From: Patescibacteria group bacterium | GTDB taxonomy: Bacteria; Patescibacteriota; Microgenomatia; Daviesbacterales; UBA10151 | Assembly (NCBI GenBank): GCA_038064895.1 | Contig: JBBTSA010000010.1 | Span: forward strand, 182,616 to 246,615 | Length of the DNA stretch: 64,000 bases | Reading direction: 5' to 3' | Shown: positions 1 through 64,000 of the stretch, one piece after another | Layout of the letters: each line of letters begins with the position of its first letter | Position numbering within the stretch: the first letter of the stretch is position 1 | Program-made: the position numbers and the translations under genes | The notes under the pieces: generated by a model | Database searches by the model: none | Told to the model about the DNA's origin: nothing | The model's input: the letters and a program-made list of their open reading frames with translations, nothing else

Positions 1-779
1 GATTTGGAAGAAAAATAATCGATCCATAAGACAGAAGGCCAATTATATGACAAGGGATACAAAATATTGGCCATATAGTACCAATTACTGGAAAGGGAGG
101 TGAATAAAACTCCAAAAAACCCCGCCCATGTATTTGACGTCAACTCTTTTACTAAAAGATAAGCTAAAGCAGAATACAAAATAATATAAAAAGGTCCGAT
201 AATTTGGAAAAATAGTTCCGGCACGGGTATTTTGGTTAGCAAATGTATTATTGCAAATTGCAAGTCTACAAAATAGTGATAACCCGTAAGTGATAAACCG
301 GAAAATGCCGGATTCTGTGGAGGAACACTATATTTTAGGTTGTTAATTAGGGCCAAATGCCAAGTGCTATCAAAGCCATGAGCCCCCGGCAGAGAAATAC
401 CCGTATTAGTAACTGTCCCGTAAGGAAATGTTATTATGCTATTTATTAGCAAACTTAAACCCACAGTAATAAATATTAAAACATTGATTTTTGAAATTCT
501 TAATTTAAGAATAGATAAAAATCCTTTTGTTTTAAAAATTACTCCCCAGATAACAAATGCCTGTAAAAACAAAAAAATTTGAAGATACTTATAAAGACCT
601 AAAAAACCTGCAATATACCCTTCTAAGGTTATTAACATAAGACCAAGAAATATACAAATAACAATTTTGCTAAAAAGGCTTGCAGCCGTTAAATTAATTA
701 GTGCAAAAATTATTCTTCCTGAAGGCAGGATAATAAAAAGAAGGAATGCAATAAAAATTAACCAGTATATAAGTATCAT
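1..779 (-). CDS. Polytopic membrane protein, 3'-truncated by the window edge. Third paralog of the 'HDG-W-H / PPxNPxF(A/S)G' family (see 24638-26650 and 26647-30129). Not in the supplied ORF track.
   Basis: Manual minus-strand translation from ATG (779-777) stays open to position 1: MILIYWLIFIAFLLF...LPGAHGFDSTWHLALINNLKYSVPPQNPAFSGLSLTGYHYFVDLQFAI... This matches '...SQGHDGIWHISLMGEIKKSLPPNNPTFAGEKLYNYHYLVDVL' in the 670-aa protein. ATGA overlap with the stop of the upstream GT2 gene. Confidence 0.5.
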   Translation of the reverse strand, partial: MILIYWLIFIAFLLFIILPSGRIIFALINLTAASLFSKIVICIFLGLMLITLEGYIAGFLGLYKYLQIFLFLQAFVIWGVIFKTKGFLSILKLRISKINVLIFITVGLSLLINSIITFPYGTVTNTGISLPGAHGFDSTWHLALINNLKYSVPPQNPAFSGLSLTGYHYFVDLQFAIIHLLTKIPVPELFFQIIGPFYIILYSALAYLLVKELTSNTWAGFFGVLFTSLSSNWYYMANILYPLSYNWPSVLWIDYFSSK

Positions 780-1582
780 CCAACGTTTATTCTAAAGTTT
801 AACTGCGGATCAAACCTCCATTTTCTTTTATTTTGATCTGAATAATACCTAATAATTTTGAGCCTATAAAAGATTGCCAATGTTTCCCAAAACATCCAAA
901 AAACAGTTTTTAAAAATTTTTGACTGGTAATTGTTGATGCTCCCCCAAAATGTAATCTAATATCCACTGGCGCTTCGTAGATTCTTTTAAAACCCAAATA
1001 ATTTGCAACACTTAGTATTTCCACATCAAATGCATAGGTTTTAACCAAAAGTCTTGGTAATACTTTTTCTAAAACTTCTCTTTTAAAAAATTTCATCCCT
1101 ACCTGTGTATCCCGCAGCTTAAAACCAAATAGTAATCTAACTAACACTTGATAACCTATTGAAAGTATTCTTCTTTGCCAAGGGTAGTCCACCTTAGAAA
1201 CCGGATGTCTTTTTGAACCAACAATGATATCAGCATTGTACCACTCAAAGTGTTCAAGTAGCATAGAAAGTCCGTTTGGATTCAAATCCATGCCGGCATC
1301 AATAAAACCAACTACGTCACCTTTACTTTCTGCCATACCGAAACGGACTGCATAACCCTTCCCTTTATTAGCTTCATATCCGATTACCATCACATTGGTA
1401 AAATTTTTGGCAAAGCTTAAGGCCCTATCTAATGTTTTATCTAATTTACCATCTATCACACAAATCAGTTCTGTAGGGTAACGAAGTTTATCTAAAACCT
1501 TTTTAATCCTTCCTAAATCCCTTACTATTGTTTCTTCCTGCCTATATGCCGGAACTATTACCGAGATAAGTTTTATCTCCAT
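776..1582 (-). CDS. GT2 glycosyltransferase, dolichyl/polyprenyl-phosphate sugar synthase (DPM1/ArnC)-like.
   Basis: N-terminus 'ISVIVPAYRQEETI', 'VIDGKLDKT' and 'DAGMD' (DxD-like) motifs typical of the GT-A fold. 268 aa. Confidence 0.75.
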   Translation of the reverse strand: MEIKLISVIVPAYRQEETIVRDLGRIKKVLDKLRYPTELICVIDGKLDKTLDRALSFAKNFTNVMVIGYEANKGKGYAVRFGMAESKGDVVGFIDAGMDLNPNGLSMLLEHFEWYNADIIVGSKRHPVSKVDYPWQRRILSIGYQVLVRLLFGFKLRDTQVGMKFFKREVLEKVLPRLLVKTYAFDVEILSVANYLGFKRIYEAPVDIRLHFGGASTITSQKFLKTVFWMFWETLAIFYRLKIIRYYSDQNKRKWRFDPQLNFRINVG

Positions 1583-2828
1583 AGGTAGAGTATATTATCA
1601 GAGCCATAAGTAGTAAAGCAGCTACTCCGGTTGAGGCCAAAATTATAATGAATAAACTTGGATGGAAAAACCAAATAATTATAATCTGAATAATTGCTGC
1701 GATGGCAGGAAAATAGACAACATTTATCCTACCGATAGAAAGATGTAGATTAATATAAAGGCAGCAGATAGTAAATATAGTAATAAAAAATCCATACCAT
1801 AATAAAAGTGGTGAAGCTTCTAAATAATCAGAATTTAGCATTCTGATTACAAATTCAGGCATGAGCCAGTAAATTATTAAAACTAAAAAAGAAATTAGAG
1901 AAGTTAATAATAAGCTTAAGAAAAATACTTTTTTATATTCTTTTCCTTTTGATTGTTTTTGTGAGATAAGCGGGAACATTACAGCACCAATAGGCGCTGT
2001 TCCAAAGAAAATGATTTTTCCTAAAGAAGAAATTACGGCATAAATTCCCGCATCATGGGGAGCAAAAAAATGCTTAATTAAAATAATATCTGTAGAATAC
2101 AAAGATGTAATTGAAATGGATTGAATGAGAACTGGGAATGAATAGTGAAGCATCTTTTTAACATTTGGAACTCTTAGTGATTTTTTTAAATAATTTTGAA
2201 TAAATAATCTGGAAAGGAAAAATCCAATTGACGAAGCAATTACTAAACCGGCTACCGCTCCGGCTACAGAGAAACCAATGTAGACGAAGAATATGCCTAA
2301 TAATAATTTAAAACTGCTTTCAGTAAAAAGACTAAAGATCATTTGAGGAAATTTTAAAAGTCCTTGAAGAACTGATTTATAAAGAAGCGCTGCCAAAGAA
2401 AATAAAAATGATACAGCAATCAAAATAATTATTAGTTTATTATCTATCTTTAAAAATGAAGAAATAAATGGAGAAAAAAGGGTAATCATTGTAAATATAA
2501 TCAGAGATAAAATAAAAACCCTAGCATTAAACCAGCTTACTAGATTTACTACTTCACTATCATTTTTTGCTGAGGAAACAAATTTAATAATTACGAGACT
2601 CAGTGAGGCAGGGGCAATTCCTAAAAGTCCAGTAAGTGATAGTAATGCTGCTAATTCCCCATAGCTGGGTGGTGTAAGGAATCTAATCATTACCAGATGA
2701 TATAAATAATTTAGAAAATTAACCAGATTACTACCAGCTATCATAACTATGCTCCCCGTAAGTAACGGATGAGAAAGTAAATTTAAAAATTCAAATTTAA
2801 AATTTAAAATTGTCCTCATGCTACCCAA
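1542..2828 (-). CDS. MOP-superfamily polysaccharide flippase (Wzx/Polysacc_synt-like).
   Basis: 428 aa, ~12 predicted TM helices, Wzx-like hydrophobic architecture. Lies within the glycosylation operon. Confidence 0.6.
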   Translation of the reverse strand: MGSMRTILNFKFEFLNLLSHPLLTGSIVMIAGSNLVNFLNYLYHLVMIRFLTPPSYGELAALLSLTGLLGIAPASLSLVIIKFVSSAKNDSEVVNLVSWFNARVFILSLIIFTMITLFSPFISSFLKIDNKLIIILIAVSFLFSLAALLYKSVLQGLLKFPQMIFSLFTESSFKLLLGIFFVYIGFSVAGAVAGLVIASSIGFFLSRLFIQNYLKKSLRVPNVKKMLHYSFPVLIQSISITSLYSTDIILIKHFFAPHDAGIYAVISSLGKIIFFGTAPIGAVMFPLISQKQSKGKEYKKVFFLSLLLTSLISFLVLIIYWLMPEFVIRMLNSDYLEASPLLLWYGFFITIFTICCLYINLHLSIGRINVVYFPAIAAIIQIIIIWFFHPSLFIIILASTGVAALLLMALIIYSTYGDKTYLGNSSGI

Positions 2829-3976
2829 TACCCCCTTAAAAACAGTACCGATTCTATAAATAAAAGAATAATTGATACGGATAAAATAATAACCTTTAAT
2901 ATGTTTGGTTTACTATTTAACCATATGGCAGCAGCCAGAAAGCTTGGAAAAAAAACGATAATATATCTGGGGGTCGAGGAAAAACTACCTTGAATAGTTG
3001 GCAGCAAAAACCCTACCATAGCATATATAAGATAGGAGAGACGTATTTTTTTAAAGAACCCGTAAATAGGAAGCAAGAAAAAAATAATTCCTAAACTAAA
3101 TTCCAAAAGAATTGTTTGATAGATCGGATTTTGCATATCAACAGTAAGTAACATCTTGATATAACGGAAATAAACTTGAGGTAAAAGAGTAATACCCGCG
3201 GTATGCTGTTCTCCAACAATTGTCTGTAGATTATAAAATGCTAAAGGATCATCGAATGTAAAGTACTGATATAACATGTACATTCCAAGCCCCACAGGAA
3301 TAAAAAATAACCAAAAGATGATCTTTCGGTACATCTTTTGTTGCCAAATCTCAACTAAAAAAGCAGGGAAAAGTATTATCCCAAAAACCCTTGTAGCAGA
3401 AGATAAAGCACCCAAAAATGATGATTTTAGAAGCATACCCTTTCTAAAAGTATAAAATGACAAAACCGAAAAAAGGAGAAAAAGAGATTCATTATATAAT
3501 GCTCCAAAATAAAAAGAGGTGGGAAAGATTAGAAGCAGAATGATCGTAAGATATGCTAAATTTTGGGAATAATCTATTCTTATAAGTTCCCAAAGTATAA
3601 CTAATGCAAAGAAAAAAGCTATATTGGATGTTAAAAGACCGGCCAAGATGGAAAAAACATTCGCTGAAAATAGATCATTATAAAAAGGTTTTGCGAAAAA
3701 AGATATTAGAGTCGGGTATACCGGAAAGAAGGCCTGTTCTAAAAATTTATATCCGTGGATTGAAATGGATAGATAATGCTCTCCGTCAAAATTTGCCCAG
3801 GAGAAAAATAAAGGCTCAAGATGATAATTTTGAGACCCTCCTCCCAGGAATCTATCTTTATTCATAAGAGGAACATTAGAAACAGCAAAAACGCCTGCCA
3901 ATGTTAAGAATATTCTCCAGGCTATAAATAAAGTAAGAATTATAAAAAGTGGATGTTTTGATAACTTAGCAATCAT
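2816..3976 (-). CDS. Polytopic membrane protein, GT-C-like (PIG-V/DUF2029/GT87-type mannosyltransferase-like).
   Basis: 386 aa, highly hydrophobic with ~10 TM helices and aromatic-rich loops. Family assignment is tentative. Confidence 0.35.
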   Translation of the reverse strand: MIAKLSKHPLFIILTLFIAWRIFLTLAGVFAVSNVPLMNKDRFLGGGSQNYHLEPLFFSWANFDGEHYLSISIHGYKFLEQAFFPVYPTLISFFAKPFYNDLFSANVFSILAGLLTSNIAFFFALVILWELIRIDYSQNLAYLTIILLLIFPTSFYFGALYNESLFLLFSVLSFYTFRKGMLLKSSFLGALSSATRVFGIILFPAFLVEIWQQKMYRKIIFWLFFIPVGLGMYMLYQYFTFDDPLAFYNLQTIVGEQHTAGITLLPQVYFRYIKMLLTVDMQNPIYQTILLEFSLGIIFFLLPIYGFFKKIRLSYLIYAMVGFLLPTIQGSFSSTPRYIIVFFPSFLAAAIWLNSKPNILKVIILSVSIILLFIESVLFLRGYWVA

Positions 3977-4031
3977 TTTTTAAGTTTTCCAGCAAATTTC
4001 TGGTATAATAACCAATTCCTCTTGTTGATTT

Positions 4032-4778
4032 TCATTTTCTAAAATCTATTAAATATTTAATGTATGCGACGGGAAATCTTAGAGATGAAAATAATGCAAA
4101 CAAAAAACCGGGAAAGCCATCCATAAAACCCTTATGCCTAATGTATGCTTTTATAAACCAGAAGCCGGGTTTTAAAAAAAAATAATCAAAAAAGGAGGGA
4201 TTATTAATCTGTACCGATAGAAAATCTGTGTATCTATTAAATCTTTCCATATATATTGAGAATGTTTTATCTCTCATATGCAATAAATCACTCCTAAAAT
4301 ACTCTACCTTACCTTTTACTTCTGCTTGCTCATGAACATCTTTGGCTGGAAACCTTCCAAAGCCTCTTTTGTAAAGCCTTAAAGTATAATCAGGGTATTG
4401 CCCGCCCTTTGTCAAAAACCTTCCTAAAAAGAAATTCTTTCTCGGAATCCAGAAACCCTCTATATTGCTTTTTCTTAAGATAACTTCTTCTATCTCCCGG
4501 ACTAATGCCTTTGTAACCACTTCGTCCGCGTCAAGCTGTAAAATCCACTCCCCCGCTGCCATATCAATTGCCTTATTTTTATTTATATGAAAATTAGCAG
4601 GATTGGTGGTTCGTATAATTTTGGCCCCAAAACTTTCGGCAATCTTTAAAGTATTGTCTTTGGAACCTCCATCTACTACAACAATCTCCCATGCAATATC
4701 CCTTACAGAATCCAGGCAATTCTTTAGATTGGCCTCTTCGTTATAAACAGCTAATACAACAGATAGTCTTTTCTTCAT
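4032..4778 (-). CDS. GT2 glycosyltransferase.
   Basis: 'LSVVLAVYNEEANL...VVVDGGSKDNT...QLDADE' is the GT2 signature with a DxD motif. Confidence 0.75.
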   Translation of the reverse strand: MKKRLSVVLAVYNEEANLKNCLDSVRDIAWEIVVVDGGSKDNTLKIAESFGAKIIRTTNPANFHINKNKAIDMAAGEWILQLDADEVVTKALVREIEEVILRKSNIEGFWIPRKNFFLGRFLTKGGQYPDYTLRLYKRGFGRFPAKDVHEQAEVKGKVEYFRSDLLHMRDKTFSIYMERFNRYTDFLSVQINNPSFFDYFFLKPGFWFIKAYIRHKGFMDGFPGFLFALFSSLRFPVAYIKYLIDFRK

Positions 4779-4914
4779 ACAGAAAGTCTATTACTTACAA
4801 TCTATCGCTAATAAGATAAAATGCAATTGTGCCATTAGGATAGTAGATAATCTTTTTAATATCAAATGATAATTTGTGTTCCTTAATATATTCTACTATT
4901 TGTTTCATACCATA

Positions 4915-6111
4915 CTACCATTCGATAGCATATCTTTTTGAATATTCCCCAAAGTAATGATTCAAATAATTCTTTAATGACAAGGCTAAAATAACAACGG
5001 TTACTGCAACCAATATGAACTTCAAGATGGGCTTACTTAGCAAACTGACAATAAAATAAAGACCCAGTGCAGAAATAATATGCCAACTTCCTATCATAAA
5101 AGAAGCTCTTGCTGCATGGGGTGCTTCTGCCACCAGAGCTGAAGAAAGTGGTGCAATCAGTGCCCAACTCAAAAGAATCATACTCTCTTTAGATCTTTTA
5201 TACAAAAGGTAAACTACCCCTAAAATTAGAAATAGAGCATCTAATTTATAAAATTCTCCTGTTTGAGAAGAAAGCCTTGGATTTTTATCACTCTGTATGA
5301 ATAAATATTGTGGGGAAAAGTGCCAACTATATTGAGTAAGAATCAATTTAATACGGCCAAACAATTTATTCTCTCCTCTTTGCACTGTTTGATTTATTCT
5401 GGCGATACCTAAAAGCTGAGGGTGAGAAATAAGTATCAATCCAAAAATTATCACCACAATCGATGATGATACTACTACCTTCTTATTTTTAATAAAAGTT
5501 TTAATCCTGTTGAAATAGAGAGTTATTAAAACAAAAATCACCATTGGGACTACCACCTTGGATGGATGGTATGTTAGAAAACAAATTGCAAAACTGCTTA
5601 TAGATAAAGGTAGTAATTTTTGAGTTTTTTTAAATGAAACATAGAATAAAATTAACCCGGCCATAAAAAAGAATGAAGCAAAATTAGCTTCGTGGCTAAA
5701 ACGGGAAAAATGAATATTATATGGAGAAATTGCTAAAAAAAATGCCGCAATCAATCCTAAAAATTCACTTTTAAACATTATTCTAGCCAGAAAAAATATA
5801 AGTAACACATTCAAAACCCCAAAAACAGAAGAAGGAAATCTGGTACTAAATTCGGAAAGTCCGAGTAGTTTTATAGAAAGGGCGGTAAAATATACATGAA
5901 CCGGATGTTTATCGTCAGCAAAAGAGCGAAAATAGAAGGGGAAAGATTTGCCATATTCGTCTTTTCCGAAATTGGCAATAGCCCATCCGTTATACCCTAC
6001 TGCCGCCTCATCCCAGGAGATTGAAGGAGGATGGGAGTCCAACTGATACACTCTAAGAGTAAGTGACAGGATTAAAATAAGAAAAAGGAGAATTTTAGTT
6101 AACCTTTGCAT
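4915..6111 (-). CDS. GT39/PMT/ArnT-like polyprenyl-phosphate-sugar-dependent GT-C glycosyltransferase (short member, 398 aa).
   Basis: 'SWDEAAVGYNGWAI' Asp-Glu first-loop motif, '...FGKDEYGKSFPF', and the conserved C-terminal 'HFSPQYLFIQSDKNPR' module. Starts immediately after the stop of the next array member. Confidence 0.65.
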   Translation of the reverse strand: MQRLTKILLFLILILSLTLRVYQLDSHPPSISWDEAAVGYNGWAIANFGKDEYGKSFPFYFRSFADDKHPVHVYFTALSIKLLGLSEFSTRFPSSVFGVLNVLLIFFLARIMFKSEFLGLIAAFFLAISPYNIHFSRFSHEANFASFFFMAGLILFYVSFKKTQKLLPLSISSFAICFLTYHPSKVVVPMVIFVLITLYFNRIKTFIKNKKVVVSSSIVVIIFGLILISHPQLLGIARINQTVQRGENKLFGRIKLILTQYSWHFSPQYLFIQSDKNPRLSSQTGEFYKLDALFLILGVVYLLYKRSKESMILLSWALIAPLSSALVAEAPHAARASFMIGSWHIISALGLYFIVSLLSKPILKFILVAVTVVILALSLKNYLNHYFGEYSKRYAIEW

Positions 6112-7509
6112 TTAGTCTCCGAAATAAAACCTGCCAAAACTTTTGACCGTTGAGAATCCCCATTTATCCGGTGTATTTCTTATAACCTCTTTCCTGAATT
6201 TTTCCGGATCATATTTTAAATAAAAAAGGGCAAAAATATAGGGTTGGGCATACTGGTCCGAAACTAACACCTGGTCATAATTTCCAAACTTATTGTTGTA
6301 TTGCATAAAAAAATTTTTGTAAGCATATTGCCAGTGTTCTTTTGATTGGGCTGGATAGGTATTTATAAAATTCATAAAGTAATTTATATAAAAAGACAGC
6401 ATAACTAAAACAATCCCAAAATCAAAAAGATATTTTAGCTTTGGCCTTAACAAACTTAATCCTATGGCGGAAATCATGCTGATAAACGGCACCATAGATA
6501 ACGCCCGTAAAGCATGGGGTGATTCTTTGGTTAATGCAGCAGGTATTGGACTAATCAGCAGTAAAGCTATCGGCAAAAATCGATATTTTGATTTACTATT
6601 TACAAATGTTAGATATGATACACCGAGAAGAAAGAGAACTAATTCAGGAAGATAAAGCTGACCGAAACCCATCTGTTGATGTCGCAAATTTTTATCACCA
6701 TTCAGTAGAAAATCTGTACTAAAGTGAGATATATAATTTTTTATAAAAGTCTCTATATTGACAGTACCCACAGCCTGAAGTCTAAAAAACCCCACATCAT
6801 ATAAATATAGTCTGTAAATTGGCCAAATACTTATGGCAACTATAGCCAAAGATAAAATTACCCACCTAAGCTGTCTTTTTGCTAAATTTATCAGATTTTC
6901 TTTTTCTAAAAAAAATAGGATAAAAATTGTTAAAGGAGCAATTATCCTAAAGCTGTTGTAACTGTAGGCACTGAAAATAAAGCTTACCAGGGATAAGAGT
7001 ATTAAACTTCCATTTCTTGGATTAATTAGAAATAAATAAATTGCCAGCAAATAAAACATCAGACCGGCAGTTACCTCAAATCCTGTTCTTGAAAAAATAA
7101 AAAACCAGGGGGATATAGTTGCAAAAAAAGCACTCCATAGGCCAACCCATACTTGACCTGTTAACTTTTTAGCCAAAAGGTATGTTAAAATAACTACCCC
7201 CAAGGAAAACAAAACAGAAGGGATTCTAACTGAAAATTCATTTAGACCAAAAATGCTTACTGAAAGAGCCGTTGAATAAATATAGACCGGTAATTTAAAT
7301 TCACCAAATGCCCTGAAATGTATTGGCAAAAAATCTCCCCATTCATCCTTATCTGTTTGAGAAATAGAATATGCGTTGTAGCCTATGGACGCTTCATCCC
7401 AATAAACTGATGGTGGTATTTCTGAAATTTTATAAAGACGCGTAATAAGAAAAAAAACACAAATTAAACTTAATAAAAACCTTGTATTTAAAAACTTTGA
7501 TACAGACAT
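6112..7509 (-). CDS. GT39/PMT/ArnT-like GT-C glycosyltransferase (array member).
   Basis: 'YWDEASIGYNAYSISQTDKDEWGDFLPIHFRAFGEFKLP', multi-TM, C-terminal 'HFSTDFLLNGDKNLRHQQ' module. Confidence 0.7.
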   Translation of the reverse strand: MSVSKFLNTRFLLSLICVFFLITRLYKISEIPPSVYWDEASIGYNAYSISQTDKDEWGDFLPIHFRAFGEFKLPVYIYSTALSVSIFGLNEFSVRIPSVLFSLGVVILTYLLAKKLTGQVWVGLWSAFFATISPWFFIFSRTGFEVTAGLMFYLLAIYLFLINPRNGSLILLSLVSFIFSAYSYNSFRIIAPLTIFILFFLEKENLINLAKRQLRWVILSLAIVAISIWPIYRLYLYDVGFFRLQAVGTVNIETFIKNYISHFSTDFLLNGDKNLRHQQMGFGQLYLPELVLFLLGVSYLTFVNSKSKYRFLPIALLLISPIPAALTKESPHALRALSMVPFISMISAIGLSLLRPKLKYLFDFGIVLVMLSFYINYFMNFINTYPAQSKEHWQYAYKNFFMQYNNKFGNYDQVLVSDQYAQPYIFALFYLKYDPEKFRKEVIRNTPDKWGFSTVKSFGRFYFGD

Positions 7510-7524
7510 AATTTGATAACCTAA

Positions 7525-9207
7525 TCATAGCATGATGTAGAAAGCTTCACATTTAGGATGGCGCAAGCCCCTTTTAAAAACACTTTCACATTTTTCTTCA
7601 GGGTTAGTCGTATAAGCTATAAGTTTAATCTTTCCATCTAAACCCTTTATTTCAAAAAGAAACTTTAAATTATGCTCCAAAACCTGGTCATAAGAGATAG
7701 CAAGCTCATCTCCCACTAATATTTTGTCCTCATAAATTTCTCTATCCCAAATAATTGGCCTTATTTCAAGATTGTCAAGCTTTGTCTCCATATCCAAAGA
7801 AATATTGTTATAGTAGTTATTTTTAATCTCTTTGCTTGTTTGCAGTTGGTATTTTTTGGGATCTATTTTTCCATAAAAGGGTACCCATATATGAGAAGGT
7901 GCAATTCTACTGGAATCGATAACAATTTTTTTATCCGGATACTGTTTTAATTCAGATACTAATTTTTGATACTCGTAACCATAGTTTCCTCCTCTTTCAT
8001 ATTTTAAGAGAATAAAATATGAGTTATATAAAATAACAAGGGAAGTTATTGGAATTATCATGATGAGAATTATCTGAATCAATCTCAAGGGTATTCTCTC
8101 AAGTAGTTCGCTAGTGCCAAGAGAAATTATGAGAGTTAAAACCCAAAAAAGAGGTAATGCCCTAAGTGAATAAAATGGATCTTTTGTTAAGGCAGCAGGT
8201 ATAGGACTTACGATAAGTAGTAACAGAAGGATTTTAAAGATAGGATCTGATTGATTTTTCAATAAAAACTTAATACCAAGCCATAACGGCACAACCATCC
8301 ATGCATAAAAGATGCTTAAATTGGGCATTGATCTGGCCTCTTGCGGATCAGGATCAAAAAATAAGCTTCTGGGTGAGAAGTATTCAAGATAATGACTACT
8401 AAATTCCCTTAAAATATATAAGGCTCTTCCAAATATGATGTATTTAAAGTTACTACCATGCTCATTATAATCATTTTCATTTAAATAATTAACTTGTTCT
8501 ATCCTTCTTGTAAATGCTTCTGATTGAATAAATGTTAGCTGGGGCAGTTGAGAAATTATAAAAAGAACAATCCCAATTAAAAGATATTTTTTATATCTTA
8601 AAAATCTATTTTTAAACACCCAAATTAGGAGTGGAAAAAAGATTAGTCCTAAGTATCTTTCTGTATGATAAGTATATCCAGAAAGTCCCCCTACCAAAAA
8701 TACTAATATGATCAGTTTTGGGTTTGATAAAGATTTAATAAACAAAAAGACATTTAAAATAAAAAGTGTCAAAGATAAACTTATCTCATGACCTCCCCTT
8801 CCAAAATATACAGCCCATGGAGAAATAGAAATCAGAAATACTACTAAAGTCTGTCCAGAAAAAGTTATTTTTTTAATTTGAAATGCTATAAGCAGGGATA
8901 AAATAATAAGTAAAATACTTGAAAATACAGAGATAAGGCGAATCGAAAATACGGTTGGCCCAAAAAATGCAACTGGAATAACAGAAAAGTAAGTATACAT
9001 TGGCAGAAGATATGTCCCCAAAGATCTAAAAGCTAATGGTAAGGTCTGTCCGTAACGATCCTTACCTGTCTGCAAAATAGAATAAGCATTATAACCATGT
9101 GATGCTTCATCTGGATTTAAGCCGGGTGGAATATCATTTAGGTGATAGAATCGTAAAAATATACCTATTGATAAAACTAATAATAAAATAAGAATTTTAA
9201 AGCCCAT
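7525..9207 (-). CDS. GT39/PMT/ArnT-like GT-C glycosyltransferase (array member).
   Basis: 'NPDEASHGYNAYSILQTGKDRYGQTLPLAFRS', multi-TM, 'YFSPRSLFFDPDPQEAR' module, ~170-aa C-terminal soluble domain. Confidence 0.7.
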   Translation of the reverse strand: MGFKILILLLVLSIGIFLRFYHLNDIPPGLNPDEASHGYNAYSILQTGKDRYGQTLPLAFRSLGTYLLPMYTYFSVIPVAFFGPTVFSIRLISVFSSILLIILSLLIAFQIKKITFSGQTLVVFLISISPWAVYFGRGGHEISLSLTLFILNVFLFIKSLSNPKLIILVFLVGGLSGYTYHTERYLGLIFFPLLIWVFKNRFLRYKKYLLIGIVLFIISQLPQLTFIQSEAFTRRIEQVNYLNENDYNEHGSNFKYIIFGRALYILREFSSHYLEYFSPRSLFFDPDPQEARSMPNLSIFYAWMVVPLWLGIKFLLKNQSDPIFKILLLLLIVSPIPAALTKDPFYSLRALPLFWVLTLIISLGTSELLERIPLRLIQIILIMIIPITSLVILYNSYFILLKYERGGNYGYEYQKLVSELKQYPDKKIVIDSSRIAPSHIWVPFYGKIDPKKYQLQTSKEIKNNYYNNISLDMETKLDNLEIRPIIWDREIYEDKILVGDELAISYDQVLEHNLKFLFEIKGLDGKIKLIAYTTNPEEKCESVFKRGLRHPKCEAFYIML

Positions 9208-9874
9208 TTTTTTCAGTTCTAAAAATTTTTAAAATACCCAAGGTTATCAGTAAATTAATTAATGGAAATAGAAGAACTGGTCCCAAAGTAAATGTTTGTT
9301 TTATAAATCCCGTAACAAGAAGTGCAAATAATAAGTAGAGAACTATCAAATATGAAGAAGATTTAATAAAATATAAAAGTCCAATTAAAAAGAATATAAG
9401 AAAAATTGCAGGATACATTGAAAATTCTTCAACTTTTTCTCTTTCCCTAGGATGATTAGAAAAAAAATATAGATTTGGACTTAAACTATTAAAAATATTG
9501 CTTGCATAAACATTAAAATATGGATAAATATCCTTATAAAAGCGCAATACAAACTTATTTTTAAAGAGTTTACCAAGACTAATTGCAAAATACCCATGTC
9601 TTTCATTTAACTGTTTTTGTTGATCCGGCCTAAGTTCTCTTAAATTGTTATCAAAACCTGCTACTAAAATCTTTACACTTGTCGAAAATAGAAGAAGTAA
9701 AGTAATAAGAAAAATTTTTTTATTTAACCTAGTAGCCGTCAAACTCGCCATTGTTAAACTTAACAGAACTAAAGTTAAGCCAAGAAACAGATCTATCTTT
9801 ATTATTTTCCAAATCCAAAAATTTGTTATAGCAACTGCAAGACTAATAAGAGTTACGAGAGAAATCCGATGCAT
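9197..9874 (-). CDS. Membrane protein consisting only of the C-terminal module of the GT39-like family. Possible gene fragment or split gene.
   Basis: 'NSLSPNLYFFSNHPREREKVEEFSMYPAIFLIFFLIGLLYF' aligns with the conserved 'HFSPQ(Y/F)LF..GD.NPR...(Y/F)...LIL(G)' block of neighbouring paralogs. It has no N-terminal DE-loop region. Confidence 0.45.
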   Translation of the reverse strand: MHRISLVTLISLAVAITNFWIWKIIKIDLFLGLTLVLLSLTMASLTATRLNKKIFLITLLLLFSTSVKILVAGFDNNLRELRPDQQKQLNERHGYFAISLGKLFKNKFVLRFYKDIYPYFNVYASNIFNSLSPNLYFFSNHPREREKVEEFSMYPAIFLIFFLIGLLYFIKSSSYLIVLYLLFALLVTGFIKQTFTLGPVLLFPLINLLITLGILKIFRTEKNGL

Positions 9875-11529
9875 TATTGTTTAACTTCTAAAATATCAAA
9901 AGCATTTTCACCATTTAGAAAATTTACAGAAAGGATGCGGGGTATTTCTTTTGGAAAATCTTCACCTCTGCCAATAAATAATATTTTCTTTCCACTATTT
10001 TCTCTTACAATATCCTCAAACCTTGTCCCTTTATCTCCTAAATCAGGAAAGTAAAAATTGTCAAATTTAAGAACTCTTACCCAGTCGTATGTCTCAAATC
10101 TTATCAAGTTTGGATCATTTTGATATCTAACTGGATCATAGTTTAAATAAAATAATGTAAACATATGTGGTTCTCCATAATGTCTTGTAAAAACAATTAA
10201 ATCATACTCATCTTTGTGTTCTTTAATATATTGAACAACTTGTTTATATCCATATTGCCAATCTCTTGAGTAAGAGGAAGGATAAACAGAGTAATAATTA
10301 TATAGATAATTTTTTAAACTTACTATTATTACTATTGCTAAGATTAAGACTCCTATACATTGAATGTTTACGGAATATTTTTTAAACCATTTTACAAAAA
10401 TTAAAAATCCAAGTGCTGAAATTAACTGATAAAGGGGTGCAGCAATCAGAGTCCTCAATGCATGAGGAATACTATCACCTGTTGCAGATACAGGAATATA
10501 TGCTAAAAACAACCATGAGATTAAAAGGCCTTTAAATTTTTGCTTAAGAGAAAAGAGACTGATTAAACCAATTATTAAAAAGGGTGACTGAAATAAATAT
10601 AATTGCCCTATATTTTGGGCATGATGCTGCTTATGGGGAGCACCGGAAAAAAATAAAAATTGGGGCGTAAAGTGCGAAAGATAGTTTTTTGTAAAATAAA
10701 AAGATATATAAGTTACTTTATTGTGTATAAGACGAGGTATAGGTTTCGGCAGATTTGATTTTCCCCTATTCTCATTTATTCTCGGTATCAATCCCGGATC
10801 ATCTGTTATACTTACCAACTTATATCTTGCACTTCTCTCTCCAGATAGAATAAAAGGCGCCAAAGGTAACATTAGTACTGTGAACAAAACTGCCGAAAGA
10901 ACTACAACTTCTTTGAATTTAGCAAGATTTTTTCTATAGATTAAAGATGTAGCTATAAGAAATAGAGGTGTAAAAATTCTTGCCGAATTATATGTAAATA
11001 CAGATAAAGCAAAAGGTATCATACCAAAAACTAACCACTTTTGTTTTTTAAATCCGAGTACAAGAAGATAAATACCTAGAGTTACCCAAAATGTTGCGAA
11101 TGATGACTCAAATGAAGCACGTGTTAAATGAATATGCCAAGGAGAAATAGCAAGTAAAAATGAAGACGCTAACCCCGCCAAACTACTCTGGAAAAGTTCT
11201 TTTCCCAAAAAAAATACAACTATCACGGTTAAGATTCCGTAAACTATAGGTGTAACTCTTACCCCGAGCTCATTTAAACCAAATATTGTTACGCCTGGAA
11301 TGCTTGCATAAACTTGTACTGGGAGTTTAAATTCCCCATATGCTTTAAAATGTATTGGAAACAATTCCCCCCATTCATCTTTCCCGGTCCTTAAGATCGA
11401 ATATGCATTATATGCAATTGATACTTCATCCCAATTTAAAGAGGGGGGGACTTCTGTCACTTTATAAAATCTTAAAAAAAATGCTGCTACTGTTATTAAA
11501 AGAAGTACTGAAAAAACTTTACGGTTCAT
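9874..11529 (-). CDS. GT39/PMT/ArnT-like GT-C glycosyltransferase (array member).
   Basis: 'NWDEVSIAYNAYSILRTGKDEWGELFPIHFKAYGEFKLP', 'HFTPQFLFFSGAPHKQHH'. Confidence 0.7.
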   Translation of the reverse strand: MNRKVFSVLLLITVAAFFLRFYKVTEVPPSLNWDEVSIAYNAYSILRTGKDEWGELFPIHFKAYGEFKLPVQVYASIPGVTIFGLNELGVRVTPIVYGILTVIVVFFLGKELFQSSLAGLASSFLLAISPWHIHLTRASFESSFATFWVTLGIYLLVLGFKKQKWLVFGMIPFALSVFTYNSARIFTPLFLIATSLIYRKNLAKFKEVVVLSAVLFTVLMLPLAPFILSGERSARYKLVSITDDPGLIPRINENRGKSNLPKPIPRLIHNKVTYISFYFTKNYLSHFTPQFLFFSGAPHKQHHAQNIGQLYLFQSPFLIIGLISLFSLKQKFKGLLISWLFLAYIPVSATGDSIPHALRTLIAAPLYQLISALGFLIFVKWFKKYSVNIQCIGVLILAIVIIVSLKNYLYNYYSVYPSSYSRDWQYGYKQVVQYIKEHKDEYDLIVFTRHYGEPHMFTLFYLNYDPVRYQNDPNLIRFETYDWVRVLKFDNFYFPDLGDKGTRFEDIVRENSGKKILFIGRGEDFPKEIPRILSVNFLNGENAFDILEVKQ

Positions 11530-11640
11530 TTTAAGTTATGCAAAATTATATTAACTCTCCAGTATGTAAAGATCAATGAACTTAGCAATCAAGAAAAATA
11601 TTACTAAGCAATGAAATTTTAAAAATATCATATTTTAAAA

Positions 11641-13263
11641 TTAAAGCTTCACCCCGTAAAATGCAGGTCTTTTATTATAAAAATAGAAAACTCGTATTAT
11701 TTTATCCTTTTCAATATCCTGAATTGGTAAACTCCATGGACTCCCAATAAGTAAAGTATTTTTTAAGTTGTAATCCTTTCCCCATTCTATTTTTCTAATA
11801 GAAAATTTTTCGAAACTTAATTCTCTGTCTTTATCTCCAATCTTATATTCCTTTTGAAATTTTGACGGCGGGTAATTTCCAAAGTAAGCCAAATAATAAT
11901 GGGCTCCAACTCCAATTCTAGGAGCATCTTCTCCAAATAAGGGATCTAATACAATTTGATCAAAATCATTACTCTTAGACCATGCAAACTCTGATACCTG
12001 CTTAAATGGATATTGCAGATATTGAGATTTCTCAAAAGGATAATTTACAAAATAAACATGAAGAAAATAAATTACATTACAAGTTAGCAGCACTAGAAAT
12101 ATTATTGATGCTAGTTTAAAACTCCTACTATCCTTTAGTTTCTGCCAAAACCAATAACTACCAACACCAGTTACTATATTTAGAAATGTAAAAGCTATAA
12201 CTATCCTATGTGGGCTATAGGGTTCGAATGTTAATCCGCTTGGTAATGTTCCTAAAGCTATCAAGGAAGCAATTAACTTACCCTCTTTTCTTAAAAAAGG
12301 TCTTTGAATAAAAAATAAGACTCCTAAACTTAAGAAAGGTAATTGTACAAACAAAAGCGGACCGATATTTAGTGGGCCTTGATTGGTTAAATTTAAACCA
12401 TTTACAAATAAATAAGTTGGATCAAACTGATTAAGATAACGATTAAAAATAAAATCTCCAATTACTTTGAAGTATAGAGGGCCATTTACAAATTCCAACT
12501 GTTTTCCCAAGTTTATATCTTGAGTTATGAAGACTGTCTGCGATCTATATCTACTCCCTGGATTAATCAAGAAGATTAAAACAAGAGGAACAATAAGAAA
12601 AATCCATAAAAGTAATGGCGGTAAAAGCTCCTTAGGCTTAAAAGAGAATTGTTTTCTAAAAATTAAAATAAATACCGCTACCATAAGTGGGATAATAATT
12701 ACATGAGAGAAGTAAGTATACATACCCAAAGCCGAAAAAAGAGCAACCAAATATAACCATCTCTTTCCTTTTCCCAATGAATTAAAAAGACAGACAAAAG
12801 CAATAAGTGTAAAGAAAATCCCTATACCGTTTTCAAAACTTTTCCGGGAAAAAAATATTTCTGCGGGAGAAATAGCTGTAAAAAAACTTGCCCATAAAGC
12901 TAGTCTAGAGTTCTTTGTTAAGCTTTTAGTAAACCAAAAAACAGCTGGAATTATTAATATACCAAATACTACTCCGACTACCCTAATTGTCCATTCATGA
13001 TTACCAGCTAATAAGTATACTAGTGCAGTTGCATAAGTATAAAAAGGGGGTTTGAAATCACCTATGGAGGGGAAGATTGTAGGTAAAAAATTACCATAAA
13101 TATCTCGACCCGTTTGAGCTATGGATATAGCATCATAAAGTTGTGTAATTTCATCATGACCAAAATGTACGGGATACTTATTAAGCTCCCATACCCGTAA
13201 AAATATACCCAAAATCAGTATTGCTAGAAAAATCCAAAATTTGGTGATTTTCATTTTATACAT
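11641..13263 (-). CDS. GT39/PMT/ArnT-like GT-C glycosyltransferase (array member).
   Basis: 'HDEITQLYDAISIAQTGRDIYGNFLPTIFPSIGDFKPP', multi-TM. Confidence 0.65.
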   Translation of the reverse strand: MYKMKITKFWIFLAILILGIFLRVWELNKYPVHFGHDEITQLYDAISIAQTGRDIYGNFLPTIFPSIGDFKPPFYTYATALVYLLAGNHEWTIRVVGVVFGILIIPAVFWFTKSLTKNSRLALWASFFTAISPAEIFFSRKSFENGIGIFFTLIAFVCLFNSLGKGKRWLYLVALFSALGMYTYFSHVIIIPLMVAVFILIFRKQFSFKPKELLPPLLLWIFLIVPLVLIFLINPGSRYRSQTVFITQDINLGKQLEFVNGPLYFKVIGDFIFNRYLNQFDPTYLFVNGLNLTNQGPLNIGPLLFVQLPFLSLGVLFFIQRPFLRKEGKLIASLIALGTLPSGLTFEPYSPHRIVIAFTFLNIVTGVGSYWFWQKLKDSRSFKLASIIFLVLLTCNVIYFLHVYFVNYPFEKSQYLQYPFKQVSEFAWSKSNDFDQIVLDPLFGEDAPRIGVGAHYYLAYFGNYPPSKFQKEYKIGDKDRELSFEKFSIRKIEWGKDYNLKNTLLIGSPWSLPIQDIEKDKIIRVFYFYNKRPAFYGVKL

Positions 13264-14810
13264 ACTCTACCTTTAATTAAGTAAGTAGCATCTTCTCCCT
13301 TACTATCCAAATAGGTCTTTTCTATATCGACTATATCTGCCGACTTAAGCCTCTGAAGGTCACGTTTACTGGAAAATAATTGCGTATTTTCTTCAGTCCC
13401 ACAAGTTTTAAAACTATCACTTACACCCACAACTGTAATCTTCCCCAATTTAGTTTGACGAAACTTATACGGATAAGGTATATCTAAAAAAGCTTCTGAA
13501 GGATTAAACGGCGTATACCATCCAATAAAGGGTGTGATATCTTCAACAATATCATCAGATATAAGTACTCGGTTTGTATTTGATAATTTAAAAACATCTT
13601 CTACTACCGTCTTAATCCATCCCGGTCTTATATAAGTAGTAGATTTAATTTGTGGGGATAAAGGGGATAAAAAGGAAAGATTAACAATAAGCTCCAGAGC
13701 CATCAAAATAAAAATTAAGGTCGAGAGTGATTTTTTCATCTGAAGAAATCCAAAAGCTATTACAAATGCAATAAAAGGTATCGCTAGAATCACAATTTGG
13801 GGACTAAATTGTGGATAAATTAATGCAGAAGGTAACGTTATTATCAATGAATATAAAAGAAATTTACTTCTTTTCTCTCTTATTAAAAATAACATGCCCA
13901 GAAGCGCAGGAAGTATAGCTATCTTAGGAAAAGCACCCATACCAACAAAACCTAAATTCCCATTCTTATCAAATTGGCCAAACAATATACTTGGCGCTAA
14001 ATTAGATAAAAAGTGGAAAAACCCTGTAACAAAAAAATAAGATTTATTGATAAGAATCTCCCCAAGAAGCGGTGACCAATTACTTTCAATTCCCTGTCCT
14101 CTTAACTTATTGATTCCGTTTATTATTGTTACATCTGAAAATAGTGAAAAATTATTTTCAGATAGACTTCTTTTAGATTGTGGGACTTGTAGAAAAAAAG
14201 CTAACGCTAATAAAACGAAAACTAAGGATGCTGTCAGTAATTTACCTTTTTGGCCAGTAAAGAATATGAATGGCACAAGTAAAAACCAGGTGAACTTAGA
14301 CAAAAAGATTGCCAAAATCATTACTGGGATTGTAAATAGCCTTTTGTTGTTTATTAAAAGATAAAAAAGCAATGCAAAAATAAATGTTAAAACAATACTC
14401 TCGTTTGGGGTTTTTGATAAGAAAATCAAGGGTGGGGATAATGCTACAACTAAACCGCTAGCTAGCCAAAAAAATGGTTTAGCACTCAAAGATTTTGCTA
14501 TATAATAAATTAGTAAAACAAGAGCTGTTCCCATTAATATAAAGGGTAACCTTACTCCCAAATCCGACTTACCAAATAAGAATACCCCCAATCCTGTTAG
14601 GTATGAGACTAAAGGCAGTCGGTAATCTTCTAAGGAGTTAAATAGTAAAGGGAGTAACCTACCTAATTCATCTTTACCAGATATTGCTAAGGAATATCCT
14701 CTAAAAGCTACTCTTGCTTCCTCTTGTGTAAAGGGCGGAAAGCCTAATGGAATAATTCTTAAGGCGAAAGCCAAAAGAACTATTAATAATAAATTTTTAT
14801 TAGTTCCCAT
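13251..14810 (-). CDS. GT39/PMT/ArnT-like GT-C glycosyltransferase (divergent array member).
   Basis: 'TQEEARVAFRGYSLAISGKDELGRLLPLLFNS', same topology. Confidence 0.55.
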   Translation of the reverse strand: MGTNKNLLLIVLLAFALRIIPLGFPPFTQEEARVAFRGYSLAISGKDELGRLLPLLFNSLEDYRLPLVSYLTGLGVFLFGKSDLGVRLPFILMGTALVLLIYYIAKSLSAKPFFWLASGLVVALSPPLIFLSKTPNESIVLTFIFALLFYLLINNKRLFTIPVMILAIFLSKFTWFLLVPFIFFTGQKGKLLTASLVFVLLALAFFLQVPQSKRSLSENNFSLFSDVTIINGINKLRGQGIESNWSPLLGEILINKSYFFVTGFFHFLSNLAPSILFGQFDKNGNLGFVGMGAFPKIAILPALLGMLFLIREKRSKFLLYSLIITLPSALIYPQFSPQIVILAIPFIAFVIAFGFLQMKKSLSTLIFILMALELIVNLSFLSPLSPQIKSTTYIRPGWIKTVVEDVFKLSNTNRVLISDDIVEDITPFIGWYTPFNPSEAFLDIPYPYKFRQTKLGKITVVGVSDSFKTCGTEENTQLFSSKRDLQRLKSADIVDIEKTYLDSKGEDATYLIKGRVCIK

Positions 14811-16272
14811 TTTTCAATAAATAATAATCCGATTGACCAACTCTTACAAGATTTAGATCATCTTTTTTGGTCGAAATACCCCCAAAATCAACAAGGATTA
14901 CGCTATTTTTCGGTATATCCTCATTTTGTGACCAACGATTTAATCCTTCAGCAAAATAAACCTCCTTAAAAAAATTAGCAGCAATTGAGTTTTCGGATAA
15001 ATTACTCTGGATAAAAGGCTTTAAATTTTCTTCCTTTGCCTTAAGGTACAGCTCTTTAAAACCAAGGTGTATGGGTTTTGAAAATTCGGAAGTAACTAGT
15101 TTTGGATACTCGTACCAATAAAATCTTACAAAGTCCTGATAATTGATTATGATCAGTATTAAGATACTTAGAATTGTCAATATTTTCTTAAGTGAAAACC
15201 TTAACGAGAGTATACTAACCATCCCGTATGTTGAAATAACTACATAAAACGGTATTAAAACTAGCAATCTACTACCCCTATGTATTGGTGTACCTATACC
15301 AAAAAGTAGGGGTGTTAGAAAAAAACATAACAAAGTAAAGACGAAAAAGTGATGCTTTTTTTGAATAGTTCTAACTATACCCAAGATAAATAACGGCAAG
15401 GATGATAGCAGGAAAACTCCGTGTTTACCTGTTGAGTGGTATGGCGTTGTATCACCGGTTATATATAAAAATGCGGGATCAAAAGAAGAAATAAAGGGAA
15501 GTAAAATATCCTGATAGCTCTCTATATTAAAAGCTCTATACTGACCTAGGATAGAACCAGGATATTCACTCTTAAGAAGAAACAGCAGTAAAAATGAGGG
15601 GAGGAGTCCTGCTAAGAAAAATAAGGATTTTTTGATTGATTGCGACGGATTGGTTCTGTCAATATAAATAAGGTAGGCAATGGTTAATAAAGCAAGAACA
15701 GGTACAATAAGTCTCATGCCAAGATAAGAAAATAAACTAAAACCCAAGAAAACTGACGATGAGAAAAGTAGTATCTTACTATTATTTCTTATAAATTTTG
15801 CAAGAAATAGCAACCAAAGGCTTACAAGAGGAACGGGCGCAATATTTTCAAGTGCAAGATGCGTTTGAATCATAAGAATTGGGATTGTTGTAAAAATTAG
15901 TAAGCTAAATAATGCAGGAATAAATCCAAGAACCATGTTTATTAGGATAAAAATAATAAGGCAGGAGGCAAGACCGAATATAACGCTTACTGCTCTTAAA
16001 CTAAAATATGATGGCCCGAATAATTTAAAAGTAATTATTTCAGAATAAAAAGTGACCGGCTGTTTCCAATCTTTTGAATTTGGATCTGAAGTAAAGATTG
16101 GCATAAATTTTCCCAAGGAATCTCTTCCTGTTTTGGAAACTAGGGCAGCATTATAACCAATAGATGCCTCATCACCGTTTATACCTGGAGGAACATCTAA
16201 AATCCTAAAGGTGAAAAATATCCAGCCAAATAAAAAGAAGGCAGTAAGTGAAAAAATTTTAGCATTAACCAT
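14800..16272 (-). CDS. GT39/PMT/ArnT-like GT-C glycosyltransferase (array member).
   Basis: 'NGDEASIGYNAALVSKTGRDSLGKFMPIFTS', multi-TM. Confidence 0.65.
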   Translation of the reverse strand: MVNAKIFSLTAFFLFGWIFFTFRILDVPPGINGDEASIGYNAALVSKTGRDSLGKFMPIFTSDPNSKDWKQPVTFYSEIITFKLFGPSYFSLRAVSVIFGLASCLIIFILINMVLGFIPALFSLLIFTTIPILMIQTHLALENIAPVPLVSLWLLFLAKFIRNNSKILLFSSSVFLGFSLFSYLGMRLIVPVLALLTIAYLIYIDRTNPSQSIKKSLFFLAGLLPSFLLLFLLKSEYPGSILGQYRAFNIESYQDILLPFISSFDPAFLYITGDTTPYHSTGKHGVFLLSSLPLFILGIVRTIQKKHHFFVFTLLCFFLTPLLFGIGTPIHRGSRLLVLIPFYVVISTYGMVSILSLRFSLKKILTILSILILIIINYQDFVRFYWYEYPKLVTSEFSKPIHLGFKELYLKAKEENLKPFIQSNLSENSIAANFFKEVYFAEGLNRWSQNEDIPKNSVILVDFGGISTKKDDLNLVRVGQSDYYLLKNGN

Positions 16273-16280
16273 TATTTCCT

Positions 16281-17387
16281 CTACTTGAGTCGCTTATATA
16301 TGATATAAATTGCGGCACCGGCAAAAATAGACTGCAACAAACTTCTTGCAAAATTATAATCCACAGAAAATTTAAGCAAAGTCCATATATCCGGAGTTAG
16401 TTTTAAGAATGGGAAGAGGGGTGCGAACATTTTAGTAGTGAGTGAGGCATCAAAAAAGAAAAGTGATAGAATCCAGCTTATAAAAATTATTAATATCGGT
16501 AAAACATTTTTAAGTCTGTCAAATACCAAATCCAAAATCAAAAAAGGCGTTACCCAAATCAACCATTGAGGATGAAAATGGGTGAAAATAAAAAATAAAA
16601 GGAGCGGTGCTAAATACAACTTCCACAAAGATACTTTATCAACCCTTTGCCTTAAGATCAAAAAATAAAAAAGTACTATAAAAGTGGGGAAAAGTAGAAT
16701 AGATTCTCCTCCTGAAACAGGAATAGAGGCATATAAGCTTTTTGAACTTTGATTTGCAAATAAGGCATTTGACCTAAAATTACTTGAGGAAATATAGGGT
16801 AAGACTGAAGCGATATATGGTAGAAGTGTATAAACTACAAGTTTGGCTTTTGTCCAGAGCCCCTTTCCTAGTAGAATCAGTGGGATAATAAGAAACACGG
16901 GATACAGCTTAAAGGCAATCCCAACACCCAATACTAATGCTGCCCAAGTTAGCTTATTTTTTAAAGCCAAGTATATTGAAAGAACAGAAAAAAAAGTGGG
17001 AATAATATCAAATTGTCCCATCATATAGGTTGCATATAAACTGATTGGATTAAACATCCAAAGAGAGAAAGTAAGAATTTTATTTTGTGAATTAACCAAT
17101 TTTGTAAGTATTAAGCCTAGGGTTAAATCAAAAATTAAGTAAGATAGTTTCATAAGATATAAACTATTACCGAAAAGTAAATTAAGCAGCCCAAAAAACC
17201 AATAGATTAGCGGAGGATAATTTAAAACCAAGGCATCAGTACTGAATTCATAAAGATTTAAAATATGACCGTCCGAAACAAATTTCCCCCCCAAACTTAA
17301 AGCCCCAAGATCAGGATGAAGCGTTGATAAAGATAAAAATAATCTTAAACCTATACCAACTATTAATATAACCCAAAACCTTTTCAT
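16281..17387 (-). CDS. Polytopic membrane protein, GT-C-like (DUF2029/GT87-like), tentative.
   Basis: 368 aa, ~10 TM helices, 'NYPPLIYWFFG' and 'FNPISLYATYMMGQFD' loop motifs. Confidence 0.35.
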   Translation of the reverse strand: MKRFWVILIVGIGLRLFLSLSTLHPDLGALSLGGKFVSDGHILNLYEFSTDALVLNYPPLIYWFFGLLNLLFGNSLYLMKLSYLIFDLTLGLILTKLVNSQNKILTFSLWMFNPISLYATYMMGQFDIIPTFFSVLSIYLALKNKLTWAALVLGVGIAFKLYPVFLIIPLILLGKGLWTKAKLVVYTLLPYIASVLPYISSSNFRSNALFANQSSKSLYASIPVSGGESILLFPTFIVLFYFLILRQRVDKVSLWKLYLAPLLLFFIFTHFHPQWLIWVTPFLILDLVFDRLKNVLPILIIFISWILSLFFFDASLTTKMFAPLFPFLKLTPDIWTLLKFSVDYNFARSLLQSIFAGAAIYIIYKRLK

Positions 17388-18454
17388 AAGAGGTTGTGAA
17401 GAATTTCCTGAGTAAATTTTTCCTCATTAAAAATCCTTGATCTTGCCCGTGCGCGCCTGGACATTTCCTGCCACTTTTCTTTTTTTTCGCTTAGCATTAA
17501 AGTATATTTTTTAAGCTGTTCAACCGTTTCCCACAAGAAACCCGATCTAGTGTGTTCAACAATTTCTATTTGCCCGCCTTTCCCCAAAACCACAGGTACA
17601 CATCCTCCCGCCATCGCCTCCGCTGTTGAAATACCAAAATGTTCCATTTTAGTCGGATCGCCTTCTCCATACCCTGAAGCATGCCAATAAATTTTAGACT
17701 CACCATAAAATCTTATCAGATCATCATACTCCAAATTTGGGTGAAAAAATATCGGTAAATTGTTTGCAAGTTTTCTAAGTTGCTCAACGTAAGGTTTATC
17801 GCCCTCTGATGCTGAACCAACCAGATGCAAACTCCATCCGGTTAATAGTCTGTCTGCAAACATTTTTTTGAATGTCTCTATTAAAAGAGCGTGCTTCTTA
17901 TCTTTCAAATAACCGAAAAAGCGTCCCACAGACAAAATATAGTTTTTCTTGTTTAAAGGTTTAATTTTGTCAACATCAACCGGGGGATAAATTACTTGAG
18001 AATAAAGCGGCCAAAATTTTTCAGAATTTTTTTTTGTAAACTCAGAATTGTAAATAATTAAATCCCATTGCTTTAGTTTCAACTTTCCCCATAAAGCATT
18101 TGCCTGACCCGCCAGGGGAGTCTGAATATGCATTATATTTCTTTTAGCTGAGGGGATAAAAATACTACCATCTGTTAGATAGAAAAGTATGTCATATTTT
18201 TTTAAAAAAGAAAATCTTTGTAGAAAACTTGATCCTTTCCCTATTGGGCCATTTATAAAATTCACCTTAACTATATTTAAATTAAATCTCTTTGAAAGTT
18301 CTCTTTTTAGGTAGTCTCCTCCTAAATCTGCAAGATGTTTATCCAATAAGACATCTACCCTTCCCAGAGAACAGAGAACCTCTGCAATTGTCATCATATA
18401 TCTTTCTCCCCCGCCAAATGTATCAAGGTATGGAGAATAAATTGCTATTTTCAC
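17384..18454 (-). CDS. GT4 glycosyltransferase (Glycos_transf_1).
   Basis: C-terminal 'GYGEGDPTKMEHFGISTAEAMAGGCVPVVLGKGGQIEIV' matches the E-x7-E retaining GT-B motif region. Confidence 0.7.
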   Translation of the reverse strand: MKIAIYSPYLDTFGGGERYMMTIAEVLCSLGRVDVLLDKHLADLGGDYLKRELSKRFNLNIVKVNFINGPIGKGSSFLQRFSFLKKYDILFYLTDGSIFIPSAKRNIMHIQTPLAGQANALWGKLKLKQWDLIIYNSEFTKKNSEKFWPLYSQVIYPPVDVDKIKPLNKKNYILSVGRFFGYLKDKKHALLIETFKKMFADRLLTGWSLHLVGSASEGDKPYVEQLRKLANNLPIFFHPNLEYDDLIRFYGESKIYWHASGYGEGDPTKMEHFGISTAEAMAGGCVPVVLGKGGQIEIVEHTRSGFLWETVEQLKKYTLMLSEKKEKWQEMSRRARARSRIFNEEKFTQEILHNLL

Positions 18455-19254
18455 AACTTAAATCCGTTTTCTATTAACCGCTGATCTATCTCTCTATAAA
18501 TCTCCTCACGTGGCTTTTCTTGCTGAAGCTCCCATAACCTAACATAACTAATTAACATGCTAAATGATTGTAATAAAGAATCCATAACACCAATTGTTCC
18601 GTTAAAAAATCCACCTCTTTTAATCCCCTGGTTAAAAATTTCTCCAAATAAGATTCTTAGAAACCTCCATCCTGACATTTTTGGATGTCCTGCCTCAAAT
18701 CTTAATTTCGCATCAATTTTGCTCCACTGAAGACTTTTTAAAACTATCTGATCTATATCACGGTGGGTCAAATGTAACAGCAGATTCTTTGCATATCCGA
18801 GTTTACCTTTAAACTTTGGCGATTCATGCACCTTACCCTTCCATCCCTCAAAATCCGATCTTTTAAAAAGCCTTATTACCCAATCTTTTTTATAGGGACC
18901 ATAACTTACTTCCCTACCAAAAATAATATTTTTTCTTGAAATTGCAAAAGCCGAATAATCTGTAAAGGTTACCAGAGATTCCAACTCACTTCGCAGCGAA
19001 GATAGTACACGCTCGTCCGCATCCAGATAGAATACCCATTCTCCCCGAGTTTTTTCAAATGCTTTATTTCTTAAACTGTCAAAATCCAAATCTTTAAATT
19101 CAAAAATTTTGCTGGTATATTCTCTTGCAATCTGTTTTGTTTTATCAGATGAACCATTATCAGCAATAATAATTTCATCTGCCCATTTAACTGATTCTAA
19201 ACAAGCTTTGATTCTTTCTTCTTCATTTTTTGCAATCACAATTGCTGATAACAT
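18451..19254 (-). CDS. GT2-like glycosyltransferase.
   Basis: 'LSAIVIAKNEEERI...IIADNGSSDKTKQIA...YLDADE'. Confidence 0.65.
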   Translation of the reverse strand: MLSAIVIAKNEEERIKACLESVKWADEIIIADNGSSDKTKQIAREYTSKIFEFKDLDFDSLRNKAFEKTRGEWVFYLDADERVLSSLRSELESLVTFTDYSAFAISRKNIIFGREVSYGPYKKDWVIRLFKRSDFEGWKGKVHESPKFKGKLGYAKNLLLHLTHRDIDQIVLKSLQWSKIDAKLRFEAGHPKMSGWRFLRILFGEIFNQGIKRGGFFNGTIGVMDSLLQSFSMLISYVRLWELQQEKPREEIYREIDQRLIENGFKL

Positions 19255-19259
19255 ATTTG

Positions 19260-20150
19260 TTAAATAAATTTTGAAAGTATCTTTTTAAATGGGTTGCCTT
19301 GTGCTTTGGCTTGCTTGAACCAATAATTTATTTGGTATTCACCATTTCTCTTCTCCTGTTCTAAATCAGATATTTTAATTACTTTATCTTCAAAAGAAGA
19401 CTTTTCCCAGACCTTCAAATATACTACTAGAAATGAGAGTGCCTGTAATAAACTCAATGCTAAACCATGCAAACCATCAGTATAACCTTTGTTTGCAAAA
19501 AAGCGAGAAAGAAATTCACTTAGAGGTTTTTGAATAAGATCAGACCATTCAAATTTATAACCATTACTTTTAAGTTCTTCTGCCTCAATAGCAGTATAGC
19601 GGTTCATTCTATTAATAAATTGTTCTATTGTTTGGTAATTATAATGAACTATCGCCCATTTCTCCTCCTCCTCAAGATCCAAACCTTCTCCTGAAACCTT
19701 AGGCTGCCTGTGAATATTATTATTCCACTTAACCTTACCTCTCTTGAAGAATCTTACATTAAGATCCGGCCACCACATTGAGGCTTTCATCCATTTATTG
19801 AAAATAATGTTCTTTCTGGGAATCCTTACATAATTTATCTGTCTCATTGAAGAGGCAATCTGTACTAATCTTTTAGCTAGAGTCTCTGGTACTTCTTCAT
19901 CAGGATCTAAAACCAAAACCCAGTCATTCGAAGCTTTAGCTATTGCAAAATTTCTGGCAGGTTCTACATACCTTACTCTTTTATGAAAAACTACTTTTGC
20001 ACCAAGCTTCTTAGCAATCTCAACAGTCTTATCGTCCGAATACATATCACAAATAATAATCTCATCTGCCCATTTAACAGACTGTACGGCTCCTGTGATA
20101 TTTTTCTCATCATTGAATGTATTTAAAACAGCTGATATTTTTTTTCCCAT
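19260..20150 (-). CDS. GT2-like glycosyltransferase.
   Basis: 'ISAVLNTFNDEKNI...IIICDMYSDDKTVEIA...VLDPDE'. Paralogous to 18451-19254. Confidence 0.65.
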   Translation of the reverse strand: MGKKISAVLNTFNDEKNITGAVQSVKWADEIIICDMYSDDKTVEIAKKLGAKVVFHKRVRYVEPARNFAIAKASNDWVLVLDPDEEVPETLAKRLVQIASSMRQINYVRIPRKNIIFNKWMKASMWWPDLNVRFFKRGKVKWNNNIHRQPKVSGEGLDLEEEEKWAIVHYNYQTIEQFINRMNRYTAIEAEELKSNGYKFEWSDLIQKPLSEFLSRFFANKGYTDGLHGLALSLLQALSFLVVYLKVWEKSSFEDKVIKISDLEQEKRNGEYQINYWFKQAKAQGNPFKKILSKFI

Positions 20151-20189
20151 ACTTGAAATCTTACCAATTTACGAGGTATAAGTAAATTC

Positions 20190-22556
20190 ATGCTCAAAAA
20201 ATTTATCGCTTCTCCCTTTTTTGCACCTGCAACTCTGGTTTTAATAGTAATAGCCGTCTATCATCAATTTTTTATTTTTGGGAAAATTCCTTTTCCCGGA
20301 GACTTACTGGTTGTCAGTTACTCTCCCTGGTTTGACTATTATAAATTTCCTGTGCAAAATCCCTTAATATCTGATGTTTTTTCACAGTTCTTTCTTTGGA
20401 AATATTTAAGCATAGATAGCTTGAAAAACTGGCAATGGCCACTGTGGAATCCATACTCATTTACAGGTACACCTCTTTTGGCAACATATCATTCCGCATC
20501 TTTATACCCACTTAATATTCTACTCCTTCTGCCCAAATACCTTGGATGGGGATTCTTTATATTCTCTCAAACCCTCATAGGATTAATTGCTATGTATCTA
20601 TTGCTCTCGTTATGGGTAAGTTCGAAGCTGGCGAGACTCACCGGATCAATGATTTTTGCCCTGGGGGGACTGATGACAACTTGGCTGGAGTTGGGTACCG
20701 CCGTCCATGCCATAATCTGGTTACCATTTTCAATATACTCAATCGAGCTTTTTTGGGCCAGGTTTCAATTTAGATATCTTCTAATGTTAACCGGCTCTCA
20801 AGTATTCCTCGTCCTTGCCGGAAATGCCCAAATCTTAACCTATTCACTAATAATTCTTACCTTGTACATCTTTATCAACTGCCCTTATATAAATATAAAA
20901 AAGGTATCCGTCCGTTTTTTCCCACCGCTTATAGCTTTAGTTATTGGCCTACTCTTAACTTCAATCCAGTTACTACCAAGTCTTGATTTACTAAGTAAAT
21001 CAATTCGGCTTACAGAATCTTACATAGGAGAGTCTAACTTTGGATTATTACCGATTAATGAAAGTATAAGGTTTTTTGTGGCGGATTTCTTTGGAAACCC
21101 CGTCACCCGTAATTATTGGGGATTTTTAAATTATTCAGAGACAAGTGGATTCCTCGGTAGTTTAACCCTTCCCATTTTAATTTTTTCTTTTTTTTACTTA
21201 AAGAGAAGCAGGTTAATTATTTTCTTTCAGATACTATTTGCCTTATCCATTTTACTATTATTTAACAGCCCCCTATCACAAATGATTTATCAAACTAAAA
21301 TCCCCCTACTTACTTCATCTTATGCTTCCAGGATACTTGTTATCATTTCTTTCTCGGTTTCTATTTTGAGTGCTTTCTCGTTAAATCAATTATTAATTAC
21401 CCAAAATCAAGAAAATAAATTTTTAAAATCAACTATTTGGTCCTGGTCAATATTTGTCGGGATACTAATCGGATCTTTCTTAAGTTTTTTCCTATCCGGC
21501 TTTACTGTCCCTTTTAGGAATTCAATCCTCCCTGTATTATTAATATCTCTTTTTCTGGGGCTTTTCATGGTTATGAAAAAAATCAGGTTTAAATCTTACC
21601 GAGTTAGCAAAATCCACCTGATTCTTTTTATATTATTTATTTTTTTGGCTTTTGACCTAAGTAGATATTTTTTAAAATTCAATCCCTTTGTCTCAAACAA
21701 CCTGATATTTCCTAAAGTCCCAGCTATTGAGTTTTTACAAAAACAGCCGGGTCTTTTTAGAATAGGTAGGGAACATGCTGAAACTTTACCTCCTAATACT
21801 TGGATTGCATATAACCTGTACTCATACGAAGGGTATGATCCGATCTATTTAAACCAATATGGTAAATTTATGCATTTTTTAAACGGGGGAGATTTGAGAA
21901 CCGGTAATTCCAGCAGATACGCAGAAATTATATCTAATTATAGTTCTCCATATCTTGATGCAGCTAATAGCAAATTTTTTATTGCCACCCTTAAGGATAA
22001 GAATAATGATATTCCGGGTAAGTTGCTAAGTAAAAATGTTAAGGATACAAATTACAATTTGATATTTCAAGATGGTTCAGCAGCTATTTTAGAAAATCCC
22101 AATGCCTTAAACAGAGTTTATTTTGCCCACTCAATTATTACTGCACCACTACAAAGAATCGAAGATGTCATTATGGGGGATAAATCATTTGACCCCAAGG
22201 TAACAATAGCTTTGACAGATGATTTAAATATTAAAAATCCAACCGGGTCAGGTTCAGCAATCATAACATCCTACTTACCAAATGAGGTAAGAATCAAAAC
22301 CATGACTTCTCAAGAAGAAGTACTTGTACTGGCTGATCAATTTGATGAGGGATGGCATACTAAGATAGATGGAAATGATGCTAAAATTAGCAGAGCAAAT
22401 TTAATTTTTAGAGCTGTTAAAGTTCCGGCTGGCATCCATGAGGTAATAATGAACTACTATCCAACCTCTTTTGACTTGGGACTCAAGATATCGATAGCAT
22501 CAATTCTACTGGTAGGTTTAAGTGTTTTAATTGCAATAAAAGTTAGCAGATTTTAA
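20190..22556 (+). CDS. Large polytopic membrane protein, YfhO-like (putative lipid-linked glycosyltransferase).
   Basis: 788 aa. N-terminal 'PGDLLVVSYSPWFDYY...DVFSQFFLWKY' resembles the YfhO N-terminal Asp/aromatic region. ~13 TM helices plus a C-terminal extracytoplasmic domain and a final TM. Confidence 0.45.
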   Translation: MLKKFIASPFFAPATLVLIVIAVYHQFFIFGKIPFPGDLLVVSYSPWFDYYKFPVQNPLISDVFSQFFLWKYLSIDSLKNWQWPLWNPYSFTGTPLLATYHSASLYPLNILLLLPKYLGWGFFIFSQTLIGLIAMYLLLSLWVSSKLARLTGSMIFALGGLMTTWLELGTAVHAIIWLPFSIYSIELFWARFQFRYLLMLTGSQVFLVLAGNAQILTYSLIILTLYIFINCPYINIKKVSVRFFPPLIALVIGLLLTSIQLLPSLDLLSKSIRLTESYIGESNFGLLPINESIRFFVADFFGNPVTRNYWGFLNYSETSGFLGSLTLPILIFSFFYLKRSRLIIFFQILFALSILLLFNSPLSQMIYQTKIPLLTSSYASRILVIISFSVSILSAFSLNQLLITQNQENKFLKSTIWSWSIFVGILIGSFLSFFLSGFTVPFRNSILPVLLISLFLGLFMVMKKIRFKSYRVSKIHLILFILFIFLAFDLSRYFLKFNPFVSNNLIFPKVPAIEFLQKQPGLFRIGREHAETLPPNTWIAYNLYSYEGYDPIYLNQYGKFMHFLNGGDLRTGNSSRYAEIISNYSSPYLDAANSKFFIATLKDKNNDIPGKLLSKNVKDTNYNLIFQDGSAAILENPNALNRVYFAHSIITAPLQRIEDVIMGDKSFDPKVTIALTDDLNIKNPTGSGSAIITSYLPNEVRIKTMTSQEEVLVLADQFDEGWHTKIDGNDAKISRANLIFRAVKVPAGIHEVIMNYYPTSFDLGLKISIASILLVGLSVLIAIKVSRF

Positions 22557-23028
22557 TGGACTGAAACAATTAGAAAAGGGTAAATAAGTAGGGCCAAAGC
22601 AAAACTATAAAGTAAAAGAACACTACTTATTAAAAACATCAGCTTGCCCAATTTTTCTTTTTCAAGCTTTATAAATAAAAGTGCCAAAAAATTTATCAAT
22701 ATTAAACACAATACGTAAATATAAAAAGATCCAGCGGCAACTAAATAAGTAAACCAGAGCGAAAGACCAAAAAGTAAAGCTGGCAGATATCCCCACGATC
22801 CTTTAAAAAAATTTTTCCTATTAGCCAAATTAATAACAGGTTTGAAAAACCAAATATATAAATTGACCAGATCGGTAAGGTCATTGGAGACTCGAGAAGA
22901 TCTGAAAAAAATAAGGATTGGTTGCTAAAATGCAATGGATAGATTGTCCGATATACTAGGGCTGAAAATAGTAAACTCAAACAACAAATCAGCAATAATA
23001 TATAACTCTTGACAAAAAACTTATTCAC
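22553..23028 (-). pseudogene. Two overlapping small membrane ORFs (22741-23028 and 22553-22828). A 1-nt change in an A5T7 run would join them into one ~165-aa multipass membrane protein. Possible frameshifted gene, slippage site or sequencing error.
   Basis: In the 22741-23028 frame 'WLIGKIFLKDRGDICQLYFLV' overlays 'MANRKNFFKGSWGYLPALLFG' of the 22553-22828 frame over the same nucleotides. The homopolymer 'ggaaaaatttttttaaagg' lies at ~22800-22818. Confidence 0.35.
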
Positions 23029-24641
23029 TAGTACACTTTTTTAACAGTTAAAATTGGCCGTCCATCTTTACCTGTTATAATTTCGTAATTTTTAAGGTTC
23101 TCAATACTTCCAGCAGTATCTATAAATAGAACTGATCCGTCCAAATTTTCTATGAATTGATTTGTATCTGCCTGTGGAATATATCCAATATATATATTGT
23201 CGAACTTTTTAAATTTATAACTGCTTATCGTGGTGCTGTTTTGATTTTGAGAAATAACCGTTAAAGGCTCAATCTTACCATAAACAGGATAGGCAAATTC
23301 AATAGCATCAATTCTATCGGATAGAAAAACATATTTATATTTGTCTTTATTTTGCAGAGCATACTCTGATGCAACTTTCGCTGAATTTGACCAGAAACTA
23401 CTATATTCATTTGGGGCAAGAAAATATAATTTTTGGAGGAAAAAAGCAAATTGTATTGCAAACAGTAGACAAACTATATAAAATACCACTTTGTTTTTCA
23501 TCCTGATTACTGCCACCAAACCAAGAGCTGATAATAAAATTAAGAATGGTAACATAAAAGAACTTCTTAAAGCATGCGGCGAATCAACAATTGCTGTAGG
23601 AATCGGCGCTAAAATTATCCCAAGAAGTAGAAATAATATTGTCTTTTTTTGCTTTTGCCAAAAGGCAAAAATCCCTACCAGAATTAATATTGCTTCCACA
23701 AAATAAAGCTCGCCTATTGTAGCCATGTTGTGGCGTGGATTTCTATCTCCATGTAAAATTAAAAAATCCAAAGAAAAATTCTGAAGATAATTTTCTCCTA
23801 TCAGCTTTGTATATTCTACTGCCTTATTGTGAAAATACTTTAAAAAAGATTTTGGCAAATTAGTAATACTTCTTTCGAAATTTATTTTTTGTTCAATTGC
23901 ATCTTTTAGCTCAACTTTGGAAAAAATATTTATATGATAAAATCTAGTTTCTGAACCACCGATGAACGTTTGACTTATTGATAAAAATCCTAAGATCAAA
24001 AGCAAAAGTACTCCGATCGAAAAATATTTTTTGTCAAAGCTTAAGACTTTTTTTATAGATGTAAACCAAAAAATAAGTGGTAAAAACAAAGGCAGAATAA
24101 TTTTGTATGTAGGATAAGTATGCAGAGTTAAACCAAAACTTATTGCTGATAAAGTATAAAACAAAGGTTTCTCTTTTGCTTTAATGAAAAGATAGAAACC
24201 TAAAAGGGCAAGAAATAAAGCAAAATGAGCTTCAAAACCTCCCCTGGAGAGTGAAATATCCCAGGGAGAGAAAGCAGCAATAAAGCTGGCAGCTAAACCA
24301 ACATTTGTAGAGAATAATTTCCTACCTAAAAAGTACAAAAGAATAATTATTCCTATCCCAGAAAGAATGGAAAGTGCTCTTACACCTAAAGCCGTAGGGC
24401 CAAAAATTGCCATGAAGGGAATTGAGCCATACACATATCCTGCCGGCCTTCCCGCACCCATTTGGAATGTCAACGGAAATGAGTTACCAAGTTGATCCTG
24501 TCCAGTTTTTAAAAGTGAGTAAGAGTCTAAAACAATTGTTAACTCATCCCCATAAAGAGAAGCAGGACTGTTTTCAATATTTAGTATTCTTAAAAGAAAA
24601 CTTAATATTAATATTGATAAAACTATTAATCTCTCTTTCAT
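23028..24641 (-). CDS. GT39/PMT/ArnT-like GT-C glycosyltransferase.
   Basis: 'YGDELTIVLDSYSLLKTGQDQLGNSFPLTF', 'NFSLDFLILHGDRNPRHN' module. Confidence 0.65.
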   Translation of the reverse strand: MKERLIVLSILILSFLLRILNIENSPASLYGDELTIVLDSYSLLKTGQDQLGNSFPLTFQMGAGRPAGYVYGSIPFMAIFGPTALGVRALSILSGIGIIILLYFLGRKLFSTNVGLAASFIAAFSPWDISLSRGGFEAHFALFLALLGFYLFIKAKEKPLFYTLSAISFGLTLHTYPTYKIILPLFLPLIFWFTSIKKVLSFDKKYFSIGVLLLLILGFLSISQTFIGGSETRFYHINIFSKVELKDAIEQKINFERSITNLPKSFLKYFHNKAVEYTKLIGENYLQNFSLDFLILHGDRNPRHNMATIGELYFVEAILILVGIFAFWQKQKKTILFLLLGIILAPIPTAIVDSPHALRSSFMLPFLILLSALGLVAVIRMKNKVVFYIVCLLFAIQFAFFLQKLYFLAPNEYSSFWSNSAKVASEYALQNKDKYKYVFLSDRIDAIEFAYPVYGKIEPLTVISQNQNSTTISSYKFKKFDNIYIGYIPQADTNQFIENLDGSVLFIDTAGSIENLKNYEIITGKDGRPILTVKKVY

Positions 24642-26650
24642 AATACTTTGTAGATAATAACTTCACTATTCTCGAAAAAGATATCCAGGTTATTTTTATC
24701 TAAATCTAAGGCGCTTATTAGCTCATCTTTTGAAGTATAAATGTATCTTATATTTTCCTCTTTAAGAAACCTCTTATTAAAAAGGGGGTTACTTTGTTCA
24801 AAGAACTTTTTCATATTATTTAATCTTTCATCAGTAGGATAACCTGTGATAAGTGCTTGCTCCTCTGAAGTAAGATATGTCTTCCTACCTGTCAATGCCG
24901 GTATATAAGATGTAGGGTACCATGCATATATCGGTCTTGGTTGAATTATAAATTGATCCTTAAGATATTTATTAAATGGAACGGTTAGGACTACTTCATA
25001 TTCCATACTATTTTCCCTTAAAAACTTTAGAGCTTCCAATTGCTGATTACTGATTTTAGCAAGTGCGGTTTTCGAAGGACCATAGAATTCATTTAAATTA
25101 CCAATTACAGTTGGAACAGATAAAAAAACTATTAATGAAAAAAGTATCAGTCTCGGAAGTTTTCTCTTGATTAAAATAAGCAATTGATAAGCTGCTACTG
25201 CCCCATAAAATCCCGAAATTAGTAAAGAATATTGTATAAATTGAATGTTGTTATAAATAATTCCCTTTTGGACAAATAATATAACCATAAAAAATCCTGT
25301 TAACATTGACACTAAAAGCATTACACTAACAGGATTTTTTAAAAAACTCATTTTTAAACCATTCCTTACTAAGATATAAAATCCAAGAATTCTCATGCCT
25401 AGATTCCCGATTAAAAATATCAAAAGTGCAGTTATCTCTAACTGGATAACTCTTAAATAGGCGTTCCATGTACCTTTGGATAAATAATGTTGTCTTCGCA
25501 GTTCATGATCTATCCATCCTAGCTTATCAACAATCATAGTTCTTATAAACCACCAGGGTAAAAACATCAAAAATGATGAAGCTTGACTGGAAGTCATAGC
25601 CTTAAAAGTAAGTACATTTGAGATAACCAGTGCAAAAGCAAGTAAAATTATATGTACTTTTTTGTTAAAAATTAGATCTGAAATCGCCGCTGCCCCAATA
25701 CCTGTTAGCATAACAAATCCTCCTGAAACCTTAAAGCCTGTTAGCATTGAACCCAAAATGAATAAAATAATTAGCCAATAAAATTTCCTCTCCTTTAAGT
25801 AAAATAGAAGGCTTAAAAGAAATGTCGTAAGAAAGACGTGCGCAACTGCATGAGGGGGGTTACCAAGAAGGGTATTTTCTTGGGATGCCCAAAAGACTGT
25901 TTCTCCTCCAAATAGGTTACCGTCTCTTAGCCATGTTACAATATATCCGAAACTACCCACAAAATAGGTAAAAAATACCCCAAAGTACCCGATTTTTATA
26001 TTATTTTTCCACTTTGTAACAAAAGCAAAGACACTTGCGCCTATTAAGAATGAGAAAATTACCGGGAAAAATCTAAAATAGAGATCTAGAGATGAAAAGT
26101 AGGGAAAAATTCTTGCAAATTCCCCCATTAGCACATCAACAAGATAATGGTAGTTATATAACTTTTCTCCTGCAAAGGTAGGATTATTAGGAGGTAAGCT
26201 TTTTTTTATTTCCCCCATTAAACTAATATGCCATATGCCGTCATGCCCTTGTGAACTCCAAAAAAGTAATCCCTCTTTATACAATAAACCGCTTGGAAAA
26301 TTAATAAAGCCTTGAGTTAGAATACCCAAAACAATTAGTATCAAAAGCAATTTATCTTTAATAAATACTTTCCAAGGTTTCAGAATTTCAAGTTTATATT
26401 TTGCAAACACATATAGTCCATAAAAAATAAAAATAGGTAGCATTAACCATCTAATATTTAGAAGAGAGAAGATTATTGCAAAACCTACAAAAAAAACAAT
26501 TCCCAATGAGATGGAAAGGACTACTGTCTCTTGATCTTTAAGTATTTCCTTCTTCCTTGCAATCATTCCAAATCCCGGTAAGTATAAAACAAATAAAGAA
26601 AGTGCGATAAAAATTAAAAAGTTAAAAAATAGCTGAATAAATGTGATCAT
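24638..26650 (-). CDS. Polytopic membrane protein, 'HDG(I/V)WH' family (670 aa). Putative GT-C-like glycosyltransferase or polymerase of unknown family.
   Basis: 'SSQGHDGIWHISLMGEIKKSLPPNNPTFAGEKLYNYHYLVD'. Paralogous to the C-terminal 650 aa of 26647-30129 and to the partial gene at 1-779. Shared C-terminal tail 'NIRYIYTSKDEL...EVIIYKV'. Confidence 0.5.
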   Translation of the reverse strand: MITFIQLFFNFLIFIALSLFVLYLPGFGMIARKKEILKDQETVVLSISLGIVFFVGFAIIFSLLNIRWLMLPIFIFYGLYVFAKYKLEILKPWKVFIKDKLLLILIVLGILTQGFINFPSGLLYKEGLLFWSSQGHDGIWHISLMGEIKKSLPPNNPTFAGEKLYNYHYLVDVLMGEFARIFPYFSSLDLYFRFFPVIFSFLIGASVFAFVTKWKNNIKIGYFGVFFTYFVGSFGYIVTWLRDGNLFGGETVFWASQENTLLGNPPHAVAHVFLTTFLLSLLFYLKERKFYWLIILFILGSMLTGFKVSGGFVMLTGIGAAAISDLIFNKKVHIILLAFALVISNVLTFKAMTSSQASSFLMFLPWWFIRTMIVDKLGWIDHELRRQHYLSKGTWNAYLRVIQLEITALLIFLIGNLGMRILGFYILVRNGLKMSFLKNPVSVMLLVSMLTGFFMVILFVQKGIIYNNIQFIQYSLLISGFYGAVAAYQLLILIKRKLPRLILFSLIVFLSVPTVIGNLNEFYGPSKTALAKISNQQLEALKFLRENSMEYEVVLTVPFNKYLKDQFIIQPRPIYAWYPTSYIPALTGRKTYLTSEEQALITGYPTDERLNNMKKFFEQSNPLFNKRFLKEENIRYIYTSKDELISALDLDKNNLDIFFENSEVIIYKVL

Positions 26651-29600
26651 TGCTCTACTACTTTATAAATAACTACTTCTTCATTTTCAAATATGTTTTT
26701 TACCAATTTTTCCTTTTCTAATGCTTTTACTTGTTCTATAGCTCCTATATTAAAGATTTTTAATAGATAAATGTATCTTATATTATTTTTTTCCAAAAAA
26801 TTAAACTTTCGGAAATCTAAAATTTCGAAAAAATTTTCAGAAGCAACTATTCTTTTTTTATAATCTGTCAGAAGTATTTGATTCTGCGGCTCATCTTCAA
26901 CAAAAACACCCTTTTTTGACAAAGCTGAAACATAAGCTGTTGAATCATAGATAAAAAGATTGAAGGGCTCCGGAAATATCTCACGAAGTCTTTTATCGTA
27001 TGGATAAGTCAAAACTACTCCTTCATCCTGATTTGATAAAAACTTTAGAGCCTCTATTTCTTTAGAGCTTATATACGCATGAGGTAGAGTGTGAAAATAG
27101 CTACTTGCTGTAGCCAAAGAATTTATAGGAGTAAGTATAAAAACTATCGCAACCAGTATTGGCACTAAAGTTTTAGGCAATCTAAAAATAAAGTGGGTAA
27201 TTACTAAACCTGAAAAAATTGAGCTAGTGTATAAAAGATAATAGAAAAACTGGATGGTATTCCAGGGATTGCCCGACTGAATAAATAAAATCGGTATCAA
27301 ACCGGAAAGAAACGAAAAGATTAAAATAAAAAACAAGGGTGTATCGGATACAATACTCCTTAGTTTAAAAAGTGATAACAAACCAAATACTCTAAAACCC
27401 AAATTTCCCGCTATAAAAATCAAAAGACCTAAAGTGTCTGCCAAAAAAAACTTTAACCATTGACCTAAAGCAGAAGCTGTTGTCCTTGCTATAGAAAGCC
27501 TTACCCATCCCACTCTATCCGGCGAATCAATCATTGAGTGTATAAACCAAAATGGCGCAAAAATCATAACCGCATTTAAGACTTGAAAGTTTGATAAGAA
27601 TAACCAAGCGGATATAGCACTACTTACTATAAAGATTATTAGATAACGCAAATCGGATCTTTTAAAAATTTCAAAAAAAGCTACAACAAGTAGAGATCCT
27701 AAAACTAAAACAGCTCCGTATGCTTTAAATGAAATGAGGCTTCCCGCTAAAACTATAGCCAAAACTATTAAGGATTTAGCTTTTGATTTATATAAAGACA
27801 ATAAAACATGAAAGAGGGTGATTATAATTATCAAGGAAATTGCAAATGGTGGGTTTAAGTTAAATGATATTGCTTGATTTACCCAAAAAGCAGATTCTCC
27901 ACCCAAACCTCTCCCTTTCATAAACTCTACAATCCAGCCAAAACTTCCTGCAAAATATACAAAGAAAAGTGTAAAGATCGCAGTAACTTTCGTTTTTAAA
28001 ACACCAATTCTATCTTTGAATAACCTCCATACAAGATAATATGTGCCAATTCCCACTCCGATGGAAAATAAAATGGGGTAAAATCTAAATAATAAATCTT
28101 CTACGGGTATTTTAGATATAAAATGGGTTGCCGCAATCAACAAATCATAAAAGTAGTGATAATTTTCTAAAGGCATCCCTGCGAAAATCGGGTTTTGGGG
28201 CGGTATACTTTTTGATATTTGATTCACAAGCGCTATATGCCATACTCCGTCATGAGTGTTGGGTCCCCAAAATCCCATTCCGTATCCATAATATAAACCA
28301 CTCCTAAAAGTAGGAATTATTTGAAAAACAGTTCCGCCCACAATTATTAAAAAAGAAGCTATATAAAACCAATCTTGAGATTTTAGAATCTTGAGTTTGA
28401 ATAAGTTATAACTTCTTAAGCGAATAAACAAAATGGCACAAATCAAAATATAAATTAAGCTAAATGATTGTAATTTTAAAAAGCCTAATATATAAAATAC
28501 CCAGCTAAAAATTACTATACCTGAAACTAAAGATACAAACAGTCGTAAAAAGGTGGGTGAGGACCTCTCAAGAATTCTATTTGTGAAAACAATACCCGGC
28601 ATAATGATTGTTAAAAGTAAAAAGACCAAAAAGCGAAAAATTTTAGATACAGTGCCCTCTACAGACCACTTAAAGAAATCTGCCTCGACTTTTGGTCGCA
28701 AATCCCTAATATGTTGAATATTTTTTTCAGTTGCCTCAATAATGACACTATCAATAGAACGGGATTTTCCATCAATACTTATATCTCTTGGCAGAAATTC
28801 TATTCTTCTTTCATTCGAACCCTCATTTATATAACTTACTACGTAACTGTTGTTTTCTTTAACTACTTTTAGCCGGGAAATTTTACCTTCGTCAATCACC
28901 CACTTGTGCCCATAAGTTACGTTATCCAATACTCTTGTTGCAAAAGTTGCAAAATTTACTTCGGAGCATGCTTTAAGGTAGCAGAATTCTTCTTCTTCTC
29001 CGACATACTGACGGATATCTCTAAATATACTTCCATCACTACTAATAAATAACCCTGCCCGATAATATGGATTCATAAACCAAATTGCTTTTTTCCCCGT
29101 ACTCAAAGGGTCATCCGCTATAATTAGATGTTGGGGTGAAAGGTCAGGGAAGGATTGAGAATACCAAGAAGCAAAATCCTTCATTGTAACAATCCTAAGC
29201 TGACCTAGGCGTTGTTTGTCTACAAGCACTTCTATTTGTTTCCTGTATTCAAAACCGTATTTTTCAAAGGAATAGGAATTTTCAAGACCTACGCTAAGGT
29301 GACTAAAACTTCCGAATTGCCCCTTTGTATAAATATCTACTAAGGATCGGAAATAACCGGTGTTAAGCTTATGATAATCCAAATAGTCATTGGATTGCAC
29401 ACTAAAAGTACTTTCAAAAACGCCGTTGCCGTATCCGTTTACGGGATCGCGCGGCGCCCACTGCATCATTACAAGGGGTAATTTATTTTCTTGGGACTTT
29501 GCAGGATGCAAAACATTATTTTTTGCAGGGTAATAAGGTGTGGACCAAAACTGCCCCCAAATTTGGTAATCATCTGTTGTGTATTGATCTGAAACTTCTA

Positions 29601-30129
29601 AAGAGGCTGTGATTCCATATTTTTTTTGTATATATTCAAGTGAGAAGCTATCAATCCACCAGGCTCCAACTGATTTCGGATAAAAGTTAAAAACTTCCCT
29701 AAACTTTTCAAATGCACTATCAATAAGTTTAAGTCTTTCCTCTCTTTCATATCCGCTTAAAAATGCGCTACCGGCAGCATGCCAATTACTGCTTTTATGA
29801 TACTTAACACCGGCTGCTTCGGCCCAAGAAGGTGTAACCTCCAAAAATAATCCCTTCTCGTGATCCGGCAGAGACTTTAGGATACTTGTAACTTCATCCA
29901 CTTTTAGTGCATCAAAACGGATAAGCCAGGTTGCAGGAAGATCAAATTCCTTAAGTATTGTTAATTGTCCCGATACGGCAGTAGCTATTTTTTGTCCTTG
30001 CTCTTGCCAAAAATCTTCACCTCTTATAGGGTTTACAACCGTTACAAAAGAATTTTCCAGAGCTTGAGCAGAACCAAACCCCCAAAAGTAGAGAATAAGA
30101 AATAAAATCAAACCGATCAATTTACTCAT
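26647..30129 (-). CDS. 1160-aa fusion: signal peptide, ~490-aa extracytoplasmic soluble domain, then a ~650-aa 'HDG-W-H' polytopic membrane domain.
   Basis: N-terminal hydrophobic signal 'MSKLIGLILFLILYFWGFGSAQA'. Soluble domain 'LIRFDALKVDE...GAWWIDSFSLEYIQKKYGITASLEV' (a possible deacetylase or glycoside-hydrolase-like barrel, tentative). Membrane domain 'GFWGPNTHDGVWHIALVNQISKSIPPQNPIFAGMPLENYHYFYD'. Confidence 0.5.
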   Translation of the reverse strand: MSKLIGLILFLILYFWGFGSAQALENSFVTVVNPIRGEDFWQEQGQKIATAVSGQLTILKEFDLPATWLIRFDALKVDEVTSILKSLPDHEKGLFLEVTPSWAEAAGVKYHKSSNWHAAGSAFLSGYEREERLKLIDSAFEKFREVFNFYPKSVGAWWIDSFSLEYIQKKYGITASLEVSDQYTTDDYQIWGQFWSTPYYPAKNNVLHPAKSQENKLPLVMMQWAPRDPVNGYGNGVFESTFSVQSNDYLDYHKLNTGYFRSLVDIYTKGQFGSFSHLSVGLENSYSFEKYGFEYRKQIEVLVDKQRLGQLRIVTMKDFASWYSQSFPDLSPQHLIIADDPLSTGKKAIWFMNPYYRAGLFISSDGSIFRDIRQYVGEEEEFCYLKACSEVNFATFATRVLDNVTYGHKWVIDEGKISRLKVVKENNSYVVSYINEGSNERRIEFLPRDISIDGKSRSIDSVIIEATEKNIQHIRDLRPKVEADFFKWSVEGTVSKIFRFLVFLLLTIIMPGIVFTNRILERSSPTFLRLFVSLVSGIVIFSWVFYILGFLKLQSFSLIYILICAILFIRLRSYNLFKLKILKSQDWFYIASFLIIVGGTVFQIIPTFRSGLYYGYGMGFWGPNTHDGVWHIALVNQISKSIPPQNPIFAGMPLENYHYFYDLLIAATHFISKIPVEDLLFRFYPILFSIGVGIGTYYLVWRLFKDRIGVLKTKVTAIFTLFFVYFAGSFGWIVEFMKGRGLGGESAFWVNQAISFNLNPPFAISLIIIITLFHVLLSLYKSKAKSLIVLAIVLAGSLISFKAYGAVLVLGSLLVVAFFEIFKRSDLRYLIIFIVSSAISAWLFLSNFQVLNAVMIFAPFWFIHSMIDSPDRVGWVRLSIARTTASALGQWLKFFLADTLGLLIFIAGNLGFRVFGLLSLFKLRSIVSDTPLFFILIFSFLSGLIPILFIQSGNPWNTIQFFYYLLYTSSIFSGLVITHFIFRLPKTLVPILVAIVFILTPINSLATASSYFHTLPHAYISSKEIEALKFLSNQDEGVVLTYPYDKRLREIFPEPFNLFIYDSTAYVSALSKKGVFVEDEPQNQILLTDYKKRIVASENFFEILDFRKFNFLEKNNIRYIYLLKIFNIGAIEQVKALEKEKLVKNIFENEEVVIYKVVEQ

Positions 30130-31582
30130 TTTTAAACTCCGATAATACTCTCTTAAAATCTCTTAATATTGATCCTCCGACTAAAAGAAAGATTAACAAA
30201 CTGTAAGATATGATACCTAAAAAAATCAGAATGAAAATGGAAACTACCGAAACGGGAATAGTTTCGCGTACAAAAAGCAAAATACCTCCCATTAAAATTG
30301 AAGCAACCAGTGGTTTTCCGGCACTCCCAAATAAACTTATACGTACAAACTTTTTGGAAATTCCCATTGCCACAACCGATGTTAGCCCAACTATTGTAAA
30401 ACCCAAAGCTGCACCGTTTACACCAAAGAAAAAGGCTAAAGGCGGCACCAAAAGCCAAGTAAGAAAAGTCCACATTATCATTAGCCTAAAAGTTATATTA
30501 ATTTTCCCGATTGCATTTAGCATATTTGTCAAAGGAGTAGTTACTGCCGCAAAGGGAACACTTATACCAAGTATGGTTATAGCAAACAGTGCCGGCTGCC
30601 ATTTCTCATATCTTGGGATAACTTGAGTAAGCATTGGTACAAGTGTTAAAAGTCCGATGAGTGTTGGAAAAACCAAAAGGCTAATAAAGAATATAGACCG
30701 TGATAAAAGATATGAAAGCTCTGCTTTTTGATCCTGTATTCTGGAAAAGGCAGGAAAGCTTACTTTGATAATTTGATCCATAAAAAAACGCAAAGGTGCT
30801 TGCGCCCATCTTTGAGCCCATCCTAAAAGGCCCATCCCCGAAGCACCAAGAATCCCCCCTAAAACAATATTAAGACCGTCATCTTTAATCAAAGCCAAAA
30901 ATGTATTAGCCTGGTAAGGAACACCGAAGGTGAAAAGTCGCCGAATAGAACTAAGGTCCATAGAAAAACCAACTTTCCATGGCTGAATCATGTACATTAA
31001 GGTTGCGCCAATCATCCCTCTTGCTAAAACTGCAATTGTAAAGGAAGTAACGCCAAATCCCTGCCATGCAAGATAGACGGCCGTTACATTAAAAATTATG
31101 CTTTCCGCAATTTGAGGAATGATAAGTTTTGCAAAATCAATTTTTCTCTCCAAAAGGATTGACGGAATAGTTTTTAAAGAGGATAAGAAAAAAGAAAATC
31201 CTAGGGCATAAAGTAACCACATAGATTCCTGTGAAAGGTTATAAAAACGTCCGATTGCAGGTGATACTAAAAAAAGCACCAGAAGAATAGATAGGACTAG
31301 TGCTTGCTGGATTGTAAATGTCGTCTTTAATTCATTTTCGGAAATTTGTCCTTTTTTCTGAATTAGTGCTGCTGCAAGTCCGATATCGGAAAAGTATGCC
31401 AAAAAATTAATCACTGCAGAAACAATCCAAAATACCCCGTATTGTGTAACACCCAAGAAAATTGTAAGTATAAAATCTCCTGCCCTGTTTGTAAGTTGCA
31501 GAAAAAAAGTTCTACCTGTTAGAGCGACAATGCTTTTGACAGTACGCTTTTTGACTACATCAAGAGTTATTTCTTCATTCAT
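30122..31582 (-). CDS. MOP-superfamily flippase (Wzx/Polysacc_synt family).
   Basis: 486 aa, ~12-14 TM helices, typical Polysacc_synt N-terminal region. Confidence 0.6.
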   Translation of the reverse strand: MNEEITLDVVKKRTVKSIVALTGRTFFLQLTNRAGDFILTIFLGVTQYGVFWIVSAVINFLAYFSDIGLAAALIQKKGQISENELKTTFTIQQALVLSILLVLFLVSPAIGRFYNLSQESMWLLYALGFSFFLSSLKTIPSILLERKIDFAKLIIPQIAESIIFNVTAVYLAWQGFGVTSFTIAVLARGMIGATLMYMIQPWKVGFSMDLSSIRRLFTFGVPYQANTFLALIKDDGLNIVLGGILGASGMGLLGWAQRWAQAPLRFFMDQIIKVSFPAFSRIQDQKAELSYLLSRSIFFISLLVFPTLIGLLTLVPMLTQVIPRYEKWQPALFAITILGISVPFAAVTTPLTNMLNAIGKINITFRLMIMWTFLTWLLVPPLAFFFGVNGAALGFTIVGLTSVVAMGISKKFVRISLFGSAGKPLVASILMGGILLFVRETIPVSVVSIFILIFLGIISYSLLIFLLVGGSILRDFKRVLSEFKNE

Positions 31583-31585
31583 GAT

Positions 31586-33292
31586 TTAACTTATGGCCTT
31601 AATATAATAAGACGCCCATTTACGCACTTGCTTAAATTGAATGAGCAGCAAACTTACAAATAAGAATAAACCCAGGAGTGTTAACCAGTTGGCGATTACT
31701 CTAATTTGTGTGTCGAAAAGCCTGGCCTCTACTTCATGCTGACCTTTACCCAATATTATGGTCATAAGTCCCAAGCTGTTGTTTTTGTATTCTACACTTA
31801 CTTCCTTTCCGTCAACAAACACTTTCCAGTTGGGAAAAAAGTATTGCGATAAACGGATGATTGTATGAGATAAAACATCAGCTTTAAACTTAATCCGGTT
31901 GGTCCCCTCCTGGAAATCTCTTATTTCTGCATCACCCGTTAGGATTTGAAAACGTGCCTTTGCAAGTTCTGCAGGGGGCTCTTTGGCATATATTGGAAGA
32001 TAATCAAAAATTGATCTTTTTATTTGCTTATCCCAGTTTTCACCGCTTAAAAGCTCCTGATTTGTTATATTGATAAATTCTTCCGGCCGAAAATAGGAAA
32101 AGTTAAGAGTAACCGTTAAAAAAATTATTATTATCCAAAGTTTAGTAAGCCAACTTTTTCCTCTTAATGCCAAGCAAGAAGCACCTGTTACAAACGAGAT
32201 AAGAAATATTATTATTAAAAGAAATCTCCATGGAAATTGTAAATATTTTAGCGGATCCACCATATTCCATATAAATTCGGAGCGAGGATGGACCATAAAA
32301 ATTGCAAAAAGAGCGGCAGAAGATAAAACAAGGATTACTCTGGCTACCCAAGGATTCTTTTTCCAAAAAAACTTGATGCAGAAAAGTGTAAGAACCCATC
32401 CTAAAAGATGTATCCATCCGATTTGAAAAGATATCTTCTCCTGCTCTGCTCCCGGAACCTCTCTTATAGATGATCCATAACCCCAATCCCTTTTTATAAA
32501 TAACTCTTTTATGCCTTTAAAGTGCTCCGTGTAACCAAAATATCCGTACGTTGTAGTATCGATATGTACCAAGTTTTTTTCAAATACCATAGGGAGTGTA
32601 TAAAATGCTGAAATAGTAACTCCAAGCAGTAATGATAAAAAACTAAAATACAAAAATCTCATCCCTTTATCCTTGAAAAATAAAATGAGTATCCAAAGAA
32701 ACATAATTGGTAAAAATATCATGGTAGAAAGATTGTGAGAAAGAATCAGGCCACTTGTGCAAATGGTAACCAAAAGCATATTTGAAATACTCGTTTGTTC
32801 CTTAAGTTTTACAAAAGCCCAAAATATTGCCGGAAAAAACATTAATGCCCACATCTCTCCCATTGCTCCTCTCACATAAAAATCCAGGGCGTGATATGGG
32901 GCGAAACTATAAAATATTGCGGATAAAGCTCCGCCTTGCCTTCCCCAAAATTTCCGTGCTAAAAGATACATAAATACATATGATCCTAGAAAAGATACGG
33001 CAAATATCACCTTGCTGGAAAAAATCAAGTTTTTGGATATTACATAAATAACCTCTCCAAAATAATACGGTAAGGGAGCATAATAGTTAAAAATCGGATA
33101 GCCATATAACCCCCCTAAATCAGGAACCCATCTGCAAGGAATCTGTCCGTCTTTAATACATTTATCCATCTCAAAAAGCCGAATCGGAGAAACATCATCA
33201 TGATGTTTAAAATAAGGTGCTGCAAAAAGGGGCCAAAGTAATCCGGCACTTAAAATTAAACCTATTAGAAAAAATTTATTTTTCAAAATCAT
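31586..33292 (-). CDS. Polytopic membrane protein, 'CRWVPD' family paralog 1. Putative GT-C/YfhO-like glycosyltransferase, possibly the PTPS-related membrane family (tentative).
   Basis: 'HHDDVSPIRLFEMDKCIKDGQIPCRWVPDLGGLYGYPIFNYYAPLPYY'. ~11 TM helices plus a C-terminal ~180-aa soluble domain and a final TM. Confidence 0.45.
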   Translation of the reverse strand: MILKNKFFLIGLILSAGLLWPLFAAPYFKHHDDVSPIRLFEMDKCIKDGQIPCRWVPDLGGLYGYPIFNYYAPLPYYFGEVIYVISKNLIFSSKVIFAVSFLGSYVFMYLLARKFWGRQGGALSAIFYSFAPYHALDFYVRGAMGEMWALMFFPAIFWAFVKLKEQTSISNMLLVTICTSGLILSHNLSTMIFLPIMFLWILILFFKDKGMRFLYFSFLSLLLGVTISAFYTLPMVFEKNLVHIDTTTYGYFGYTEHFKGIKELFIKRDWGYGSSIREVPGAEQEKISFQIGWIHLLGWVLTLFCIKFFWKKNPWVARVILVLSSAALFAIFMVHPRSEFIWNMVDPLKYLQFPWRFLLIIIFLISFVTGASCLALRGKSWLTKLWIIIIFLTVTLNFSYFRPEEFINITNQELLSGENWDKQIKRSIFDYLPIYAKEPPAELAKARFQILTGDAEIRDFQEGTNRIKFKADVLSHTIIRLSQYFFPNWKVFVDGKEVSVEYKNNSLGLMTIILGKGQHEVEARLFDTQIRVIANWLTLLGLFLFVSLLLIQFKQVRKWASYYIKAIS

Positions 33293-33294
33293 GT

Positions 33295-34959
33295 TTAAAT
33301 CTTCCTAAAATACTTTAAACTTAAGCATAATGATACTAAAAATCCAAGTAATGAGGCAAAATCCAATGCAAGCTTATAGGGAGTTTCTGCAAAAAATACT
33401 TCCAGTTTATGTACTCCTTTAGGAACTAGAACGCTAATCTGGCCAAAAGGAGAGCCCGCTAATATATTTATATTCTTCCCATCCAGCTTAGCAAGCCAAC
33501 CCGGAAAATAATATTTATTAAAGTTTATTAAAGTTTCTTCATTTACATATACGCTTACAATAAAATGTAAATCATTGATTTTAATAACCGGGGCAATCGG
33601 ATTGCGCAGTGAAAAGATTATTGGATAAATCATATCAGGCCTTTGTTTGGAAGTTTTTGGCAGCCTTAAGTACTCTTCCTGATGCTGTAAATATTCCATA
33701 CTTACCTTTGGGTAGGGAATATATTTATTTAAATAATAGTCATCTAATCTTCCTAGAAAATGTTCAGGCTTAAAATATGACATTGTAGGATAAACTACAA
33801 AAGCCAAAAGAATAATTAAAATTATTTTTTCAAATTTCGACTTATCAAAAATAATAACAAGCAGGGGAATAAAAAAAGTTGTAAGAATTAAAAAACGCCA
33901 CGGAAATTGAAAGTATGGCATAAGCGGTAAACTATTCCATACAAAAGTTGATCTATGGTTTGTGAAAAAGATTGCAAGAAAAATCCCCGAACAAACCCAA
34001 ATAAATAATACCTTTTTGTCTTTGCTGATTCCTTTCCATTTCAAAAATAATAAGCCGGAGGCAAAAATTAGCACCAAAAGACTGGAATAGCCCAGAAAGA
34101 AAGACATTCCGTCTCCCTCGCCGGGAACCGATGCCCCGTAACCCCAATATGGGGTAAGAAGCTGTCGAATTGCAGGAAAATGATCATAAAACTTAAAGAT
34201 TGTGTCATATTTTACCAAGTTACTTTCTGTTATGGCCGGTAACCAAAAAAACGCGCTCATAAGTAGTGATAAAAAAATCATTAAAACCGATTTCCTAAAA
34301 AACACGCCTTTGTAGGATTCTTTCAAAAATTGTAAAAGAAGATAAAGTAAGACAAAAGGAATAAACATATATGCCGTAATATTGTGCGACAACACTAGGG
34401 AAGCAAGGGCTAGGGCTCCAATTCCTACCCACTTAAAATTTCTCTGCTGATTTAGCTTTGTTATTGATAAAATAACCAAAGGTAAAAATATAAAGCTTAA
34501 AACCTCCCCTATTGCTCCTCTTACATATAGGTCCACAGCCCTATAGGGTGTATAAATATATAAAAGTGCGCCTAAGAAAGATAAATTTGCCTTTACGAAT
34601 TCCCTAAGCAGAAGGTACATAAATATTCCGGACAGCGGTATAGTTATAAAAAATAATGCTTTGATACTATCAACAAATGAAAAACCGAAAAAAAGATGGA
34701 AAATTTCCGCAATATAAAATGGCAGTGGAAAAACAAAATTAAAAAGAGGATACCCGAAACCAAAACTCAAATCAGGAACAAACCGCGCAGGAATTTGTCC
34801 CAACTTTAACACTTTATCCATCTGGTTAAGCCAGGCGATATGCACTTCGTCCGAGGCCCCGTAAAAACCCGGCACAAAAAGCGCCCAAACAGCCGGTATG
34901 GAAAATACTAAAATTAAAAAGACCCAATATTTATTTAAAATTTTTTCTAATTTTTCCAT
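33295..34959 (-). CDS. 'CRWVPD' family paralog 2.
   Basis: 'SDEVHIAWLNQMDKVLKLGQIPARFVPDLSFGFGYPLFNFVFPLPFY'. Confidence 0.45.
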   Translation of the reverse strand: MEKLEKILNKYWVFLILVFSIPAVWALFVPGFYGASDEVHIAWLNQMDKVLKLGQIPARFVPDLSFGFGYPLFNFVFPLPFYIAEIFHLFFGFSFVDSIKALFFITIPLSGIFMYLLLREFVKANLSFLGALLYIYTPYRAVDLYVRGAIGEVLSFIFLPLVILSITKLNQQRNFKWVGIGALALASLVLSHNITAYMFIPFVLLYLLLQFLKESYKGVFFRKSVLMIFLSLLMSAFFWLPAITESNLVKYDTIFKFYDHFPAIRQLLTPYWGYGASVPGEGDGMSFFLGYSSLLVLIFASGLLFLKWKGISKDKKVLFIWVCSGIFLAIFFTNHRSTFVWNSLPLMPYFQFPWRFLILTTFFIPLLVIIFDKSKFEKIILIILLAFVVYPTMSYFKPEHFLGRLDDYYLNKYIPYPKVSMEYLQHQEEYLRLPKTSKQRPDMIYPIIFSLRNPIAPVIKINDLHFIVSVYVNEETLINFNKYYFPGWLAKLDGKNINILAGSPFGQISVLVPKGVHKLEVFFAETPYKLALDFASLLGFLVSLCLSLKYFRKI

Positions 34960-36595
34960 AAAAAATTAAATAACAAACCAAAAGAATAGAAACAAAAGAG
35001 ATAATATTGCCGGCTCTTCTTATGGGTGTATCATAAAATTTACCTAAAATTTTATGGTTGCCACCCTCAAGCATAATACTTACTCTACCTAAGTAATTAT
35101 CGGATCTTTGGTCAATCTCTTTCCCTTCCTCTGTTACTTTCCAGTTTGGAAAATCATATACGGGAAATTCGATCAAAGCAGGAGATTTAACACTTATTTT
35201 TGCCTCAAAATTATTGGAGGTTTTTTTAAAATAATAAATTTCCGCATCACCTGTTACAACAAGTGGTTTATCCCCTGTTTTCTCATTCGGCTCTATTGCT
35301 CCTTTTGGCAAATAATCCATGATTGATGCCTTCTGCTGTATCTCCCAAAGCTCCCCTGAAAGTTTTTCCCTATCGGTAAGGTAAGGATAAAATTTCTCGG
35401 GTTTAAAATAACCCCAGTTTAACAAAACCGTTGCTAAAACCAAAGCAAAAAAAGTTACCCTGACAAAGGAGGGTTTAAAAGTGTTAAAGAGAAATCCTGC
35501 CAAAAGGGAGGATGTAAAAATACTTAAAGATAGAAATCGCCAGGGAAATTGAACAAATCTTAACATCCCGATTGACTCCCAAATAAATGCCGATTTGTTA
35601 TGTGTCATAAAAAGCGAGAATGCAAAAAATACTAAAAGAGCAAAATATATAAAGAATATTCTCCTATTTTTTTTAAATAGCAAAGTAATAATGGATAGAG
35701 CTGCCAATATCCAGTGAGGCCAACCTACCTGGAAGGATATACTATCTAAAGGTCCCGGGAAAGATGCACCATATCCCCAGGATCTTTCAAAAAGTAATTG
35801 ACGAATCGTTACAAAATGTGCCCTAAAATCCAAGTCAAGCCTTACAAGATTCTCTATCTGCACCAGATCCTTTTCAAAAAAAGCAGGTATTATAAAAAAT
35901 GCCGATAGACCAACTCCTAAGCCTAACGAAAATATCAAAGACTTAATATAAACTACTTTTTTTCCCCAAAAAATTATTATAAACAAAACTAAAATTAGTG
36001 GTGCAAAAATAAGTGTCATGATGGTATGCGAAGTTAAGAATGCGGCAAATGAGAGGGCAAGACCTAATATAAATTTCAAAGAATTTTCCTTTAATATTTT
36101 AAGAGCAAAATAGATTACAAGGGGTATGACTACTATTGCAAAGCTTTCGGAAACAGCTCCCCGTACATAAATATCAAGAGCTCTATATGGAGCGAATATA
36201 TACAAAATAGATGCCAAAAGAGCAGGATACAAGGACATAAATTCTTTTGCTAAAAGAAACATTGAGAAGCCTGCAAAATATGCGGCTGCGAAAAATAAAA
36301 ATTTTGCACTCCCTACAAAGCCTAAAATATAGCTTGCCAAAGCGCCGATATAATACGGGAAAACATTATAATAGTTAAAAAGAGGGTAACCGTTTCCATA
36401 TCCCATGTCCGGAACCCACCTGCAAGGAATTTGCAAATCCGAAAAACACTTTCTCATCTCAAAAATCCTCATTACCTGCAAATCGTCATGATGTGAAAAA
36501 TAGCCGGATAAAAAAGTAGGCCAACTGACAAAGATAGATAGAACCGCGATGAAAATATAAAACCAATATTTTTTAAAAAAATTTTTTAAATCCAT
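34931..36595 (-). CDS. 'CRWVPD' family paralog 3.
   Basis: 'HHDDLQVMRIFEMRKCFSDLQIPCRWVPDMGYGNGYPLFNYYNVFPYY'. Confidence 0.45.
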   Translation of the reverse strand: MDLKNFFKKYWFYIFIAVLSIFVSWPTFLSGYFSHHDDLQVMRIFEMRKCFSDLQIPCRWVPDMGYGNGYPLFNYYNVFPYYIGALASYILGFVGSAKFLFFAAAYFAGFSMFLLAKEFMSLYPALLASILYIFAPYRALDIYVRGAVSESFAIVVIPLVIYFALKILKENSLKFILGLALSFAAFLTSHTIMTLIFAPLILVLFIIIFWGKKVVYIKSLIFSLGLGVGLSAFFIIPAFFEKDLVQIENLVRLDLDFRAHFVTIRQLLFERSWGYGASFPGPLDSISFQVGWPHWILAALSIITLLFKKNRRIFFIYFALLVFFAFSLFMTHNKSAFIWESIGMLRFVQFPWRFLSLSIFTSSLLAGFLFNTFKPSFVRVTFFALVLATVLLNWGYFKPEKFYPYLTDREKLSGELWEIQQKASIMDYLPKGAIEPNEKTGDKPLVVTGDAEIYYFKKTSNNFEAKISVKSPALIEFPVYDFPNWKVTEEGKEIDQRSDNYLGRVSIMLEGGNHKILGKFYDTPIRRAGNIISFVSILLVCYLIFYGKIRKNFK

Positions 36596-38249
36596 ATTTT
36601 ATGCTTAAAAAAGCAGTTAAGAAAAGGCTTACCAAGCTTATTATATTACCCAAAGATCTGACAGGAGTATCTTTAAGTTGTACTTCTATCTTGTGTTTTC
36701 CTTCCTCTATATTAAATGTTATCAATCCCAAACAATATTCTTCTCTCCTACAATCATTGTTTATGTGATGGATCAGCATCCCGTCCACCAAAACCTGCAT
36801 TCCGGGAAAATCAAAAAGCGGAAGCCGCAAAGTTGCCGCCTCTTTTACTAAAGCTTCTCCTTTTTGAAAATTGCTCCCTTTTTGATAACTTAAAAACTCT
36901 ACTTCCCCATCCAAAACATCAGGCAAAAGAGGTGCTTTTTCATTTGGAGGAAGTTTTGCAAAAATAGGTAAATAATCAAAAATGCTAATAGTTAGCTGCT
37001 TCTCCCAAGACTCACCGGAAAATTTATCCTTATCTGAAATATTTAACCATTCTTTTGGTTTAAAAAATGCCCCGTGTAATAAAATCAAAGAAAGAACTAC
37101 TACTAAAGTAAAAATAACTGCATAATTTTTGTTTAACTTTGAAATTAAAAAGGCCGAAATTGCGCCAAAGATAGAGAGTAAAAAAGCAGAGGGCACTAAA
37201 AACCTCCAGGGGAATTGTAACCACGCAAGAGTAGATATTTTTTCCCAAAAAAAGTAGGAGCGCTGATGCATTAAAAATAAATATATGGACTCTAAAGCAA
37301 AGAGCACCCACAAGGTTATGGAAAGTTTTTTGTATTTTTTGTAAAAGGTGAAGGATAAGAAAAGTGCCAATAAAGCAACTATCCAATGGACAATTCCCGC
37401 TGATAAAGAAACTTCATCAAAAAGACCAAAAACAGAAGATCCATAATCAAAATAATTTGAAAAAAGAAGTTGTTTAATGCTTACAAAGTGTTGCCTATAG
37501 TCAAAATACCCTCCAAGCAGTGTCTCAAGGTGTACATACTTCTTTTCAAAAATAAACGGCAAGATATAAAAAGCGGATAACCCTATCCCTAAAAGTACTC
37601 CGGAAATTATTTTGTAAAACATCTTCCATTTTTTTTCCAAACTTATTATTGTTAAAATCCAGACTAAAAGTATAGGGAGAAAAATAAGGGTTGTTAAATT
37701 GTGGGTTGTAATTAAAAGCGCTAATGAGACGGCAAGCCAAAGAAGATACTTTGTTTTCCCTATCCTTATAAGTTTTAGGGATGACCATAAAAGAAGCGGT
37801 AAAAATATGAAAGCTAAAAATTCACTCAAAGAACCTCTGACATATACCTGAACTGCTTTTACAGGAACTATTGTATAAAGAATTGATCCTAAACAAGCGG
37901 CATAGTCGTTTAAAAAAGATTTTAAAAAAATAAACATAGTCAGCGCGGAAAGTATAAAACCTAAAATAAAAAGAAGTTTTACCGAATCTATAATCTGTAT
38001 ACCAATCAGACTAAATATACCCCCTATATAATAAGGTAGAGGGGGATAATAGTTAAACTGTGGATAACCGTATTGATACCCCATGTCCGGAACCCACCTG
38101 CAAGGAATTTGAAAATCTTTTAAACAGGCAACCATCTGGTGAATCCTGAAAGCCTGAAGATCATCCTGCATTGGAAAAAAACCCGGCCTTAAAAGCTGGT
38201 AAAAAGTTAATAAATTAACCAAAATTGTTAAAATCAGCCAAAACCTCAT
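36573..38249 (-). CDS. 'CRWVPD' family paralog 4.
   Basis: 'MQDDLQAFRIHQMVACLKDFQIPCRWVPDMGYQYGYPQFNYYPPLPYY'. Confidence 0.45.
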   Translation of the reverse strand: MRFWLILTILVNLLTFYQLLRPGFFPMQDDLQAFRIHQMVACLKDFQIPCRWVPDMGYQYGYPQFNYYPPLPYYIGGIFSLIGIQIIDSVKLLFILGFILSALTMFIFLKSFLNDYAACLGSILYTIVPVKAVQVYVRGSLSEFLAFIFLPLLLWSSLKLIRIGKTKYLLWLAVSLALLITTHNLTTLIFLPILLVWILTIISLEKKWKMFYKIISGVLLGIGLSAFYILPFIFEKKYVHLETLLGGYFDYRQHFVSIKQLLFSNYFDYGSSVFGLFDEVSLSAGIVHWIVALLALFLSFTFYKKYKKLSITLWVLFALESIYLFLMHQRSYFFWEKISTLAWLQFPWRFLVPSAFLLSIFGAISAFLISKLNKNYAVIFTLVVVLSLILLHGAFFKPKEWLNISDKDKFSGESWEKQLTISIFDYLPIFAKLPPNEKAPLLPDVLDGEVEFLSYQKGSNFQKGEALVKEAATLRLPLFDFPGMQVLVDGMLIHHINNDCRREEYCLGLITFNIEEGKHKIEVQLKDTPVRSLGNIISLVSLFLTAFLSIKYGFKKFF

Positions 38250-38255
38250 AATAAA

Positions 38256-39734
38256 TTAAGGCAAAACTTGATATAAAACCGTAGCATCCCCTTTACCATA
38301 TAAAGGTTTAGCTTTGGGGTATTCTTTTATAAGTTTGACTGCTGAAAGACTACCTTCAAGGCTGTTTTTATTGCCCGCAAAGAAAGTTAAATTCTTGGAT
38401 GATGCTTCCCTTAATTGAGCTGAAATTGTGGCATGGGAGCCTATAACGGAAATCTCTTCTTTATCAAGATAAATATATAAACCATCAGGCAAGGTTCCAA
38501 AAAATCCTTCTGTACCAACAATCACTTTCCCCTCTTTTTTTCTTTCCACTAAGTAGGCTGCAATCTCTTTTAAGCCATATCCTGCTGTCCACATTTCAAA
38601 ATATCCTTTTCTTTCCTCTTGGGGTAAGGACTTTGGCGGAGGATTTGTCAAAAGCTCATAATCAAACCAGAGAGGAAGAGGTAGTAAAAGGATTAAAAGT
38701 AAGAAGGGTGAGATTTTTTTGGAAATTCTTTCTACTGCATATGCACCCAATATAAGAAGAAGGGGTATTGAAGGAAGTAAATACCTGGCTGTAAAAGTTC
38801 TAAGGAAAGCCATTTCTATAAGCAGTGGTATTGCTGCCCAAGCTAAAACCAACCACCCTAATCGATTTTTTGTCTTTACCAAAAACCACAAACCAACTAA
38901 CCAAGAAACAAGTATTGGCCAAGTAAATAATTTCGGGAACCAATCAACCATATCTCTAAAGTGTGGTATAAAAGGATCAAGAGGTCTACCTGCAAGTTCT
39001 AAAGGGGAAAAAAGATAATCTGCATTTCTTGAAGAAAGTAAATGAAAATTGGGTCCAAGCCTCAAAGCATTGTACAAAAAAACGGCAATAATTATTGCAA
39101 CTGCCCAAAATAAAAATAATTTCAAAAGAGCATATTTATCCCCTTTGATTCTTTTAAAAGCAAGTATTGATGCCGGCAAAAGTAATAGATTTAAAACAGC
39201 AGGAGTTTTAGTAAGCCAAGCTCCCCCAAGTATGAATCCTAAAATCATTGCCAGATCCAACCTGACCTTTTGAGCAAGCCATATAGCAAGAAATAAGGTC
39301 CAAACAGTAAATGCTGAAAGCATGGAATCAACAAGAGCCATTCTGTCAAAAAAAACAGTGTAAGGAACTAGGGAGTAAAGTAAAGCTGCCCAAAGGCCAA
39401 CACGTAAACTAAAGACTTTCCAACCTAAGGCAAATACACTAATCACTGTTGCAAATCCGCTAACCACAGACAAAAATCTTCCTGCAAATAAAGGATCTTC
39501 AAAAACTTTAAATAAAGGTATCATGCTCCACATAAACAGAGGTGTTTTACCATCTGAAAGTGGTAAAAATCTTAAAGTTGGCTCACTTCTCATAACTTGA
39601 GCCCATCTAATATAAATTCCCTCATCTGCAAAGATAGGCTGCAAAGTTAAGTTTGGAAGCCTTAAAAGAAAATAAACAGAAACTATAATAAGGAGGATTC
39701 CTATCTCTAGTCTGTGTTTTGTAATCAAGTTCAC
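38256..39734 (-). CDS. ArnT/PMT (COG1807)-like GT-C glycosyltransferase, a subfamily distinct from the 4915-16272 array.
   Basis: 'FADEGIYIRWAQVM' first-loop DE motif, ~12 TM helices, C-terminal soluble domain. GTG start. Confidence 0.6.
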   Translation of the reverse strand: MNLITKHRLEIGILLIIVSVYFLLRLPNLTLQPIFADEGIYIRWAQVMRSEPTLRFLPLSDGKTPLFMWSMIPLFKVFEDPLFAGRFLSVVSGFATVISVFALGWKVFSLRVGLWAALLYSLVPYTVFFDRMALVDSMLSAFTVWTLFLAIWLAQKVRLDLAMILGFILGGAWLTKTPAVLNLLLLPASILAFKRIKGDKYALLKLFLFWAVAIIIAVFLYNALRLGPNFHLLSSRNADYLFSPLELAGRPLDPFIPHFRDMVDWFPKLFTWPILVSWLVGLWFLVKTKNRLGWLVLAWAAIPLLIEMAFLRTFTARYLLPSIPLLLILGAYAVERISKKISPFLLLILLLPLPLWFDYELLTNPPPKSLPQEERKGYFEMWTAGYGLKEIAAYLVERKKEGKVIVGTEGFFGTLPDGLYIYLDKEEISVIGSHATISAQLREASSKNLTFFAGNKNSLEGSLSAVKLIKEYPKAKPLYGKGDATVLYQVLP

Positions 39735-39741
39735 CCTACTA

Positions 39742-40126
39742 TTGTACGTCCGTAAGCAACTAGAGGCAAGCTCTTTGGTGTATTATTTTATTATGGATAA
39801 AGAAATTGCTACATTTGGTACTGGCTGTGGTTGGCCATCCTTTGATGAGGAGCATCCTGATTCTTTAAAAAGACTTCCAGATCTCGAAGACCCTGAGCAA
39901 AGTCGTACTTCGATTCCACTCAGTACGACCCTGAGTGTTGATCGAATGGGTCGAAGGGCTGACTGGGGAAAGAGTGGAAATCCAATGTGCAAATTGTGGA
40001 GCACACCTTGGTCATGAATTTAAAGGGGAACATTTAACTTCAAAAAATACCAGACATTGCGTAAACTCCCTATCCATAAAATTTATCCCAAAAGATGAAA
40101 AACTACCTTCCATACTTGCCTCTTAA
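39742..40126 (+). pseudogene. msrB: msrB (peptide-methionine (R)-S-oxide reductase) remnant, N-terminally truncated and frame-disrupted.
   Basis: Frame 1 carries '...FGTGCGWPSFDEE'. A different frame from 39935 carries '[33 protein letters not shown]...[11 protein letters not shown]', the MsrB 'GCGWPSF...R.EV.C..C.AHLGHVF...RYC(I/V)NS' signature. Only ~15 codons precede GCGWPSF, where ~50 are expected. Confidence 0.6.
39853..39934. repeat. ~82-nt palindrome-containing insertion inside the msrB remnant.
   Basis: Deleting 39853-39934 joins '...GCGWPSFDEE' to '[18 protein letters not shown]' in frame, with spacing colinear to B. subtilis MsrB (19 residues between F and R-x-EV). The insert has the 8-bp inverted repeat agtcgtac/gtacgact and the direct repeat 'gaccctga' at 39888 and 39927. 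Confidence 0.35.
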
Positions 40127-40852
40127 ATCATTAATTCTAATTCTTACCATATCATAAATTGCAGCTGCTGCATCTTTAATAACCTGTACTCTTTCCGTAT
40201 CAACATATTTCCATTCCACATCCACTTCTGCAATTTTAAACCCATATTTTTTTGCCAAATATAAAATCTCCACATCAAATCCGGCATTGACTGCCCCACC
40301 TTTAAAATGAAGCACCCCCCACTCCCCTTTTATTTTTGGAATAATTTTTCCAACTACCTTTTTATTAAAAGCCTTAAACCCGCACTGTGTATCTTTAAAT
40401 GAAAGCCCAAGAATAAGTCCTCTTAATATAGAGAAAGACCATGCTGCAAATTTCCTAACTGCCGGTGCTCCCGCTCTTCCATGTCTTAAGCCAATAACCA
40501 AATCAAAACCTTCTTCAAGCTTTGGAATAAATTTATCCATTTGATCAATTGGTGTTGCCTGATCCATATCTGTAAATAAAACTATGTCTCCTCTTGACTC
40601 CTCCATACCTCTCATAACTGCCATTGCCTTTCCTCCATGGGAAACTTCTATCAATTTCCACCGCTTTTTTCCTTTGATGAAGTTTTCTATCAATCCTTTT
40701 GTTTGATCTTCCGATCCATCATCAACAATAACTACTTCATAACTTACTCCACTTTTCTCCATATATTCTTCCACCTCATTTAGTACTCCCTTCCTCAAAT
40801 TTCTCTCCTCATTATATGCGGGTATTACTAAAGACAAGTTAATAGTTTTCAT
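40103..40852 (-). CDS. GT2 polyprenyl/dolichyl-phosphate sugar synthase (DPM1/ArnC-like).
   Basis: '[14 protein letters not shown]...[12 protein letters not shown]...FTDMDQATP...[11 protein letters not shown]'. Confidence 0.75.
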
Positions 40853-40855
40853 TTT

Positions 40856-43000
40856 TCAGTTTTTAACTTTTAATTCTTCAGGATTATGTATCAATTTGTA
40901 AATTCTTACTCCATTTACTTCCCACTCCTTTTCAACTATTGCCCATCCAAAGTGGGAAATTTCCTGTTTAGGATGACCTACAGGGTTGCAAACAGGATCC
41001 TCACAAACAACAAAAAGCTGATCTGTTTTTGTAAAAGGTAATTGCTGTGGTTTATGTCCAAACTCATCCAAATAAAACTGGTAAGACGGATCATAATTTC
41101 TTTCTGCTAGTAAAGCAAAATTAAAGGGTCTATACTCCGATTGTTCAATGATAAACTTTGCAACATCCTTGGCTCTTCCAAGTTGATTATTTGGAGGATT
41201 TTTAAGAGGACTCTTTTCAAGATTAAGAAAAATAAGAGTTATGATTAGAAGTCCTAAAATAAGAGTTTTAAATTTTTTTGATATTTTAAGAGTTGCCAAT
41301 GAGCCAAAAAGAAGAAAGGGCACAGGATTTAAAAATCCCAAATAATGATCGTAGATGTCCTTTTGGTAAAAAGAAACTCCTAGAAGTCCTACAATAAGCC
41401 ATACCCCCAAAGCAAATGTTGGCCAGCTTTTTCTGAAAAGGGCTAAAAGTATTAGAATTGATAGAATTAAAGCAAGCTGCATATTTTCCCCAGCCATATA
41501 TCTTCCTATTAAGTTTTCCGAAAAAATTTGAGGGATCTTTTTAAAATTTTCAAATATGTTCCCTGAAACTGCGTTTGAAGTTGTAAAAAACTCCCTTATT
41601 GCTCTGTAATTTAAAAAATTGTGTTTAAGGTCAAACATTAAAAGTGGCGACATTACAACTAAAAATACAACTACTGCTCCTACAGTCCCCTGCCAAAAAT
41701 ATCTCCCCTTTTTTGTAATAAATTCAAAAATCCAAAAAATCCCAAGTATCGGAAGCAAAATTAATGCAAGGTAATGCATTTGTAAAGCCGCAGCGGCGGA
41801 TGCTCCTGTTAAAATTAACCACCTCGAATTCCCTGTGGAATGAGCTTTATAAAAACCTAATACCGCAAGTAATGCAAAAAAGGGAGTGGGATTAGGATTC
41901 CAGGAAAAATTTGAATAATTTATTGTCACGGGTGATATTGCGTAAAAAAAACTTGCAATAAGTCCGCTCATCCTTCCAAACCAAACTTTCCCAAAGTAGT
42001 ATATTAGAAATACACAAGTAACTCCAATTAAAGCATTCATTACGGAAGCCGAAACGGGGTTGAGGTTTGTTAGTACCATGGGTATAAACATCATGTAATA
42101 ATAGAGAGGCCCCAAATAAATATTTCCTACGGATGATGGGGGACCAATGGCTGGAAAATTTTTACCCTTCACCATATCTTGAACAATCAAAACATCTCTG
42201 CCCTCATCACCTAAAAATAGCATGTACTCATCTATTCTATAAAGACGAAAGAAAGCGGCCAGAACTAAAACACCTATTAGAAGTAAAAAAAGAAATTTTT
42301 GATCCTTCAGTTTCCACCAAAGCCTTAAAAGATCAACATACGAGCGGATAATTACTGTAAGAGTTGCACCGGTTGGCTTTCCTGAAAGTCTTGGATAATG
42401 ACTAACCCCAACTTGCGCAATTTTAAATCCGGCCTTTTTTACCTTTATTGCAAGTTCCGCATTTATCATTGCCCCACGGGTTGACTCAAGATGAGGAATT
42501 TTCTCTAAAACATTTTTTTTAATCATCTTAAAACCGCAGTCAACATCTCTAAATGTTAATCCAAAGAATATAAAAAGTGAGGCCTTCCAGCCTTTTTTAA
42601 ATAAAATCCGCAAATATGGATCCTGCCTTTTAATGCGGTATCCCAGGATAAGATCATGCTCTTCAATTTTTTCTAAAAATTTTTCAACTTCCGCAAAATC
42701 AAACTGTCTGTCTCCATCCGTATAACAAACAGTGTCGTATTTTGCATTATAAAACCCCGATTTTAATGCTTCTCCATATCCTAAATTTTTCTCATGATGA
42801 ATTACTTTAATCTTGGGATTGTCTTCGGAAAGCCTATCTGCTATTTGTCCTGTTTTATCTGATGAACCATCATCAATAAGCAAAATCTCATAATCTATTT
42901 TTAAATTATTTAATACAGAAATTGCTTTTTCTACACTTTGCTGAACGTTTCCTTCCTCATTATATAGAGGGAAAAATACAGATAGATTTTTAACTGGCAT
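40856..43000 (-). CDS. Bifunctional fusion: N-terminal GT2 polyprenyl-phosphate sugar synthase (~230 aa) plus C-terminal ArnT/PMT-like GT-C membrane glycosyltransferase (~480 aa).
   Basis: N-terminus 'LSVFFPLYNEEGNV...LLIDDGSSDKT...YTDGDRQ...FRDVDCGFKMI'. C-terminus multi-TM 'LFLGDEGRDVLIVQDMV...YYFGKVWFGRMSGLIASFFYAISPVTINYS', homologous to 48909-50414 and 61763-63238. Confidence 0.65.
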   Translation of the reverse strand: MPVKNLSVFFPLYNEEGNVQQSVEKAISVLNNLKIDYEILLIDDGSSDKTGQIADRLSEDNPKIKVIHHEKNLGYGEALKSGFYNAKYDTVCYTDGDRQFDFAEVEKFLEKIEEHDLILGYRIKRQDPYLRILFKKGWKASLFIFFGLTFRDVDCGFKMIKKNVLEKIPHLESTRGAMINAELAIKVKKAGFKIAQVGVSHYPRLSGKPTGATLTVIIRSYVDLLRLWWKLKDQKFLFLLLIGVLVLAAFFRLYRIDEYMLFLGDEGRDVLIVQDMVKGKNFPAIGPPSSVGNIYLGPLYYYMMFIPMVLTNLNPVSASVMNALIGVTCVFLIYYFGKVWFGRMSGLIASFFYAISPVTINYSNFSWNPNPTPFFALLAVLGFYKAHSTGNSRWLILTGASAAAALQMHYLALILLPILGIFWIFEFITKKGRYFWQGTVGAVVVFLVVMSPLLMFDLKHNFLNYRAIREFFTTSNAVSGNIFENFKKIPQIFSENLIGRYMAGENMQLALILSILILLALFRKSWPTFALGVWLIVGLLGVSFYQKDIYDHYLGFLNPVPFLLFGSLATLKISKKFKTLILGLLIITLIFLNLEKSPLKNPPNNQLGRAKDVAKFIIEQSEYRPFNFALLAERNYDPSYQFYLDEFGHKPQQLPFTKTDQLFVVCEDPVCNPVGHPKQEISHFGWAIVEKEWEVNGVRIYKLIHNPEELKVKN

Positions 43001-43022
43001 GGTAATATGCTAACATCAAATT

Positions 43023-44171
43023 ATGAACAAAACAACGAAAAACCTTGGTTTAATAGCAATTTTAACTTTCATCATAACCATAACTATCTGGCTGCCTCAC
43101 ATTTTAGCTCTTCCCAATTTTTGGGGACTAAATTTTTCAAACGGCTTTGCGTCAGTTTATAGAAATTTTGACGGTTTGGAATATATTGTTATTGCAAAAA
43201 GTTTTTATAATCCCGAAATTATAAAAGATTTCCCCTATTCTTTAAATCCAAATTATTATGCCTCCCACTTTCCGGGTTATGCTCTCCTTATTGCCCTTTT
43301 TGCACCCTTTTTAGGATACCTTAAATCCATGCTTGCTGTTTCTTTCTTATCAACAATACTTGCTACTTGGGCTTTCTATTTACTGGTACGCGATTTTAAG
43401 CTTACTGCAAATCCCCTTCTTCTTTCATTAATTTTTCTAATTTTACCTGCACGCTGGCTAATAGTTCATTCTGTAGGATCTTCCGAACCAACCTTTATAT
43501 TACTTTTAATAATGGCTGTTTATTTTTTTATGAAGTTTGAAACATCAGGTAAATTCTCCTTCTTAACTTTGTCCGGCCTTTTTGGTGCAACTTCACAACT
43601 GACAAGACCTCCCGGGATTTTGCTTATGACTGCATTAGGACTCTATATATTATGGCGTTTTTTAAAAAAACGTTCCCTTTCTTATATATTTTCATTTTAT
43701 CCGCTCCTTTTTATTCCTCTTACACTTTTAGGAATTTTCTACTTTTACTTACTTACTTATCAGGATTTTTTTGCTTATTTTCACAGTGGAGATAATATTC
43801 ATTTAACTTTCCCCCCATTTCAGGTTTTCAACAAGGATCAATTTTGGGTAGGAGAGGCTTGGCTTGAGGATATTATCTATATTTTTATATTGGGTTTTCT
43901 GGCATCTATAATGCTACTTAAGCAAAAACTTTATGTTTTTGCATTTTTTGTATTGACATACCTTACAGCATCAACATTCATTGCACATCGTGACATCTCA
44001 AGATATTTGCTTCCCATAACTCCTTTTGTCTTAATTGCCTTTGAGAAAGTTTTGGTGAGTAAGGAATTTAAAATTATCTTACCTATTATTGCTTTGGCAA
44101 TATATCTTTATGCTCAAAATTTTATTCTCCAAAATACTGCTCCAATTCCAAACCTACAACTTTATAACTAA
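43023..44171 (+). CDS. Polytopic membrane protein, GT-C-like (tentative).
   Basis: 382 aa, ~10 TM helices, loop 'YRNFDGLEYIVIAKSFYNPEII'. Divergent from 40856-43000 with only a 22-nt gap. Confidence 0.35.
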   Translation: MNKTTKNLGLIAILTFIITITIWLPHILALPNFWGLNFSNGFASVYRNFDGLEYIVIAKSFYNPEIIKDFPYSLNPNYYASHFPGYALLIALFAPFLGYLKSMLAVSFLSTILATWAFYLLVRDFKLTANPLLLSLIFLILPARWLIVHSVGSSEPTFILLLIMAVYFFMKFETSGKFSFLTLSGLFGATSQLTRPPGILLMTALGLYILWRFLKKRSLSYIFSFYPLLFIPLTLLGIFYFYLLTYQDFFAYFHSGDNIHLTFPPFQVFNKDQFWVGEAWLEDIIYIFILGFLASIMLLKQKLYVFAFFVLTYLTASTFIAHRDISRYLLPITPFVLIAFEKVLVSKEFKIILPIIALAIYLYAQNFILQNTAPIPNLQLYN

Positions 44172-44172
44172 T

Positions 44173-45357
44173 CTAATCCTCTTGATGTCTCCAGGTTACT
44201 AAATGATTCACCATAAAATTCCAAATCATAACAGGTGGGATTGTTGCAAAGAAATAAAAATTATTATATGCAATCTTTCTCCATCCCAGATCCACAAATC
44301 CATCTCCATAAGTTAAATGTAAAAATTTAACTATCAATACCCCTATTATTAGACCTCCTAGACTGACCAAGTTGAAAATTCCAAGCTTTTGCCAAAAAGA
44401 GGTTTTGGTTTTTCTGTATCTGAAAGTCCAAAAATTATTCAATATAAAATTATTTACAATCGCAATCTCTGTTGAAATCCCTTTTGATGTTGCAGGAGGA
44501 AAACCTAAAGCATTTATAAAAACTTTGTAAAAGAAAAAGTCAACCAGAGTACCTGTAAATCCAACAAGCCCGAATTTAACAGGGGTTTTGGCTCTTCTGC
44601 TTATCTTAAATAGAGGTATCTTTATTCCCAACTGTTTAAATTTTGCATCAAGACAGTATGTAATTACATCATAAGTATAGTTGAAAACTTTATTTTTGGA
44701 ATATCCCTCAAGACGGTTTTTGAAAATTAAGGGAACCTCTTTATATTTTGCGCCGGATAAAATTGCCTCATGTAAAAAAGCAGGCTGCACTATAAAAGTC
44801 TTTTCTCTCCAAGGAAGCCTATGTAAGTTAATCTTTTTGAAAAGTGCAGGGGTAAAAGCTCTTGCCGAATTTGTAAACTCTTTTATGTCGGACGGACCCA
44901 TTACAACCCTGCAAAAGGCTGATGCACCATAAGTAAAAAGTCTACGCCCGAAAGTAAGCTGATTTTTCCCACCCTCTACAAACCTTGAACCAATAGCCAG
45001 GGTGTAACCTTCCTCTATTGCTTTTATAAGCCTTACTAAAACATCCGGAACAACCTGTCCGTCTGCATCAAGTTGGGCAAGTATATTGGGTTTAAGTTTC
45101 TCTATAGAATATTTGTGTCCTAAAATAAGCCCTGCTCCCAAACCAGGATCTACTTTGAGAAGATGGATTCTTTTATTTTTACTTACCAAACCTCTTACAA
45201 TCTCATCGGTTCCATCAGAAGTCCTGATATCATCGCAAACAACTATATGAATTTCATATCCTTCCAAAATCTTTGCTTGCTCTAAAACTTTTTCAATGGT
45301 TTGGGCAATATTTGCTCTTTCGTTAAAGGTGGGTAAAACTACCGATACTATCTTCAT
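44173..45357 (-). CDS. GT2 (DPM1-like) fused to a C-terminal GtrA-like membrane domain.
   Basis: 'VSVVLPTFNERANI...HIVVCDD...QLDADGQ'. C-terminus 'GLVGFTGTLVDFFFYKVFINALG...IVNNFILNNFWTFR' carries the GtrA signature. Confidence 0.7.
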   Translation of the reverse strand: MKIVSVVLPTFNERANIAQTIEKVLEQAKILEGYEIHIVVCDDIRTSDGTDEIVRGLVSKNKRIHLLKVDPGLGAGLILGHKYSIEKLKPNILAQLDADGQVVPDVLVRLIKAIEEGYTLAIGSRFVEGGKNQLTFGRRLFTYGASAFCRVVMGPSDIKEFTNSARAFTPALFKKINLHRLPWREKTFIVQPAFLHEAILSGAKYKEVPLIFKNRLEGYSKNKVFNYTYDVITYCLDAKFKQLGIKIPLFKISRRAKTPVKFGLVGFTGTLVDFFFYKVFINALGFPPATSKGISTEIAIVNNFILNNFWTFRYRKTKTSFWQKLGIFNLVSLGGLIIGVLIVKFLHLTYGDGFVDLGWRKIAYNNFYFFATIPPVMIWNFMVNHLVTWRHQED

Positions 45358-46373
45358 CAGGAAAACTTTGCAAGATCCGAGTGAACCATAACTTTCACTA
45401 AATCCTTAAATTTAGTCTTTGGCTCCCATCCTAAAACTTTTTTGGCCTTCGAGGCATCCCCGCATAGCGGACCTGTTTGTACAGGAGGAATAAAATGAGG
45501 GTCTGTCACAACAAAATCTTTCCAGTCTAAATTAACAACAGAGAAAGCTTGTTCTGCAAATTCTTTAACGCTGTGAGTTTCACCTGTTGCTATAACAAAA
45601 TCATCAGGTTTATCTTGTTGCAACATCATCCACATAGCTTCAACATAATCGGGCGCATATCCCCAATCCCTTTTTGCATCCAAGTCCCCAAGCTTTAACT
45701 TACCGTTTTTTACAATCGGCTCGCCTATTTCATTTAAAGGTATCTCTTCTTTTTTACCGTTTTTAATACAGGCAACTGCTGCAGTTATTTTTCTTGTAAC
45801 AAAATTTAAACCCCTTCTTGGGCTTTCATGATTAAATAAAATCCCGCAGGAAATAAATTGTGGACTCTTGCGATCCGATCTTGCAATTTGCGCCATTCTG
45901 TGAGCAAACTCTTTGGAAGCAGCATAAGGATTCGTAGGATTAAAAGGGGTATCTTCATTTTGCGGACTTTGTTTTGGTATACCAAACATTTCCGATGTGG
46001 ATGCCTGATAGATTTTTGCATCCGGAACAATCTGTTTTGCCCGTTCAAATACATGAAGAGCTCCAACACCTGTTATCATAATTGATGCAAATTTGTCCGT
46101 AAAAGATCCCAAAGGCGAAGATAAAGAAGCAAGATTATAAATCTCACCGGGCTTAAAATCCAAAAGTGCAAGTGCTATGGATTCGGGAGATTGCAGGTCA
46201 CCATAATATATCTTTACCTCTTCTTTAATCTCGTCAATGTTTCCAAGATCGGAAACAGCAGTTCGTCTAACTAACCCTGCAACTTCATATCCTTTACCCA
46301 ATAAAAACTCCGTCAGGTATGAGCCGTCCTGACCCGAGATTCCTGTTATGAATGCCCTTTTGTTACTTGCCAT
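45357..46373 (-). CDS. gmd: GDP-mannose 4,6-dehydratase.
   Basis: 'KRAFITGISGQDGSYLTEFLLGKGYEVAGLVRR' and 'YAASKEFAH' (YxxxK) match the Gmd N-terminus. C-terminal 'DASKAKKVLGWEPK'. Confidence 0.8.
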   Translation of the reverse strand: MASNKRAFITGISGQDGSYLTEFLLGKGYEVAGLVRRTAVSDLGNIDEIKEEVKIYYGDLQSPESIALALLDFKPGEIYNLASLSSPLGSFTDKFASIMITGVGALHVFERAKQIVPDAKIYQASTSEMFGIPKQSPQNEDTPFNPTNPYAASKEFAHRMAQIARSDRKSPQFISCGILFNHESPRRGLNFVTRKITAAVACIKNGKKEEIPLNEIGEPIVKNGKLKLGDLDAKRDWGYAPDYVEAMWMMLQQDKPDDFVIATGETHSVKEFAEQAFSVVNLDWKDFVVTDPHFIPPVQTGPLCGDASKAKKVLGWEPKTKFKDLVKVMVHSDLAKFS

Positions 46374-46399
46374 AATCTTTTGTTACTATACCTAATTCT

Positions 46400-47287
46400 C
46401 TAATCCTTTTCAATCTCCTGTCTAAAAACTTTAATATTTTCTTCAACTGTTGCTAAAATCCCATCTCCAAACTCCCTAATAAACTTGGTGGGATCAAGCC
46501 ACGAGTACTTAAGTATTGGAGCCTTTTTATCTTTGTTGTATTCATCCAAAGTAATAGGCTCTACTAAAGATGCGTCTAAATTAAATTCTTTTGCCAAAAG
46601 TTTTGCAAACTCAAAAGGGGTAGTCCAATTTGTCGATACAACATGAAATAATCCCGGTGGCCTTTTTTTAATAATGGCAAACAAAGCATTAGCTACATAT
46701 TCAACAAAAATGGGAGTTACTCTTGCATCCGATATTGCTTTTATCTTACGGTTACGGTTTAATTGCTCCAGGAAAAATCTTGCAATATCCTTTTTTAATT
46801 CGTAGTGCGGGCTAAAAGGCATTGCAATCCGAACTATACTAAACTTACAACCGCTATTTAAAACTTCCTGCTCTGCAAAATATTTTGTTTGCCCGTACCA
46901 ATTTTTAGGATCAGGCGTATCCTCTTCCGTATACGGTGCATCCGATTTCGTACCGTTGAAAACGTAATCTGTAGATATGTGAATTAAATAAACACCTTTT
47001 TTACTGCAAGCATCTGCAATATTTTTTGCGCCCCTGACATTAATCAGGTAACAGAGTCCACTCCTACCTCCTTTCTGCTCTTCAGCCCCCTGCACATTTG
47101 TAAATGCTGCGAAATTAACAGTGACATCAGGTCTAAAATCTTCTAAAGCTAAGTCAAGTTGATCTTTATTTAATATATCAACCTCATTAATAAGAGGGGC
47201 TTTTATTAGAAACTTACTCCTATAAATTTTGATAAAATGGGAACCAACTAAGCCGCTCCCTCCAAAAACCAGCAGTCTAGTTTCCAT
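46400..47287 (-). CDS. rmlD: dTDP-4-dehydrorhamnose reductase.
   Basis: 'LLVFGGSGLVGSH...FRPDVTVNFAAFT...HISTDYVFNGTK...YGQTKYFAE' resembles the RmlD substrate-binding family. Adjacent to rmlC and rmlB. Confidence 0.75.
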   Translation of the reverse strand: METRLLVFGGSGLVGSHFIKIYRSKFLIKAPLINEVDILNKDQLDLALEDFRPDVTVNFAAFTNVQGAEEQKGGRSGLCYLINVRGAKNIADACSKKGVYLIHISTDYVFNGTKSDAPYTEEDTPDPKNWYGQTKYFAEQEVLNSGCKFSIVRIAMPFSPHYELKKDIARFFLEQLNRNRKIKAISDARVTPIFVEYVANALFAIIKKRPPGLFHVVSTNWTTPFEFAKLLAKEFNLDASLVEPITLDEYNKDKKAPILKYSWLDPTKFIREFGDGILATVEENIKVFRQEIEKD

Positions 47288-47835
47288 TATTTGAATCTCT
47301 TCGGGAATAGGTCTCTAAGATAAGGATTCTTTCTATCCCTTTGTGAAATAATTGGATTGGAAATAGGCCATTTTATTGCTAAATCCGGATCATCCCAGGC
47401 AATGGCCCTGGTATCACGACCATCCCAGTAAGCATCCACTAAATATGCATAATCTACTCCTTTTTCTCCTGTGACACAAAAAGAATTAGCAAGTCCAATC
47501 GGTACAAAAAGTCCTATCCTCCTTTCATCATTAATTTTAAAAGTTTCTACCTTGGCAAAGGTAGAGGAGTTTTCTCTTAAATCAACTATTGCAATAAATA
47601 CTTCTCCGGAAAGCGGATAAATAATTTTGTTCCACTCCTCGGCGTGAATACCTCTAATTACTCCGGGGATGGAATAAGAATGATTCATTTGCACCGGTTC
47701 AAACTTTATGCCTAAGAAATTTTCCAAATCATCTTTTCGAAACAATTCTCTAAAAAAACCTCTCTTATCTTTAAAGATCGGTCTTTCTAAAATTAAAAGT
47801 CCGTCAATTGAAGTTTTTTTAATAAAATCTGCCAT
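47287..47835 (-). CDS. rmlC: dTDP-4-dehydrorhamnose 3,5-epimerase.
   Basis: 'IDGLLILERPIFKDKRGFFRELF...IRGIHAE', cupin RmlC signature. 182 aa. Confidence 0.8.
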   Translation of the reverse strand: MADFIKKTSIDGLLILERPIFKDKRGFFRELFRKDDLENFLGIKFEPVQMNHSYSIPGVIRGIHAEEWNKIIYPLSGEVFIAIVDLRENSSTFAKVETFKINDERRIGLFVPIGLANSFCVTGEKGVDYAYLVDAYWDGRDTRAIAWDDPDLAIKWPISNPIISQRDRKNPYLRDLFPKRFK

Positions 47836-47836
47836 C

Positions 47837-48841
47837 TTAGCCTTTGTATGACTTTTGCGCTACTCTGTCAACATTTGGCCTGCCTTTTTTTAAAGGCTTC
47901 CACCACCACGCATTCTTTTTATACCACCTAACAGTTTCTAAAAGCCACTCATCAAATGGATGTGCCGGCTGCCAGCCTAAACTCTTAAGTTTACGATCGT
48001 CTATAGCATATCTAAAATCATGACCTAATCTGTGTCCCACATTTTCTATCCAGGACTCATCTTTTTCTAAAATCTTAAGAATTTTTTTTGCAACTTCTAT
48101 ATTTGTTTTTTCCTCCCCGCCAACACAGTAAGTTTCTCCCAACTCACCTTTTTGTAAAACCGTATCTATTGCCCTTGAGTGATCATCAACATATAGCCAG
48201 TCCCTGATATTTTCTCCTTCACCCATAAGTGGTACTTTTTTACCTTCAAGCAAATTTGTAATAAAACGGGGGATAAGTTTCTCGATATCCTGATAAGGAC
48301 CAAAATTATTTGAACAGTTTGTAATAGTGATCGGTAAACCGTAAGTTTGGTAATATGATCTTACTAAATGATCCGATCCTGCCTTTGAAGCAGAGTATGG
48401 AGTTCGGGGTGAATATGGGGTATTTTCATTAAATGGAGGATCTTTCGGACCTAATTGTCCAAATACTTCATCTGTTGATATATGATGAAATCTTTTTACT
48501 TTTGTATCCAAGGCAGCGTTTAGTAAAACCGCAGTACCTAAAACATTTGTTCTTACAAACTGCAGGGGATCAATGATTGACCTATCAACATGTGATTCTG
48601 CCGCAAAGTGAACAACTAAGTCCATACCTTCCATAGCTTTTCCAACAAATGCCTCATCACAAATATCTCCTTTAATAAAACTATAGTTTGGATTAGTCTT
48701 AAGATCCTTAAGACTTTCCAAATGTCCGGCATATGTTAATGCATCCAGGTTAACAATTTGATCTTGAGGATGATACTCCAACCAGTAATGGATAAAATTA
48801 GATCCAATAAATCCGGCTCCGCCTGTCACTAAAATTTTCAT
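47837..48841 (-). CDS. rmlB: dTDP-glucose 4,6-dehydratase.
   Basis: 'MKILVTGGAGFIGSNFIHYWL...NLDALTYAG...YSASKAGSDHLVRSY'. Confidence 0.8.
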   Translation of the reverse strand: MKILVTGGAGFIGSNFIHYWLEYHPQDQIVNLDALTYAGHLESLKDLKTNPNYSFIKGDICDEAFVGKAMEGMDLVVHFAAESHVDRSIIDPLQFVRTNVLGTAVLLNAALDTKVKRFHHISTDEVFGQLGPKDPPFNENTPYSPRTPYSASKAGSDHLVRSYYQTYGLPITITNCSNNFGPYQDIEKLIPRFITNLLEGKKVPLMGEGENIRDWLYVDDHSRAIDTVLQKGELGETYCVGGEEKTNIEVAKKILKILEKDESWIENVGHRLGHDFRYAIDDRKLKSLGWQPAHPFDEWLLETVRWYKKNAWWWKPLKKGRPNVDRVAQKSYKG

Positions 48842-48908
48842 GCAATAAATTTTATCATATATGTTGAGTATTTGACCTAAATAATAGCATAATAACCTAA
48901 GTTAAGTT

Positions 48909-50414
48909 ATGAGAAAGAACTTAAAACTTATTTTAATCATTTTAATTATAGGAGCGGTATATAGATTAAGTCTTACCTCAAACGGTAATTTTCTTTTTAA
49001 CATGGATAACGCGCGGGATATGGTTGATGTTAGAGAAATGGTTGAGACTTCTAAATTAAGATTAATTGGCCCAACCTCGGCAATTGAAGGCTTTTATAAT
49101 GGGCCGGCCTGGTATTATCTTTTGGCAATTCCATATATTTTATCTGGCGGTGATCCTTATGCATCAATCCTTATGGAAATTGCTCTTTGGGCTTTGGGAG
49201 GTTTTTTCTTAATATTTTTGGTTAAAGATTTTGGGAAGTTGGCAGCAGTTTCTGCCGGCTCTTTATGGATTTTATCAAACTATGTAGTTTTAACAACCTC
49301 ATATGCGTTTAACCCAAATCCAATTCTTTTCCTAACACCTCTTTTTATATTTTTTTTAAAGAAATACTTGGAAACTGAAAAGTTAGTTTTCTCTTTAGGG
49401 ATATTTTTATTGGCAGGATTATTTTTTAACTTTGAGATGAACTTTGGAGTATTTATACCCCTAGTTTTAATTTTTTCTGTATTTTTATCTGGAAAAAGAA
49501 ATATTTTTAAGAGTAAAAATTTCTGGCTGGGAGTTTTTATTTATCTCCTAACTTTAATGCCTCAAGTTGCCTTTGATATAAAACATAACTTTATAATGTC
49601 TAAATCTGTTATCAAATATTTAAGTGCAGGTAGCCCTGATCAAATAATTAACCCAATTAAAAGATTACCCTTAATTTCTGAGAAGTTTTTTAATGTTACC
49701 GTTCCAACGTTTATGAATCATCAATTTTTTACAAAATTACTGACTTATATTTTTTTTATGTCTTTGTACCTTTTCATTAAAAGAGGACATTGGAATAAGA
49801 ATTTAACAGTTTTAATTACATTACTTTATATACTCATACCATTCTTGGGGTATGTACTACTTCCCACAACTGTTAATCCTTGGCATTTAGGGGGAGTTGT
49901 TGCTGCAATAATTTTACTTTTTAATCTGCAATTTTTAGGAAGGCTTCCTACCTTGATTTTGTCTATTTTTGTCATCTATTTTGCTTTGATAAATATCAAT
50001 AACTATTTTAAAGAAAGGAGTATTCCAAGTAACGACCCATCAGTTTATAAAAATGAAGTTGCGGCAATAGATTATGTTTACAAAAAAGCAGAAGGTAAAA
50101 ATTTTAGTGTCTATACATATCTCCCTTCTGTTTACGATTATCCATATCAGTATTTATTTTGGTGGTATGGTAAAAAAACCTATGGATATATTCCCGGAGA
50201 ATATGTATATTCTCCAAACAAACCTCAATATATACCAAGCCAGGATAAATTCCAGGGATCTAAGAAAAATTACTCGGGTTTGGTTTTTTTAATTAAAGAA
50301 CCGGACAGAATTAAAATGAGACAAGCTTGGGAAAATGATTATAAAGATATGGAATTTATTTCCAAAGAAATGATTGGACCAATAGAGGTAGAGATTAGGA
50401 AAGAGAAGATGTAA
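48909..50414 (+). CDS. ArnT/PMT-like GT-C membrane glycosyltransferase, same subfamily as the C-terminus of 40856-43000.
   Basis: 'FNMDNARDMVDVREMVE...GPAWYYLLAIPYIL...FNPNPILFLTPLFIFF', multi-TM plus a C-terminal soluble domain. Confidence 0.55.
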   Translation: MRKNLKLILIILIIGAVYRLSLTSNGNFLFNMDNARDMVDVREMVETSKLRLIGPTSAIEGFYNGPAWYYLLAIPYILSGGDPYASILMEIALWALGGFFLIFLVKDFGKLAAVSAGSLWILSNYVVLTTSYAFNPNPILFLTPLFIFFLKKYLETEKLVFSLGIFLLAGLFFNFEMNFGVFIPLVLIFSVFLSGKRNIFKSKNFWLGVFIYLLTLMPQVAFDIKHNFIMSKSVIKYLSAGSPDQIINPIKRLPLISEKFFNVTVPTFMNHQFFTKLLTYIFFMSLYLFIKRGHWNKNLTVLITLLYILIPFLGYVLLPTTVNPWHLGGVVAAIILLFNLQFLGRLPTLILSIFVIYFALININNYFKERSIPSNDPSVYKNEVAAIDYVYKKAEGKNFSVYTYLPSVYDYPYQYLFWWYGKKTYGYIPGEYVYSPNKPQYIPSQDKFQGSKKNYSGLVFLIKEPDRIKMRQAWENDYKDMEFISKEMIGPIEVEIRKEKM

Positions 50415-50823
50415 CTGTAATCTTTCTTTTTGTTTCATCTAAAGCCTCGAAGTTAATATAGGAAGTACTTTTTGGTAAAAAATCTTTTGCTTTTTCTGCC
50501 CACTCAATTAGACTGATATGATTTGAATCATTTCTAATTTCCTCAAGGCCTAATCCTTTTAACTGCTTCTCATTTTCCAGTCTATATAAATCAATATGGA
50601 AAAGCATTTTTTTAGAGTTTGGAATTTTATGTTGACGGATTAAAACAAAAGTAGGAGATATTATTTTTTCTTTGATCCCTAAGCCTTTGGCAAATCCTTG
50701 AACAAAAGTGGTTTTACCTGCACCTAAAGGCCCACTTAAAGCAATTACTCCATGAAGTTTGGAGGCAAGTTTTTTACCCAGGTCTTTAGTTTCTTTTTCT
50801 GAAAATGTTAGATAATGTTTCAC
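50395..50823 (-). CDS. tsaE: tRNA t6A biosynthesis ATPase TsaE (YjeE).
   Basis: 'VIALSGPLGAGKTTFVQGFAKGLGI...SPTFVLIRQH...HIDLYRLE', P-loop and TsaE layout. 142 aa. Confidence 0.8.
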   Translation of the reverse strand: MKHYLTFSEKETKDLGKKLASKLHGVIALSGPLGAGKTTFVQGFAKGLGIKEKIISPTFVLIRQHKIPNSKKMLFHIDLYRLENEKQLKGLGLEEIRNDSNHISLIEWAEKAKDFLPKSTSYINFEALDETKRKITVTSSLS

Positions 50824-52012
50824 TTAGGTTTTTGTTTCGTAAGTATACAAAAGATAAAACACCTATTCCACTTATTACCATAAAAGTTCCAAACCAGCTT
50901 AAATAATTTCTCTGCTTTTCCCCTTTAACCTCTGCTTGAGGACTAGCTTGGACTGCTTTTTGAGAAGGAGTGGCAATCTTAATATATTTTTCTAATGAAT
51001 ACTCCTCATGTTTTGAAGATATTATTTTACTTTTTTGTTTTTCTTCTGTTCCCAGGATTTCACCCTCCTCATTATCTTCAAGAGTAATTTCTTGAGCAAT
51101 TATGCTAACTGTTAGCTCATTACTCCAACTCAAAGATCCAACCTCTGTATATCTTCCTACCTTAAAAATATAGTCTCCCCCTCCTTCATATCCGGAATCG
51201 AAAATATCAGGCTGGATTTCTAAATTTCCACTCCATCCACCAGATGCATTAGTTGTTATTTTAGATTGATCAGAATATGTCTGACTGTTTTTTTTCCAAC
51301 TACTTCCAACTTTTGTCAGACCAAAATAATTACTTCCATCTTTTTTCTTAAAGGCTCCTTTTAAATAGAGGGTTGTATTTGGGCTATTTGATAAAGATAA
51401 ATTTACAGATACTTTAAATTCTTCTGTTGAATCAATCTTTGAAGGAACATTGGAAATGGTAAATGTAGAGGAGGATGAGCTGCTGGATGATGAGGTGGAA
51501 CTTGATGAAGAGGAAGTGGAAGGAGAGGGAGATGAAGATGGACTTGGAGAAGGAGATGAGGCTGTTGAATTATTGTTTGAAGATCCTTTGGTGGGTGATA
51601 AGAAAATTACCCATCCCCCTGTTGCATCCGAATTTCGCCCAGCGGATTGCTCTACTCCTGGAGATGAGATATCTCCACTACTACCATAAATTACTTGATC
51701 TACAGCTTGGCCCGGTGAAGATTTCAGCTCAAGTTTTATTGTATCTCCATCCTTATTCAGTCTATTAGACCAATCTATATAGCAAAAATTTCCATTACAT
51801 ATTGAAGTTGCTAAATCTTGTTTATTATTCGCAGCATCTACTATCTGATAAAGAGAAGTATCTACCGCATCTGTGTATATTTCCACCCAATCAGGATTTG
51901 AGGATGATGTTCCTTCAGAGTAGAATTCATTGATTTTAATAGAAGAGGCAAAAGAGGTTTTTGCTCCGAAAAAGAGTAACAAGGCAGTAAGAATTAGCAG
52001 TTTGATTTCCAC
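50786..52012 (-). CDS. Secreted, membrane-anchored protein: N-terminal lamin-tail domain (LTD), Ser/Pro-rich linker, second β-rich domain, C-terminal TM anchor.
   Basis: Signal peptide. 'IKINEFYSEGTSSSNPDWVEIYT' is the LTD hallmark. A ~45-aa S/P/T low-complexity run. C-terminal 'YLSWFGTFMVISGIGVLSFVYL'. Confidence 0.55.
   Translation of the reverse strand: MEIKLLILTALLLFFGAKTSFASSIKINEFYSEGTSSSNPDWVEIYTDAVDTSLYQIVDAANNKQDLATSICNGNFCYIDWSNRLNKDGDTIKLELKSSPGQAVDQVIYGSSGDISSPGVEQSAGRNSDATGGWVIFLSPTKGSSNNNSTASSPSPSPSSSPSPSTSSSSSSTSSSSSSSSSTFTISNVPSKIDSTEEFKVSVNLSLSNSPNTTLYLKGAFKKKDGSNYFGLTKVGSSWKKNSQTYSDQSKITTNASGGWSGNLEIQPDIFDSGYEGGGDYIFKVGRYTEVGSLSWSNELTVSIIAQEITLEDNEEGEILGTEEKQKSKIISSKHEEYSLEKYIKIATPSQKAVQASPQAEVKGEKQRNYLSWFGTFMVISGIGVLSFVYLRNKNLSETLSNIFRKRN
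51442..51580 (-). repeat. Low-complexity Ser/Pro/Thr-rich coding tract (linker) inside the LTD protein.
   Basis: 'SSPSPSPSSSPSPSTSSSSSSTSSSSSSSSST'. The complementary strand shows GA-rich 'gatgaagaggaagtggaagga...'. Confidence 0.7.
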
Positions 52013-52034
52013 TATTTTAAATAGTATAGGATTA

Positions 52035-53237
52035 TTAAGGTATATGCCAATATAAAGTCACAATATCACTATTATCGTGATCCAATACCATTCCTCTCCC
52101 GACTGTTCCTGTTAAATAGCAGGCATTTGAGTCAGAGAATTCATAAGCCACCCCGTCGGCTACAGCTTTAATAGGATACCCATGAGGATTGGCAATATCC
52201 AAACCAGTATGTGGCGGCCAACCAGAAATATAATCTGAACCGGATGCTCCGTATAATGTGGTTATATCCCCGTAGCATGAATTGGTAAAGCTACATTTAT
52301 TAGCGGAATAATTATCTAATGGGGAGCCAAATTGAGAGTTTATATAAGATTTTGGATCCACCTTATTTTCTTTCCCCACAACACCGTTGTTTTCCACTTT
52401 AGCATTAGTCATTACTTCAAAATGCAAATGAGGTCCTGTAGAGCAGCCGGAATTACCAACAGATGCAATTACATCACCTCTTTTAACAGGTCCTATTTTT
52501 ATACCACCCCCGCTTAAAGCACGTCTGATAGAGTCTGTATCTGCCCGAAGTTGTGCAATTAAACCTTGATATCTGGCCTCATCATTTCTGGTAATTCTTA
52601 CAAGTTCTTCTTTATCCCTTTTTTGTTGGGTAAGTTGTTGTTTATAAATTTCTAAGTCTTCATTTAATTTTTCAGCCTCTTGCTGTCTTGTCTCCTTATC
52701 CTGTTTTTGCTCGTTATATGCAAGCTTTGTTGCCTGCAGTTCATATAATTTTTTCTTATCATAGCTTTGAGCAACCTGAATATACTTAAGCCTTTCCAAA
52801 AGATCCGCAAATCCGTGGGATGAAAATAAAAGATCCAAAGTAGAAATGCTATTTGAATATTTATAGGTTTGGATGATCCTTTTTAGAAGAATCTCCGATA
52901 ATCTGTCTAAAGAAGCGGAAATACGCTCAATCCTTGTTGATAAATCGGAAATTTCCCGCTCAAGCTTTTTAATCTTAAGATTTGTCTCTTCAATTTTTAA
53001 AGTTGTAACTTTTGCCTGTCCGTCAACTATCGCAAGTTGAGAATTTAGAGTTTTCTCCTGGGTTTTTGCATCCCGAAGATTTGCTTCCAGTTTCTCGATT
53101 TCCGCCTGCTTTTCCTGAAGTTGTTTAGTTAATTCATCGGACTGGGCAAAACTAGGGGTTTGGGTATAGGGATAAGGGAGTAGGAAAAGAAAGGCAACAA
53201 AACTAAATGCTAAAAGCAGTGGTAGAAACTTTTTCAT
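52035..53237 (-). CDS. M23 family metallopeptidase with an N-terminal coiled coil (EnvC-like FtsEX-associated murein hydrolase or activator).
   Basis: Long heptad-rich N-terminus. 'GDVIASVGNSGCSTGPHLHFEV' matches the M23 HxH motif region. Immediately downstream of ftsE-ftsX. Confidence 0.75.
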   Translation of the reverse strand: MKKFLPLLLAFSFVAFLFLLPYPYTQTPSFAQSDELTKQLQEKQAEIEKLEANLRDAKTQEKTLNSQLAIVDGQAKVTTLKIEETNLKIKKLEREISDLSTRIERISASLDRLSEILLKRIIQTYKYSNSISTLDLLFSSHGFADLLERLKYIQVAQSYDKKKLYELQATKLAYNEQKQDKETRQQEAEKLNEDLEIYKQQLTQQKRDKEELVRITRNDEARYQGLIAQLRADTDSIRRALSGGGIKIGPVKRGDVIASVGNSGCSTGPHLHFEVMTNAKVENNGVVGKENKVDPKSYINSQFGSPLDNYSANKCSFTNSCYGDITTLYGASGSDYISGWPPHTGLDIANPHGYPIKAVADGVAYEFSDSNACYLTGTVGRGMVLDHDNSDIVTLYWHIP

Positions 53238-53246
53238 CAGGGCGCA

Positions 53247-54119
53247 TTATATTTTTAAGTATCTTCTGACTGCACCAAATGCTCCTAGGTAACCCACACT
53301 TAAGGCACTTAACAAGCTTGCTGCAAGGAGGCCCAGCATCAATAAAGGATTAACCGGCAGGATTTTCACCTCTCCTAAAAACCCTTGCAAAAAGGGTGTA
53401 AAGTACCAAAGAATAAGATAGATCGCAACCCATGCGCATGTTGCCCCAACTACTCCATAAAATATACCTTCCAAAATAAAGGGGTTGCGGATAAAGTTGG
53501 GTGAGGCACCTATAAGACGCATTATTTCTATCTCCGCTCTTTTAAGGCGGATTTTAAAACCGATAATCATCAAGATTACTAAAGTTGCAAAAATCATTAA
53601 AAACCCTACTGTTGCTATTCCCACAATTCTTATTATCCTGGTAACAGAGGTTAGTGTTGCAACTACATCTTCCGGAACAATCACTTCCGATATTGCAGGT
53701 TCTTTTTTTAAAACTTCTGCAATAGGTTGTAAATCTTCAGGGGTCTTGGTAGAAATTTCCAGAGAAGCAGGTAGAATATTTGCAGTTACAAGCTCCAAAA
53801 GGGTAGGATCGTTTTTGTTTCTTTCTCGATAGATTGTCAAAGCTTCCTGCTTGGAAACATATTTTACGTTAGTCACTCTTTCTTCTTGTTTAAGGGCATT
53901 TTCAAGAGCTGAAACATCCAAATCAGTCGTTCCCTCTTTAAAAAATGCAATAACTTGGGGTTTGCTTTCAAAATAGCGCAGGATTGCTTGTGATCCTCCG
54001 GCAAGAATAAGAAAAGTTAAAAGTGCAAAAAATGTTAAGAAACAAACTAAACATGCAACTATAGCCTGATAAGGAGTTCTCCTGATATTCCTTTTTGCAA
54101 ACTCAAAAGATCTACTCAT
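53247..54119 (-). CDS. ftsX: Cell-division permease FtsX.
   Basis: 290 aa. N-terminal 'FAKRNIRRTPYQAIVA', large periplasmic loop, then 3 C-terminal TM helices. Follows ftsE with an 8-nt overlap. Confidence 0.8.
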   Translation of the reverse strand: MSRSFEFAKRNIRRTPYQAIVACLVCFLTFFALLTFLILAGGSQAILRYFESKPQVIAFFKEGTTDLDVSALENALKQEERVTNVKYVSKQEALTIYRERNKNDPTLLELVTANILPASLEISTKTPEDLQPIAEVLKKEPAISEVIVPEDVVATLTSVTRIIRIVGIATVGFLMIFATLVILMIIGFKIRLKRAEIEIMRLIGASPNFIRNPFILEGIFYGVVGATCAWVAIYLILWYFTPFLQGFLGEVKILPVNPLLMLGLLAASLLSALSVGYLGAFGAVRRYLKI

Positions 54120-54786
54120 ATTTACCTTCTTTTGTATCTTTTATAACCTTTCCCCGCTTTAGTATTATTACTCTTCGCTTTAGTGTATTTACAATTTCCT
54201 GATTATGAGTTGCCATCAAAACTAAAGTACCCCAGGAATTAATCTCATTCAAAAGTTGTATAACCCCCCAGGCAGTCTTGAAATCCAAATCCCCTGTCGG
54301 CTCGTCAGCTAAAAGTATATCGGGTTTGGAGACAACAGCTCTTGCGATAGCAGTCCTTTGAGCCTCGCCCCCGGATAATTGCCTTGGGAAAAGATATCTT
54401 TTGTCCCAAATTTCCACAAGCTTCAAAATATGTTCAACCATTTTTGAAATTTCTTCATCTTTCTTACCCAAAACTTCCAATGTAAGAGCAACATTCTCAA
54501 AAACGGTTCGGTCATCCAAGAGTTTAAAATCTTGAAATACAAAACCAATCCTGTGCCTAAGTGCGGGGGTATCTTTATCTTTAAGTTTTGTAATATCTTC
54601 TTTTCCAACAGAAACTTTCCCGCTATTGGGTAAAACTTCCCTTGTCAAAATGCGAAGAAGTGTAGATTTACCTGCTCCTGACGGTCCAACGATGAAGACA
54701 AACTCACCCTGTTTTATTTCCAAGGATACATTATCTAAAGCAAGTGTTGAACCAAACTTCTTTGAAACCGAATCGAAAGTAATCAT
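54112..54786 (-). CDS. ftsE: Cell-division ABC ATPase FtsE.
   Basis: Walker A 'GPSGAGKST', signature 'LSGGEAQRTAIARA', Walker B 'ILLADEPTGDLD'. 224 aa. Confidence 0.85.
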   Translation of the reverse strand: MITFDSVSKKFGSTLALDNVSLEIKQGEFVFIVGPSGAGKSTLLRILTREVLPNSGKVSVGKEDITKLKDKDTPALRHRIGFVFQDFKLLDDRTVFENVALTLEVLGKKDEEISKMVEHILKLVEIWDKRYLFPRQLSGGEAQRTAIARAVVSKPDILLADEPTGDLDFKTAWGVIQLLNEINSWGTLVLMATHNQEIVNTLKRRVIILKRGKVIKDTKEGKYE

Positions 54787-55254
54787 TCATTTAGTTTCTT
54801 CCACTTTACCCACATCCATAAGCCAGCCTTCTTTCAGGGCTTTTTGAGTTTCACCAAATACTTTCACCTTTTTCCCCTCATATAGTGATAAATCAACAAC
54901 CGATGAAGTAAGAGCTACGGGAACGGTACCTTCACGCATTAAAATATGTGTGCCTTCTACATATTCTCCTTCATCGGACGGTTCGGGTCTTGCTTTAATC
55001 GTTCCTTCGGCAAAATCTCTAAATGTGCGGCTGTCTTGTTGTGCAGTCTTCGGAGTAGTTTCCAACAAGGAACTTTGAGCTTTGGAAGCGCCTTTGCTGG
55101 ACAGAATATAACCTGTTGCTAACCCTAAAACTGCAGCTGTTAAACATACTCCCAAGAGAAGTCGAGCCGAAGAGGTGGCAGGAGAAAACTTTTTTGCGAT
55201 TTTTTCATCACCTACATTTTGGGACTCATCCATCTTATCTAATATATTAACCAT
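54787..55254 (-). CDS. Hypothetical single-TM exported protein. The start is probably an internal Met; the ORF-track start at 55293 overlaps prfB.
   Basis: '...[20 protein letters not shown]' TM, then a hydrophilic domain. Candidate starts at 55254 (MVNIL) or 55233 (MDESQ). Confidence 0.4.
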
Positions 55255-56386
55255 AAAATGGAGAGTTGGCAAGTCCCCTAACCTCTGCCTCAATAAACCG
55301 ATCCAAATCCCCGTTCAAAACAGAACCCGTATCCGAGGTTTGAGTATTAGTCCTTAAATCTTTAACCATGTGGTACGGGTGCAGAACATATGATCTTATT
55401 TGTGTCCCCCATGAAGCTTGAGACTTACCACCTTTGAGCTGCTTTTTTAGCTCTTCATCCTTAGCCTGTTTGAGGACCCAAAGCTTGGATCTTAAAAGTT
55501 TTAAAGCATTTTCCCTGTTTTGAGCCTGGAATCTTTCTGTTTGAGCGGTAACTACAATACCACTAGGTTTGTGTTTAAGCCTTACTGCAGTTGATACCTT
55601 ATTAACATTTTGCCCTCCATGTCCACCTGATCTGAATGATTCAAACTCAATATCATCTTCTTTTATCTCAACTTCACTGGTACCCTCAATTACAGGCAAG
55701 ACCTCAACTAAGGCAAATGATGTTTGACGTAGCTTGTCAGCATTAAAAGGGGATTGCCTAACAAGTCTGTGGGTCCCTGCTTCCTTTTTTAGGTAACCAT
55801 AAGAGAGTGGCGCATGAACAATCATGGATATCTCCTTATATCCGGCCTCATCCCCAAAACTTTCATCTGTAATTTCATATTTCCACCCCATTCTTTCAAA
55901 ATATCTTTGGTACATCCTGGCAAGCATTGCTACCCAATCCATGGCTTCAACACCCCCTGCACCGGAGTGTATGGATATAATGGCTTCTGACTGGTCATGC
56001 GGGCCTGATAAAAAGAGTTGTAGTTCAAGCTGGTCTAAAGCTTTCTCTATTTTCTCTGTCTCTTTTTTTAAATCTTCTACCATGGTTGGTTCAGAAGACA
56101 TTTCCAGAGCATTATTTATTCTCTTTTCCAGATCATCCACTCCATTTAGTAATTTTTGTTTATCTGACAGCTGACGACTAACAACTGACGACTGCTTAGG
56201 ATCATTCCAAAAGCCTTCCTTCAAAGTTTGAGCCTCAAGTTCTCTAATTTCCTGAGCCAGCTGATCCTGATTAATAGAGGTCGAAATCTTCCCAAACCTC
56301 TCTTTTAACTCTTGTAATTTGGCTCTAATTTCATCCATGAGGTCAATTATACCCCGAAATCGGTCATTTTCCACCATTCTGGCCAA
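55247..56386 (-). CDS. prfB: Peptide chain release factor 2, encoded as one continuous ORF with no programmed +1 frameshift.
   Basis: 'VRQSPFNA' (SPF, UGA/UAA recognition), '[20 protein letters not shown]' (GGQ). 379 aa. Confidence 0.85.
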
Positions 56387-56404
56387 TTTGAGCGATTTTT
56401 AATT

Positions 56405-56450
56405 AAAATACCGAGGTTCAAACCTAATTAACCTCCGAGGTTATTTAGTT
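56405..56450 (-). terminator. Possible weak intrinsic terminator or structured element downstream of the 201-aa gene.
   Basis: Minus-strand transcript would read 'aaccucggagguu' (5-bp stem, 3-nt loop), then 'agguuugaaccu', then U-rich 'gguauuuuaauu'. The direct repeat 'ccgaggtt' occurs twice. Confidence 0.25.
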
Positions 56451-56459
56451 GGGCTTCTG

Positions 56460-57065
56460 TCATATTTGTGACTTTTCCAAATAATTTTCAATTACCCAAT
56501 CTGGAGTCCAAGTACCTGAGGAAAATGCATATCCTCCAAACTTATCTACTTTAAGATCTTTTAATCTTTTAGCTATTCCCACTGATCTTTCAGGCAATAA
56601 TTGGGTAGCTTGAGAGGTTAGTATAGCTTCAAGGATTCCCATCTCGCGTATTACTTCTGGGTTAGCCATGTTAATAAGTCTAAGTTGATCAAATAATTGG
56701 TGAGCTTGATGGATAACTTGTCTGGCAGTTACCATTTGTTCATGTGTTCCCAAAAATTCTGATGTTAGAGTTCCAACCCCATTAATTCTTGAAGCATCTT
56801 CCAACCTGAAAGGATGTTGGTATTGTGCTAATACTTTGACAGTTGGCCGCATATCTGCTTGACCAAAGAAAACACTGCTCGTCTCATGGATTGGTGCACC
56901 GCAGGGAACAAGTAATCCTTCATCAGTTAACTGTAATAGTTCACCATTTAACCTGATTCTGGTTAAACCAAAGCTGAATTCTCTATATCCATCAGCGTGT
57001 TCCTGGACAAACCTTGACCAGTTTACATCAGGAAATTGTTCTATTGATAACGTTTCTCTTGCCAT
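56460..57065 (-). CDS. Hypothetical cytoplasmic protein, no family recognised.
   Basis: 201 aa, hydrophilic, GC somewhat higher than the flanking genes. Lies between prfB and the direct-repeat-flanked cassette. Confidence 0.5.
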   Translation of the reverse strand: MARETLSIEQFPDVNWSRFVQEHADGYREFSFGLTRIRLNGELLQLTDEGLLVPCGAPIHETSSVFFGQADMRPTVKVLAQYQHPFRLEDASRINGVGTLTSEFLGTHEQMVTARQVIHQAHQLFDQLRLINMANPEVIREMGILEAILTSQATQLLPERSVGIAKRLKDLKVDKFGGYAFSSGTWTPDWVIENYLEKSQI

Positions 57066-57067
57066 AT

Positions 57068-57087
57068 TATCCTATAATTATAGGATA
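57068..57087. promoter_or_regulatory. Perfect 20-bp palindrome 'tatcctataattataggata' containing TATAAT. Candidate operator or promoter element.
   Basis: Read directly. It abuts the start codon (57065-57063) of the 201-aa gene and lies ~110 nt upstream of the 57196 gene. Confidence 0.3.
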
Positions 57088-57123
57088 TCTGTACCTAAAA
57101 GTCAAATGTGTTAAAATTCCTTC

Positions 57124-57161
57124 ATGATTTTGCATATTGATACCAAAGATCAAAAAGTTAT
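57124..57161 (+). repeat. Direct repeat copy 1: a decayed duplicate of the tsaB start (ATG plus 12 codons, mini-ORF MILHIDTKDQKVI*).
   Basis: 'atgattttgcatattgataccaaagatcaaaaagttat' versus 57812-57849 'atgactttacatattgataccaaagatcaaaaggttat', 35/38 identical. Confidence 0.8.
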
Positions 57162-57195
57162 TTAATCCTGTGGGCAAGTATGTTATCATTAATTT

Positions 57196-57411
57196 ATGAG
57201 AAAAGCTTCCAGTGAACAAACTATGATTCAGATTATGAGTAATCCTAAGTATAAGGGAAAACATATTATTGTTATGAAAGGTGAAGTTTTTACTGCAAAA
57301 ACTGGGGGTTCGGCTAATAAACTTTTGGATAGACTGGAAAAGAAATATCCAAAAGAAATCCCTGTAATTACTTATGTTCCTAAAGCAGATACTTTGATTC
57401 TATGGTTTTAA
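57196..57411 (+). CDS. Small protein, DUF5678-like (tentative).
   Basis: 71 aa. 'KGKHIIVMKGEVFTAKTGGSANKLLDRLEKKYPKEIPVITYVP' pattern. 10-nt overlap with the downstream protease gene. Confidence 0.45.
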   Translation: MRKASSEQTMIQIMSNPKYKGKHIIVMKGEVFTAKTGGSANKLLDRLEKKYPKEIPVITYVPKADTLILWF

Positions 57412-57815
57412 CTTTTCAGTTTGAAAAGTCCTTATCTCCTATTCTGGGGACAATCCATAGACCTGTTGCAAGAGTGTTATTTTATTCCCAACCAAAAAGA
57501 AAATGGTATGAAATATGGATGCTGGTAGATAGTGGGGCAGATTATACCTTGCTTCCAAGATATTTTTCCAACAGCCTCGGAGTAAATCTTAAAAAAGATT
57601 GCTGGGTTTTTAAAACAGCAGGCATTGGCGGAGAAGAAAAAGTTTATTTTTTAAAGAAGATTCAGGTTAGGCTGGGTGAGTGGACAAGACACATTCCAGT
57701 AGGGTTTCTTGATAGAGATGATATCCCGCCGCTTTTAGGAAGGCATCTCTTTTTGGAGACTTTTGAAGTACATTTTTCTCCTAAACATTTCATTACTTTT
57801 GAAGACAAACAATGA
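57402..57815 (+). CDS. Retropepsin-like (clan AA) aspartic protease domain protein.
   Basis: 'WMLVDSGADYTLLP' D-S-G-A active-site motif in a hydrophobic-hydrophobic-D-S/T-G-A context. 137 aa. ATGA overlap with tsaB. Confidence 0.55.
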   Translation: MVLTFQFEKSLSPILGTIHRPVARVLFYSQPKRKWYEIWMLVDSGADYTLLPRYFSNSLGVNLKKDCWVFKTAGIGGEEKVYFLKKIQVRLGEWTRHIPVGFLDRDDIPPLLGRHLFLETFEVHFSPKHFITFEDKQ

Positions 57816-57849
57816 CTTTACATATTGATACCAAAGATCAAAAGGTTAT
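57812..57849 (+). repeat. Direct repeat copy 2 (intact tsaB start).
   Basis: See copy 1. The two copies are 688 bp apart. Confidence 0.8.
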
Positions 57850-58126
57850 AAAGGTTGCCTTAAAAGAAAATGGCAAGGCAGTTAAAAGTTTATCTGCCAA
57901 AAATAAATACGGTTCACAGGTTCTTCTGCCACTCATCATTAAATTGTTAAAAAGGAAGGGTGTCAACCTAAGACACCTCGAAGGTGTCTTAAAAGAGGTT
58001 GAAGTGGAAACTGGACCTGGGTCATTTACAGGAATAAGGGTTGGGGTTTCTGTGGCAAATGCTTTAGGGTATTCACTGGGCATCCTAGTTAACGGGAAGA
58101 AAATAGAAACAGATTTGGTATACTAA
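57812..58126 (+). CDS. tsaB: Mini TsaB-like protein (N-terminal half of the YeaZ/TsaB ASKHA fold only).
   Basis: 'LHIDTKDQKVIKVAL...GPGSFTGIRVGVSVANALGYSLGI' matches the TsaB N-terminal region. Only 104 aa, versus ~220 aa for a typical TsaB. Confidence 0.55.
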   Translation: MTLHIDTKDQKVIKVALKENGKAVKSLSAKNKYGSQVLLPLIIKLLKRKGVNLRHLEGVLKEVEVETGPGSFTGIRVGVSVANALGYSLGILVNGKKIETDLVY

Positions 58127-58130
58127 TATA

Positions 58131-59012
58131 GTGATTTGGCAAAAAATCCATCATTGGTTTATTCCACATAAAGAAACACACAAAAAAGCCCGCCTTATTT
58201 CTTGGGAGGCATTGCTTATCTATGTCTTATTTTTTATATTTTTACAGGTTGGTTTTTCAATAGTGGGCTATTCAAAACCGGGAATTTTAGGTATTACTTC
58301 CAATGTTGATCAAAAAAAACTAATTGAACTAACTAACAAGGAGAGATCCCAAAAAGGCCTGCCACCCGTTTTAGAAAATGAAGCCTTGAACAAGGCTGCC
58401 GCTCTTAAAGCCCAAAACATGTTTGAGGAAAATTACTGGGCACATTTTGCCCCTTCCGGCAAAACCCCCTGGGATTTTATCTTAGGTTCAGGGTATAAAT
58501 TCACCTATGCAGGAGAGAATCTGGCCAAAAATTTTTATGCATCGAATGATGTGGTCTCTGCCTGGATGGCATCCCCAACCCATCGGGATAATCTGTTAAA
58601 CTCAAGCTATCAAGATATAGGTATTGCTGTAGTTGATGGAGTTTTAAATGGAGAGAGAACTACTTTGGTGGTACAGGAGTTTGGCAGTACACAAATATTG
58701 GGAACCCAACCTCTGGTAAACTCCGGCAGTAAAAAATCTGTTGTGCCGGTTGAGGAATATAACAAAAAACCCCAGCTTCTGACAGCATTCCAATCTCCAC
58801 AGGTAGGAAAACCTTTACTGGATCCTTTTCAGGCTTCCAGAGGGACAGGTATTGGTATCATCTTTTTGATAACTATTTTACTAATGGTTGACCTGTTGGT
58901 TCTGAAAAGAAGAGGAGTATTTAGACTAAGTTCCAACCATACTGCCCATATGGCTATCATGTCGGTTGCTTTGACAATGCTTCTTACCAGTAAACCGGGG
59001 AGCATATTATGA
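58131..59012 (+). CDS. Membrane-anchored CAP/SCP (YkwD-like) domain protein.
   Basis: N-terminal TM, 'NKERSQKGLPPVLENEALNKAAALKAQNM...NYWAHF...GENLAKNF...WMASPTHRDNLL' CAP motifs, C-terminal TM. Confidence 0.65.
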   Translation: MIWQKIHHWFIPHKETHKKARLISWEALLIYVLFFIFLQVGFSIVGYSKPGILGITSNVDQKKLIELTNKERSQKGLPPVLENEALNKAAALKAQNMFEENYWAHFAPSGKTPWDFILGSGYKFTYAGENLAKNFYASNDVVSAWMASPTHRDNLLNSSYQDIGIAVVDGVLNGERTTLVVQEFGSTQILGTQPLVNSGSKKSVVPVEEYNKKPQLLTAFQSPQVGKPLLDPFQASRGTGIGIIFLITILLMVDLLVLKRRGVFRLSSNHTAHMAIMSVALTMLLTSKPGSIL

Positions 59013-59176
59013 TTATTCCAAATCAAATGCGAATCTTAATCTTGCTGGTTCTAATTTATCTTATTTGGGCTATGTTCTTTCATAAGCATGATAAAAGTTT
59101 GACTTTAAATATCATACTGGAGTATTTTTTAATAGCTGTCTTAGTGTTAATATTACTTTTAGGAGTTTGGTTTTAA
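59009..59176 (+). CDS. Possible 55-aa small membrane protein (below the ORF-track cutoff).
   Basis: ATGA overlap with the CAP gene stop. 'MIIPNQMRILILLVLIYLIWAMFF...LIAVLVLILLLGVWF' gives two TM helices. Ends 1 nt before the next gene. Confidence 0.3.
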   Translation: MIIPNQMRILILLVLIYLIWAMFFHKHDKSLTLNIILEYFLIAVLVLILLLGVWF

Positions 59177-59177
59177 G

Positions 59178-59906
59178 ATGAAAGGTGTTGTTTTGGCTGG
59201 AGGTTTGGGGACAAGGCTATATCCCCTGACCAAAGTTACAAATAAGCATTTGCTTCCGGTTTATGATAAGCCGATGGTTTTTTATCCAATCACTACATTG
59301 GTTAAAGCCGGCATCAAAGATATTGTGGTTGTAACAGGTGGGCCATACAGCGGCCATTTCATTTCTATATTAAAAAACGGCAAAGAGTTGGGGATAAAAC
59401 ATTTGGAATATGCCTATCAGGAAAATGAGGGAGGTATTGCAGATGCCTTATATTTGGCAAAAGATTTTGTTGGTCGGGATAGCTGTACAGTGATATTAGG
59501 AGACAATACTACAGATTATGATATAACAAATGATGTTAAAAGTTTTAAAAAAGGGGCAATGATTTTTATAAAACAGGTTCCCGACCCCGAACGTTTTGGT
59601 GTACCCATCTTTGATGAAAATAACACGGACTTAATAAAGGAGATCGTGGAAAAACCCAAAAATCCTCCATCTAATTTTGCGGTAACCGGTTTGTATATTT
59701 ATGACAGTGAGGTTTTCAGGGTTGCGAGTAAGCTTAAGCCCTCGCAAAGAGGAGAACTTGAGATTACGGATGTAAATAACTATTACGCCAAATCCGGCCA
59801 GCTAAAGTTTAAAAAGCTGAAAGGCTTCTGGCATGATACGGGTACCTTTGATCATCTGCTTGAGGCCAGTATTTTTTGGGCCAGAAAAGCCGGAGTGAAG
59901 GTATAA
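59178..59906 (+). CDS. rmlA: Sugar-1-phosphate nucleotidyltransferase, short RmlA-like form (probably glucose-1-phosphate thymidylyltransferase).
   Basis: 'MKGVVLAGGLGTRLYPLTKVTNKHLLPVYDKPMVFYPI' G-G-x-G-T-R-L motif. 242 aa. Confidence 0.65.
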   Translation: MKGVVLAGGLGTRLYPLTKVTNKHLLPVYDKPMVFYPITTLVKAGIKDIVVVTGGPYSGHFISILKNGKELGIKHLEYAYQENEGGIADALYLAKDFVGRDSCTVILGDNTTDYDITNDVKSFKKGAMIFIKQVPDPERFGVPIFDENNTDLIKEIVEKPKNPPSNFAVTGLYIYDSEVFRVASKLKPSQRGELEITDVNNYYAKSGQLKFKKLKGFWHDTGTFDHLLEASIFWARKAGVKV

Positions 59907-60833
59907 ATGAGACTATTGGTAACTGGAGGCGCCGGATTTATAGGCTCACATGTAGTAAAAATCCTGCTTGATAAAGATCATGCTGTAACTGTTTTTGATA
60001 ATCTCACCCGCGGGCACCAAGACCAAATAGATGACCGTGCAAGTTTTGTAAAGGGTGACCTTTCGGATCAGGAAGTTTTAGAAAAAACGCTTAAAAATCA
60101 TGACGCCGTCATTCATCTGGCATCCTTTATTGAGGTTGGCGAGTCTGTAAAAAAACCCGTAGAATTTGCGGAAAATAATATTTTAGGAACTGTGAAACTT
60201 TTAGAAGCAATGAGAAGGACAGGTGTAAAAAAAATTATTTTTTCATCAAGCGCTTGTGTCTACGGCACTCCAAGTAAAACCCCAATCACAGAAGAATCTC
60301 CAATGGGAATACAGACAAACCCATATGGGATAACTAAAATTTCCATGGAACAATTTTGCATGCTTTACAGTCGACTCTATGATTTTGATGTAACAATTTT
60401 GCGATACTTTAACCCTTACGGGCCGGGAGAACTGCATAATCCGGAGACTCACGCTATACCGAATTTCATAAAGGCAGCTTTACGAAAAAATCCGATGCCA
60501 CTGTTTTGGAAAGGGAAACAAATAAGAGACTTTATTTATATTGATGACCTGTCAGAAGCTCATACCTTACCTTTAAACCTTACAGGACTTCATATATATA
60601 ATGTAGGAACAGAAAGCGGGGTAAAGGTTTTAGATGTTGTCAAAAAAATATTTAAGTTATTAGGATATGAGGTTTCGCTGGATGATAAAGGAGAAAGAAA
60701 GGGAGATGTACCCAAGTTAGTTGCATCTTCTGAAAAAATCAAAAAGCAGTTAGGATGGAATGCAAAAGTTAATCTCGAAGAAGGACTAAAAAAAACTATT
60801 GAGTTTTACCGGAACCACCTTTCTTCCAACTAA
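59907..60833 (+). CDS. galE: NAD-dependent sugar epimerase of the SDR family (UDP-glucose 4-epimerase-like).
   Basis: 'MRLLVTGGAGFIGSHVV' Rossmann motif, 'SSSACVYG', 'NPYGITK' (YxxxK). Confidence 0.65.
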   Translation: MRLLVTGGAGFIGSHVVKILLDKDHAVTVFDNLTRGHQDQIDDRASFVKGDLSDQEVLEKTLKNHDAVIHLASFIEVGESVKKPVEFAENNILGTVKLLEAMRRTGVKKIIFSSSACVYGTPSKTPITEESPMGIQTNPYGITKISMEQFCMLYSRLYDFDVTILRYFNPYGPGELHNPETHAIPNFIKAALRKNPMPLFWKGKQIRDFIYIDDLSEAHTLPLNLTGLHIYNVGTESGVKVLDVVKKIFKLLGYEVSLDDKGERKGDVPKLVASSEKIKKQLGWNAKVNLEEGLKKTIEFYRNHLSSN

Positions 60834-61554
60834 GGGCCGATAAAAAAGGATAGAATAGATCTTCTTTTTCCGGGATAACAAAGGTGGAATAAGGTTTTTT
60901 TGACTGTGCTTCTTTTTCTGTAAATTGTATATAAGGAACATCAGTTATCACAGCAATCGGCTGCTGTTCATTCCCTTCACCCATTTCCAAAACTGCTGCG
61001 GATGCAAGAGAGTCCGGTATGTCTGTTAAGGAAATGTTAAGTCGCCTTCCAAAAATATCTTTTTTACCTCTATAATCTCTAAGTGGCACAAACCCAAAGT
61101 GCGCAATAGAAATTCCCACCAAACCTCTTCTCATGGGGATACAGTGGGAGTCAGTAATAATTACACCCAAATTACTGACTTTAAATTTTTTCCTTAAAAA
61201 TTCCCAAATTTTTTTAGCCGACTTTTGAGGATTTTTTGGCCAAAGAATAAGGTATCCTGCCCCGTTACTTTCATCAATACCTGATGAGGCAATAAGCAAA
61301 TCATTTTTAATTGTATGTATTATCCACTCATTTGGTGCGAGGGATCTTGGAAGATATTTGTCTGCTTCCTTAATAACCAGTTTATCTTTTCCACCTTTTT
61401 CTTGCAAAATACATCTTCCTTCAGCTATCGATACTACTTTGGATGCAACAGCAACAACTGAATTTTCTTCCAGGGACAAAACAGCCGATAAAAGATCCCA
61501 AAGATCATCTTCTGGGGGCTTAAATTTTCTTGTTTTTATTGCTTTAACAATCAT
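60796..61554 (-). CDS. CofE/FbiB-like (F420-0:gamma-glutamyl ligase family) protein, tentative.
   Basis: 'VVAVASKVVSIAEGR...LIASSGIDESNGAG...GVIITDSH' resembles the CofE fold motifs. 252 aa. Confidence 0.45.
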   Translation of the reverse strand: MIVKAIKTRKFKPPEDDLWDLLSAVLSLEENSVVAVASKVVSIAEGRCILQEKGGKDKLVIKEADKYLPRSLAPNEWIIHTIKNDLLIASSGIDESNGAGYLILWPKNPQKSAKKIWEFLRKKFKVSNLGVIITDSHCIPMRRGLVGISIAHFGFVPLRDYRGKKDIFGRRLNISLTDIPDSLASAAVLEMGEGNEQQPIAVITDVPYIQFTEKEAQSKKPYSTFVIPEKEDLFYPFLSALSWKKGGSGKTQ

Positions 61555-61762
61555 ATGTTTCGCAGTTTATCAATTTTTATTTTTTTTGTCTAACTTGCAG
61601 GCTAAATTTCCCAATATCAACTTCTTTAATTAAATAAGATAGCGTAAAGGATGGGCAAATAACCGTATTTTTGCCACCCAAAGGAGTTGATTTTTGTATT
61701 AAAGAAAAATATGAGTCCGATTTTTTTGTTCAACACCTTAATCCATATAATATAATAACTAT

Positions 61763-63238
61763 ATGGGCCGAAACCACTTTTTCTTAATTCTAATTATCAT
61801 TCTTCTATTTGGCATATTTTTTAGAACTTATAAATTAGTTGAGAGATTTGGATTTGCTCATGACGCAGATCTTTATTCATGGATCGTTAAAGATATTGTG
61901 ATTGACCACCACCCCAGATTGATCGGCCAGCTCACCAGCACCGAAGGAATTTTTATCGGGCCACTTTTTTATTATCTTTTAATCCCCTTCTTTTTGATAT
62001 TCAACATGGATCCTATAGGAAGCGCATACTTTTCTCCTGTTGTTGGAATACTAAATATCCTTAGCTACTATTTTGTGTTATCAAAGCTATTTAATAAAAA
62101 GGTGGGTATAATAGCCGCTTTCCTGCAGGCGGTCTCATTGGGAGCAGTCGGTTTTGACAGGTGGGTAGTGCCAACGATCACCACAAAACTTTGGGCTATT
62201 TGGTATTTGTATACGATACTAATGATTATAAGAGGAAATTTTAAAGTTTTGCCTCTTTTAGGATTACTGATTGGGCTGATATGGCAAGTACATCTTGCGC
62301 TTCTTCCCGCGCTTTTAGCCGTTCCTTTCGCTTTTGTTTTTTCTAAAAAGATACCGCGGCTAAAACAAATCGCTTTTTTTATCTTAAGTTTAGTAGTTTC
62401 ATCGCTACCCCTGCTGGTATTTGAAATAAAGCACAATTTTATCCAGACAATCAGTCTGGTGAAAAGCTTTCTTATTAATCATGAGGGGGCAACAGGATGG
62501 TATAAATTTTGGACCATTTTGGATAAAATTTCCAAAAATACCGATAGTTTATTTTTCTCTCCCGGCTCCCTTCCGAACAATCTAAAATTGTTTTTCAGTA
62601 TGGGACTGCTGTTGTTGTGTCTGGTGCTTATAAAAAAGAAAATTCTCAAAGCTTACGAAGCAAGTGCTTTACTTATTTGGATAGCAGGGGTAGTTTCATA
62701 CTTTAGTTTCTCTTCTGTGCAAGTATCTGAATATTATTTTGCAAACTTGGAAGTAATTTTTTTGACACTTGCCAGCCTTCTTATCTGCGTTTTCTTTAAT
62801 TCATCTGTTTTGAGAAGATACCTTACATTGTTACTTCTTTTCCTGCTGCTTTTTAGAAATGTTATTTTCTACTTAACTTCCGAGCCTTTTCATATCGGAT
62901 ATGCGGAAAAAAAAGCAATTACTCAATATATAGTATCTGATGCAAAGGAAAATACTTTTCCTTGTGTAGCAATAAACTATATAACTTTACCCGGTGAGAA
63001 TGTAGGTTTTCGCTATCTTTTTTTTATTAACAGCTTAAAATTGGCCCAACCTTCGGATAAAGTTCCGGTTTATAGTATTGTCTTTCCTTATGAGTGGTCT
63101 AAACAGGAAGTCAAGGCAGTATTTGGGCATATGGGAGTTATTCCGCCGGCCAAAATTCCTCCCCGGCAAAACTTAGAATACGATTGCAGTGGAGAAAATA
63201 CTAATTTAACCGATCCGTTGTTTGGATATGTTGAGTAA
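61763..63238 (+). CDS. ArnT/PMT-like GT-C membrane glycosyltransferase, same subfamily as 48909-50414.
   Basis: 'FAHDADLYSWIVKDIVIDHHPRLIGQLTSTEGIFIGPLFYYLL', multi-TM plus a C-terminal soluble domain. Confidence 0.55.
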   Translation: MGRNHFFLILIIILLFGIFFRTYKLVERFGFAHDADLYSWIVKDIVIDHHPRLIGQLTSTEGIFIGPLFYYLLIPFFLIFNMDPIGSAYFSPVVGILNILSYYFVLSKLFNKKVGIIAAFLQAVSLGAVGFDRWVVPTITTKLWAIWYLYTILMIIRGNFKVLPLLGLLIGLIWQVHLALLPALLAVPFAFVFSKKIPRLKQIAFFILSLVVSSLPLLVFEIKHNFIQTISLVKSFLINHEGATGWYKFWTILDKISKNTDSLFFSPGSLPNNLKLFFSMGLLLLCLVLIKKKILKAYEASALLIWIAGVVSYFSFSSVQVSEYYFANLEVIFLTLASLLICVFFNSSVLRRYLTLLLLFLLLFRNVIFYLTSEPFHIGYAEKKAITQYIVSDAKENTFPCVAINYITLPGENVGFRYLFFINSLKLAQPSDKVPVYSIVFPYEWSKQEVKAVFGHMGVIPPAKIPPRQNLEYDCSGENTNLTDPLFGYVE

Positions 63239-64000
63239 GGCTTTTGGGATAAGCGGTAAAAGATCGGATGCCAAACCTCCTGCGCTACCTATTTTTTCTT
63301 TAAGCGTTTCTCCCGCAACTCCATGCACATACACGCCACAACATGCCGCATCAAAAGTATTGAGTCCTTGGGTCAAAAATCCAGCAACGATTCCGGCTAA
63401 CACATCACCTGTTCCGGCAGTAGCAAGTAGCGGGTTTACAAATGGGCTGATTGCTACTTTTCCACGAGGGGAGGCAATAATAGTATTTGCTCCCTTTAAA
63501 ACAATAGTCTTCTGCCATTTTTTTGCAAACTGTCTGGTTATATTTTCTCTATCTTGTTGTATCTTTTCAATGGAAAATCCGGTCAGTCTGGACATTTCTC
63601 CGGGGTGAGGTGTTAATACTACATCCCTACCTATTTTATTCCACCAATTCTCTTCCTTAGATAGTAAATTAAGCCCGTCTCCGTCAATTACCATTTTATG
63701 TGGATACATCATAAAATTATGCACTAATTCCCTTGCTTTATCTTTCTGACCCAATCCAGGACCTATTAACAAAACCTTATATCCTAAAAGTTTCTTTTCA
63801 ATTTCATTTCTTAAAAGAAAAGTCACTTCAGGTAATTTTCTGGATACTATAATTTTTACATCATTTGTTGTTGCTAAACTTACCAGTCCCACTCCCACTC
63901 TGTAGGCAGCTGCACAAGATAGATATGCAGCACCTGGATAATTTTCTGACCCGGCAATTACCAGAACTTTTCCAAAAGTTCCTTTATTGGCATCTTTTAA
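63206..64000 (-). CDS. nnrD: ADP-dependent (S)-NAD(P)H-hydrate dehydratase (YjeF C-terminal domain). The 5' end runs off the window.
   Basis: Minus-strand translation is open to position 64000: '...KGTFGKVLVIAGSENYPGAAYLSCAAAYRVGVGLVSLATT...GPGLG...ATAGTGDVLAGIVAGFL'. Confidence 0.75.
   Translation of the reverse strand, partial: LKDANKGTFGKVLVIAGSENYPGAAYLSCAAAYRVGVGLVSLATTNDVKIIVSRKLPEVTFLLRNEIEKKLLGYKVLLIGPGLGQKDKARELVHNFMMYPHKMVIDGDGLNLLSKEENWWNKIGRDVVLTPHPGEMSRLTGFSIEKIQQDRENITRQFAKKWQKTIVLKGANTIIASPRGKVAISPFVNPLLATAGTGDVLAGIVAGFLTQGLNTFDAACCGVYVHGVAGETLKEKIGSAGGLASDLLPLIPKALLNISKQRIG

Follow-up and report, generated by a model that had tools for sequence, protein, structure and literature searches.

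An operon-like supercluster of membrane glycosyltransferases in a Daviesbacteria-like bacterium and its probable role in envelope glycan assembly

Multi-component transmembrane glycosylation systems combine a GT-A C55-P-sugar synthase, a flippase and a GT-C glycosyltransferase (PMC8035078). PMT_2 and YfhO are among their GT-C families, the Wzx-type flippase GacK is an alternative to GtrA in such systems, and three GT-A/GT-C pairs each are present in Listeria, B. subtilis and L. lactis (PMC8035078). The same combination of GT2 synthase, flippase and GT-C is found in a membrane-glycosyltransferase cluster of at least 53 kb, or ~5% of a ~1-Mb genome, which we analysed in a 64-kb stretch of DNA (the window). 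The host is a tiny-genome, Daviesbacteria-like groundwater bacterium of the Candidate Phyla Radiation; it is a member of the Patescibacteria/CPR whose nearest relatives are Candidatus Daviesbacteria. Gene families were assigned by Pfam and NCBIfam profile searches, and transmembrane (TM) segments were counted from hydrophobic segments. The features are as follows (strand after the coordinates; E-values after family names; L numbers denote related loci):

1-779, minus: F670-family GT-C, third paralogue, 5' part (~259 codons of 641 aa), running off the window
776-1582, minus: GT2 group I, resembling polyprenyl-phosphate sugar synthases (Glycos_transf_2 2e-22; NCBIfam matches including PgfS, PpgS and ArnC, all under cut-off); paralogue of 40103-40852
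1542-2828, minus: Wzx-like (MOP family) flippase (Polysacc_synt_3 4e-21, Polysacc_synt 2e-17; ~11 hydrophobic segments)
2816-3976, minus: GT-C, PIG-V-like (Mannosyl_trans2, PF04188 1.6e-11, 44.6 bits vs cut-off 22.4)
4032-4778, minus: GT2 group II, soluble, generic (Glycos_transf_2 4e-24; best NCBIfam matches arsenosugar GT and SunS families)
4915-6111, minus: GT-C, PMT_2 (3e-14; loop-1 'WDE' motif)
6112-7509, minus: GT-C, PMT/PMT_2 (PMT_2 1e-9, PMT 1e-8; 'WDE' motif)
7525-9207, minus: GT-C, divergent PMT_2 paralogue (BLAST 9e-46 to 9874-11529; 'PDE' motif; no Pfam match at E<=0.01, PMT_2 E=0.019)
9197-9874, minus: 225-aa membrane protein with ~5 TM segments, outside the glycan classes
9874-11529, minus: GT-C, PMT/PMT_2 (PMT 1.6e-10; orthologues in L009, L014 and L049 at 64-74% identity)
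11641-13263, minus: GT-C, PMT_2 (7e-13)
13251-14810, minus: GT-C, PMT_2 (3.6e-7, 31 bits)
14800-16272, minus: GT-C, PMT_2 (3.6e-8; the clear best match, at a median of 49% identity, of 11 ORFs from related loci)
16281-17387, minus: GT-C, PIG-M/GT87-like (Mannosyl_trans 1e-6, 29.4 bits vs cut-off 23.4; GT87 5e-5; orthologues in 29 related loci)
17384-18454, minus: GT4 (GT-B fold), cytoplasmic (Glycos_transf_1 4e-21; orthologues in 30 loci, median identity 61%)
18451-19254, minus: GT2 group II (Glycos_transf_2 2.5e-18; nearest PDB sequences GmaR 1e-19, SunS 1e-9; orthologues in 31 loci, median identity 64%)
19260-20150, minus: GT2 group II (Glycos_transf_2 1.5e-19; orthologues in 32 loci)
20190-22556, plus: GT-C, YfhO family, accessory (YfhO 1.2e-16, 60.7 bits)
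22553-23028, minus: what is left, after frameshift and truncation, of a gene whose intact versions in relatives encode a ~390-aa membrane protein; two small hydrophobic ORFs correspond to residues ~5-160 of 390-400-aa ORFs (L010, L014, L017-L020)
23028-24641, minus: GT-C, PMT_2 (1.6e-9; 19 loci have an orthologue, at a median identity of 60% and usually right behind the 670-aa gene)
24638-26650, minus: F670, a 670-aa GT-C of a family lacking a Pfam model; fold nearest oligosaccharyltransferases
26647-30129, minus: F1160, a 1160-aa fusion of signal anchor, hydrolase/deacetylase-like barrel, beta-domain and F670-type GT-C
30122-31582, minus: Wzx-like flippase, partner of F1160/F670 (Polysacc_synt_3 5e-51)
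31586-33292, minus: GT-C, PTPS_related paralogue 1 (PF10131 3e-10; loop-1 'HHDD' motif; clear best match of 21 ORFs in related loci)
33295-34959, minus: GT-C, PTPS_related paralogue 2 (PF10131 2e-6; 'SDE' motif)
34931-36595, minus: GT-C, PTPS_related paralogue 3 (PF10131 0.0046, under cut-off; 40% identity with paralogue 4)
36573-38249, minus: GT-C, PTPS_related paralogue 4 (PF10131 1.6e-8; same-region cross-matches to YfhO and PMT_2)
38256-39734, minus: GT-C, PMT_2 (3e-10; L009 orthologue at 72% identity)
40103-40852, minus: GT2 group I, polyprenyl-phosphate glycosyltransferase type (NCBIfam PgfS 1e-23)
40856-43000, minus: fusion of GT2 group I (N-terminal, Glycos_transf_2 1.7e-27) and PMT_2 GT-C (C-terminal, 2e-11)
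43023-44171, plus: probable GT-C, weak PMT_2 (2e-5, 25.3 bits vs cut-off 26.1; ~10 TM segments; L050 and L051 have proteins of 379 and 381 aa at the corresponding position)
44173-45357, minus: DPMS-type polyprenyl-phosphate sugar synthase, GT2 plus GtrA-like TM domain (Glycos_transf_2 2e-20, GtrA_DPMS_TM 1e-19)
45357-46373, minus: gmd, GDP-mannose 4,6-dehydratase (PF16363 2e-97; TIGR01472 3e-96, 322.6 bits, under the 415 cut-off)
46400-47287, minus: rmlD-like dTDP-4-dehydrorhamnose reductase (RmlD_sub_bind 7e-59; TIGR01214 4.5e-54, under cut-off)
47287-47835, minus: rmlC-like 3,5-epimerase (PF00908 4e-45; TIGR01221 2e-40, under cut-off)
47837-48841, minus: rmlB, dTDP-glucose 4,6-dehydratase (TIGR01181 6e-136, 452.6 bits vs cut-off 365.1)
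48909-50414, plus: GT-C, PMT_2 (1e-7, 32.7 bits)
59178-59906, plus: rmlA-like glucose-1-phosphate thymidylyltransferase (NTP_transferase 1e-56; TIGR01207 2e-73, under cut-off)
59907-60833, plus: galE, UDP-glucose 4-epimerase (TIGR01179 5.5e-84, 281.8 bits vs cut-off 262.3)
61763-63238, plus: probable additional GT-C outside 776-50414 (PMT_2 0.0016; BLAST 1.6e-11 to the PMT_2 half of 40856-43000; ~10 TM segments)

Between positions 776 and 50414, 34 of 35 genes belong to glycan-assembly classes, the exception being the 5-TM protein at 9197-9874, for which Pfam and NCBIfam searches gave no match and whose weak orthologues adjoin PMT_2 genes in L013 and L049. Pfam, paralogy and predicted structure together identify 21 GT-C genes of six families: ten proteins lie above the Pfam gathering cut-off for PMT/PMT_2 (one as the C-terminal half of 40856-43000), two are placed with PMT_2 by paralogy or a sub-threshold match (7525-9207 and 43023-44171), four are PTPS_related (31586-38249), the YfhO, PIG-V-like and PIG-M/GT87-like families have one member each, and F670 and F1160, which have no Pfam match, were recognized by predicted structure. 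Sub-threshold matches and paralogy make GT-C status probable for 43023-44171 and 61763-63238. The same interval encodes seven GT2 domains (one fused to PMT_2), one GT4, two Wzx-like proteins (Polysacc_synt_3), gmd and rmlD/C/B, with rmlA and galE further on; the matches of rmlA, rmlC, rmlD and gmd all lie under NCBIfam equivalog cut-offs. In 10 of 13 PMT_2 paralogues an acidic D-E/E-E pair is retained where loop 1 starts, and in all four PTPS paralogues loop 1 keeps a D-D or D-E, motifs by which the GT-Cs are likely to be active enzymes. The earlier note, which had counted at least 20 GT-Cs from five or six families among almost exclusively glycan-assembly genes and listed the accompanying classes, was accurate on all these numbers. 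Its ~50-kb cluster is real but larger: the left edge of the window is overrun by at least 3 kb in L003, which is identical to the window there and whose 641-aa product (L003:10804-12729, no Pfam match, ~14 hydrophobic segments) carries the F670/F1160 family motif 'DSTWHLAL..PPQNP..GYHYFVD' and is followed by a GT4; the PMT_2-like gene at 61763-63238 adds to the other side. Coding density is 97.6%, with 15 overlapping gene pairs and only two gaps above 140 bp, and from this packing and overlap we propose that the cluster forms one co-expressed, operon-like unit.

The note had taken all seven GT2s for polyprenyl-phosphate sugar synthases, which is apt for only four: these (the group I GT2s and 44173-45357) are of the DPMS/GtrB/ArnC type, while the other three (group II) are generic soluble GT2s with GmaR and SunS as nearest solved relatives. 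One donor synthase carries a GtrA-like membrane domain and another a GT-C domain. The former, 44173-45357, has as its sole PDB sequence match the P. furiosus dolichol-phosphate mannose synthase (5mlz, 2e-26, residues 4-344, including the TM region), and no other gene in the cluster is as well conserved: among the matches listed are 119 orthologues at 73-88% identity. The latter, 40856-43000 (Glycos_transf_2 at residues 7-168, PMT_2 at 298-454; NCBIfam ArnC 1e-18 and Agl23 TIGR03663 5.5e-11), recurs as the same fusion in L050 and L051. The nearest PDB sequences of 40103-40852 are GtrB (5ekp, 1.4e-19), DPMS (5mlz, 4e-15) and ArnC (1.6e-14). The interval between this gene and 38256-39734 is an insertion hotspot; the window has an MsrB remnant here, and L051 carries LexA, restriction-modification, NYN and AhpC-type genes. 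As four donor synthases stand against more than 21 GT-Cs, the latter would share donors and differ in acceptors or linkages. Such sharing of few donors by many GT-Cs is like that of the ALG mannosyltransferases of the ER lumen and of the mycobacterial lipomannan/arabinan enzymes.

The F670 model (pLDDT 89.9) has GT-Cs as all of its top 19 Foldseek matches. Its invariant D137 lies in the first helix (134-150) of a two-helix loop, a position like that described for the GT-C_A catalytic base (PMC13503287); on the model, the helix preceding this loop is taken to be the canonical GT-C TM1. This residue, too, suggests an active enzyme. F1160 comprises a signal anchor, an extracytoplasmic barrel plus beta-domain (~27-457) and a GT-C module (~490-1160), of which residues 498-1158 share 32% identity with F670. 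Its AF2 model is of only moderate confidence (pLDDT 70.4, pTM 0.58); as for F670, the Foldseek matches of the GT-C module are GT-Cs (STT3, AftA, DPY19 and PglB), and the outer domain matches 3lm3, a 'glycoside hydrolase/deacetylase' (1e-7), and CE4 deacetylases. Orthologues of F1160 carry PF12979/DUF3863. Of the 35 related loci with a Wzx gene, 34 have it immediately beside a member of the F670/F1160 family.

Forty-three related loci in Daviesbacteria, Shapirobacteria and Woesebacteria share the gene order PTPS x2-4 > Wzx > F1160 > F670 > PMT_2 > GT2 > GT2 > GT4 > GT87 > PMT_2, with Wzx > F1160 > F670 in the same order in 28 of them. In full-length related loci the median is 9 GT-C genes per 22 kb, and the same families cover 90% of their bases. 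A density of this kind is unusual among bacteria in general, as the earlier note held, but within the host's lineage it is the rule, not the exception, and 'hyper-expanded' fits poorly a cluster that is real, old and common to relatives. Each paralogue can be paired one-to-one with orthologues that are 50-74% identical to it, while paralogues within the genome share at most 40%; the duplications are thus ancient, predating the clade, with each copy kept, and this pattern speaks for a fixed multi-step pathway that has seen modest gain and loss, not for rapid shuffling. A clear single best paralogue (best/second bit-score >=1.5) was obtained for 57 of 77 PTPS, 81 of 132 PMT_2, 77 of 87 F670 and 66 of 70 group II GT2 ORFs, and the FtsEX/PcsB/RF housekeeping flank is conserved. 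Gain and loss, which the note had suggested seeking by comparative genomics, is modest on this core order: PTPS copies vary from 1 to 4, additional F670 copies occur in L008, L019, L020, L038 and L044, and YfhO, the best match of ORFs in 16 related loci, is present, absent or differently placed on either strand. At the right end of the window a ~12-kb inversion relative to relatives parts rmlA from rmlBCD; in L050 and L051 rmlA directly precedes rmlB.

We consider it probable (about 60%) that this operon-like chromosomal supercluster is a multi-step assembly line for a complex envelope glycan, with most of its steps at the outer surface of the cell membrane. The gene families, folds, acidic loop-1 motifs, synteny and paralogue age behind this view are shown above; the donors, acceptors and step order, and a single product shared by all the enzymes, we infer as follows. 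Gmd, RmlABCD and GalE would supply GDP-6-deoxyhexose, dTDP-rhamnose and UDP-hexose, from which the GT4 and the three generic GT2s would assemble a lipid-linked primer in the cytoplasm, to be carried across the membrane by a Wzx-type flippase. The four DPMS/GtrB/ArnC-type GT2s would load polyprenyl phosphate with single sugars, and each of the more than 20 GT-Cs of six families would draw on these lipid donors to attach a single sugar in a single linkage. The Wzx, F1160 and F670 trio may handle the flipped intermediate: the deacetylase/hydrolase-like outer domain of F1160 might trim or modify it, and the oligosaccharyltransferase-like GT-Cs F670 and F1160 might polymerise it or hand it to the final acceptor, giving a cell-surface heteropolysaccharide, lipoglycan or glycoprotein glycan. 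Pfam searches of the 64-kb window revealed no WecA/WbaP-type priming phosphoglycosyltransferase, Wzy-type polymerase, chain-length regulator or LCP-type ligase, so the start and end of the line are missing or encoded elsewhere.

Proteins can also be direct substrates of PMT-family enzymes, and the YfhO of Firmicutes decorates teichoic acids. The cluster could accordingly be a set of parallel, independent decoration systems in which each GT-C or small group modifies its own acceptor via a lipid-linked sugar, the PMT-like enzymes O-glycosylating surface proteins such as pili or S-layer, YfhO decorating a teichoic-acid-like polymer and the PIG-M/PIG-V/GT87-like enzymes mannosylating a glycolipid on scavenged lipid. 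The characterised acceptors of the six GT-C families do differ in other organisms, Firmicutes keep separate GT-A/GT-C pairs per target (PMC8035078), YfhO is accessory and missing or elsewhere in many relatives, and the GT2-PMT_2 fusion resembles a self-contained donor-plus-transfer unit. Yet only four donor synthases serve all these GT-Cs, the genes are tight, co-directional and overlapping, gene order and the identity of each paralogue are maintained throughout the clade, and cytoplasmic GT2s, GT4, Wzx and sugar-nucleotide genes lie in one block, as expected of one polymer pathway; we regard separate systems as possible but rather doubtful.

A fast-evolving, combinatorially variable surface-antigen locus, with paralogues shuffled for host specificity or phage evasion, appears improbable. 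It would draw on the changing numbers of PTPS and F670 copies, the mobility of YfhO, the decayed GT-C-like gene at 22553-23028, the insertion hotspot and the right-end inversion, but the retained trio order, the clear best paralogues, the conserved flank and the lack of recent duplicates argue against it, and no phase-variation or long homopolymer tracts, invertible elements or repeats, integrases or tRNA genes were found in the window. Least credible by far is that the proteins are unrelated permeases or transporters, or the locus a chimera of collapsed paralogues. Pfam matches are indeed weak or absent for 7525-9207, 24638-26650, 26647-30129, 34931-36595, 43023-44171 and 61763-63238; nevertheless Pfam and predicted structures, the checks proposed in the note, place the proteins as GT-Cs, GT2s, flippases and sugar-nucleotide enzymes, and a permease identity is rejected. 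A chimera is likewise rejected: no paralogue pair in the window exceeds 40% amino-acid identity by BLAST, which argues that the assembly is neither collapsed nor chimeric. All DNA repeats are at most 74% identical, identity to independent assemblies is 99.8-100% over the three segments compared (1-11582, 39910-44003 and 43991-53763), and the junction of 48909-50414 with rmlB and TsaE is confirmed in three such assemblies.

The cluster appears to be vertically inherited and is better explained as a conserved assembly line of many steps than as a variable island. Of the 'very complex or combinatorially variable' glycan proposed earlier, variability is weakly supported, and a very complex surface glycan is what one would naturally infer as the product. 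The heavy investment that had been proposed is borne out, at least 53 kb being given to this cluster in a lineage whose relatives have single contigs of 1.02-1.15 Mb.

The window has a GC content of about 33% and contains 51 sizeable ORFs, all of which were scanned with Pfam profiles and selected ones also with NCBIfam profiles. The segment 776-50414 holds 35 genes, 34 of which can be assigned a role in glycan assembly. Its 21 polytopic GT-C proteins, every one with 7-18 hydrophobic segments in a crude hydropathy count, include ten proteins that match PMT/PMT_2 above the Pfam gathering score, two further members of that family recognized by paralogy or a near-threshold match (7525-9207 and 43023-44171), four tandem genes that match PTPS_related, and one gene each that matches YfhO, PIG-V (Mannosyl_trans2) and PIG-M/GT87. 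The same segment encodes seven GT2 domains, one of them joined to PMT_2 in the 714-aa product of 40856-43000, a single GT4, two Wzx-like (Polysacc_synt_3) proteins (5e-51 and 4e-21), and the sugar-nucleotide genes gmd, rmlD, rmlC and rmlB. RmlB passes its NCBIfam cut-off (452.6 vs 365.1); the best matches of RmlA (247 vs 360.7), RmlC (138.3 vs 155.8) and RmlD (183.5 vs 224.1) are clear and lie below theirs. The block is 97.6% coding and co-directional, with 15 overlapping gene pairs. By these scans and the hydropathy count, the gene inventory of the earlier note, which had described a lipid-linked glycosylation island of about 50 kb, is essentially exact. The features most often referred to below are:

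1-779, minus strand: start of a 641-aa protein with the motifs of the F670 family
9197-9874, minus strand: unannotated membrane protein of 225 aa with about 5 TM segments, amid PMT_2 genes, without a Pfam or NCBIfam match
24638-26650, minus strand: F670, a 670-aa GT-C of a family without a Pfam model
26647-30129, minus strand: F1160, a 1160-aa protein related to F670
30122-31582, minus strand: Wzx-like protein
31586-38249, minus strand: four tandem PTPS_related GT-C genes
59178-59906: rmlA
59907-60833: galE
61763-63238: weak PMT_2-like protein

The product of 9197-9874 has weak orthologues (24-34% identity) adjoining PMT_2 genes in two related loci (L013 and L049), and could be an accessory subunit or a flippase. 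A permissive Pfam scan (E<=5) returned nothing usable for this protein, for the N-terminal domain of F1160, or for three minus-strand ORFs of the housekeeping flank (50786-52012, 54787-55293 and 56460-57065; 408, 168 and 201 aa). The outlying PMT_2-like gene is flanked by genes for a CofE-like F420-0:gamma-glutamyl ligase (60796-61554, minus strand, 4e-35), which is convergent with galE and overlaps its 3' end by 38 bp, and for an NAD(P)H-hydrate dehydratase (63206-63898, minus strand, 5e-52).

The earlier note had considered that the locus might be an assembly chimera of collapsed paralogues, or its proteins members of unrelated transporter or permease families. The first is rejected by the low similarity of the repeats and by independent assemblies: no pair of paralogues in the window exceeds 40% amino-acid identity, the DNA repeats are only 66-74% identical, and an independent ENA assembly and three Logan assemblies that derive from the same samples (groundwater of Hainich well H51, 0.1-um fraction) match 1-11582, 39910-44003 and 43991-53763 at 99.8-100%. 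The second is rejected by the fold searches, which returned GT-C proteins. An explanation by artefact or by transporters is accordingly very improbable. A contig of an independent assembly runs 2.5 kb past the left edge of the window, through the protein that starts in 1-779 and then a GT4 before the contig ends. The presence of this GT-C-family gene and of the GT4 means that the cluster extends over at least about 53 kb, a lower bound because the retrievable sequence ends there, short of the border.

The GT2 enzymes are of two kinds. The first comprises 776-1582, 40103-40852, the N-terminal half of 40856-43000, and 44173-45357, which by homology resemble polyprenyl-phosphate glycosyltransferases. 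The product of 44173-45357 contains a GtrA_DPMS_TM membrane domain (Pfam, 1e-19), and its sole match among PDB sequences is the Pyrococcus dolichol-phosphate mannose synthase (5mlz, 2e-26), which covers residues 4-344 and includes the TM domain. The product of 40103-40852 matches GtrB, DPMS and ArnC in the PDB, and the other two are paralogues of these synthases. The DPMS-type synthase 44173-45357 is the most conserved gene of the cluster, with 73-88% identity among the 119 orthologues listed. The second kind (4032-4778, 18451-19254 and 19260-20150) consists of small soluble proteins with generic best matches, whose closest solved relatives are GmaR and SunS. On the basis of these PDB and NCBIfam matches, the seven polyprenyl-phosphate sugar synthases proposed in the earlier note are reduced to four, the other three GT2s being generic and soluble.

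Enzymes of the GT-C_A class are integral to the membrane; their N-terminal TM module is conserved, their C-terminal one varies, and the catalytic base is an acidic residue that sits in the first helix of extracytoplasmic loop 1 (PMC13503287). The GT-Cs of the cluster display the same modular layout, and most of those aligned an acidic residue in the first loop. With positions taken from alignment and model secondary structure rather than superposition, loop 1 opens with an acidic D-E or E-E pair (WDE, GDE, HDE, QEE and similar) in 10 of the 13 aligned PMT_2-type domains, and a D-D or D-E pair lies just past TM1 in all four PTPS paralogues. Their co-location with DPMS/GtrB-type synthases suggests that they use isoprenoid-linked donors.

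F670 and F1160 share 32% identity across the whole of F670. Homologues of F670 number in the hundreds, with lengths of about 670 aa and 50-66% identity; all come from Patescibacteria and Daviesbacteria-type MAGs, and they are named in UniRef as [quoted passage not shown]. The family as a whole has 1786 cluster representatives (E<=1e-3) among 1.84 billion, with lengths of about 560, about 660 and about 1015-1160 aa. An AlphaFold2 model of F670 built from a 26-sequence alignment (pLDDT 89.9, pTM 0.91) displays an STT3-type membrane core and a C-terminal globular domain. In a Foldseek search of the PDB, 19 of 19 matches at E<1e-3 were GT-C proteins (DPY19, AglB, PglB, STT3, AftA, ArnT), and transporters reached a probability of at most 0.15. 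The closest structures are STT3B and AglB, with ALG12, ALG9, AftA, AftB, AftD and PimE also among the neighbours. As modelled, then, F670 is a GT-C whose closest structural neighbours are oligosaccharyltransferases, yet it lies outside that family: neither F670 nor F1160 matches the STT3 Pfam profile (PF02516), and a search of PDB sequences with the F670 family profile came up empty at E<=1. The WWDYG motif is absent from F670, whose 670 residues contain no WWD and only one WW (366-367, in the membrane region); the AWY.T motif conserved at 576-580 is no sequence equivalent of it. Since the versions of about 560 aa lack the first ~95 residues, which form three helices, F670 can be read as three extra N-terminal helices followed by a canonical GT-C core. 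On this reading its invariant D137 (helix 134-150) would lie in the first of the two helices of the first outer loop, the site of the catalytic base in GT-C_A enzymes.

The model of F1160 is of moderate confidence (pLDDT 70.4), and its C-terminal part structurally matches STT3, AftA, DPY19 and PglB. The N-terminal ~430 residues (~27-457), between a signal-anchor helix and the GT-C module, match the "glycoside hydrolase/deacetylase" (beta/alpha) barrel 3lm3 (E 1e-7, TM 0.52 normalized by target length) and also CE4 polysaccharide deacetylases, with a beta-rich domain following the barrel. PF12979/DUF3863 is found in the N-terminal region of many F1160 orthologues. From the predicted topology this domain should face outward. 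We know of no described fusion of a deacetylase-like domain to a GT-C.

The surroundings of F670 orthologues (+/-10 kb) were collected from three loci by exact protein look-up and from 41 loci by using one genome per GTDB species, and their ORFs were compared with the window proteins by BLAST. The related loci carry titles such as Candidatus Daviesbacteria, Shapirobacteria, Woesebacteria and "Microgenomates group". Others, from bulk-submitted MAGs (L009, L012, L013, L015-L019, L023-L027, L032, L034, L036-L039, L042-L045), are titled "uncultured Gammaproteobacteria", "Pseudomonadales", "Bathyarchaeia archaeon", "Clostridia" or "Spirochaetia"; these are syntenic with the Daviesbacteria/Microgenomates loci at 40-66% protein identity, and their titles look like placeholder or wrong taxonomy. 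The median number of GT-C genes in full-length related loci is 9, and the same families cover 90% of the bases there. The order retained is PTPS (two to four copies), Wzx, F1160, F670, PMT_2, in some cases YfhO, two GT2s, GT4, the GT87-like gene and PMT_2. Wzx directly adjoins a gene of the F670/F1160 family in 34 of the 35 loci that possess it, and the co-directional trio Wzx-F1160-F670 occurs in 28 of 43. The window paralogues have orthologues in relatives at 50-74% identity, including four PTPS genes in the window order at 55-61% identity in L014, and most ORFs of the related loci have one clearly best window paralogue; the duplications therefore predate the clade, and every copy has been kept.

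Gene order in the right half of the cluster is shared with L050 and L051, two loci around orthologues of the DPMS-type synthase: rmlA-B-C-D, gmd, the DPMS-type GT2, a reverse-strand PMT_2-like gene, the GT2-PMT_2 fusion, GT2, PMT_2 and PTPS. One of these loci is contiguous with L014, and both abut the same housekeeping genes (TsaD-like fragment, CAP, RF, FtsE, FtsX and M23/PcsB). The cluster is a stable chromosomal locus and not a mobile island, a notion that finds no support given this conserved flank, the absence of tRNA genes from the window and the lack of Pfam matches to integrases or transposases. The GC content is about 0.29-0.38 in the cluster against 0.34-0.40 in the flank, a small difference that probably reflects membrane-protein composition. 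No structured RNAs were detected in the window with Rfam.

Within the flank, L050 and L051 have ORFs of 147 aa where the window has 54787-55293, between FtsE and RF. An ORF of about 100 aa (57812-58126, plus strand), just downstream of one for a retropepsin-like aspartyl protease (57402-57815), matches only positions 30-82 of the 264-position TsaD profile. A similarly short gene is conserved beside the CAP-domain protein in both related loci (L050:4110-4412 and L051:5210-5512), and 57812-58126 probably encodes a genuine short TsaD/TsaB-like protein and not just a fragment.

The cluster also varies and decays in places. A locus may carry one to four PTPS copies, some genomes have additional F670 copies, and YfhO may be present or absent and on either strand. 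In a 471-bp gap beside the YfhO gene lie two small hydrophobic ORFs (22553-23028, minus strand; 91 and 95 aa) matching residues ~5-160 of a membrane protein of about 390 aa that is intact at the equivalent site in L010, L014 and L017-L020; this is a decayed gene remnant. The 368-bp gap between 38256-39734 and 40103-40852 contains two overlapping frames (39742-40126, plus strand) with the MsrB signatures GCGWPSF and [12 protein letters not shown]...RHCVNS, and looks like a frameshifted or truncated remnant of methionine sulfoxide reductase B. Its sequence is the same in the independent assembly L002, and the corresponding gap in L050 is only 38 bp. At the position of 39735-40102, between GT2 and the next PMT_2 gene, L051 has an insertion (15333-21059) that encodes a zinc-ribbon protein, a LexA-like repressor, an N6-methylase/Eco57I-type restriction-modification enzyme, a NYN nuclease, a Methylase_S-like protein and an AhpC/thioredoxin-fold protein. 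The site thus looks like a hotspot for insertions. Compared with L050 and L051, a block of about 12 kb (~48.9-60.8 kb: PMT_2, TsaE, an unannotated gene, M23/PcsB, FtsX, FtsE, RF, aspartyl protease, TsaD-like fragment, CAP, rmlA and galE) is inverted, which accounts for the separation of rmlA and galE from rmlBCD. The rmlB-PMT_2-TsaE junction is seen in three independent assemblies, and no inverted repeats of at least 40 nt were found at the breakpoints.

The closest known counterparts are the multi-component, or three-component, transmembrane glycosylation systems, which combine a GT-A C55-P-sugar synthase with a flippase (GtrA or Wzx type) and a PMT_2- or YfhO-family GT-C, with Gram-positive examples such as CsbB/GtcA/YfhO, GtlA/GtlB, L. 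lactis CsdAB/CD/EF and S. pyogenes GacI/J/K/L (PMC8035078). Judged from the genes, the parts list is the same here: polyprenyl-P-sugar GT2s, flippases (the fused GtrA_DPMS_TM domain and the two Wzx-like proteins) and the 21 polytopic GT-Cs, recognized by homology or predicted fold; and as in the streptococcal and lactococcal rhamnose polysaccharide loci, rhamnose genes and cytoplasmic GT2/GT4 enzymes are associated with them. Those systems, however, comprise one to three GT-A/GT-C pairs per genome, usually scattered and adding single side-chain sugars, whereas this cluster assembles more than 21 GT-Cs of six families and four synthases in one block that takes up at least 53 kb of a genome of about 1 Mb. 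Of its families, two lack a Pfam model, and it has fusions of GT2 to PMT_2 and of a deacetylase-like domain to a GT-C. The Wzx flippase recalls the Wzx/Wzy-dependent pathway, but no priming phosphoglycosyltransferase, Wzy polymerase, chain-length regulator or LCP-type ligase was detected among the 51 window ORFs (Pfam, E<=0.01); the priming transferase, Wzy and chain-length regulator could be encoded elsewhere on the 256,891-bp source contig. In the literature searched we found no description of GT-C clusters in Microgenomates or CPR, the nearest mention being a Saccharibacteria genome paper with a few mannosyltransferase genes (PMC6031116).

The reading we favor, with a probability of about 0.6, is that the enzymes form one extracytoplasmic line, working mostly on the outer side of the cell membrane, which assembles a complex envelope glycan in multiple steps; in it the conserved Wzx-F1160-F670 trio would handle the flipped intermediate. 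The general assignment to polyprenyl-P-sugar-dependent extracytoplasmic glycosylation, predicted from homology, is much more secure. What argues for the assembly line is the ratio of its parts, with four synthases against more than 21 GT-Cs of six families, and cytoplasmic GT2/GT4 enzymes, two Wzx proteins and sugar-nucleotide genes in the same block. Mycobacterial lipomannan and arabinan assembly likewise has few donors serving many transferases: there a GT-C network (Ppm1, PimE, MptA-C, EmbA-C, AftA-D and Pmt in mycobacteria and corynebacteria) uses polyprenyl-P-sugars to extend, on the outside of the membrane, a glycan anchored to lipid or linked to the wall; compared by gene number, the mycobacterial GT-Cs are spread over a roughly four times larger genome and belong mostly to other families (Emb/Aft). 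The cluster shares with that network the GT87-like member, and Arabinose_trans and Emb Pfam profiles find no match here. The ER-lumen ALG3/9/12 mannosyltransferases follow the same principle (PMC13503287). The ER lipid-linked-oligosaccharide pathway, made up of the ALG GT4/GT2 enzymes, Rft1, DPM1/ALG5, the lumenal GT-Cs ALG3/9/12/6/8/10 and STT3 (PMC13503287), runs from cytoplasmic Leloir transferases through a candidate MOP flippase, lipid-P-sugar GT2s and a paralogous GT-C_A series that uses one donor on differing acceptors to an STT3-type GT-C; the cluster shows the same logic, and it also contains PIG-M-like and PIG-V-like members. By sequence no cluster protein belongs to any ALG or STT3 family; compared with STT3/AglB/PglB (GT66), the F670 family has the three extra N-terminal TM helices and a paralogue with a deacetylase-like domain. 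Rft1 and Wzx belong to one superfamily. The main rival, a set of parallel and independent decoration systems, is a good deal less probable, the few donors and many transferases speaking for a joint pathway. Less plausible again is the combinatorially variable locus of the earlier note: copy numbers do differ between loci, but phase variation or an invertible switch is not supported, the homopolymers being limited to two A/T tracts of 9 nt and two G/C tracts of 7 nt, and the sole inverted repeat being one 40-nt pair at 70% within a gene.

A bolder proposal, which we regard as unlikely though somewhat less so than the variable locus, is that Microgenomates run a lipid-linked-oligosaccharide pathway like that of the ER or of archaea, with a cytoplasmic start, a Wzx flip, serial extension by paralogous GT-Cs using polyprenyl-P-sugars, and en-bloc transfer by the oligosaccharyltransferase-like F670/F1160. 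As this family lacks WWDYG, it would on such a reading recognize a different acceptor. Were it true, no more elaborate extracytoplasmic glycan assembly line would be known in bacteria, and both the transferase family and the enzyme that fuses a deacetylase to a GT-C would be new.

Systems of this kind are already known; the novelty lies in the size of this one and the clustering of its genes within a genome of about 1 Mb, in its conservation across a CPR lineage, and, as judged from the models, in an oligosaccharyltransferase-like GT-C family without a Pfam model and a deacetylase-GT-C fusion. For glycobiology the cluster offers a natural bacterial example of many paralogous GT-Cs sharing few donors, as in the ER ALG pathway, and handles for experiments in the conserved DPMS-type synthase, the oligosaccharyltransferase-like family (~1,800 cluster representatives) and the deacetylase-GT-C fusion. 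The genomes of CPR/Patescibacteria are tiny, and a life attached to other cells is presumed for these bacteria; to our knowledge, almost nothing is known of their surface chemistry. With roughly 5% of the genome given over to a single conserved cluster of lipid-donor-dependent transferases, the envelope glycan or glycoconjugate is predicted to be unusually elaborate and would be an obvious candidate for a role in host attachment, phage reception or envelope integrity.

Follow-up and report, generated by a model that had tools for sequence, protein, structure and literature searches.

Ancient GT-C-like glycosyltransferase paralogs and a small putative partner protein in a candidate envelope glycosylation island of a Daviesbacteria-like bacterium

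Does a run of related membrane transferase genes on one strand of a tiny bacterial genome record rapid gene birth and death, or a set of old, separate enzymes that has been kept together? The question is raised by positions 4915-16272 of the window (the 64,000-nucleotide stretch of contig JBBTSA010000010.1 analysed here), which an earlier note described as eight PMT-like paralogs plus a fragment, evolving by tandem duplication and loss. The ORF coordinates and strand reported there were confirmed, all on the minus strand, and the count was revised: the interval holds eight genes, namely seven full-length GT-C paralogs (g1 to g7) and a 225-aa ORF (f), and the eighth close paralog (g8) lies outside it (Table 1).

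Table 1. Features of the paralog array and its flanks (window positions).
Feature	Coordinates	Strand	Evidence and remarks
GT2 (downstream, co-directional)	776..1582	-	
Wzx-like flippase (downstream, co-directional)	1542..2828	-	
PIG-V-like GT-C (downstream, co-directional)	2816..3976	-	
GT2 (downstream, co-directional)	4032..4778	-	
g1 C-terminal domain relic	4795..4914	-	tblastn with L007 and L009 orthologs; direct sequence reading
g1, GT-C paralog, 398 aa	4915..6111	-	PMT_2 53.8 bits; TM core intact, WDE motif; periplasmic C-terminal domain missing
g2, GT-C paralog, 465 aa, short C-terminal domain	6112..7509	-	PMT_2 38.9 bits, PMT 35.5 bits
g3, divergent GT-C, 560 aa, without Pfam match	7525..9207	-	AF2 model, ArnT fold match
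f, 225-aa six-TM protein, uncharacterised family	9197..9874	-	Profile homology to GT-C internal block
g4, GT-C paralog, 551 aa	9874..11529	-	PMT_2
g5, GT-C paralog, 540 aa	11641..13263	-	PMT_2 49.5 bits
g6, GT-C paralog, 519 aa	13251..14810	-	PMT_2 31 bits; motif EE, not DE
g7, GT-C paralog, 490 aa	14800..16272	-	PMT_2 34.2 bits
PIG-M/GT87-like GT-C, GT4, two GT2 (upstream, co-directional, in this order)	16281..20150	-	
g8, eighth close family member, 537 aa	23028..24641	-	292 bits to g1-g7 HMM; PMT_2 38.6 bits

Pairwise BLASTP (E 7e-6 to 1e-75) confirmed that the array genes are paralogs, with protein identities of 24-33% and no pair in the window above 33%. The acidic motif is DE in g1-g5, g7 and g8, and the motifs quoted in the earlier note were found as WDEASIGYNAYSI in g2, NPDEASHGYNAYSIL in g3 and NWDEVSIAYNAYSIL in g4. 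All seven paralogs contain the GKDExG..P segment; the string FSPQ.LF..GD.NPR, which had been thought common to the set, is complete in g1 and g2 only, the others retaining just (F/L)xPxxLF and a downstream Gly. Because promoter and terminator scans were uninformative, returning sites no more frequently than in shuffled sequence, the operon is proposed from gene spacing alone.

Family membership was examined using domain and equivalog models. PMT_2 (PF13231, cut-off 26.1 bits) exceeded its gathering threshold in six of the seven paralogs (g1, g2 and g4-g7; 31-54 bits) and in g8, and PF02366 was above threshold in g2, g4 and g5 only. PF13231 is present in about half of the g3 homologues, though g3 itself has no match. 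Neither the Pmt equivalog NF058602 (best 17.5 bits against a cut-off of 800) nor the ArnT equivalog NF009784 (20.5 bits against 567) was matched, and no PMT_4TMC or MIR domains were detected in any paralog. The label GT39/PMT-like thus stands in the sense of GT-C (PMT_2/ArnT-like) paralogs and does not extend to Pmt or ArnT themselves, for which the equivalog scores were far under the cut-offs. The transferases are a known kind of enzyme, already annotated as GT39-like. As a database label, 'GT39' also appears at NCBI, which names the orthologs 'glycosyltransferase family 39 protein'.

Among the paralogs, a structure model was made for g3 only (AF2, pLDDT 91.2). Its best Foldseek match in the PDB was ArnT (5ezm/5f15, E 1e-7), further matches included AglB/PglB/STT3, ALG12 and Pmt4 (Foldseek probability 1.00), and every one of the top 25 PDB matches was a GT-C enzyme or, like WaaL, a GT-C-like membrane protein. 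In the model, D33/E34 lie at the start of helix 32-47, the first one in outside loop 1; GT-CA enzymes have their catalytic base at this position (PMC13503287). By PMT_2 score, the acidic residue of loop 1, and the 7-TM module and fold, the paralogs are classed from sequence and model as GT-C class A enzymes, with catalysis predicted. The fold, together with neighbouring GT2, GtrA-like and Wzx-like genes, points to a polyprenyl-phosphate-linked sugar as the putative donor.

Such an array could in principle be an artefact of assembly or binning, with collapsed or duplicated repeats or a chimera behind it, and the earlier note had named assembly duplication as an outcome that would overturn its reading. 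We found no supporting point, and the chance of an artefact is negligible: the paralogs are almost without nucleotide similarity (best match, 72% over 204 nt), positions 5118-10664 of the window are reproduced at 99.9-100% in three independent contigs, built from other samples with other assemblers, and the gene order is repeated in other genomes. The first two of these exclude assembly duplication.

Orthologs of every paralog occur in other genomes of Daviesbacteria or Woesebacteria, at about 39-73% identity and frequently with gene order preserved. Conservation is highest for g4, whose Daviesbacteria orthologs are 70-75% identical, and values were 62% for g2, 46-54% for g5, 39-44% for g6 and 44-50% for g7. 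The order g7-g6-g5-g4-...-g2-g1 was found again in a Daviesbacteria genome, synteny was observed with loci L007, L009 and L004, and the g8 ortholog in Woesebacteria heads that genome's array. In a neighbor-joining tree the sequences cluster by subtype and not by genome, so that paralogs join foreign orthologs rather than their own neighbours. Ortholog identity and shared gene order together indicate that the duplications are ancient, with no recent burst. Rapid birth and death of acceptor-specific transferases, in which the 225-aa ORF would be the remnant of a paralog and the C-terminal domains different recognition modules, draws on the tandem arrangement and on some turnover: the orthologous L007 array lacks the f+g3 module, which one Daviesbacteria genome carries at three places. 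Origin of the tandem paralogs by duplication, with some turnover, is retained from that proposal; its recent origin is not, as conserved orthologs, syntenically arranged, exist for each paralog, and the low identities within the window also speak against it.

The C-terminal domains bear on the same proposal. The C-terminal domain is the most divergent part of the paralogs, and one paralog has lost it, as rapid birth and death would predict. The claim that each gene carries a distinct one nevertheless failed: g1 has none, and the domains of g2, g3, g4, g5 and g8 are mutually homologous (E 3e-13 to 7e-3); in g6 and g7 the domain is too divergent for judgement in isolation. Judged by sequence similarity, at least five paralogs share a single divergent homologous C-terminal domain and do not carry different modules. 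The exception, g1, ends at an in-frame TAG, and its orthologs are 530-543 aa long. After the TAG, in the same frame, lies a relic of the C-terminal domain, YGMKQIVEYIKEHK...IKKIIYYPNGTIAFYLISDRL, with an internal deletion of ~82 aa. This gene is decaying, its periplasmic domain lost through a stop codon and a deletion.

The small gene f has been read as a piece cut from a paralog. A formal HMM comparison did match the 225-aa ORF to the family block (20.5 bits, E 1.2e-5; best of 1,000 shuffles, 5.0), and profile-profile comparisons aligned its family with the paralog profile (hhalign probability 94%, E 1.2e-7) and with the g3 family (probability 83%), where f 96-223 corresponds to g3 247-374 and the two secondary structures run in parallel. 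The homologous part of GT-C is the fourth outside loop and the three TM helices that follow; homology is confined to f 96-223, and f has neither the catalytic loop nor a DE motif. From these alignments, the most likely origin of f is the middle portion of a GT-C. The f family has 43 close clusters and 538 clusters at 50% identity, mostly of 200-260 aa, and its alignment shows 13 invariant columns, which cluster in the motif NLYFFxNHPRER and include HPRER. The AF2 model of f is confident as well (pLDDT 87.8). Family size, steady length, invariant columns and model rule out a pseudogene fragment; f is a conserved stand-alone family under constraint, tied specifically to the g3 subtype. This constraint, along with the homologous C-terminal domains, counts further against rapid birth and death with a remnant ORF, a reading that is largely refuted and that we hold to be improbable. 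A Pfam scan of all 32 f-family members gave no matches, nor did PDB sequence and Foldseek searches with f, and literature searches returned nothing on such arrays or on f.

What ties f to g3 is gene arrangement. In the window, f overlaps the stop of g4 by 1 nt and the start of g3 by 11 nt, and at nearly every locus examined a g3-type GT-C lies directly downstream of f, overlapping it or separated by no more than 4 nt. Across 45 loci, which were chosen through f, an f-like ORF ends at the start of 44 of the 48 g3-type genes. Two of the four apparent exceptions are search artefacts (L009 at the locus edge, and L033 with an overlap of 95 nt), and the L039 case is a miss by the ORF caller; g3-type genes without an adjacent f are those of L017 at 9204 and L049 at 4181. 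In the converse test, f was found upstream of g3 in three of three loci picked by g3 homology alone. The adjacency spans Daviesbacteria, Woesebacteria, Collierbacteria and others. A partnership with the upstream gene is ruled out, that neighbour being g4, g5, g7, a GT87-like gene, a GT4-sized ORF or nothing identifiable. Also rejected was P0174 (671 aa) as an f-g3 fusion, which is a g3 with a C-terminal extension. Finally, g3 retains its own highly conserved copy of the f-like block, so f supplies no missing part of it.

These linkages are the evidence that f is, most likely, a non-catalytic, GT-C-derived partner of g3, and f-g3 is one new, testable two-gene module. A stronger version, to which we give somewhat less than an even chance, makes f a new class of bacterial GT-C accessory subunit. 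On this view f, catalytically dead and derived from the donor-binding loop and the helices after it, would form an obligate hetero-complex with g3-type enzymes, a Microgenomates-specific pseudo-heterodimer that supplies or gates lipid phosphate. A phosphate-binding role of the loop Arg is uncertain, since this residue is not kept across all paralogs. Alternatively, f may act alone, in polyprenyl-phosphate binding, recycling or flipping or as an anchor for a cytoplasmic GT2, with g3 merely co-transcribed in the same pathway and no complex formed. That would suit the frequent position of f after GT2-GT2-GT4 genes, the homologous block still present in g3, an HPRER motif far more conserved than the matching enzyme loop, and one GT2-f fusion protein, a single representative that may be a gene-calling artefact and is compatible with an N-terminus-inside topology. 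Against it stand the strict adjacency and start/stop overlap with g3 in the face of no fixed upstream gene, an arrangement typical of stoichiometric partners, and the joint occurrence of f and g3 at several places in one genome; we regard independent action as rather unlikely.

The array is embedded in a wider set of related genes. The upstream block (PIG-M/GT87-like, GT4 and two GT2 genes) recurs in L007, and the downstream block (776-4778) recurs in both L007 and L009. A GT2+GtrA fusion, a YfhO homologue and Wzx-like flippases are also encoded, and at least 18 GT-C-like genes lie within 45 kb. The explanation that we favour, with moderate confidence, is that the interval forms the core of a conserved envelope glycosylation island of ~45 kb, in which ancient GT-Cs serve different steps, f is the partner of g3, and g1 is decaying. 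The genome is that of a Microgenomates (Daviesbacteria-like) CPR bacterium from groundwater. Each GT-C is predicted to have seven conserved TM helices with the D/E-E motif on outside loop 1, about four more TM helices and a periplasmic C-terminal domain. Cytoplasmic GT2 enzymes would charge polyprenyl phosphate with sugars, which in this lipid-linked form would then be flipped across the membrane, and each GT-C would transfer its sugar, outside the membrane, to a surface polymer or protein. Since the paralogs represent separate orthologous lineages, each retained across genera, they most likely carry out distinct and non-redundant steps or linkages, which would make the array an assembly line similar to Emb/Aft or ALG3/9/12 rather than a fast-turnover set. 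Translationally coupled to the g3 subtype wherever examined, f would most likely be its non-catalytic membrane partner and possibly bind the lipid-phosphate substrate, its block having probably come from the donor-bridging fourth outside loop and the next three TM helices.

Several known systems resemble parts of this arrangement. ArnT is the lipid A 4-amino-4-deoxy-L-arabinose transferase and uses an undecaprenyl-phosphate-sugar donor; lipid A synthesis is not known in this group of CPR bacteria. ArnT (GT83; PDB 5EZM/5F15) is the nearest solved fold to the g3 model (TM 0.53-0.55) and, by sequence, the PDB entry that best fits the family profile, and it shares with the array GT-C class A architecture and a periplasmic C-terminal domain; however, identity is just 11-12%, and ArnT is a single gene outside any array. 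The GT39 PMTs (eukaryotic PMT1-7 and actinobacterial Pmt) have the PMT/PMT_2 N-terminal region and loop-1 DE motif of the array and likewise form paralog families, as well as heterodimers such as Pmt1-Pmt2 (6P25), but the fold match of Pmt to the g3 model spans only ~270 residues, and neither MIR nor PMT_4TMC was detected in the array. Sets of diverged GT-C paralogs are also seen in the embCAB/Aft arabinosyltransferases, ER ALG3/9/12 and PIG-M/V/B, each member of which carries out one defined glycan step with a polyprenyl-phosphate-sugar donor, and the mycobacterial embCAB genes form a tandem array; according to PMC13503287, acceptor specificity is set by the variable module. Those sets differ in CAZy family and in size, the array here having seven to eight in a row. 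The same logic of GT2 polyprenyl-phosphate sugar synthase, flippase and GT-C operates in GtrA/GtrB/GtrC and CsbB/GtcA/YfhO, although these three-component systems have one GT-C each, whereas the island keeps many GT-C genes together. For the putative f-g3 partnership there is a precedent in Gpi14/PIG-M with Pbn1/PIG-X, where a GT-C depends on a membrane partner of its own (PMC12653191). OST accessory subunits are further small non-catalytic partners of GT-C enzymes. All of these partners are eukaryotic and unrelated to GT-C, in contrast to f, which is bacterial, probably derived from a GT-C segment, and encoded in an overlapping gene pair.

Almost nothing is known of the surface chemistry of CPR bacteria, which are uncultured. 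That a tiny genome devotes ~45 kb to at least 18 GT-C-like transferases, kept across genera, implies that the surface glycan or glycoprotein is elaborate and specific, a structure that could matter in host attachment. The f-g3 pair provides a concrete hypothesis, testable by heterologous expression, that a bacterial GT-C may work with a partner that arose from its own fold.

All long open reading frames (ORFs) between positions 4915 and 16272 lay on the minus strand and comprised seven full-length paralogs of GT-C (PMT_2/ArnT-like) membrane glycosyltransferases, g1 to g7, plus the small ORF f. An earlier note had counted eight paralogs plus one, an excess of one gene; the first-loop sequences it quoted for the paralogs were found. 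An HMM built from g1 to g7 recovered an eighth close member beyond this interval (g8, 292 bits) and two more distant family members. Protein identity among g1 to g7 was 24 to 33% (pairwise BLASTP, E 7e-6 to 1e-75). DNA matches between paralogs were few, short, and weak (the strongest spanned 204 nt at 72%), and the array therefore does not consist of near-identical repeats such as mis-assembly would create. Positions 5118 to 10664 were matched at 99.9 to 100% by three contigs obtained from other samples with other assemblers.

Positions of array genes and other island features, with paralog identity to orthologs in Daviesbacteria loci L007 and L009 and Woesebacteria loci L004 and L005
Feature	Position	Strand	Length (aa)	Ortholog identity (%)
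g1	4915-6111	-	398	46-60
g2	6112-7509	-	465	62
g3	7525-9207	-	560	42-45
f	9197-9874	-	225	
g4	9874-11529	-	551	71-73
g5	11641-13263	-	540	46-54
g6	13251-14810	-	519	39-44
g7	14800-16272	-	490	44-50
g8	23028-24641			46
Large gene without Pfam match	24638-26650	-		
Large gene without Pfam match	26647-30129	-		
Four PTPS_related paralogs	31586-38249	-	554-568	
Distant family member	38256-39734			
Distant family member, GT2-PMT_2 fusion	40856-43000	-	714	
GT2-GtrA/DPMS fusion	44173-45357	-		
Glycosylation island	776-45357			

PMT_2 (PF13231) scored over its gathering threshold in six of the seven array paralogs and in g8; g3 had no Pfam match. Scores against the ArnT and protein O-mannosyltransferase equivalog models were far under their cut-offs (20.5 versus 567 bits and 17.5 versus 800 bits, respectively). 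An AlphaFold2 model of g3, computed from 46 homologues, was confident (pLDDT 91.2, pTM 0.90). In it, some seven TM helices are followed by a helical outside loop, roughly four further TM helices, and, at the C-terminus, an alpha/beta domain. Its closest PDB structures were ArnT (5ezm and 5f15; E 1e-7, TM 0.53 to 0.55), followed by AglB, PglB, STT3, ALG12, and Pmt4. In this model the first outside loop has D33 and E34 at the start of its first helix, where class A GT-C enzymes have their catalytic base (PMC13503287), and all paralogs kept an acidic pair there (EE in g6). These results place the array genes among the GT-C class A enzymes, close to GT83 and GT39, with membership of either not demonstrable. 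They are enzymes of a known kind, publicly annotated as "glycosyltransferase family 39" or "phospholipid carrier-dependent glycosyltransferase."

The C-terminal domains, the most divergent portion of the paralogs, had been described as distinct in each. Compared in isolation, those of g2, g3, g4, g5, and g8 were instead pairwise homologous (E 3e-13 to 7e-3), so that at least five paralogs share a single domain type; homology was undetectable for those of g6 and g7, and g1 lacks the domain. The g1 frame ends at a TAG (4915-4917, minus strand) that is Gln in orthologs, and the 39 in-frame codons past it (4795-4914) hold recognizable relics of the domain start and end, with about 82 residues deleted between them. 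Clear decay is seen nowhere else in the array. The position of this lesion (4795-4917) fell outside the coverage of all independent contigs.

Each paralog was much closer to relatives in other genomes than to its own array neighbors, and a neighbor-joining tree clustered sequences by subtype rather than by genome. Daviesbacteria locus L007 had the order YfhO (minus strand), GT2, GT2, GT4, GT87-like, g7, g6, g5, g4, g2, g1, GT2, GT4, PIG-V-like, Wzx, GT2, which is that of the window minus f and g3 and plus one extra GT4 gene. The array is thus an old, conserved arrangement in which modules were occasionally gained, lost, or moved. Some turnover, as in the previously proposed birth-and-death evolution by tandem duplication, does exist; the array is not a recent expansion.

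The relationship of f to the paralog family held under a formal HMM (20.5 bits with the seven-paralog model, versus at most 5.0 in 1000 composition-preserving shuffles). In hhalign comparisons, the f-family alignment matched that of the paralogs with 94% probability (E 1.2e-7) and that of the g3 family with 83%, pairing f 96-223 with g3 247-374. The f model was confident (pLDDT 87.8); its three TM helices, helical loop, short helix at SPNLYFF, roughly 20-residue loop, and three further TM helices parallel the order of elements in g3 residues 160-372. Judged by homology, f corresponds to the fourth outside loop of GT-C enzymes and the three TM helices that follow. In solved class A enzymes this loop spans the donor groove and touches the donor phosphate (PMC13503287). 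It has neither the catalytic first loop nor a C-terminal domain in f, which had no Pfam family, PDB sequence relative, or Foldseek match. It is not a remnant cut from a paralog, as had been suggested: 43 close homologues were 153 to 252 aa long (mostly 210 to 235), searching 1.84 billion representative proteins with a profile yielded 538 clusters, nearly all of 200 to 260 aa, and 13 columns were invariant, clustered in NLYFFxNHPRER.

The f gene is strictly linked to g3. It was a separate ORF in all 45 genome loci retrieved with the f profile, which came from Daviesbacteria, Woesebacteria, Blackburnbacteria, Collierbacteria, and other Patescibacteria. In every evaluable locus the next gene was a g3-type GT-C starting at most 4 nt from the f stop or overlapping it (the lone apparent exception, L039, was an ORF-calling miss), and the gene upstream of f differed among loci. 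In the array studied here, f shares 1 nt with the g4 stop (TAATG) and 11 nt with the g3 start. Across these loci f lay directly upstream of 44 of 48 g3-type genes; two of the four apparent absences were search artefacts (the locus edge in L009, a 95-nt overlap in L033) and two were real. Three loci picked by g3 homology alone also had an f-family gene directly upstream (172 to 189 bits), and Daviesbacteria STD1_94 (L010, L014; JAQUSJ010000001.1) had the pair at three sites, including two adjacent ones, with f and g3 always together. Typical Microgenomates f-g3 loci also occurred in many MAG records from binchicken co-assemblies (L015, L017, L022, and others) whose titles, "uncultured Gammaproteobacteria" or "Pseudomonadales," look taxonomically wrong.

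We infer that f is a non-catalytic partner of g3. Because g3 retains its own copy of the block resembling f, f could instead, as the main alternative, act independently in the same pathway, e.g., in lipid-carrier handling or as a GT2 anchor. A single 486-aa protein from the representative search, P0286, has a GT2 domain (residues 7-230) N-terminal to a complete f-family domain (267-482). This fusion fits an f N-terminus inside and a conserved loop outside the membrane; it may reflect a functional link of f to a cytoplasmic GT2 or a gene-calling artefact.

The surrounding island consists of about 45 kb of nearly unbroken glycosylation genes, which take up a very large part of this small CPR genome, with at least 18 GT-C-like membrane proteins (PMT_2, PIG-V-like, PIG-M/GT87-like, YfhO, PTPS_related), about seven GT2, one GT4, and two Wzx-like flippases. 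Its second tandem array contains four multi-TM PTPS_related (PF10131) paralogs with 30 to 40% mutual identity, one of which also gave weak YfhO and PMT_2 matches. The two large genes without Pfam matches are neighbors; one encodes a 670-aa multi-TM protein with 32% identity to residues 498-1158 of the other, a 1160-aa protein with an additional soluble N-terminal region of about 490 aa. The GT2-PMT_2 fusion combines a cytoplasmic GT2 with a GT-C on a single chain, and the GT2 fused to a GtrA/DPMS transmembrane domain is a likely polyprenyl-phosphate sugar synthase of the island.

Literature searches turned up nothing on these arrays or on f. The new elements are the size of the island and the conserved pairing of a GT-C with a small gene derived from a GT-C. 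In the proposed pathway, neighboring GT2 enzymes would make polyprenyl-phosphate sugars, GtrA-like and Wzx-like proteins would flip them, and the paralogs would use them as donors, each catalyzing a different step on a surface glycan or glycoprotein, in the manner of the Emb/Aft and ALG3/9/12 sets.

Follow-up and report, generated by a model that had tools for sequence, protein, structure and literature searches.

A conserved pair of predicted GT-C membrane proteins in Patescibacteria, one carrying a DUF3863-type ectodomain, encoded beside a Wzx-like flippase

Patescibacteria (CPR) are uncultured episymbionts that attach to their hosts through the cell surface, yet next to nothing is known of the chemistry of their envelope. 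The window examined here, by which we mean the whole 64-kb stretch of DNA that was analysed, is rich in GT-C, GT2, GT4 and rhamnose-synthesis genes (about 21 of the GT-C type), and it raises the question of what two adjacent genes for uncharacterised membrane proteins, one of them with a large soluble domain in addition, contribute to such a locus. A sequence-only reading had proposed that these two and a third copy at the start of the window form one family, and that the longest member may unite a secreted carbohydrate-active domain with a lipid-linked GT-C-like polymerase or transferase, which would make it a new bifunctional surface-glycan enzyme.

The longer gene (26647-30129, minus strand, as are all features given here) specifies a protein of 1160 aa that is deposited as a 'hypothetical protein' (MEK7616941.1, AAB414_02715), and is joined through a 4-nt ATGA overlap to the gene of its plain paralog of 670 aa (24638-26650, AAB414_02710). 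Upstream of the fusion lies a Wzx-like flippase of the MOP type (30122-31582; Polysacc_synt_3, Pfam E 5e-51) whose stop overlaps the start of the fusion by 8 nt, and downstream of the plain paralog, again with a 4-nt overlap, lies a PMT_2-type GT-C gene (23028-24641) that is a conserved neighbour. The pair is translationally coupled on both sides, to the flippase and to the PMT_2 gene. The third, divergent member (1-779) is represented by its N-terminal 259 aa, runs off the window, and is likewise preceded by a flippase (1542-2828) and a GT2 gene (776-1582), the two together spanning 776-2828.

That the three are one family was borne out by BLASTP, in which residues 498-1158 of the fusion align with the whole 670-aa protein at 31% identity over about 660 aa (E 2e-71) and the 259-aa fragment matches both full-length copies at 31-32% identity (E 2e-23 and 1e-20), and by a family HMM, whose only matches in the window were these three ORFs. 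A homolog search with the 259-aa fragment returned no matches, itself included, and a metagenome scan with the same fragment found nothing. The motifs said to be common to all three hold in part. Regular-expression searches place HDGVWH at residue 626 of the fusion and HDGIWH at residue 136 of the plain paralog (26228-26245), and the second motif is present in every copy as PPQNPIFAG, PPNNPTFAG or PPQNPAFSG; the third copy, however, carries FDSTWH and GYHY where the others have HDG(I/V)WH and NYHY, so that what all three share of the first motif is D, W and H alone. Similarly, NIRYIY and EV(V/I)IYKV of the proposed common tail occur, as does NYHY, in both full-length copies, but the C-terminus of the third copy falls outside the window and the shared tail is thus visible in two copies only.

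A fusion of this length could be an artefact in which faulty assembly or a frameshift error has run two genes together, just as the motifs could be a chance likeness of hydrophobic proteins. Frame errors do occur in the gene, as a relative in GCA_039738315.1 is split into 756 and 406 aa at a G11 run, and on one contig (P0243) a single reading frame runs through the flippase and the entire fusion protein. However, the split relative is an exception that regains the 1160-aa architecture on frameshift read-through, unbroken counterparts of 1059-1166 aa, representing at least 10 independent clusters, align with the fusion from end to end at 38-51% identity, full-length orthologs lie at 41-51% identity, and 25 uninterrupted fusions are present among species-representative genomes. 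These uninterrupted orthologs rule out an artefactual fusion, and with paralog E-values of 2e-71 and 1e-20 the explanation as a whole is hardly credible. The fusion and the plain paralog form a conserved adjacent pair: the order flippase, fusion, plain paralog, PMT_2 was seen in five look-ups and in 27 of 43 species-representative loci, in 22 of which a flippase homolog lies immediately upstream.

What, then, is the membrane module? Searches of the focal proteins against Pfam, NCBIfam and PDB sequences were all empty (no Pfam family at E ≤0.1), and among the 73 family members scanned against Pfam none matched STT3, Dpy19, PMT or PMT_2 at E ≤0.1; the best values in that scan, VKGC_lumenal_dom (0.02) and DUF6541 (0.021), are noise. 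A few relatives bear the automatic UniRef label 'Glycosyltransferase RgtA/B/C/D-like', and for members so named the same four models gave no match even at E ≤10. A profile of the membrane family found a single PDB entry by chance (3bma, E 1.4), and hhalign gave probabilities of 4% and 0.4% for kinship to the PMT_2 and PTPS_related paralogs of the window, i.e. no relationship. The DUF2298 or 'YYY' family, which the NYHY motif had suggested, was dropped because it had no Pfam support.

Structure prediction was more informative. The AF2 model of the 670-aa protein (pLDDT 91.9, pTM 0.92) retrieved only GT-C enzymes at Foldseek ranks 1-22, each with probability 1.00: DPY19 (E 7.8e-9), AglB (2e-8), PglB (1e-7) and the yeast and human OST (5e-8 to 2e-6), with AftA (4e-4), ArnT (7e-4), AftD and Pmt4 at lower ranks, and the first matches outside the class, transporters included, had probabilities of at most 0.15. 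WaaL, Wzy or RodA-type structures were absent from these matches and Wzy_C gave no Pfam match; a polymerase-like role would still be compatible with the lack of a Wzy or O-antigen ligase profile or fold match. On this modelling, both the plain paralog and the stretch 493-1160 of the fusion are predicted to adopt a GT-C fold of the DPY19/STT3-PglB-AglB type within a family that has no Pfam or NCBIfam model. About 14 helices would cross the membrane, and two long loops and a C-terminal alpha/beta domain would lie outside. In the fusion the core spans aa 493-1010 (27100-28653), as delimited by alignment to the paralog and by the A1 HMM (E 9e-111), and in the plain paralog aa 1-523 (25082-26650). 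The tail common to both copies looks like the extracytoplasmic 'dome' of the GT-C class (aa 1011-1160 of the fusion, 26647-27099, with the NIRYIY...EVVIYKV stretch; aa 524-670 of the paralog, 24638-25081), and this dome weakly resembles the C-terminal globular domain of AglB (3vu0; E 0.13-0.19, TM 0.51-0.53).

The conserved residues fit such a placement. The first large outside loop of the fusion (28153-28254) contains HDGVWH (aa 626-631) and PPQNPIFAG...NYHY (aa 643-659), within which conservation over the fused and plain members together is 93% or higher at D627, H631 and N656-Y657-H658. D137/D627 (paralog/fusion numbering) is retained in 28 of 29 members and R193/R682, K307/K802 and H168/H658 are near-invariant. 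Polar residues invariant throughout the family lie mostly in outside loops (in paralog numbering D137, H141, N166-H168, E250, W254, Q257, W367, Q461, N467 and Q470), D189, R193 and K307 lie where helices end on the outer side, and both window paralogs retain all of these residues. Every predicted cytoplasmic loop is rich in K and R, and from the positive-inside rule and the helices of the model the acidic residue of the first large loop (D137/D627) and the basic residues nearby are predicted to be outside the cell. By positional reasoning from known catalytic residues, D627 (D137 in the paralog) is a candidate catalytic base.

DPY19 has long EL1 and EL5 loops and a luminal dome that is common to OST, Emb and AftD (PMC10154233). 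Our family resembles DPY19 and STT3/PglB/AglB in fold (Foldseek E 8e-9 to 2e-6), in its multi-helix core, in the two long outside loops, in the conserved acidic residue of the first loop and in the C-terminal outside alpha/beta domain. It differs from them in that sequence similarity is undetectable, in that WWDYG and DxD are missing, in its N-terminus, which is predicted to be outside with about four helices rather than one preceding the catalytic loop, and in occurring as an adjacent paralog pair of which one member has an N-terminal enzyme-like ectodomain. Given that the nearest folds are the protein-modifying GT-C classes, one might suppose an OST-like or PMT-like enzyme that glycosylates secreted proteins or those of the S-layer or pili, and whose dome and ectodomain together make up a groove for the acceptor peptide. 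The weak likeness of the C-terminal domain to that of AglB would agree with this, as would a Wzx flippase adjoining an OST, which is the logic of PglK and PglB. However, neither protein contains W[WFY]D[YWF]G, WWD or WWE, the membrane core of neither has a DxD or ExD, the Pfam STT3, PMT and Dpy19 models go unmatched, and a hydrolase/deacetylase-type barrel has no obvious part in peptide recognition. We regard protein glycosylation as quite improbable.

The remainder of the fusion, an N-terminal soluble stretch of about 490 aa, follows a hydrophobic leader that ends SAQA|LE and is shared by homologs; from this pattern the putative signal peptide is aa 1-23 (30061-30129; MSKLIGLILFLILYFWGFGSAQA|LE, an AXA-type site). 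The order of signal peptide, soluble domain and membrane module stands as proposed, and the signal peptide, the positive-inside rule and the conserved loops together place the soluble domain outside the cell. Residues 24-458 were modelled with a pLDDT of 92.6, and the top Foldseek match was 3LM3, a 'putative glycoside hydrolase/deacetylase' (BDI_3119 of Parabacteroides distasonis, a structural genomics target assigned to DUF3863), with E 1.2e-15, TM 0.58/0.65 and an alignment of 414 columns of the 434-residue target. It was followed by HP0310 (E 6e-9), PuuE (2e-7), the CE4-like PdaC, PgdA, and GH57 enzymes. A profile of the ectodomain family also found 3lm3_A (E 4.2e-7), which keeps Q182 and D186 where the two align, and Pfam DUF3863 (PF12979) matched 12 of 65 homologs weakly (best E 1.7e-4), the window protein giving no match at E ≤0.1. 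We searched for a carbohydrate-active fold at the N-terminus and for a non-GT family that the membrane module might match; the first was found and the second was not.

The ectodomain is accordingly modelled as a DUF3863-type member of the glycoside-hydrolase/deacetylase superfamily, consisting of a seven-stranded beta/alpha barrel (about aa 24-330, 29140-30060) and, as in 3LM3, a beta-sandwich (about aa 331-458, 28756-29139, with strands only at 334-458), which a linker (aa 459-492, 28654-28755; a predicted helix at 459-484 with low pLDDT at its end) connects to the first helix of the GT-C core, by which it is tethered. Its identity to BDI_3119 is only 16% despite the same two-part fold, and BDI_3119 is a soluble stand-alone protein whereas the window domain is tethered to the membrane as part of a GT-C fusion. 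Invariant acidic, basic and aromatic residues sit at the C-terminal ends of consecutive barrel strands, R36, E97, W116, D160, Q182, D186, W224, R227, D248 and E283 just after successive strands. To the CE4/NodB-type and PuuE/HP0310-type deacetylases the likeness is at the level of the barrel superfamily only, with query-normalised TM-scores of 0.28-0.40. The TFDD and H(S/T)xxH motifs of CE4 are absent from residues 1-490, and H117 is the one near-invariant His; as these Asp-His-His motifs are lacking, deacetylase chemistry is doubtful and the ectodomain could be non-catalytic. Catalysis by the ectodomain, true bifunctionality, and the choice between a polymerase and a transferase role for the core are points on which we can only infer.

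Relatives show how the parts combine. Some genomes have fusion-lineage cores without an ectodomain, and the ectodomain is therefore not essential to the activity of the core. DUF3863 is also found joined to a weakly PMT_2-like core (P0372) and, in some relatives, to a two-helix hairpin and dome, and in another genome a stand-alone DUF3863 protein fills the slot of the third copy, after flippase and GT2. The dome tails of the family and the tails of stand-alone DUF3863 proteins had no significant BLAST similarity (E >0.4); an HMM of the stand-alone proteins matches the last helix and dome of the fusion (i-E 1.2e-7), and by this sequence measure the domes are likely to be kin.

Taken with the gene neighbourhood, it is reasonable to postulate that the pair are DPY19/OST-like GT-C enzymes that use lipid-linked sugars at the outer face of the membrane in an envelope-glycan pathway, and that the ectodomain trims, deacetylates or holds the glycan. 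We would give this reading a probability of roughly one half; its donor, its acceptor and the ectodomain chemistry are the inferred parts. On the cytoplasmic side, GT2 and GT4 enzymes would load undecaprenyl (di)phosphate with a sugar or an oligosaccharide, which the flippase, co-transcribed with the pair, would then carry outward. The GT-C core would hold the lipid-phosphate donor through the conserved basic and polar residues R682, K802, H631 and H658, and D627 of the first large outside loop (D137 in the paralog) would serve as catalytic base for transfer of the glycan. The acceptor would be extracytoplasmic, a growing glycopolymer of the wall or surface being the likeliest candidate. The two paralogs may work as a hetero-oligomer or in consecutive steps, and the DUF3863 ectodomain, directly above the membrane, may trim, deacetylate or grip the same polymer. 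Against this reading stand the absence from the window of a priming phosphoglycosyltransferase of the WecA/WbaP type and the want of any sequence-level link to a named GT-C family.

It is also possible, though doubtful, that the GT-C core adds a single sugar from undecaprenyl-phosphate-sugar as a side branch on an existing wall polymer, in the manner of GtrC, ArnT, YfhO or PMT, with DPM1/GtrB-like GT2 enzymes supplying the donor and the ectodomain merely recognising the acceptor. The window holds at least five small GT2 genes, one GT2-GtrA fusion and one GT2-PMT_2 fusion, and since the small GT2 enzymes and the GT2-GtrA protein would make undecaprenyl-phosphate monosaccharides, single-sugar transfer is equally compatible with the locus. 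DPY19, the best fold match, takes its sugar from a polyprenyl-phosphate monosaccharide without requiring metal, and the missing CE4 metal motifs would suit a binding role for the ectodomain. In contrast, the conserved, translationally coupled neighbour is a flippase of the MOP/Wzx type, which move diphosphate-linked oligosaccharides, and not of the GtrA type; the OST-type enzymes score nearly as well as DPY19 in Foldseek; and invariant carboxylates as dense as those of the barrel are unusual for a pure binding module.

A bolder form of the envelope-glycan reading, which we consider unlikely, is that the fusion and plain paralog constitute a two-subunit OST/DPY19-like machine coupled to the Wzx flippase, which polymerises undecaprenyl-PP repeat units or moves them en bloc onto the wall, and so stands in for the Wzy polymerase or ligase that these monoderm ultra-small bacteria lack, the DUF3863 barrel editing the nascent chain. 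If true, such a machine would add a new way of building surface polymers and give DUF3863 its first function.

There is precedent for the separate elements. EmbA-EmbB and Pmt1-Pmt2 are paralogous GT-C subunits that act as heterodimers, and AftD, EmbA/B/C and Pmt1-Pmt2 resemble our proteins in joining large accessory domains outside the cytoplasm to a GT-C enzyme; AftD, like AftA, is a fold match as well. Those accessory domains are carbohydrate-binding or MIR modules, C-terminal or within loops, whereas the window fusion has a hydrolase/deacetylase-type barrel at its N-terminus. PgaB and PelA, which process exopolysaccharides, would offer a further analogy, as outward-facing polymer-modifying enzymes encoded within a biosynthetic locus; these and the CE4/PuuE-type examples are separate proteins, unfused to a transferase. 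Our literature searches found no paper on the biology of DUF3863 or 3LM3, and nothing relevant on GT-C enzymes in Patescibacteria, GT-C/deacetylase fusions or the glycosyltransferases of Daviesbacteria.

How new is the pair? It is a variant of a known GT-C enzyme class and not a new kind of system, and nothing is overturned, as both GT-C enzymes with outside accessory domains and polymer-modifying enzymes in glycan loci are familiar. The claim of a new enzyme needs qualifying in a further respect: the family is unannotated by Pfam and NCBIfam, but its orthologs entered the databases, labelled hypothetical proteins, with the ACD groundwater genomes (EKD90470.1). The family was found only in Patescibacteria/Microgenomates-type genomes, and the gene pair recurs in dozens of related ones. 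No profile library recognises the family to which the gene pair at the conserved core of this 64-kb locus belongs, and placing that family among the DPY19/OST-like GT-C enzymes offers handles on the assembly of the CPR envelope in the form of candidate catalytic residues, an expressible soluble ectodomain and a conserved flippase partner. DUF3863, for which a crystal structure has existed since 2010, would gain its first functional context.

The two genes considered here lie exactly where the sequence-only reading had placed them, the long frame at 26647-30129 (-) encoding 1160 residues and the short one at 24638-26650 (-) encoding 670, and both carry the label 'hypothetical protein' in a Patescibacteria MAG (MEK7616941.1/AAB414_02715 and AAB414_02710, respectively). 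Their stop and start codons share 4 nt, while the flippase gene upstream overlaps the long frame by 8 nt and the PMT_2 gene downstream overlaps the short one by 4 nt. The relatedness claimed for the pair is borne out, as the short protein aligns over its whole length with residues 498-1158 of the long one (31% identity, E 2e-71), and the third copy at the window start, a 259-residue fragment at 1-779 (-), shows 31-32% identity to the two (E 2e-23 and 1e-20). A family HMM finds these three frames in the window and no others. The motifs by which the family was noticed are all found in the two complete copies, as is the common C-terminal tail, but the third copy reads FDSTWH and GYHY for HDGxWH and NYHY, and its tail falls beyond the window. 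The family of about 670 residues is conserved in length across 372 homologs; at 50% clustering, 1937 representatives match the long protein in one of its two parts or in both, and for 759 the E-value is 1e-30 or lower.

The fusion can be aligned end to end, at 38-51% identity, with at least ten cluster representatives that are 1059-1166 residues long, and EKD90470.1, from the ACD groundwater genomes, falls in one such full-length cluster. These alignments refute the reading of the long frame as an artefact, to which we attach next to no weight, and by sequence comparison the fusion is judged genuine and conserved. In GCA_039738315.1, a frameshift in a G11 run (locus L001, 10200-10240; proteins P0001 and P0002) breaks the fusion ortholog into 756 and 406 residues, and a protein from a second assembly has the same truncated C-terminus; the window fusion has no G11-type tract at the equivalent site. 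The break stems either from a sequencing error in the homopolymer or from slipped-strand phase variation in a gene for surface glycans.

The N-terminal domain had been likened to a deacetylase or glycoside-hydrolase barrel, and its predicted structure agrees. Residues 1-492 have 217 homologs, and the model built from a 65-sequence alignment (pLDDT 92.6) finds as its best Foldseek match 3LM3 (BDI_3119, 'putative glycoside hydrolase/deacetylase'; E 1.2e-15, TM 0.58/0.65, 414 columns), followed by HP0310/PuuE-type and CE4 deacetylases and then by GH57 and GH38 enzymes. The family profile also recovers 3lm3_A by sequence (E 4.2e-7), and Pfam DUF3863 is weakly matched in 12 of the 65 ectodomain homologs. 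As such, the ectodomain is a divergent DUF3863 barrel plus beta-sandwich and a fold-level member of DUF3863; the literature searched yielded nothing about either DUF3863 or 3LM3. Beta/alpha barrels have their active sites just after the barrel strands, and the invariant residues R36, E97, W116, D160, Q182, D186, W224, R227, D248 and E283 (D73 and H117 are nearly invariant) are placed just after successive strands. The CE4 motifs TFDD and H(S/T)xxH are absent from the domain, and therefore a classical metal-dependent deacetylase is unlikely; judged by its motifs, it is not a CE4 enzyme. The domain might act by carboxylate-based hydrolysis or by metal-independent amidohydrolysis, or it might bind glycan tightly.

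The membrane module has no match in Pfam, NCBIfam or PDB sequence searches, nor to named GT-C profiles, and nothing useful came from scanning 73 family members, from searching the family profile against the PDB, or from comparing that profile with profiles of the PMT_2 and PTPS_related GT-C paralogs in the window. Its AlphaFold model (73-sequence alignment; pLDDT 91.9, pTM 0.92) returns exclusively GT-C glycosyltransferases at Foldseek ranks 1-22, in keeping with the GT-C-like character first suggested for it: DPY19 (7.8e-9), AglB (2e-8) and PglB (1e-7), together with yeast and human OST, AftA, ArnT, AftD and Pmt4. Below these stand the C-terminal globular domain of AglB and then transporters at probability 0.15 or less. 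In the published DPY19 structure (PMC10154233), two long luminal loops (EL1 and EL5) are combined with a variable module like that of STT3 and with a C-terminal alpha/beta 'luminal dome' that OST, Emb and AftD enzymes also have, and this layout is exactly that of the membrane module. Because that structure includes such a dome, the common C-terminal tail, modelled in the 670-residue protein as five strands and several helices (residues 524 to 670), is most simply taken as a GT-C luminal-type dome. The module would work like a DPY19/OST-type GT-C, yet its sequence does not pass the motif tests for an OST; protein glycosylation, for which WWDYG and DxD motifs are missing, seems an unlikely function.

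The long protein begins with a hydrophobic leader whose end reads SAQA, then LE, and homologs have equivalent leaders; the soluble domain is therefore exported, and the first helix of the membrane module must run from outside to inside. The same orientation fits the plain paralog, with no charge ahead of helix 1 and RKKEILK behind it, and all of its predicted cytoplasmic loops are K/R-rich (82-99, 287-289, 329-333, 429-437 and 494-500). Most of the polar residues invariant across the family lie in predicted outside loops, the rest at outside-facing helix ends, and together with the leader and loop charges they support the proposal of an extracytoplasmic soluble domain. The membrane model, with about 14 helices, some four of them ahead of the first large outside loop, is consistent with both termini lying outside. 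The invariant set (670-residue numbering: D137, H141, N166-Y167-H168, D189, R193, E250, W254, Q257, K307, W367, Q461, N467 and Q470) is kept in full in both window paralogs, and so both look catalytically competent. D137, or D627 of the long protein, begins the first interfacial helix in the first large outside loop and is, by position, the best candidate for a GT-C catalytic base.

Five loci share the order PTPS_related, Wzx-like flippase, fusion, plain paralog, PMT_2, GT2, GT2 and GT4. Among 43 species-representative loci with an ortholog of the plain paralog, the fusion lies immediately upstream of it in 27 (a flippase homolog precedes the fusion in 22 of these), about nine have two plain copies side by side, and seven have a single copy between PMT_2 genes. 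Lineage-specific HMM scoring resolves two paralog lineages, and since some fusion-lineage cores are without the ectodomain, it is an optional accessory. Many of the species-representative genomes with this operon bear the title 'uncultured Gammaproteobacteria', 'Bathyarchaeia archaeon', 'Clostridia' or 'Spirochaetia' (loci L011, L014, L015, L017-L021, L026, L036, L041 and others), probably submitter mislabels of Patescibacteria bins and not occurrences outside the group.

The ectodomain also occurs in other settings. DUF3863 homologs mostly stand alone, as proteins of about 670 residues with a leader, barrel/sandwich, two-helix hairpin and C-terminal domain, and resemble the fusion with its GT-C core taken out. 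Their HMM matches the last helix and dome of the fusion (i-E 1.2e-7); pairwise BLAST of this region is not significant. At locus L054 (5973-10031), such a protein, with hairpin and dome, follows a 421-residue flippase and a 268-residue GT2, the slot taken in the window by the third copy, after a 428-residue flippase (1542-2828) and a 268-residue GT2 (776-1582). DUF3863 lies C-terminal to a weakly PMT_2-like core in the 918-residue protein P0372 (the core's match, E 9.6e-5, falls short of Pfam's cut-off), and in P0361 (726 residues) it follows a different N-terminal region, which suggests that it became joined to GT-C cores on more than one occasion. In P0243 (1639 residues, from an 8.8-kb Logan contig), a flippase 55.6% identical to the Wzx-like protein at 30122-31582 of the window is in frame with a whole DUF3863-GT-C protein. 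This three-part fusion is topologically workable, with the leader as an extra helix, but may equally be a 1-nt indel artefact, as it comes from a single contig and the window's flippase and fusion genes share 8 nt.

The surrounding locus has an exceptional density of GT-C-type genes, about 21 within 1-50414: 11 PMT_2, four PTPS_related, three of the focal family and one each of YfhO, PIG-V-like and PIG-M/GT87-like type. Beside these, the window encodes two Wzx-like flippases, a GT4, several small GT2 enzymes, GT2 in combination with GtrA in one protein and fused to PMT_2 in another (40856-43000), and rmlBCD-like and further sugar-nucleotide enzymes; no WecA/WbaP-type priming phosphoglycosyltransferase or recognisable Wzy is found in it. 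Pfam matches none of the frames at 7525-9207 (560 residues), 9197-9874 (225), 50786-52012 (408) and 61763-63238 (491), of which the first two, among GT-C genes, could be further unrecognised envelope-glycan proteins. At 22553-23028 (-), two small overlapping hydrophobic frames (91 and 95 residues) sit between a PMT_2 gene and the divergently oriented YfhO gene (20190-22556, +), in what appears to be a break in the long minus-strand operon.

The analysis establishes the folds, the outward orientation as read from sequence rules, and the conservation of the key residues, the fusion and the operon; the mechanism built on them is inferred. The reading we favour, at a probability of about 0.5 for the whole package, is transfer, coupled to the flippase, onto a glycopolymer of the wall or surface. 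Lipid-linked sugars made in the cytoplasm would be flipped by the coupled Wzx-like protein and used by the GT-C core on the outer face, with D627/D137 acting as base and R, K and H residues holding the phosphate. The two paralogs might work together within one hetero-oligomer or carry out consecutive steps, and the ectodomain might edit or hold the glycan acceptor. A more tentative alternative is decoration with single sugars from undecaprenyl-phosphate sugars. Heterodimers of paralogous GT-C proteins (EmbA-EmbB, Pmt1-Pmt2) are known, as are GT-C enzymes that carry accessory domains on the outside (AftD, Emb, PMT); the literature searched gave no example of a GT-C that has a hydrolase/deacetylase-type barrel at its N-terminus and forms a conserved pair with a plain paralog alongside a flippase. 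The finding is no surprise in principle; its use lies in CPR envelope biology and in giving DUF3863 a function.
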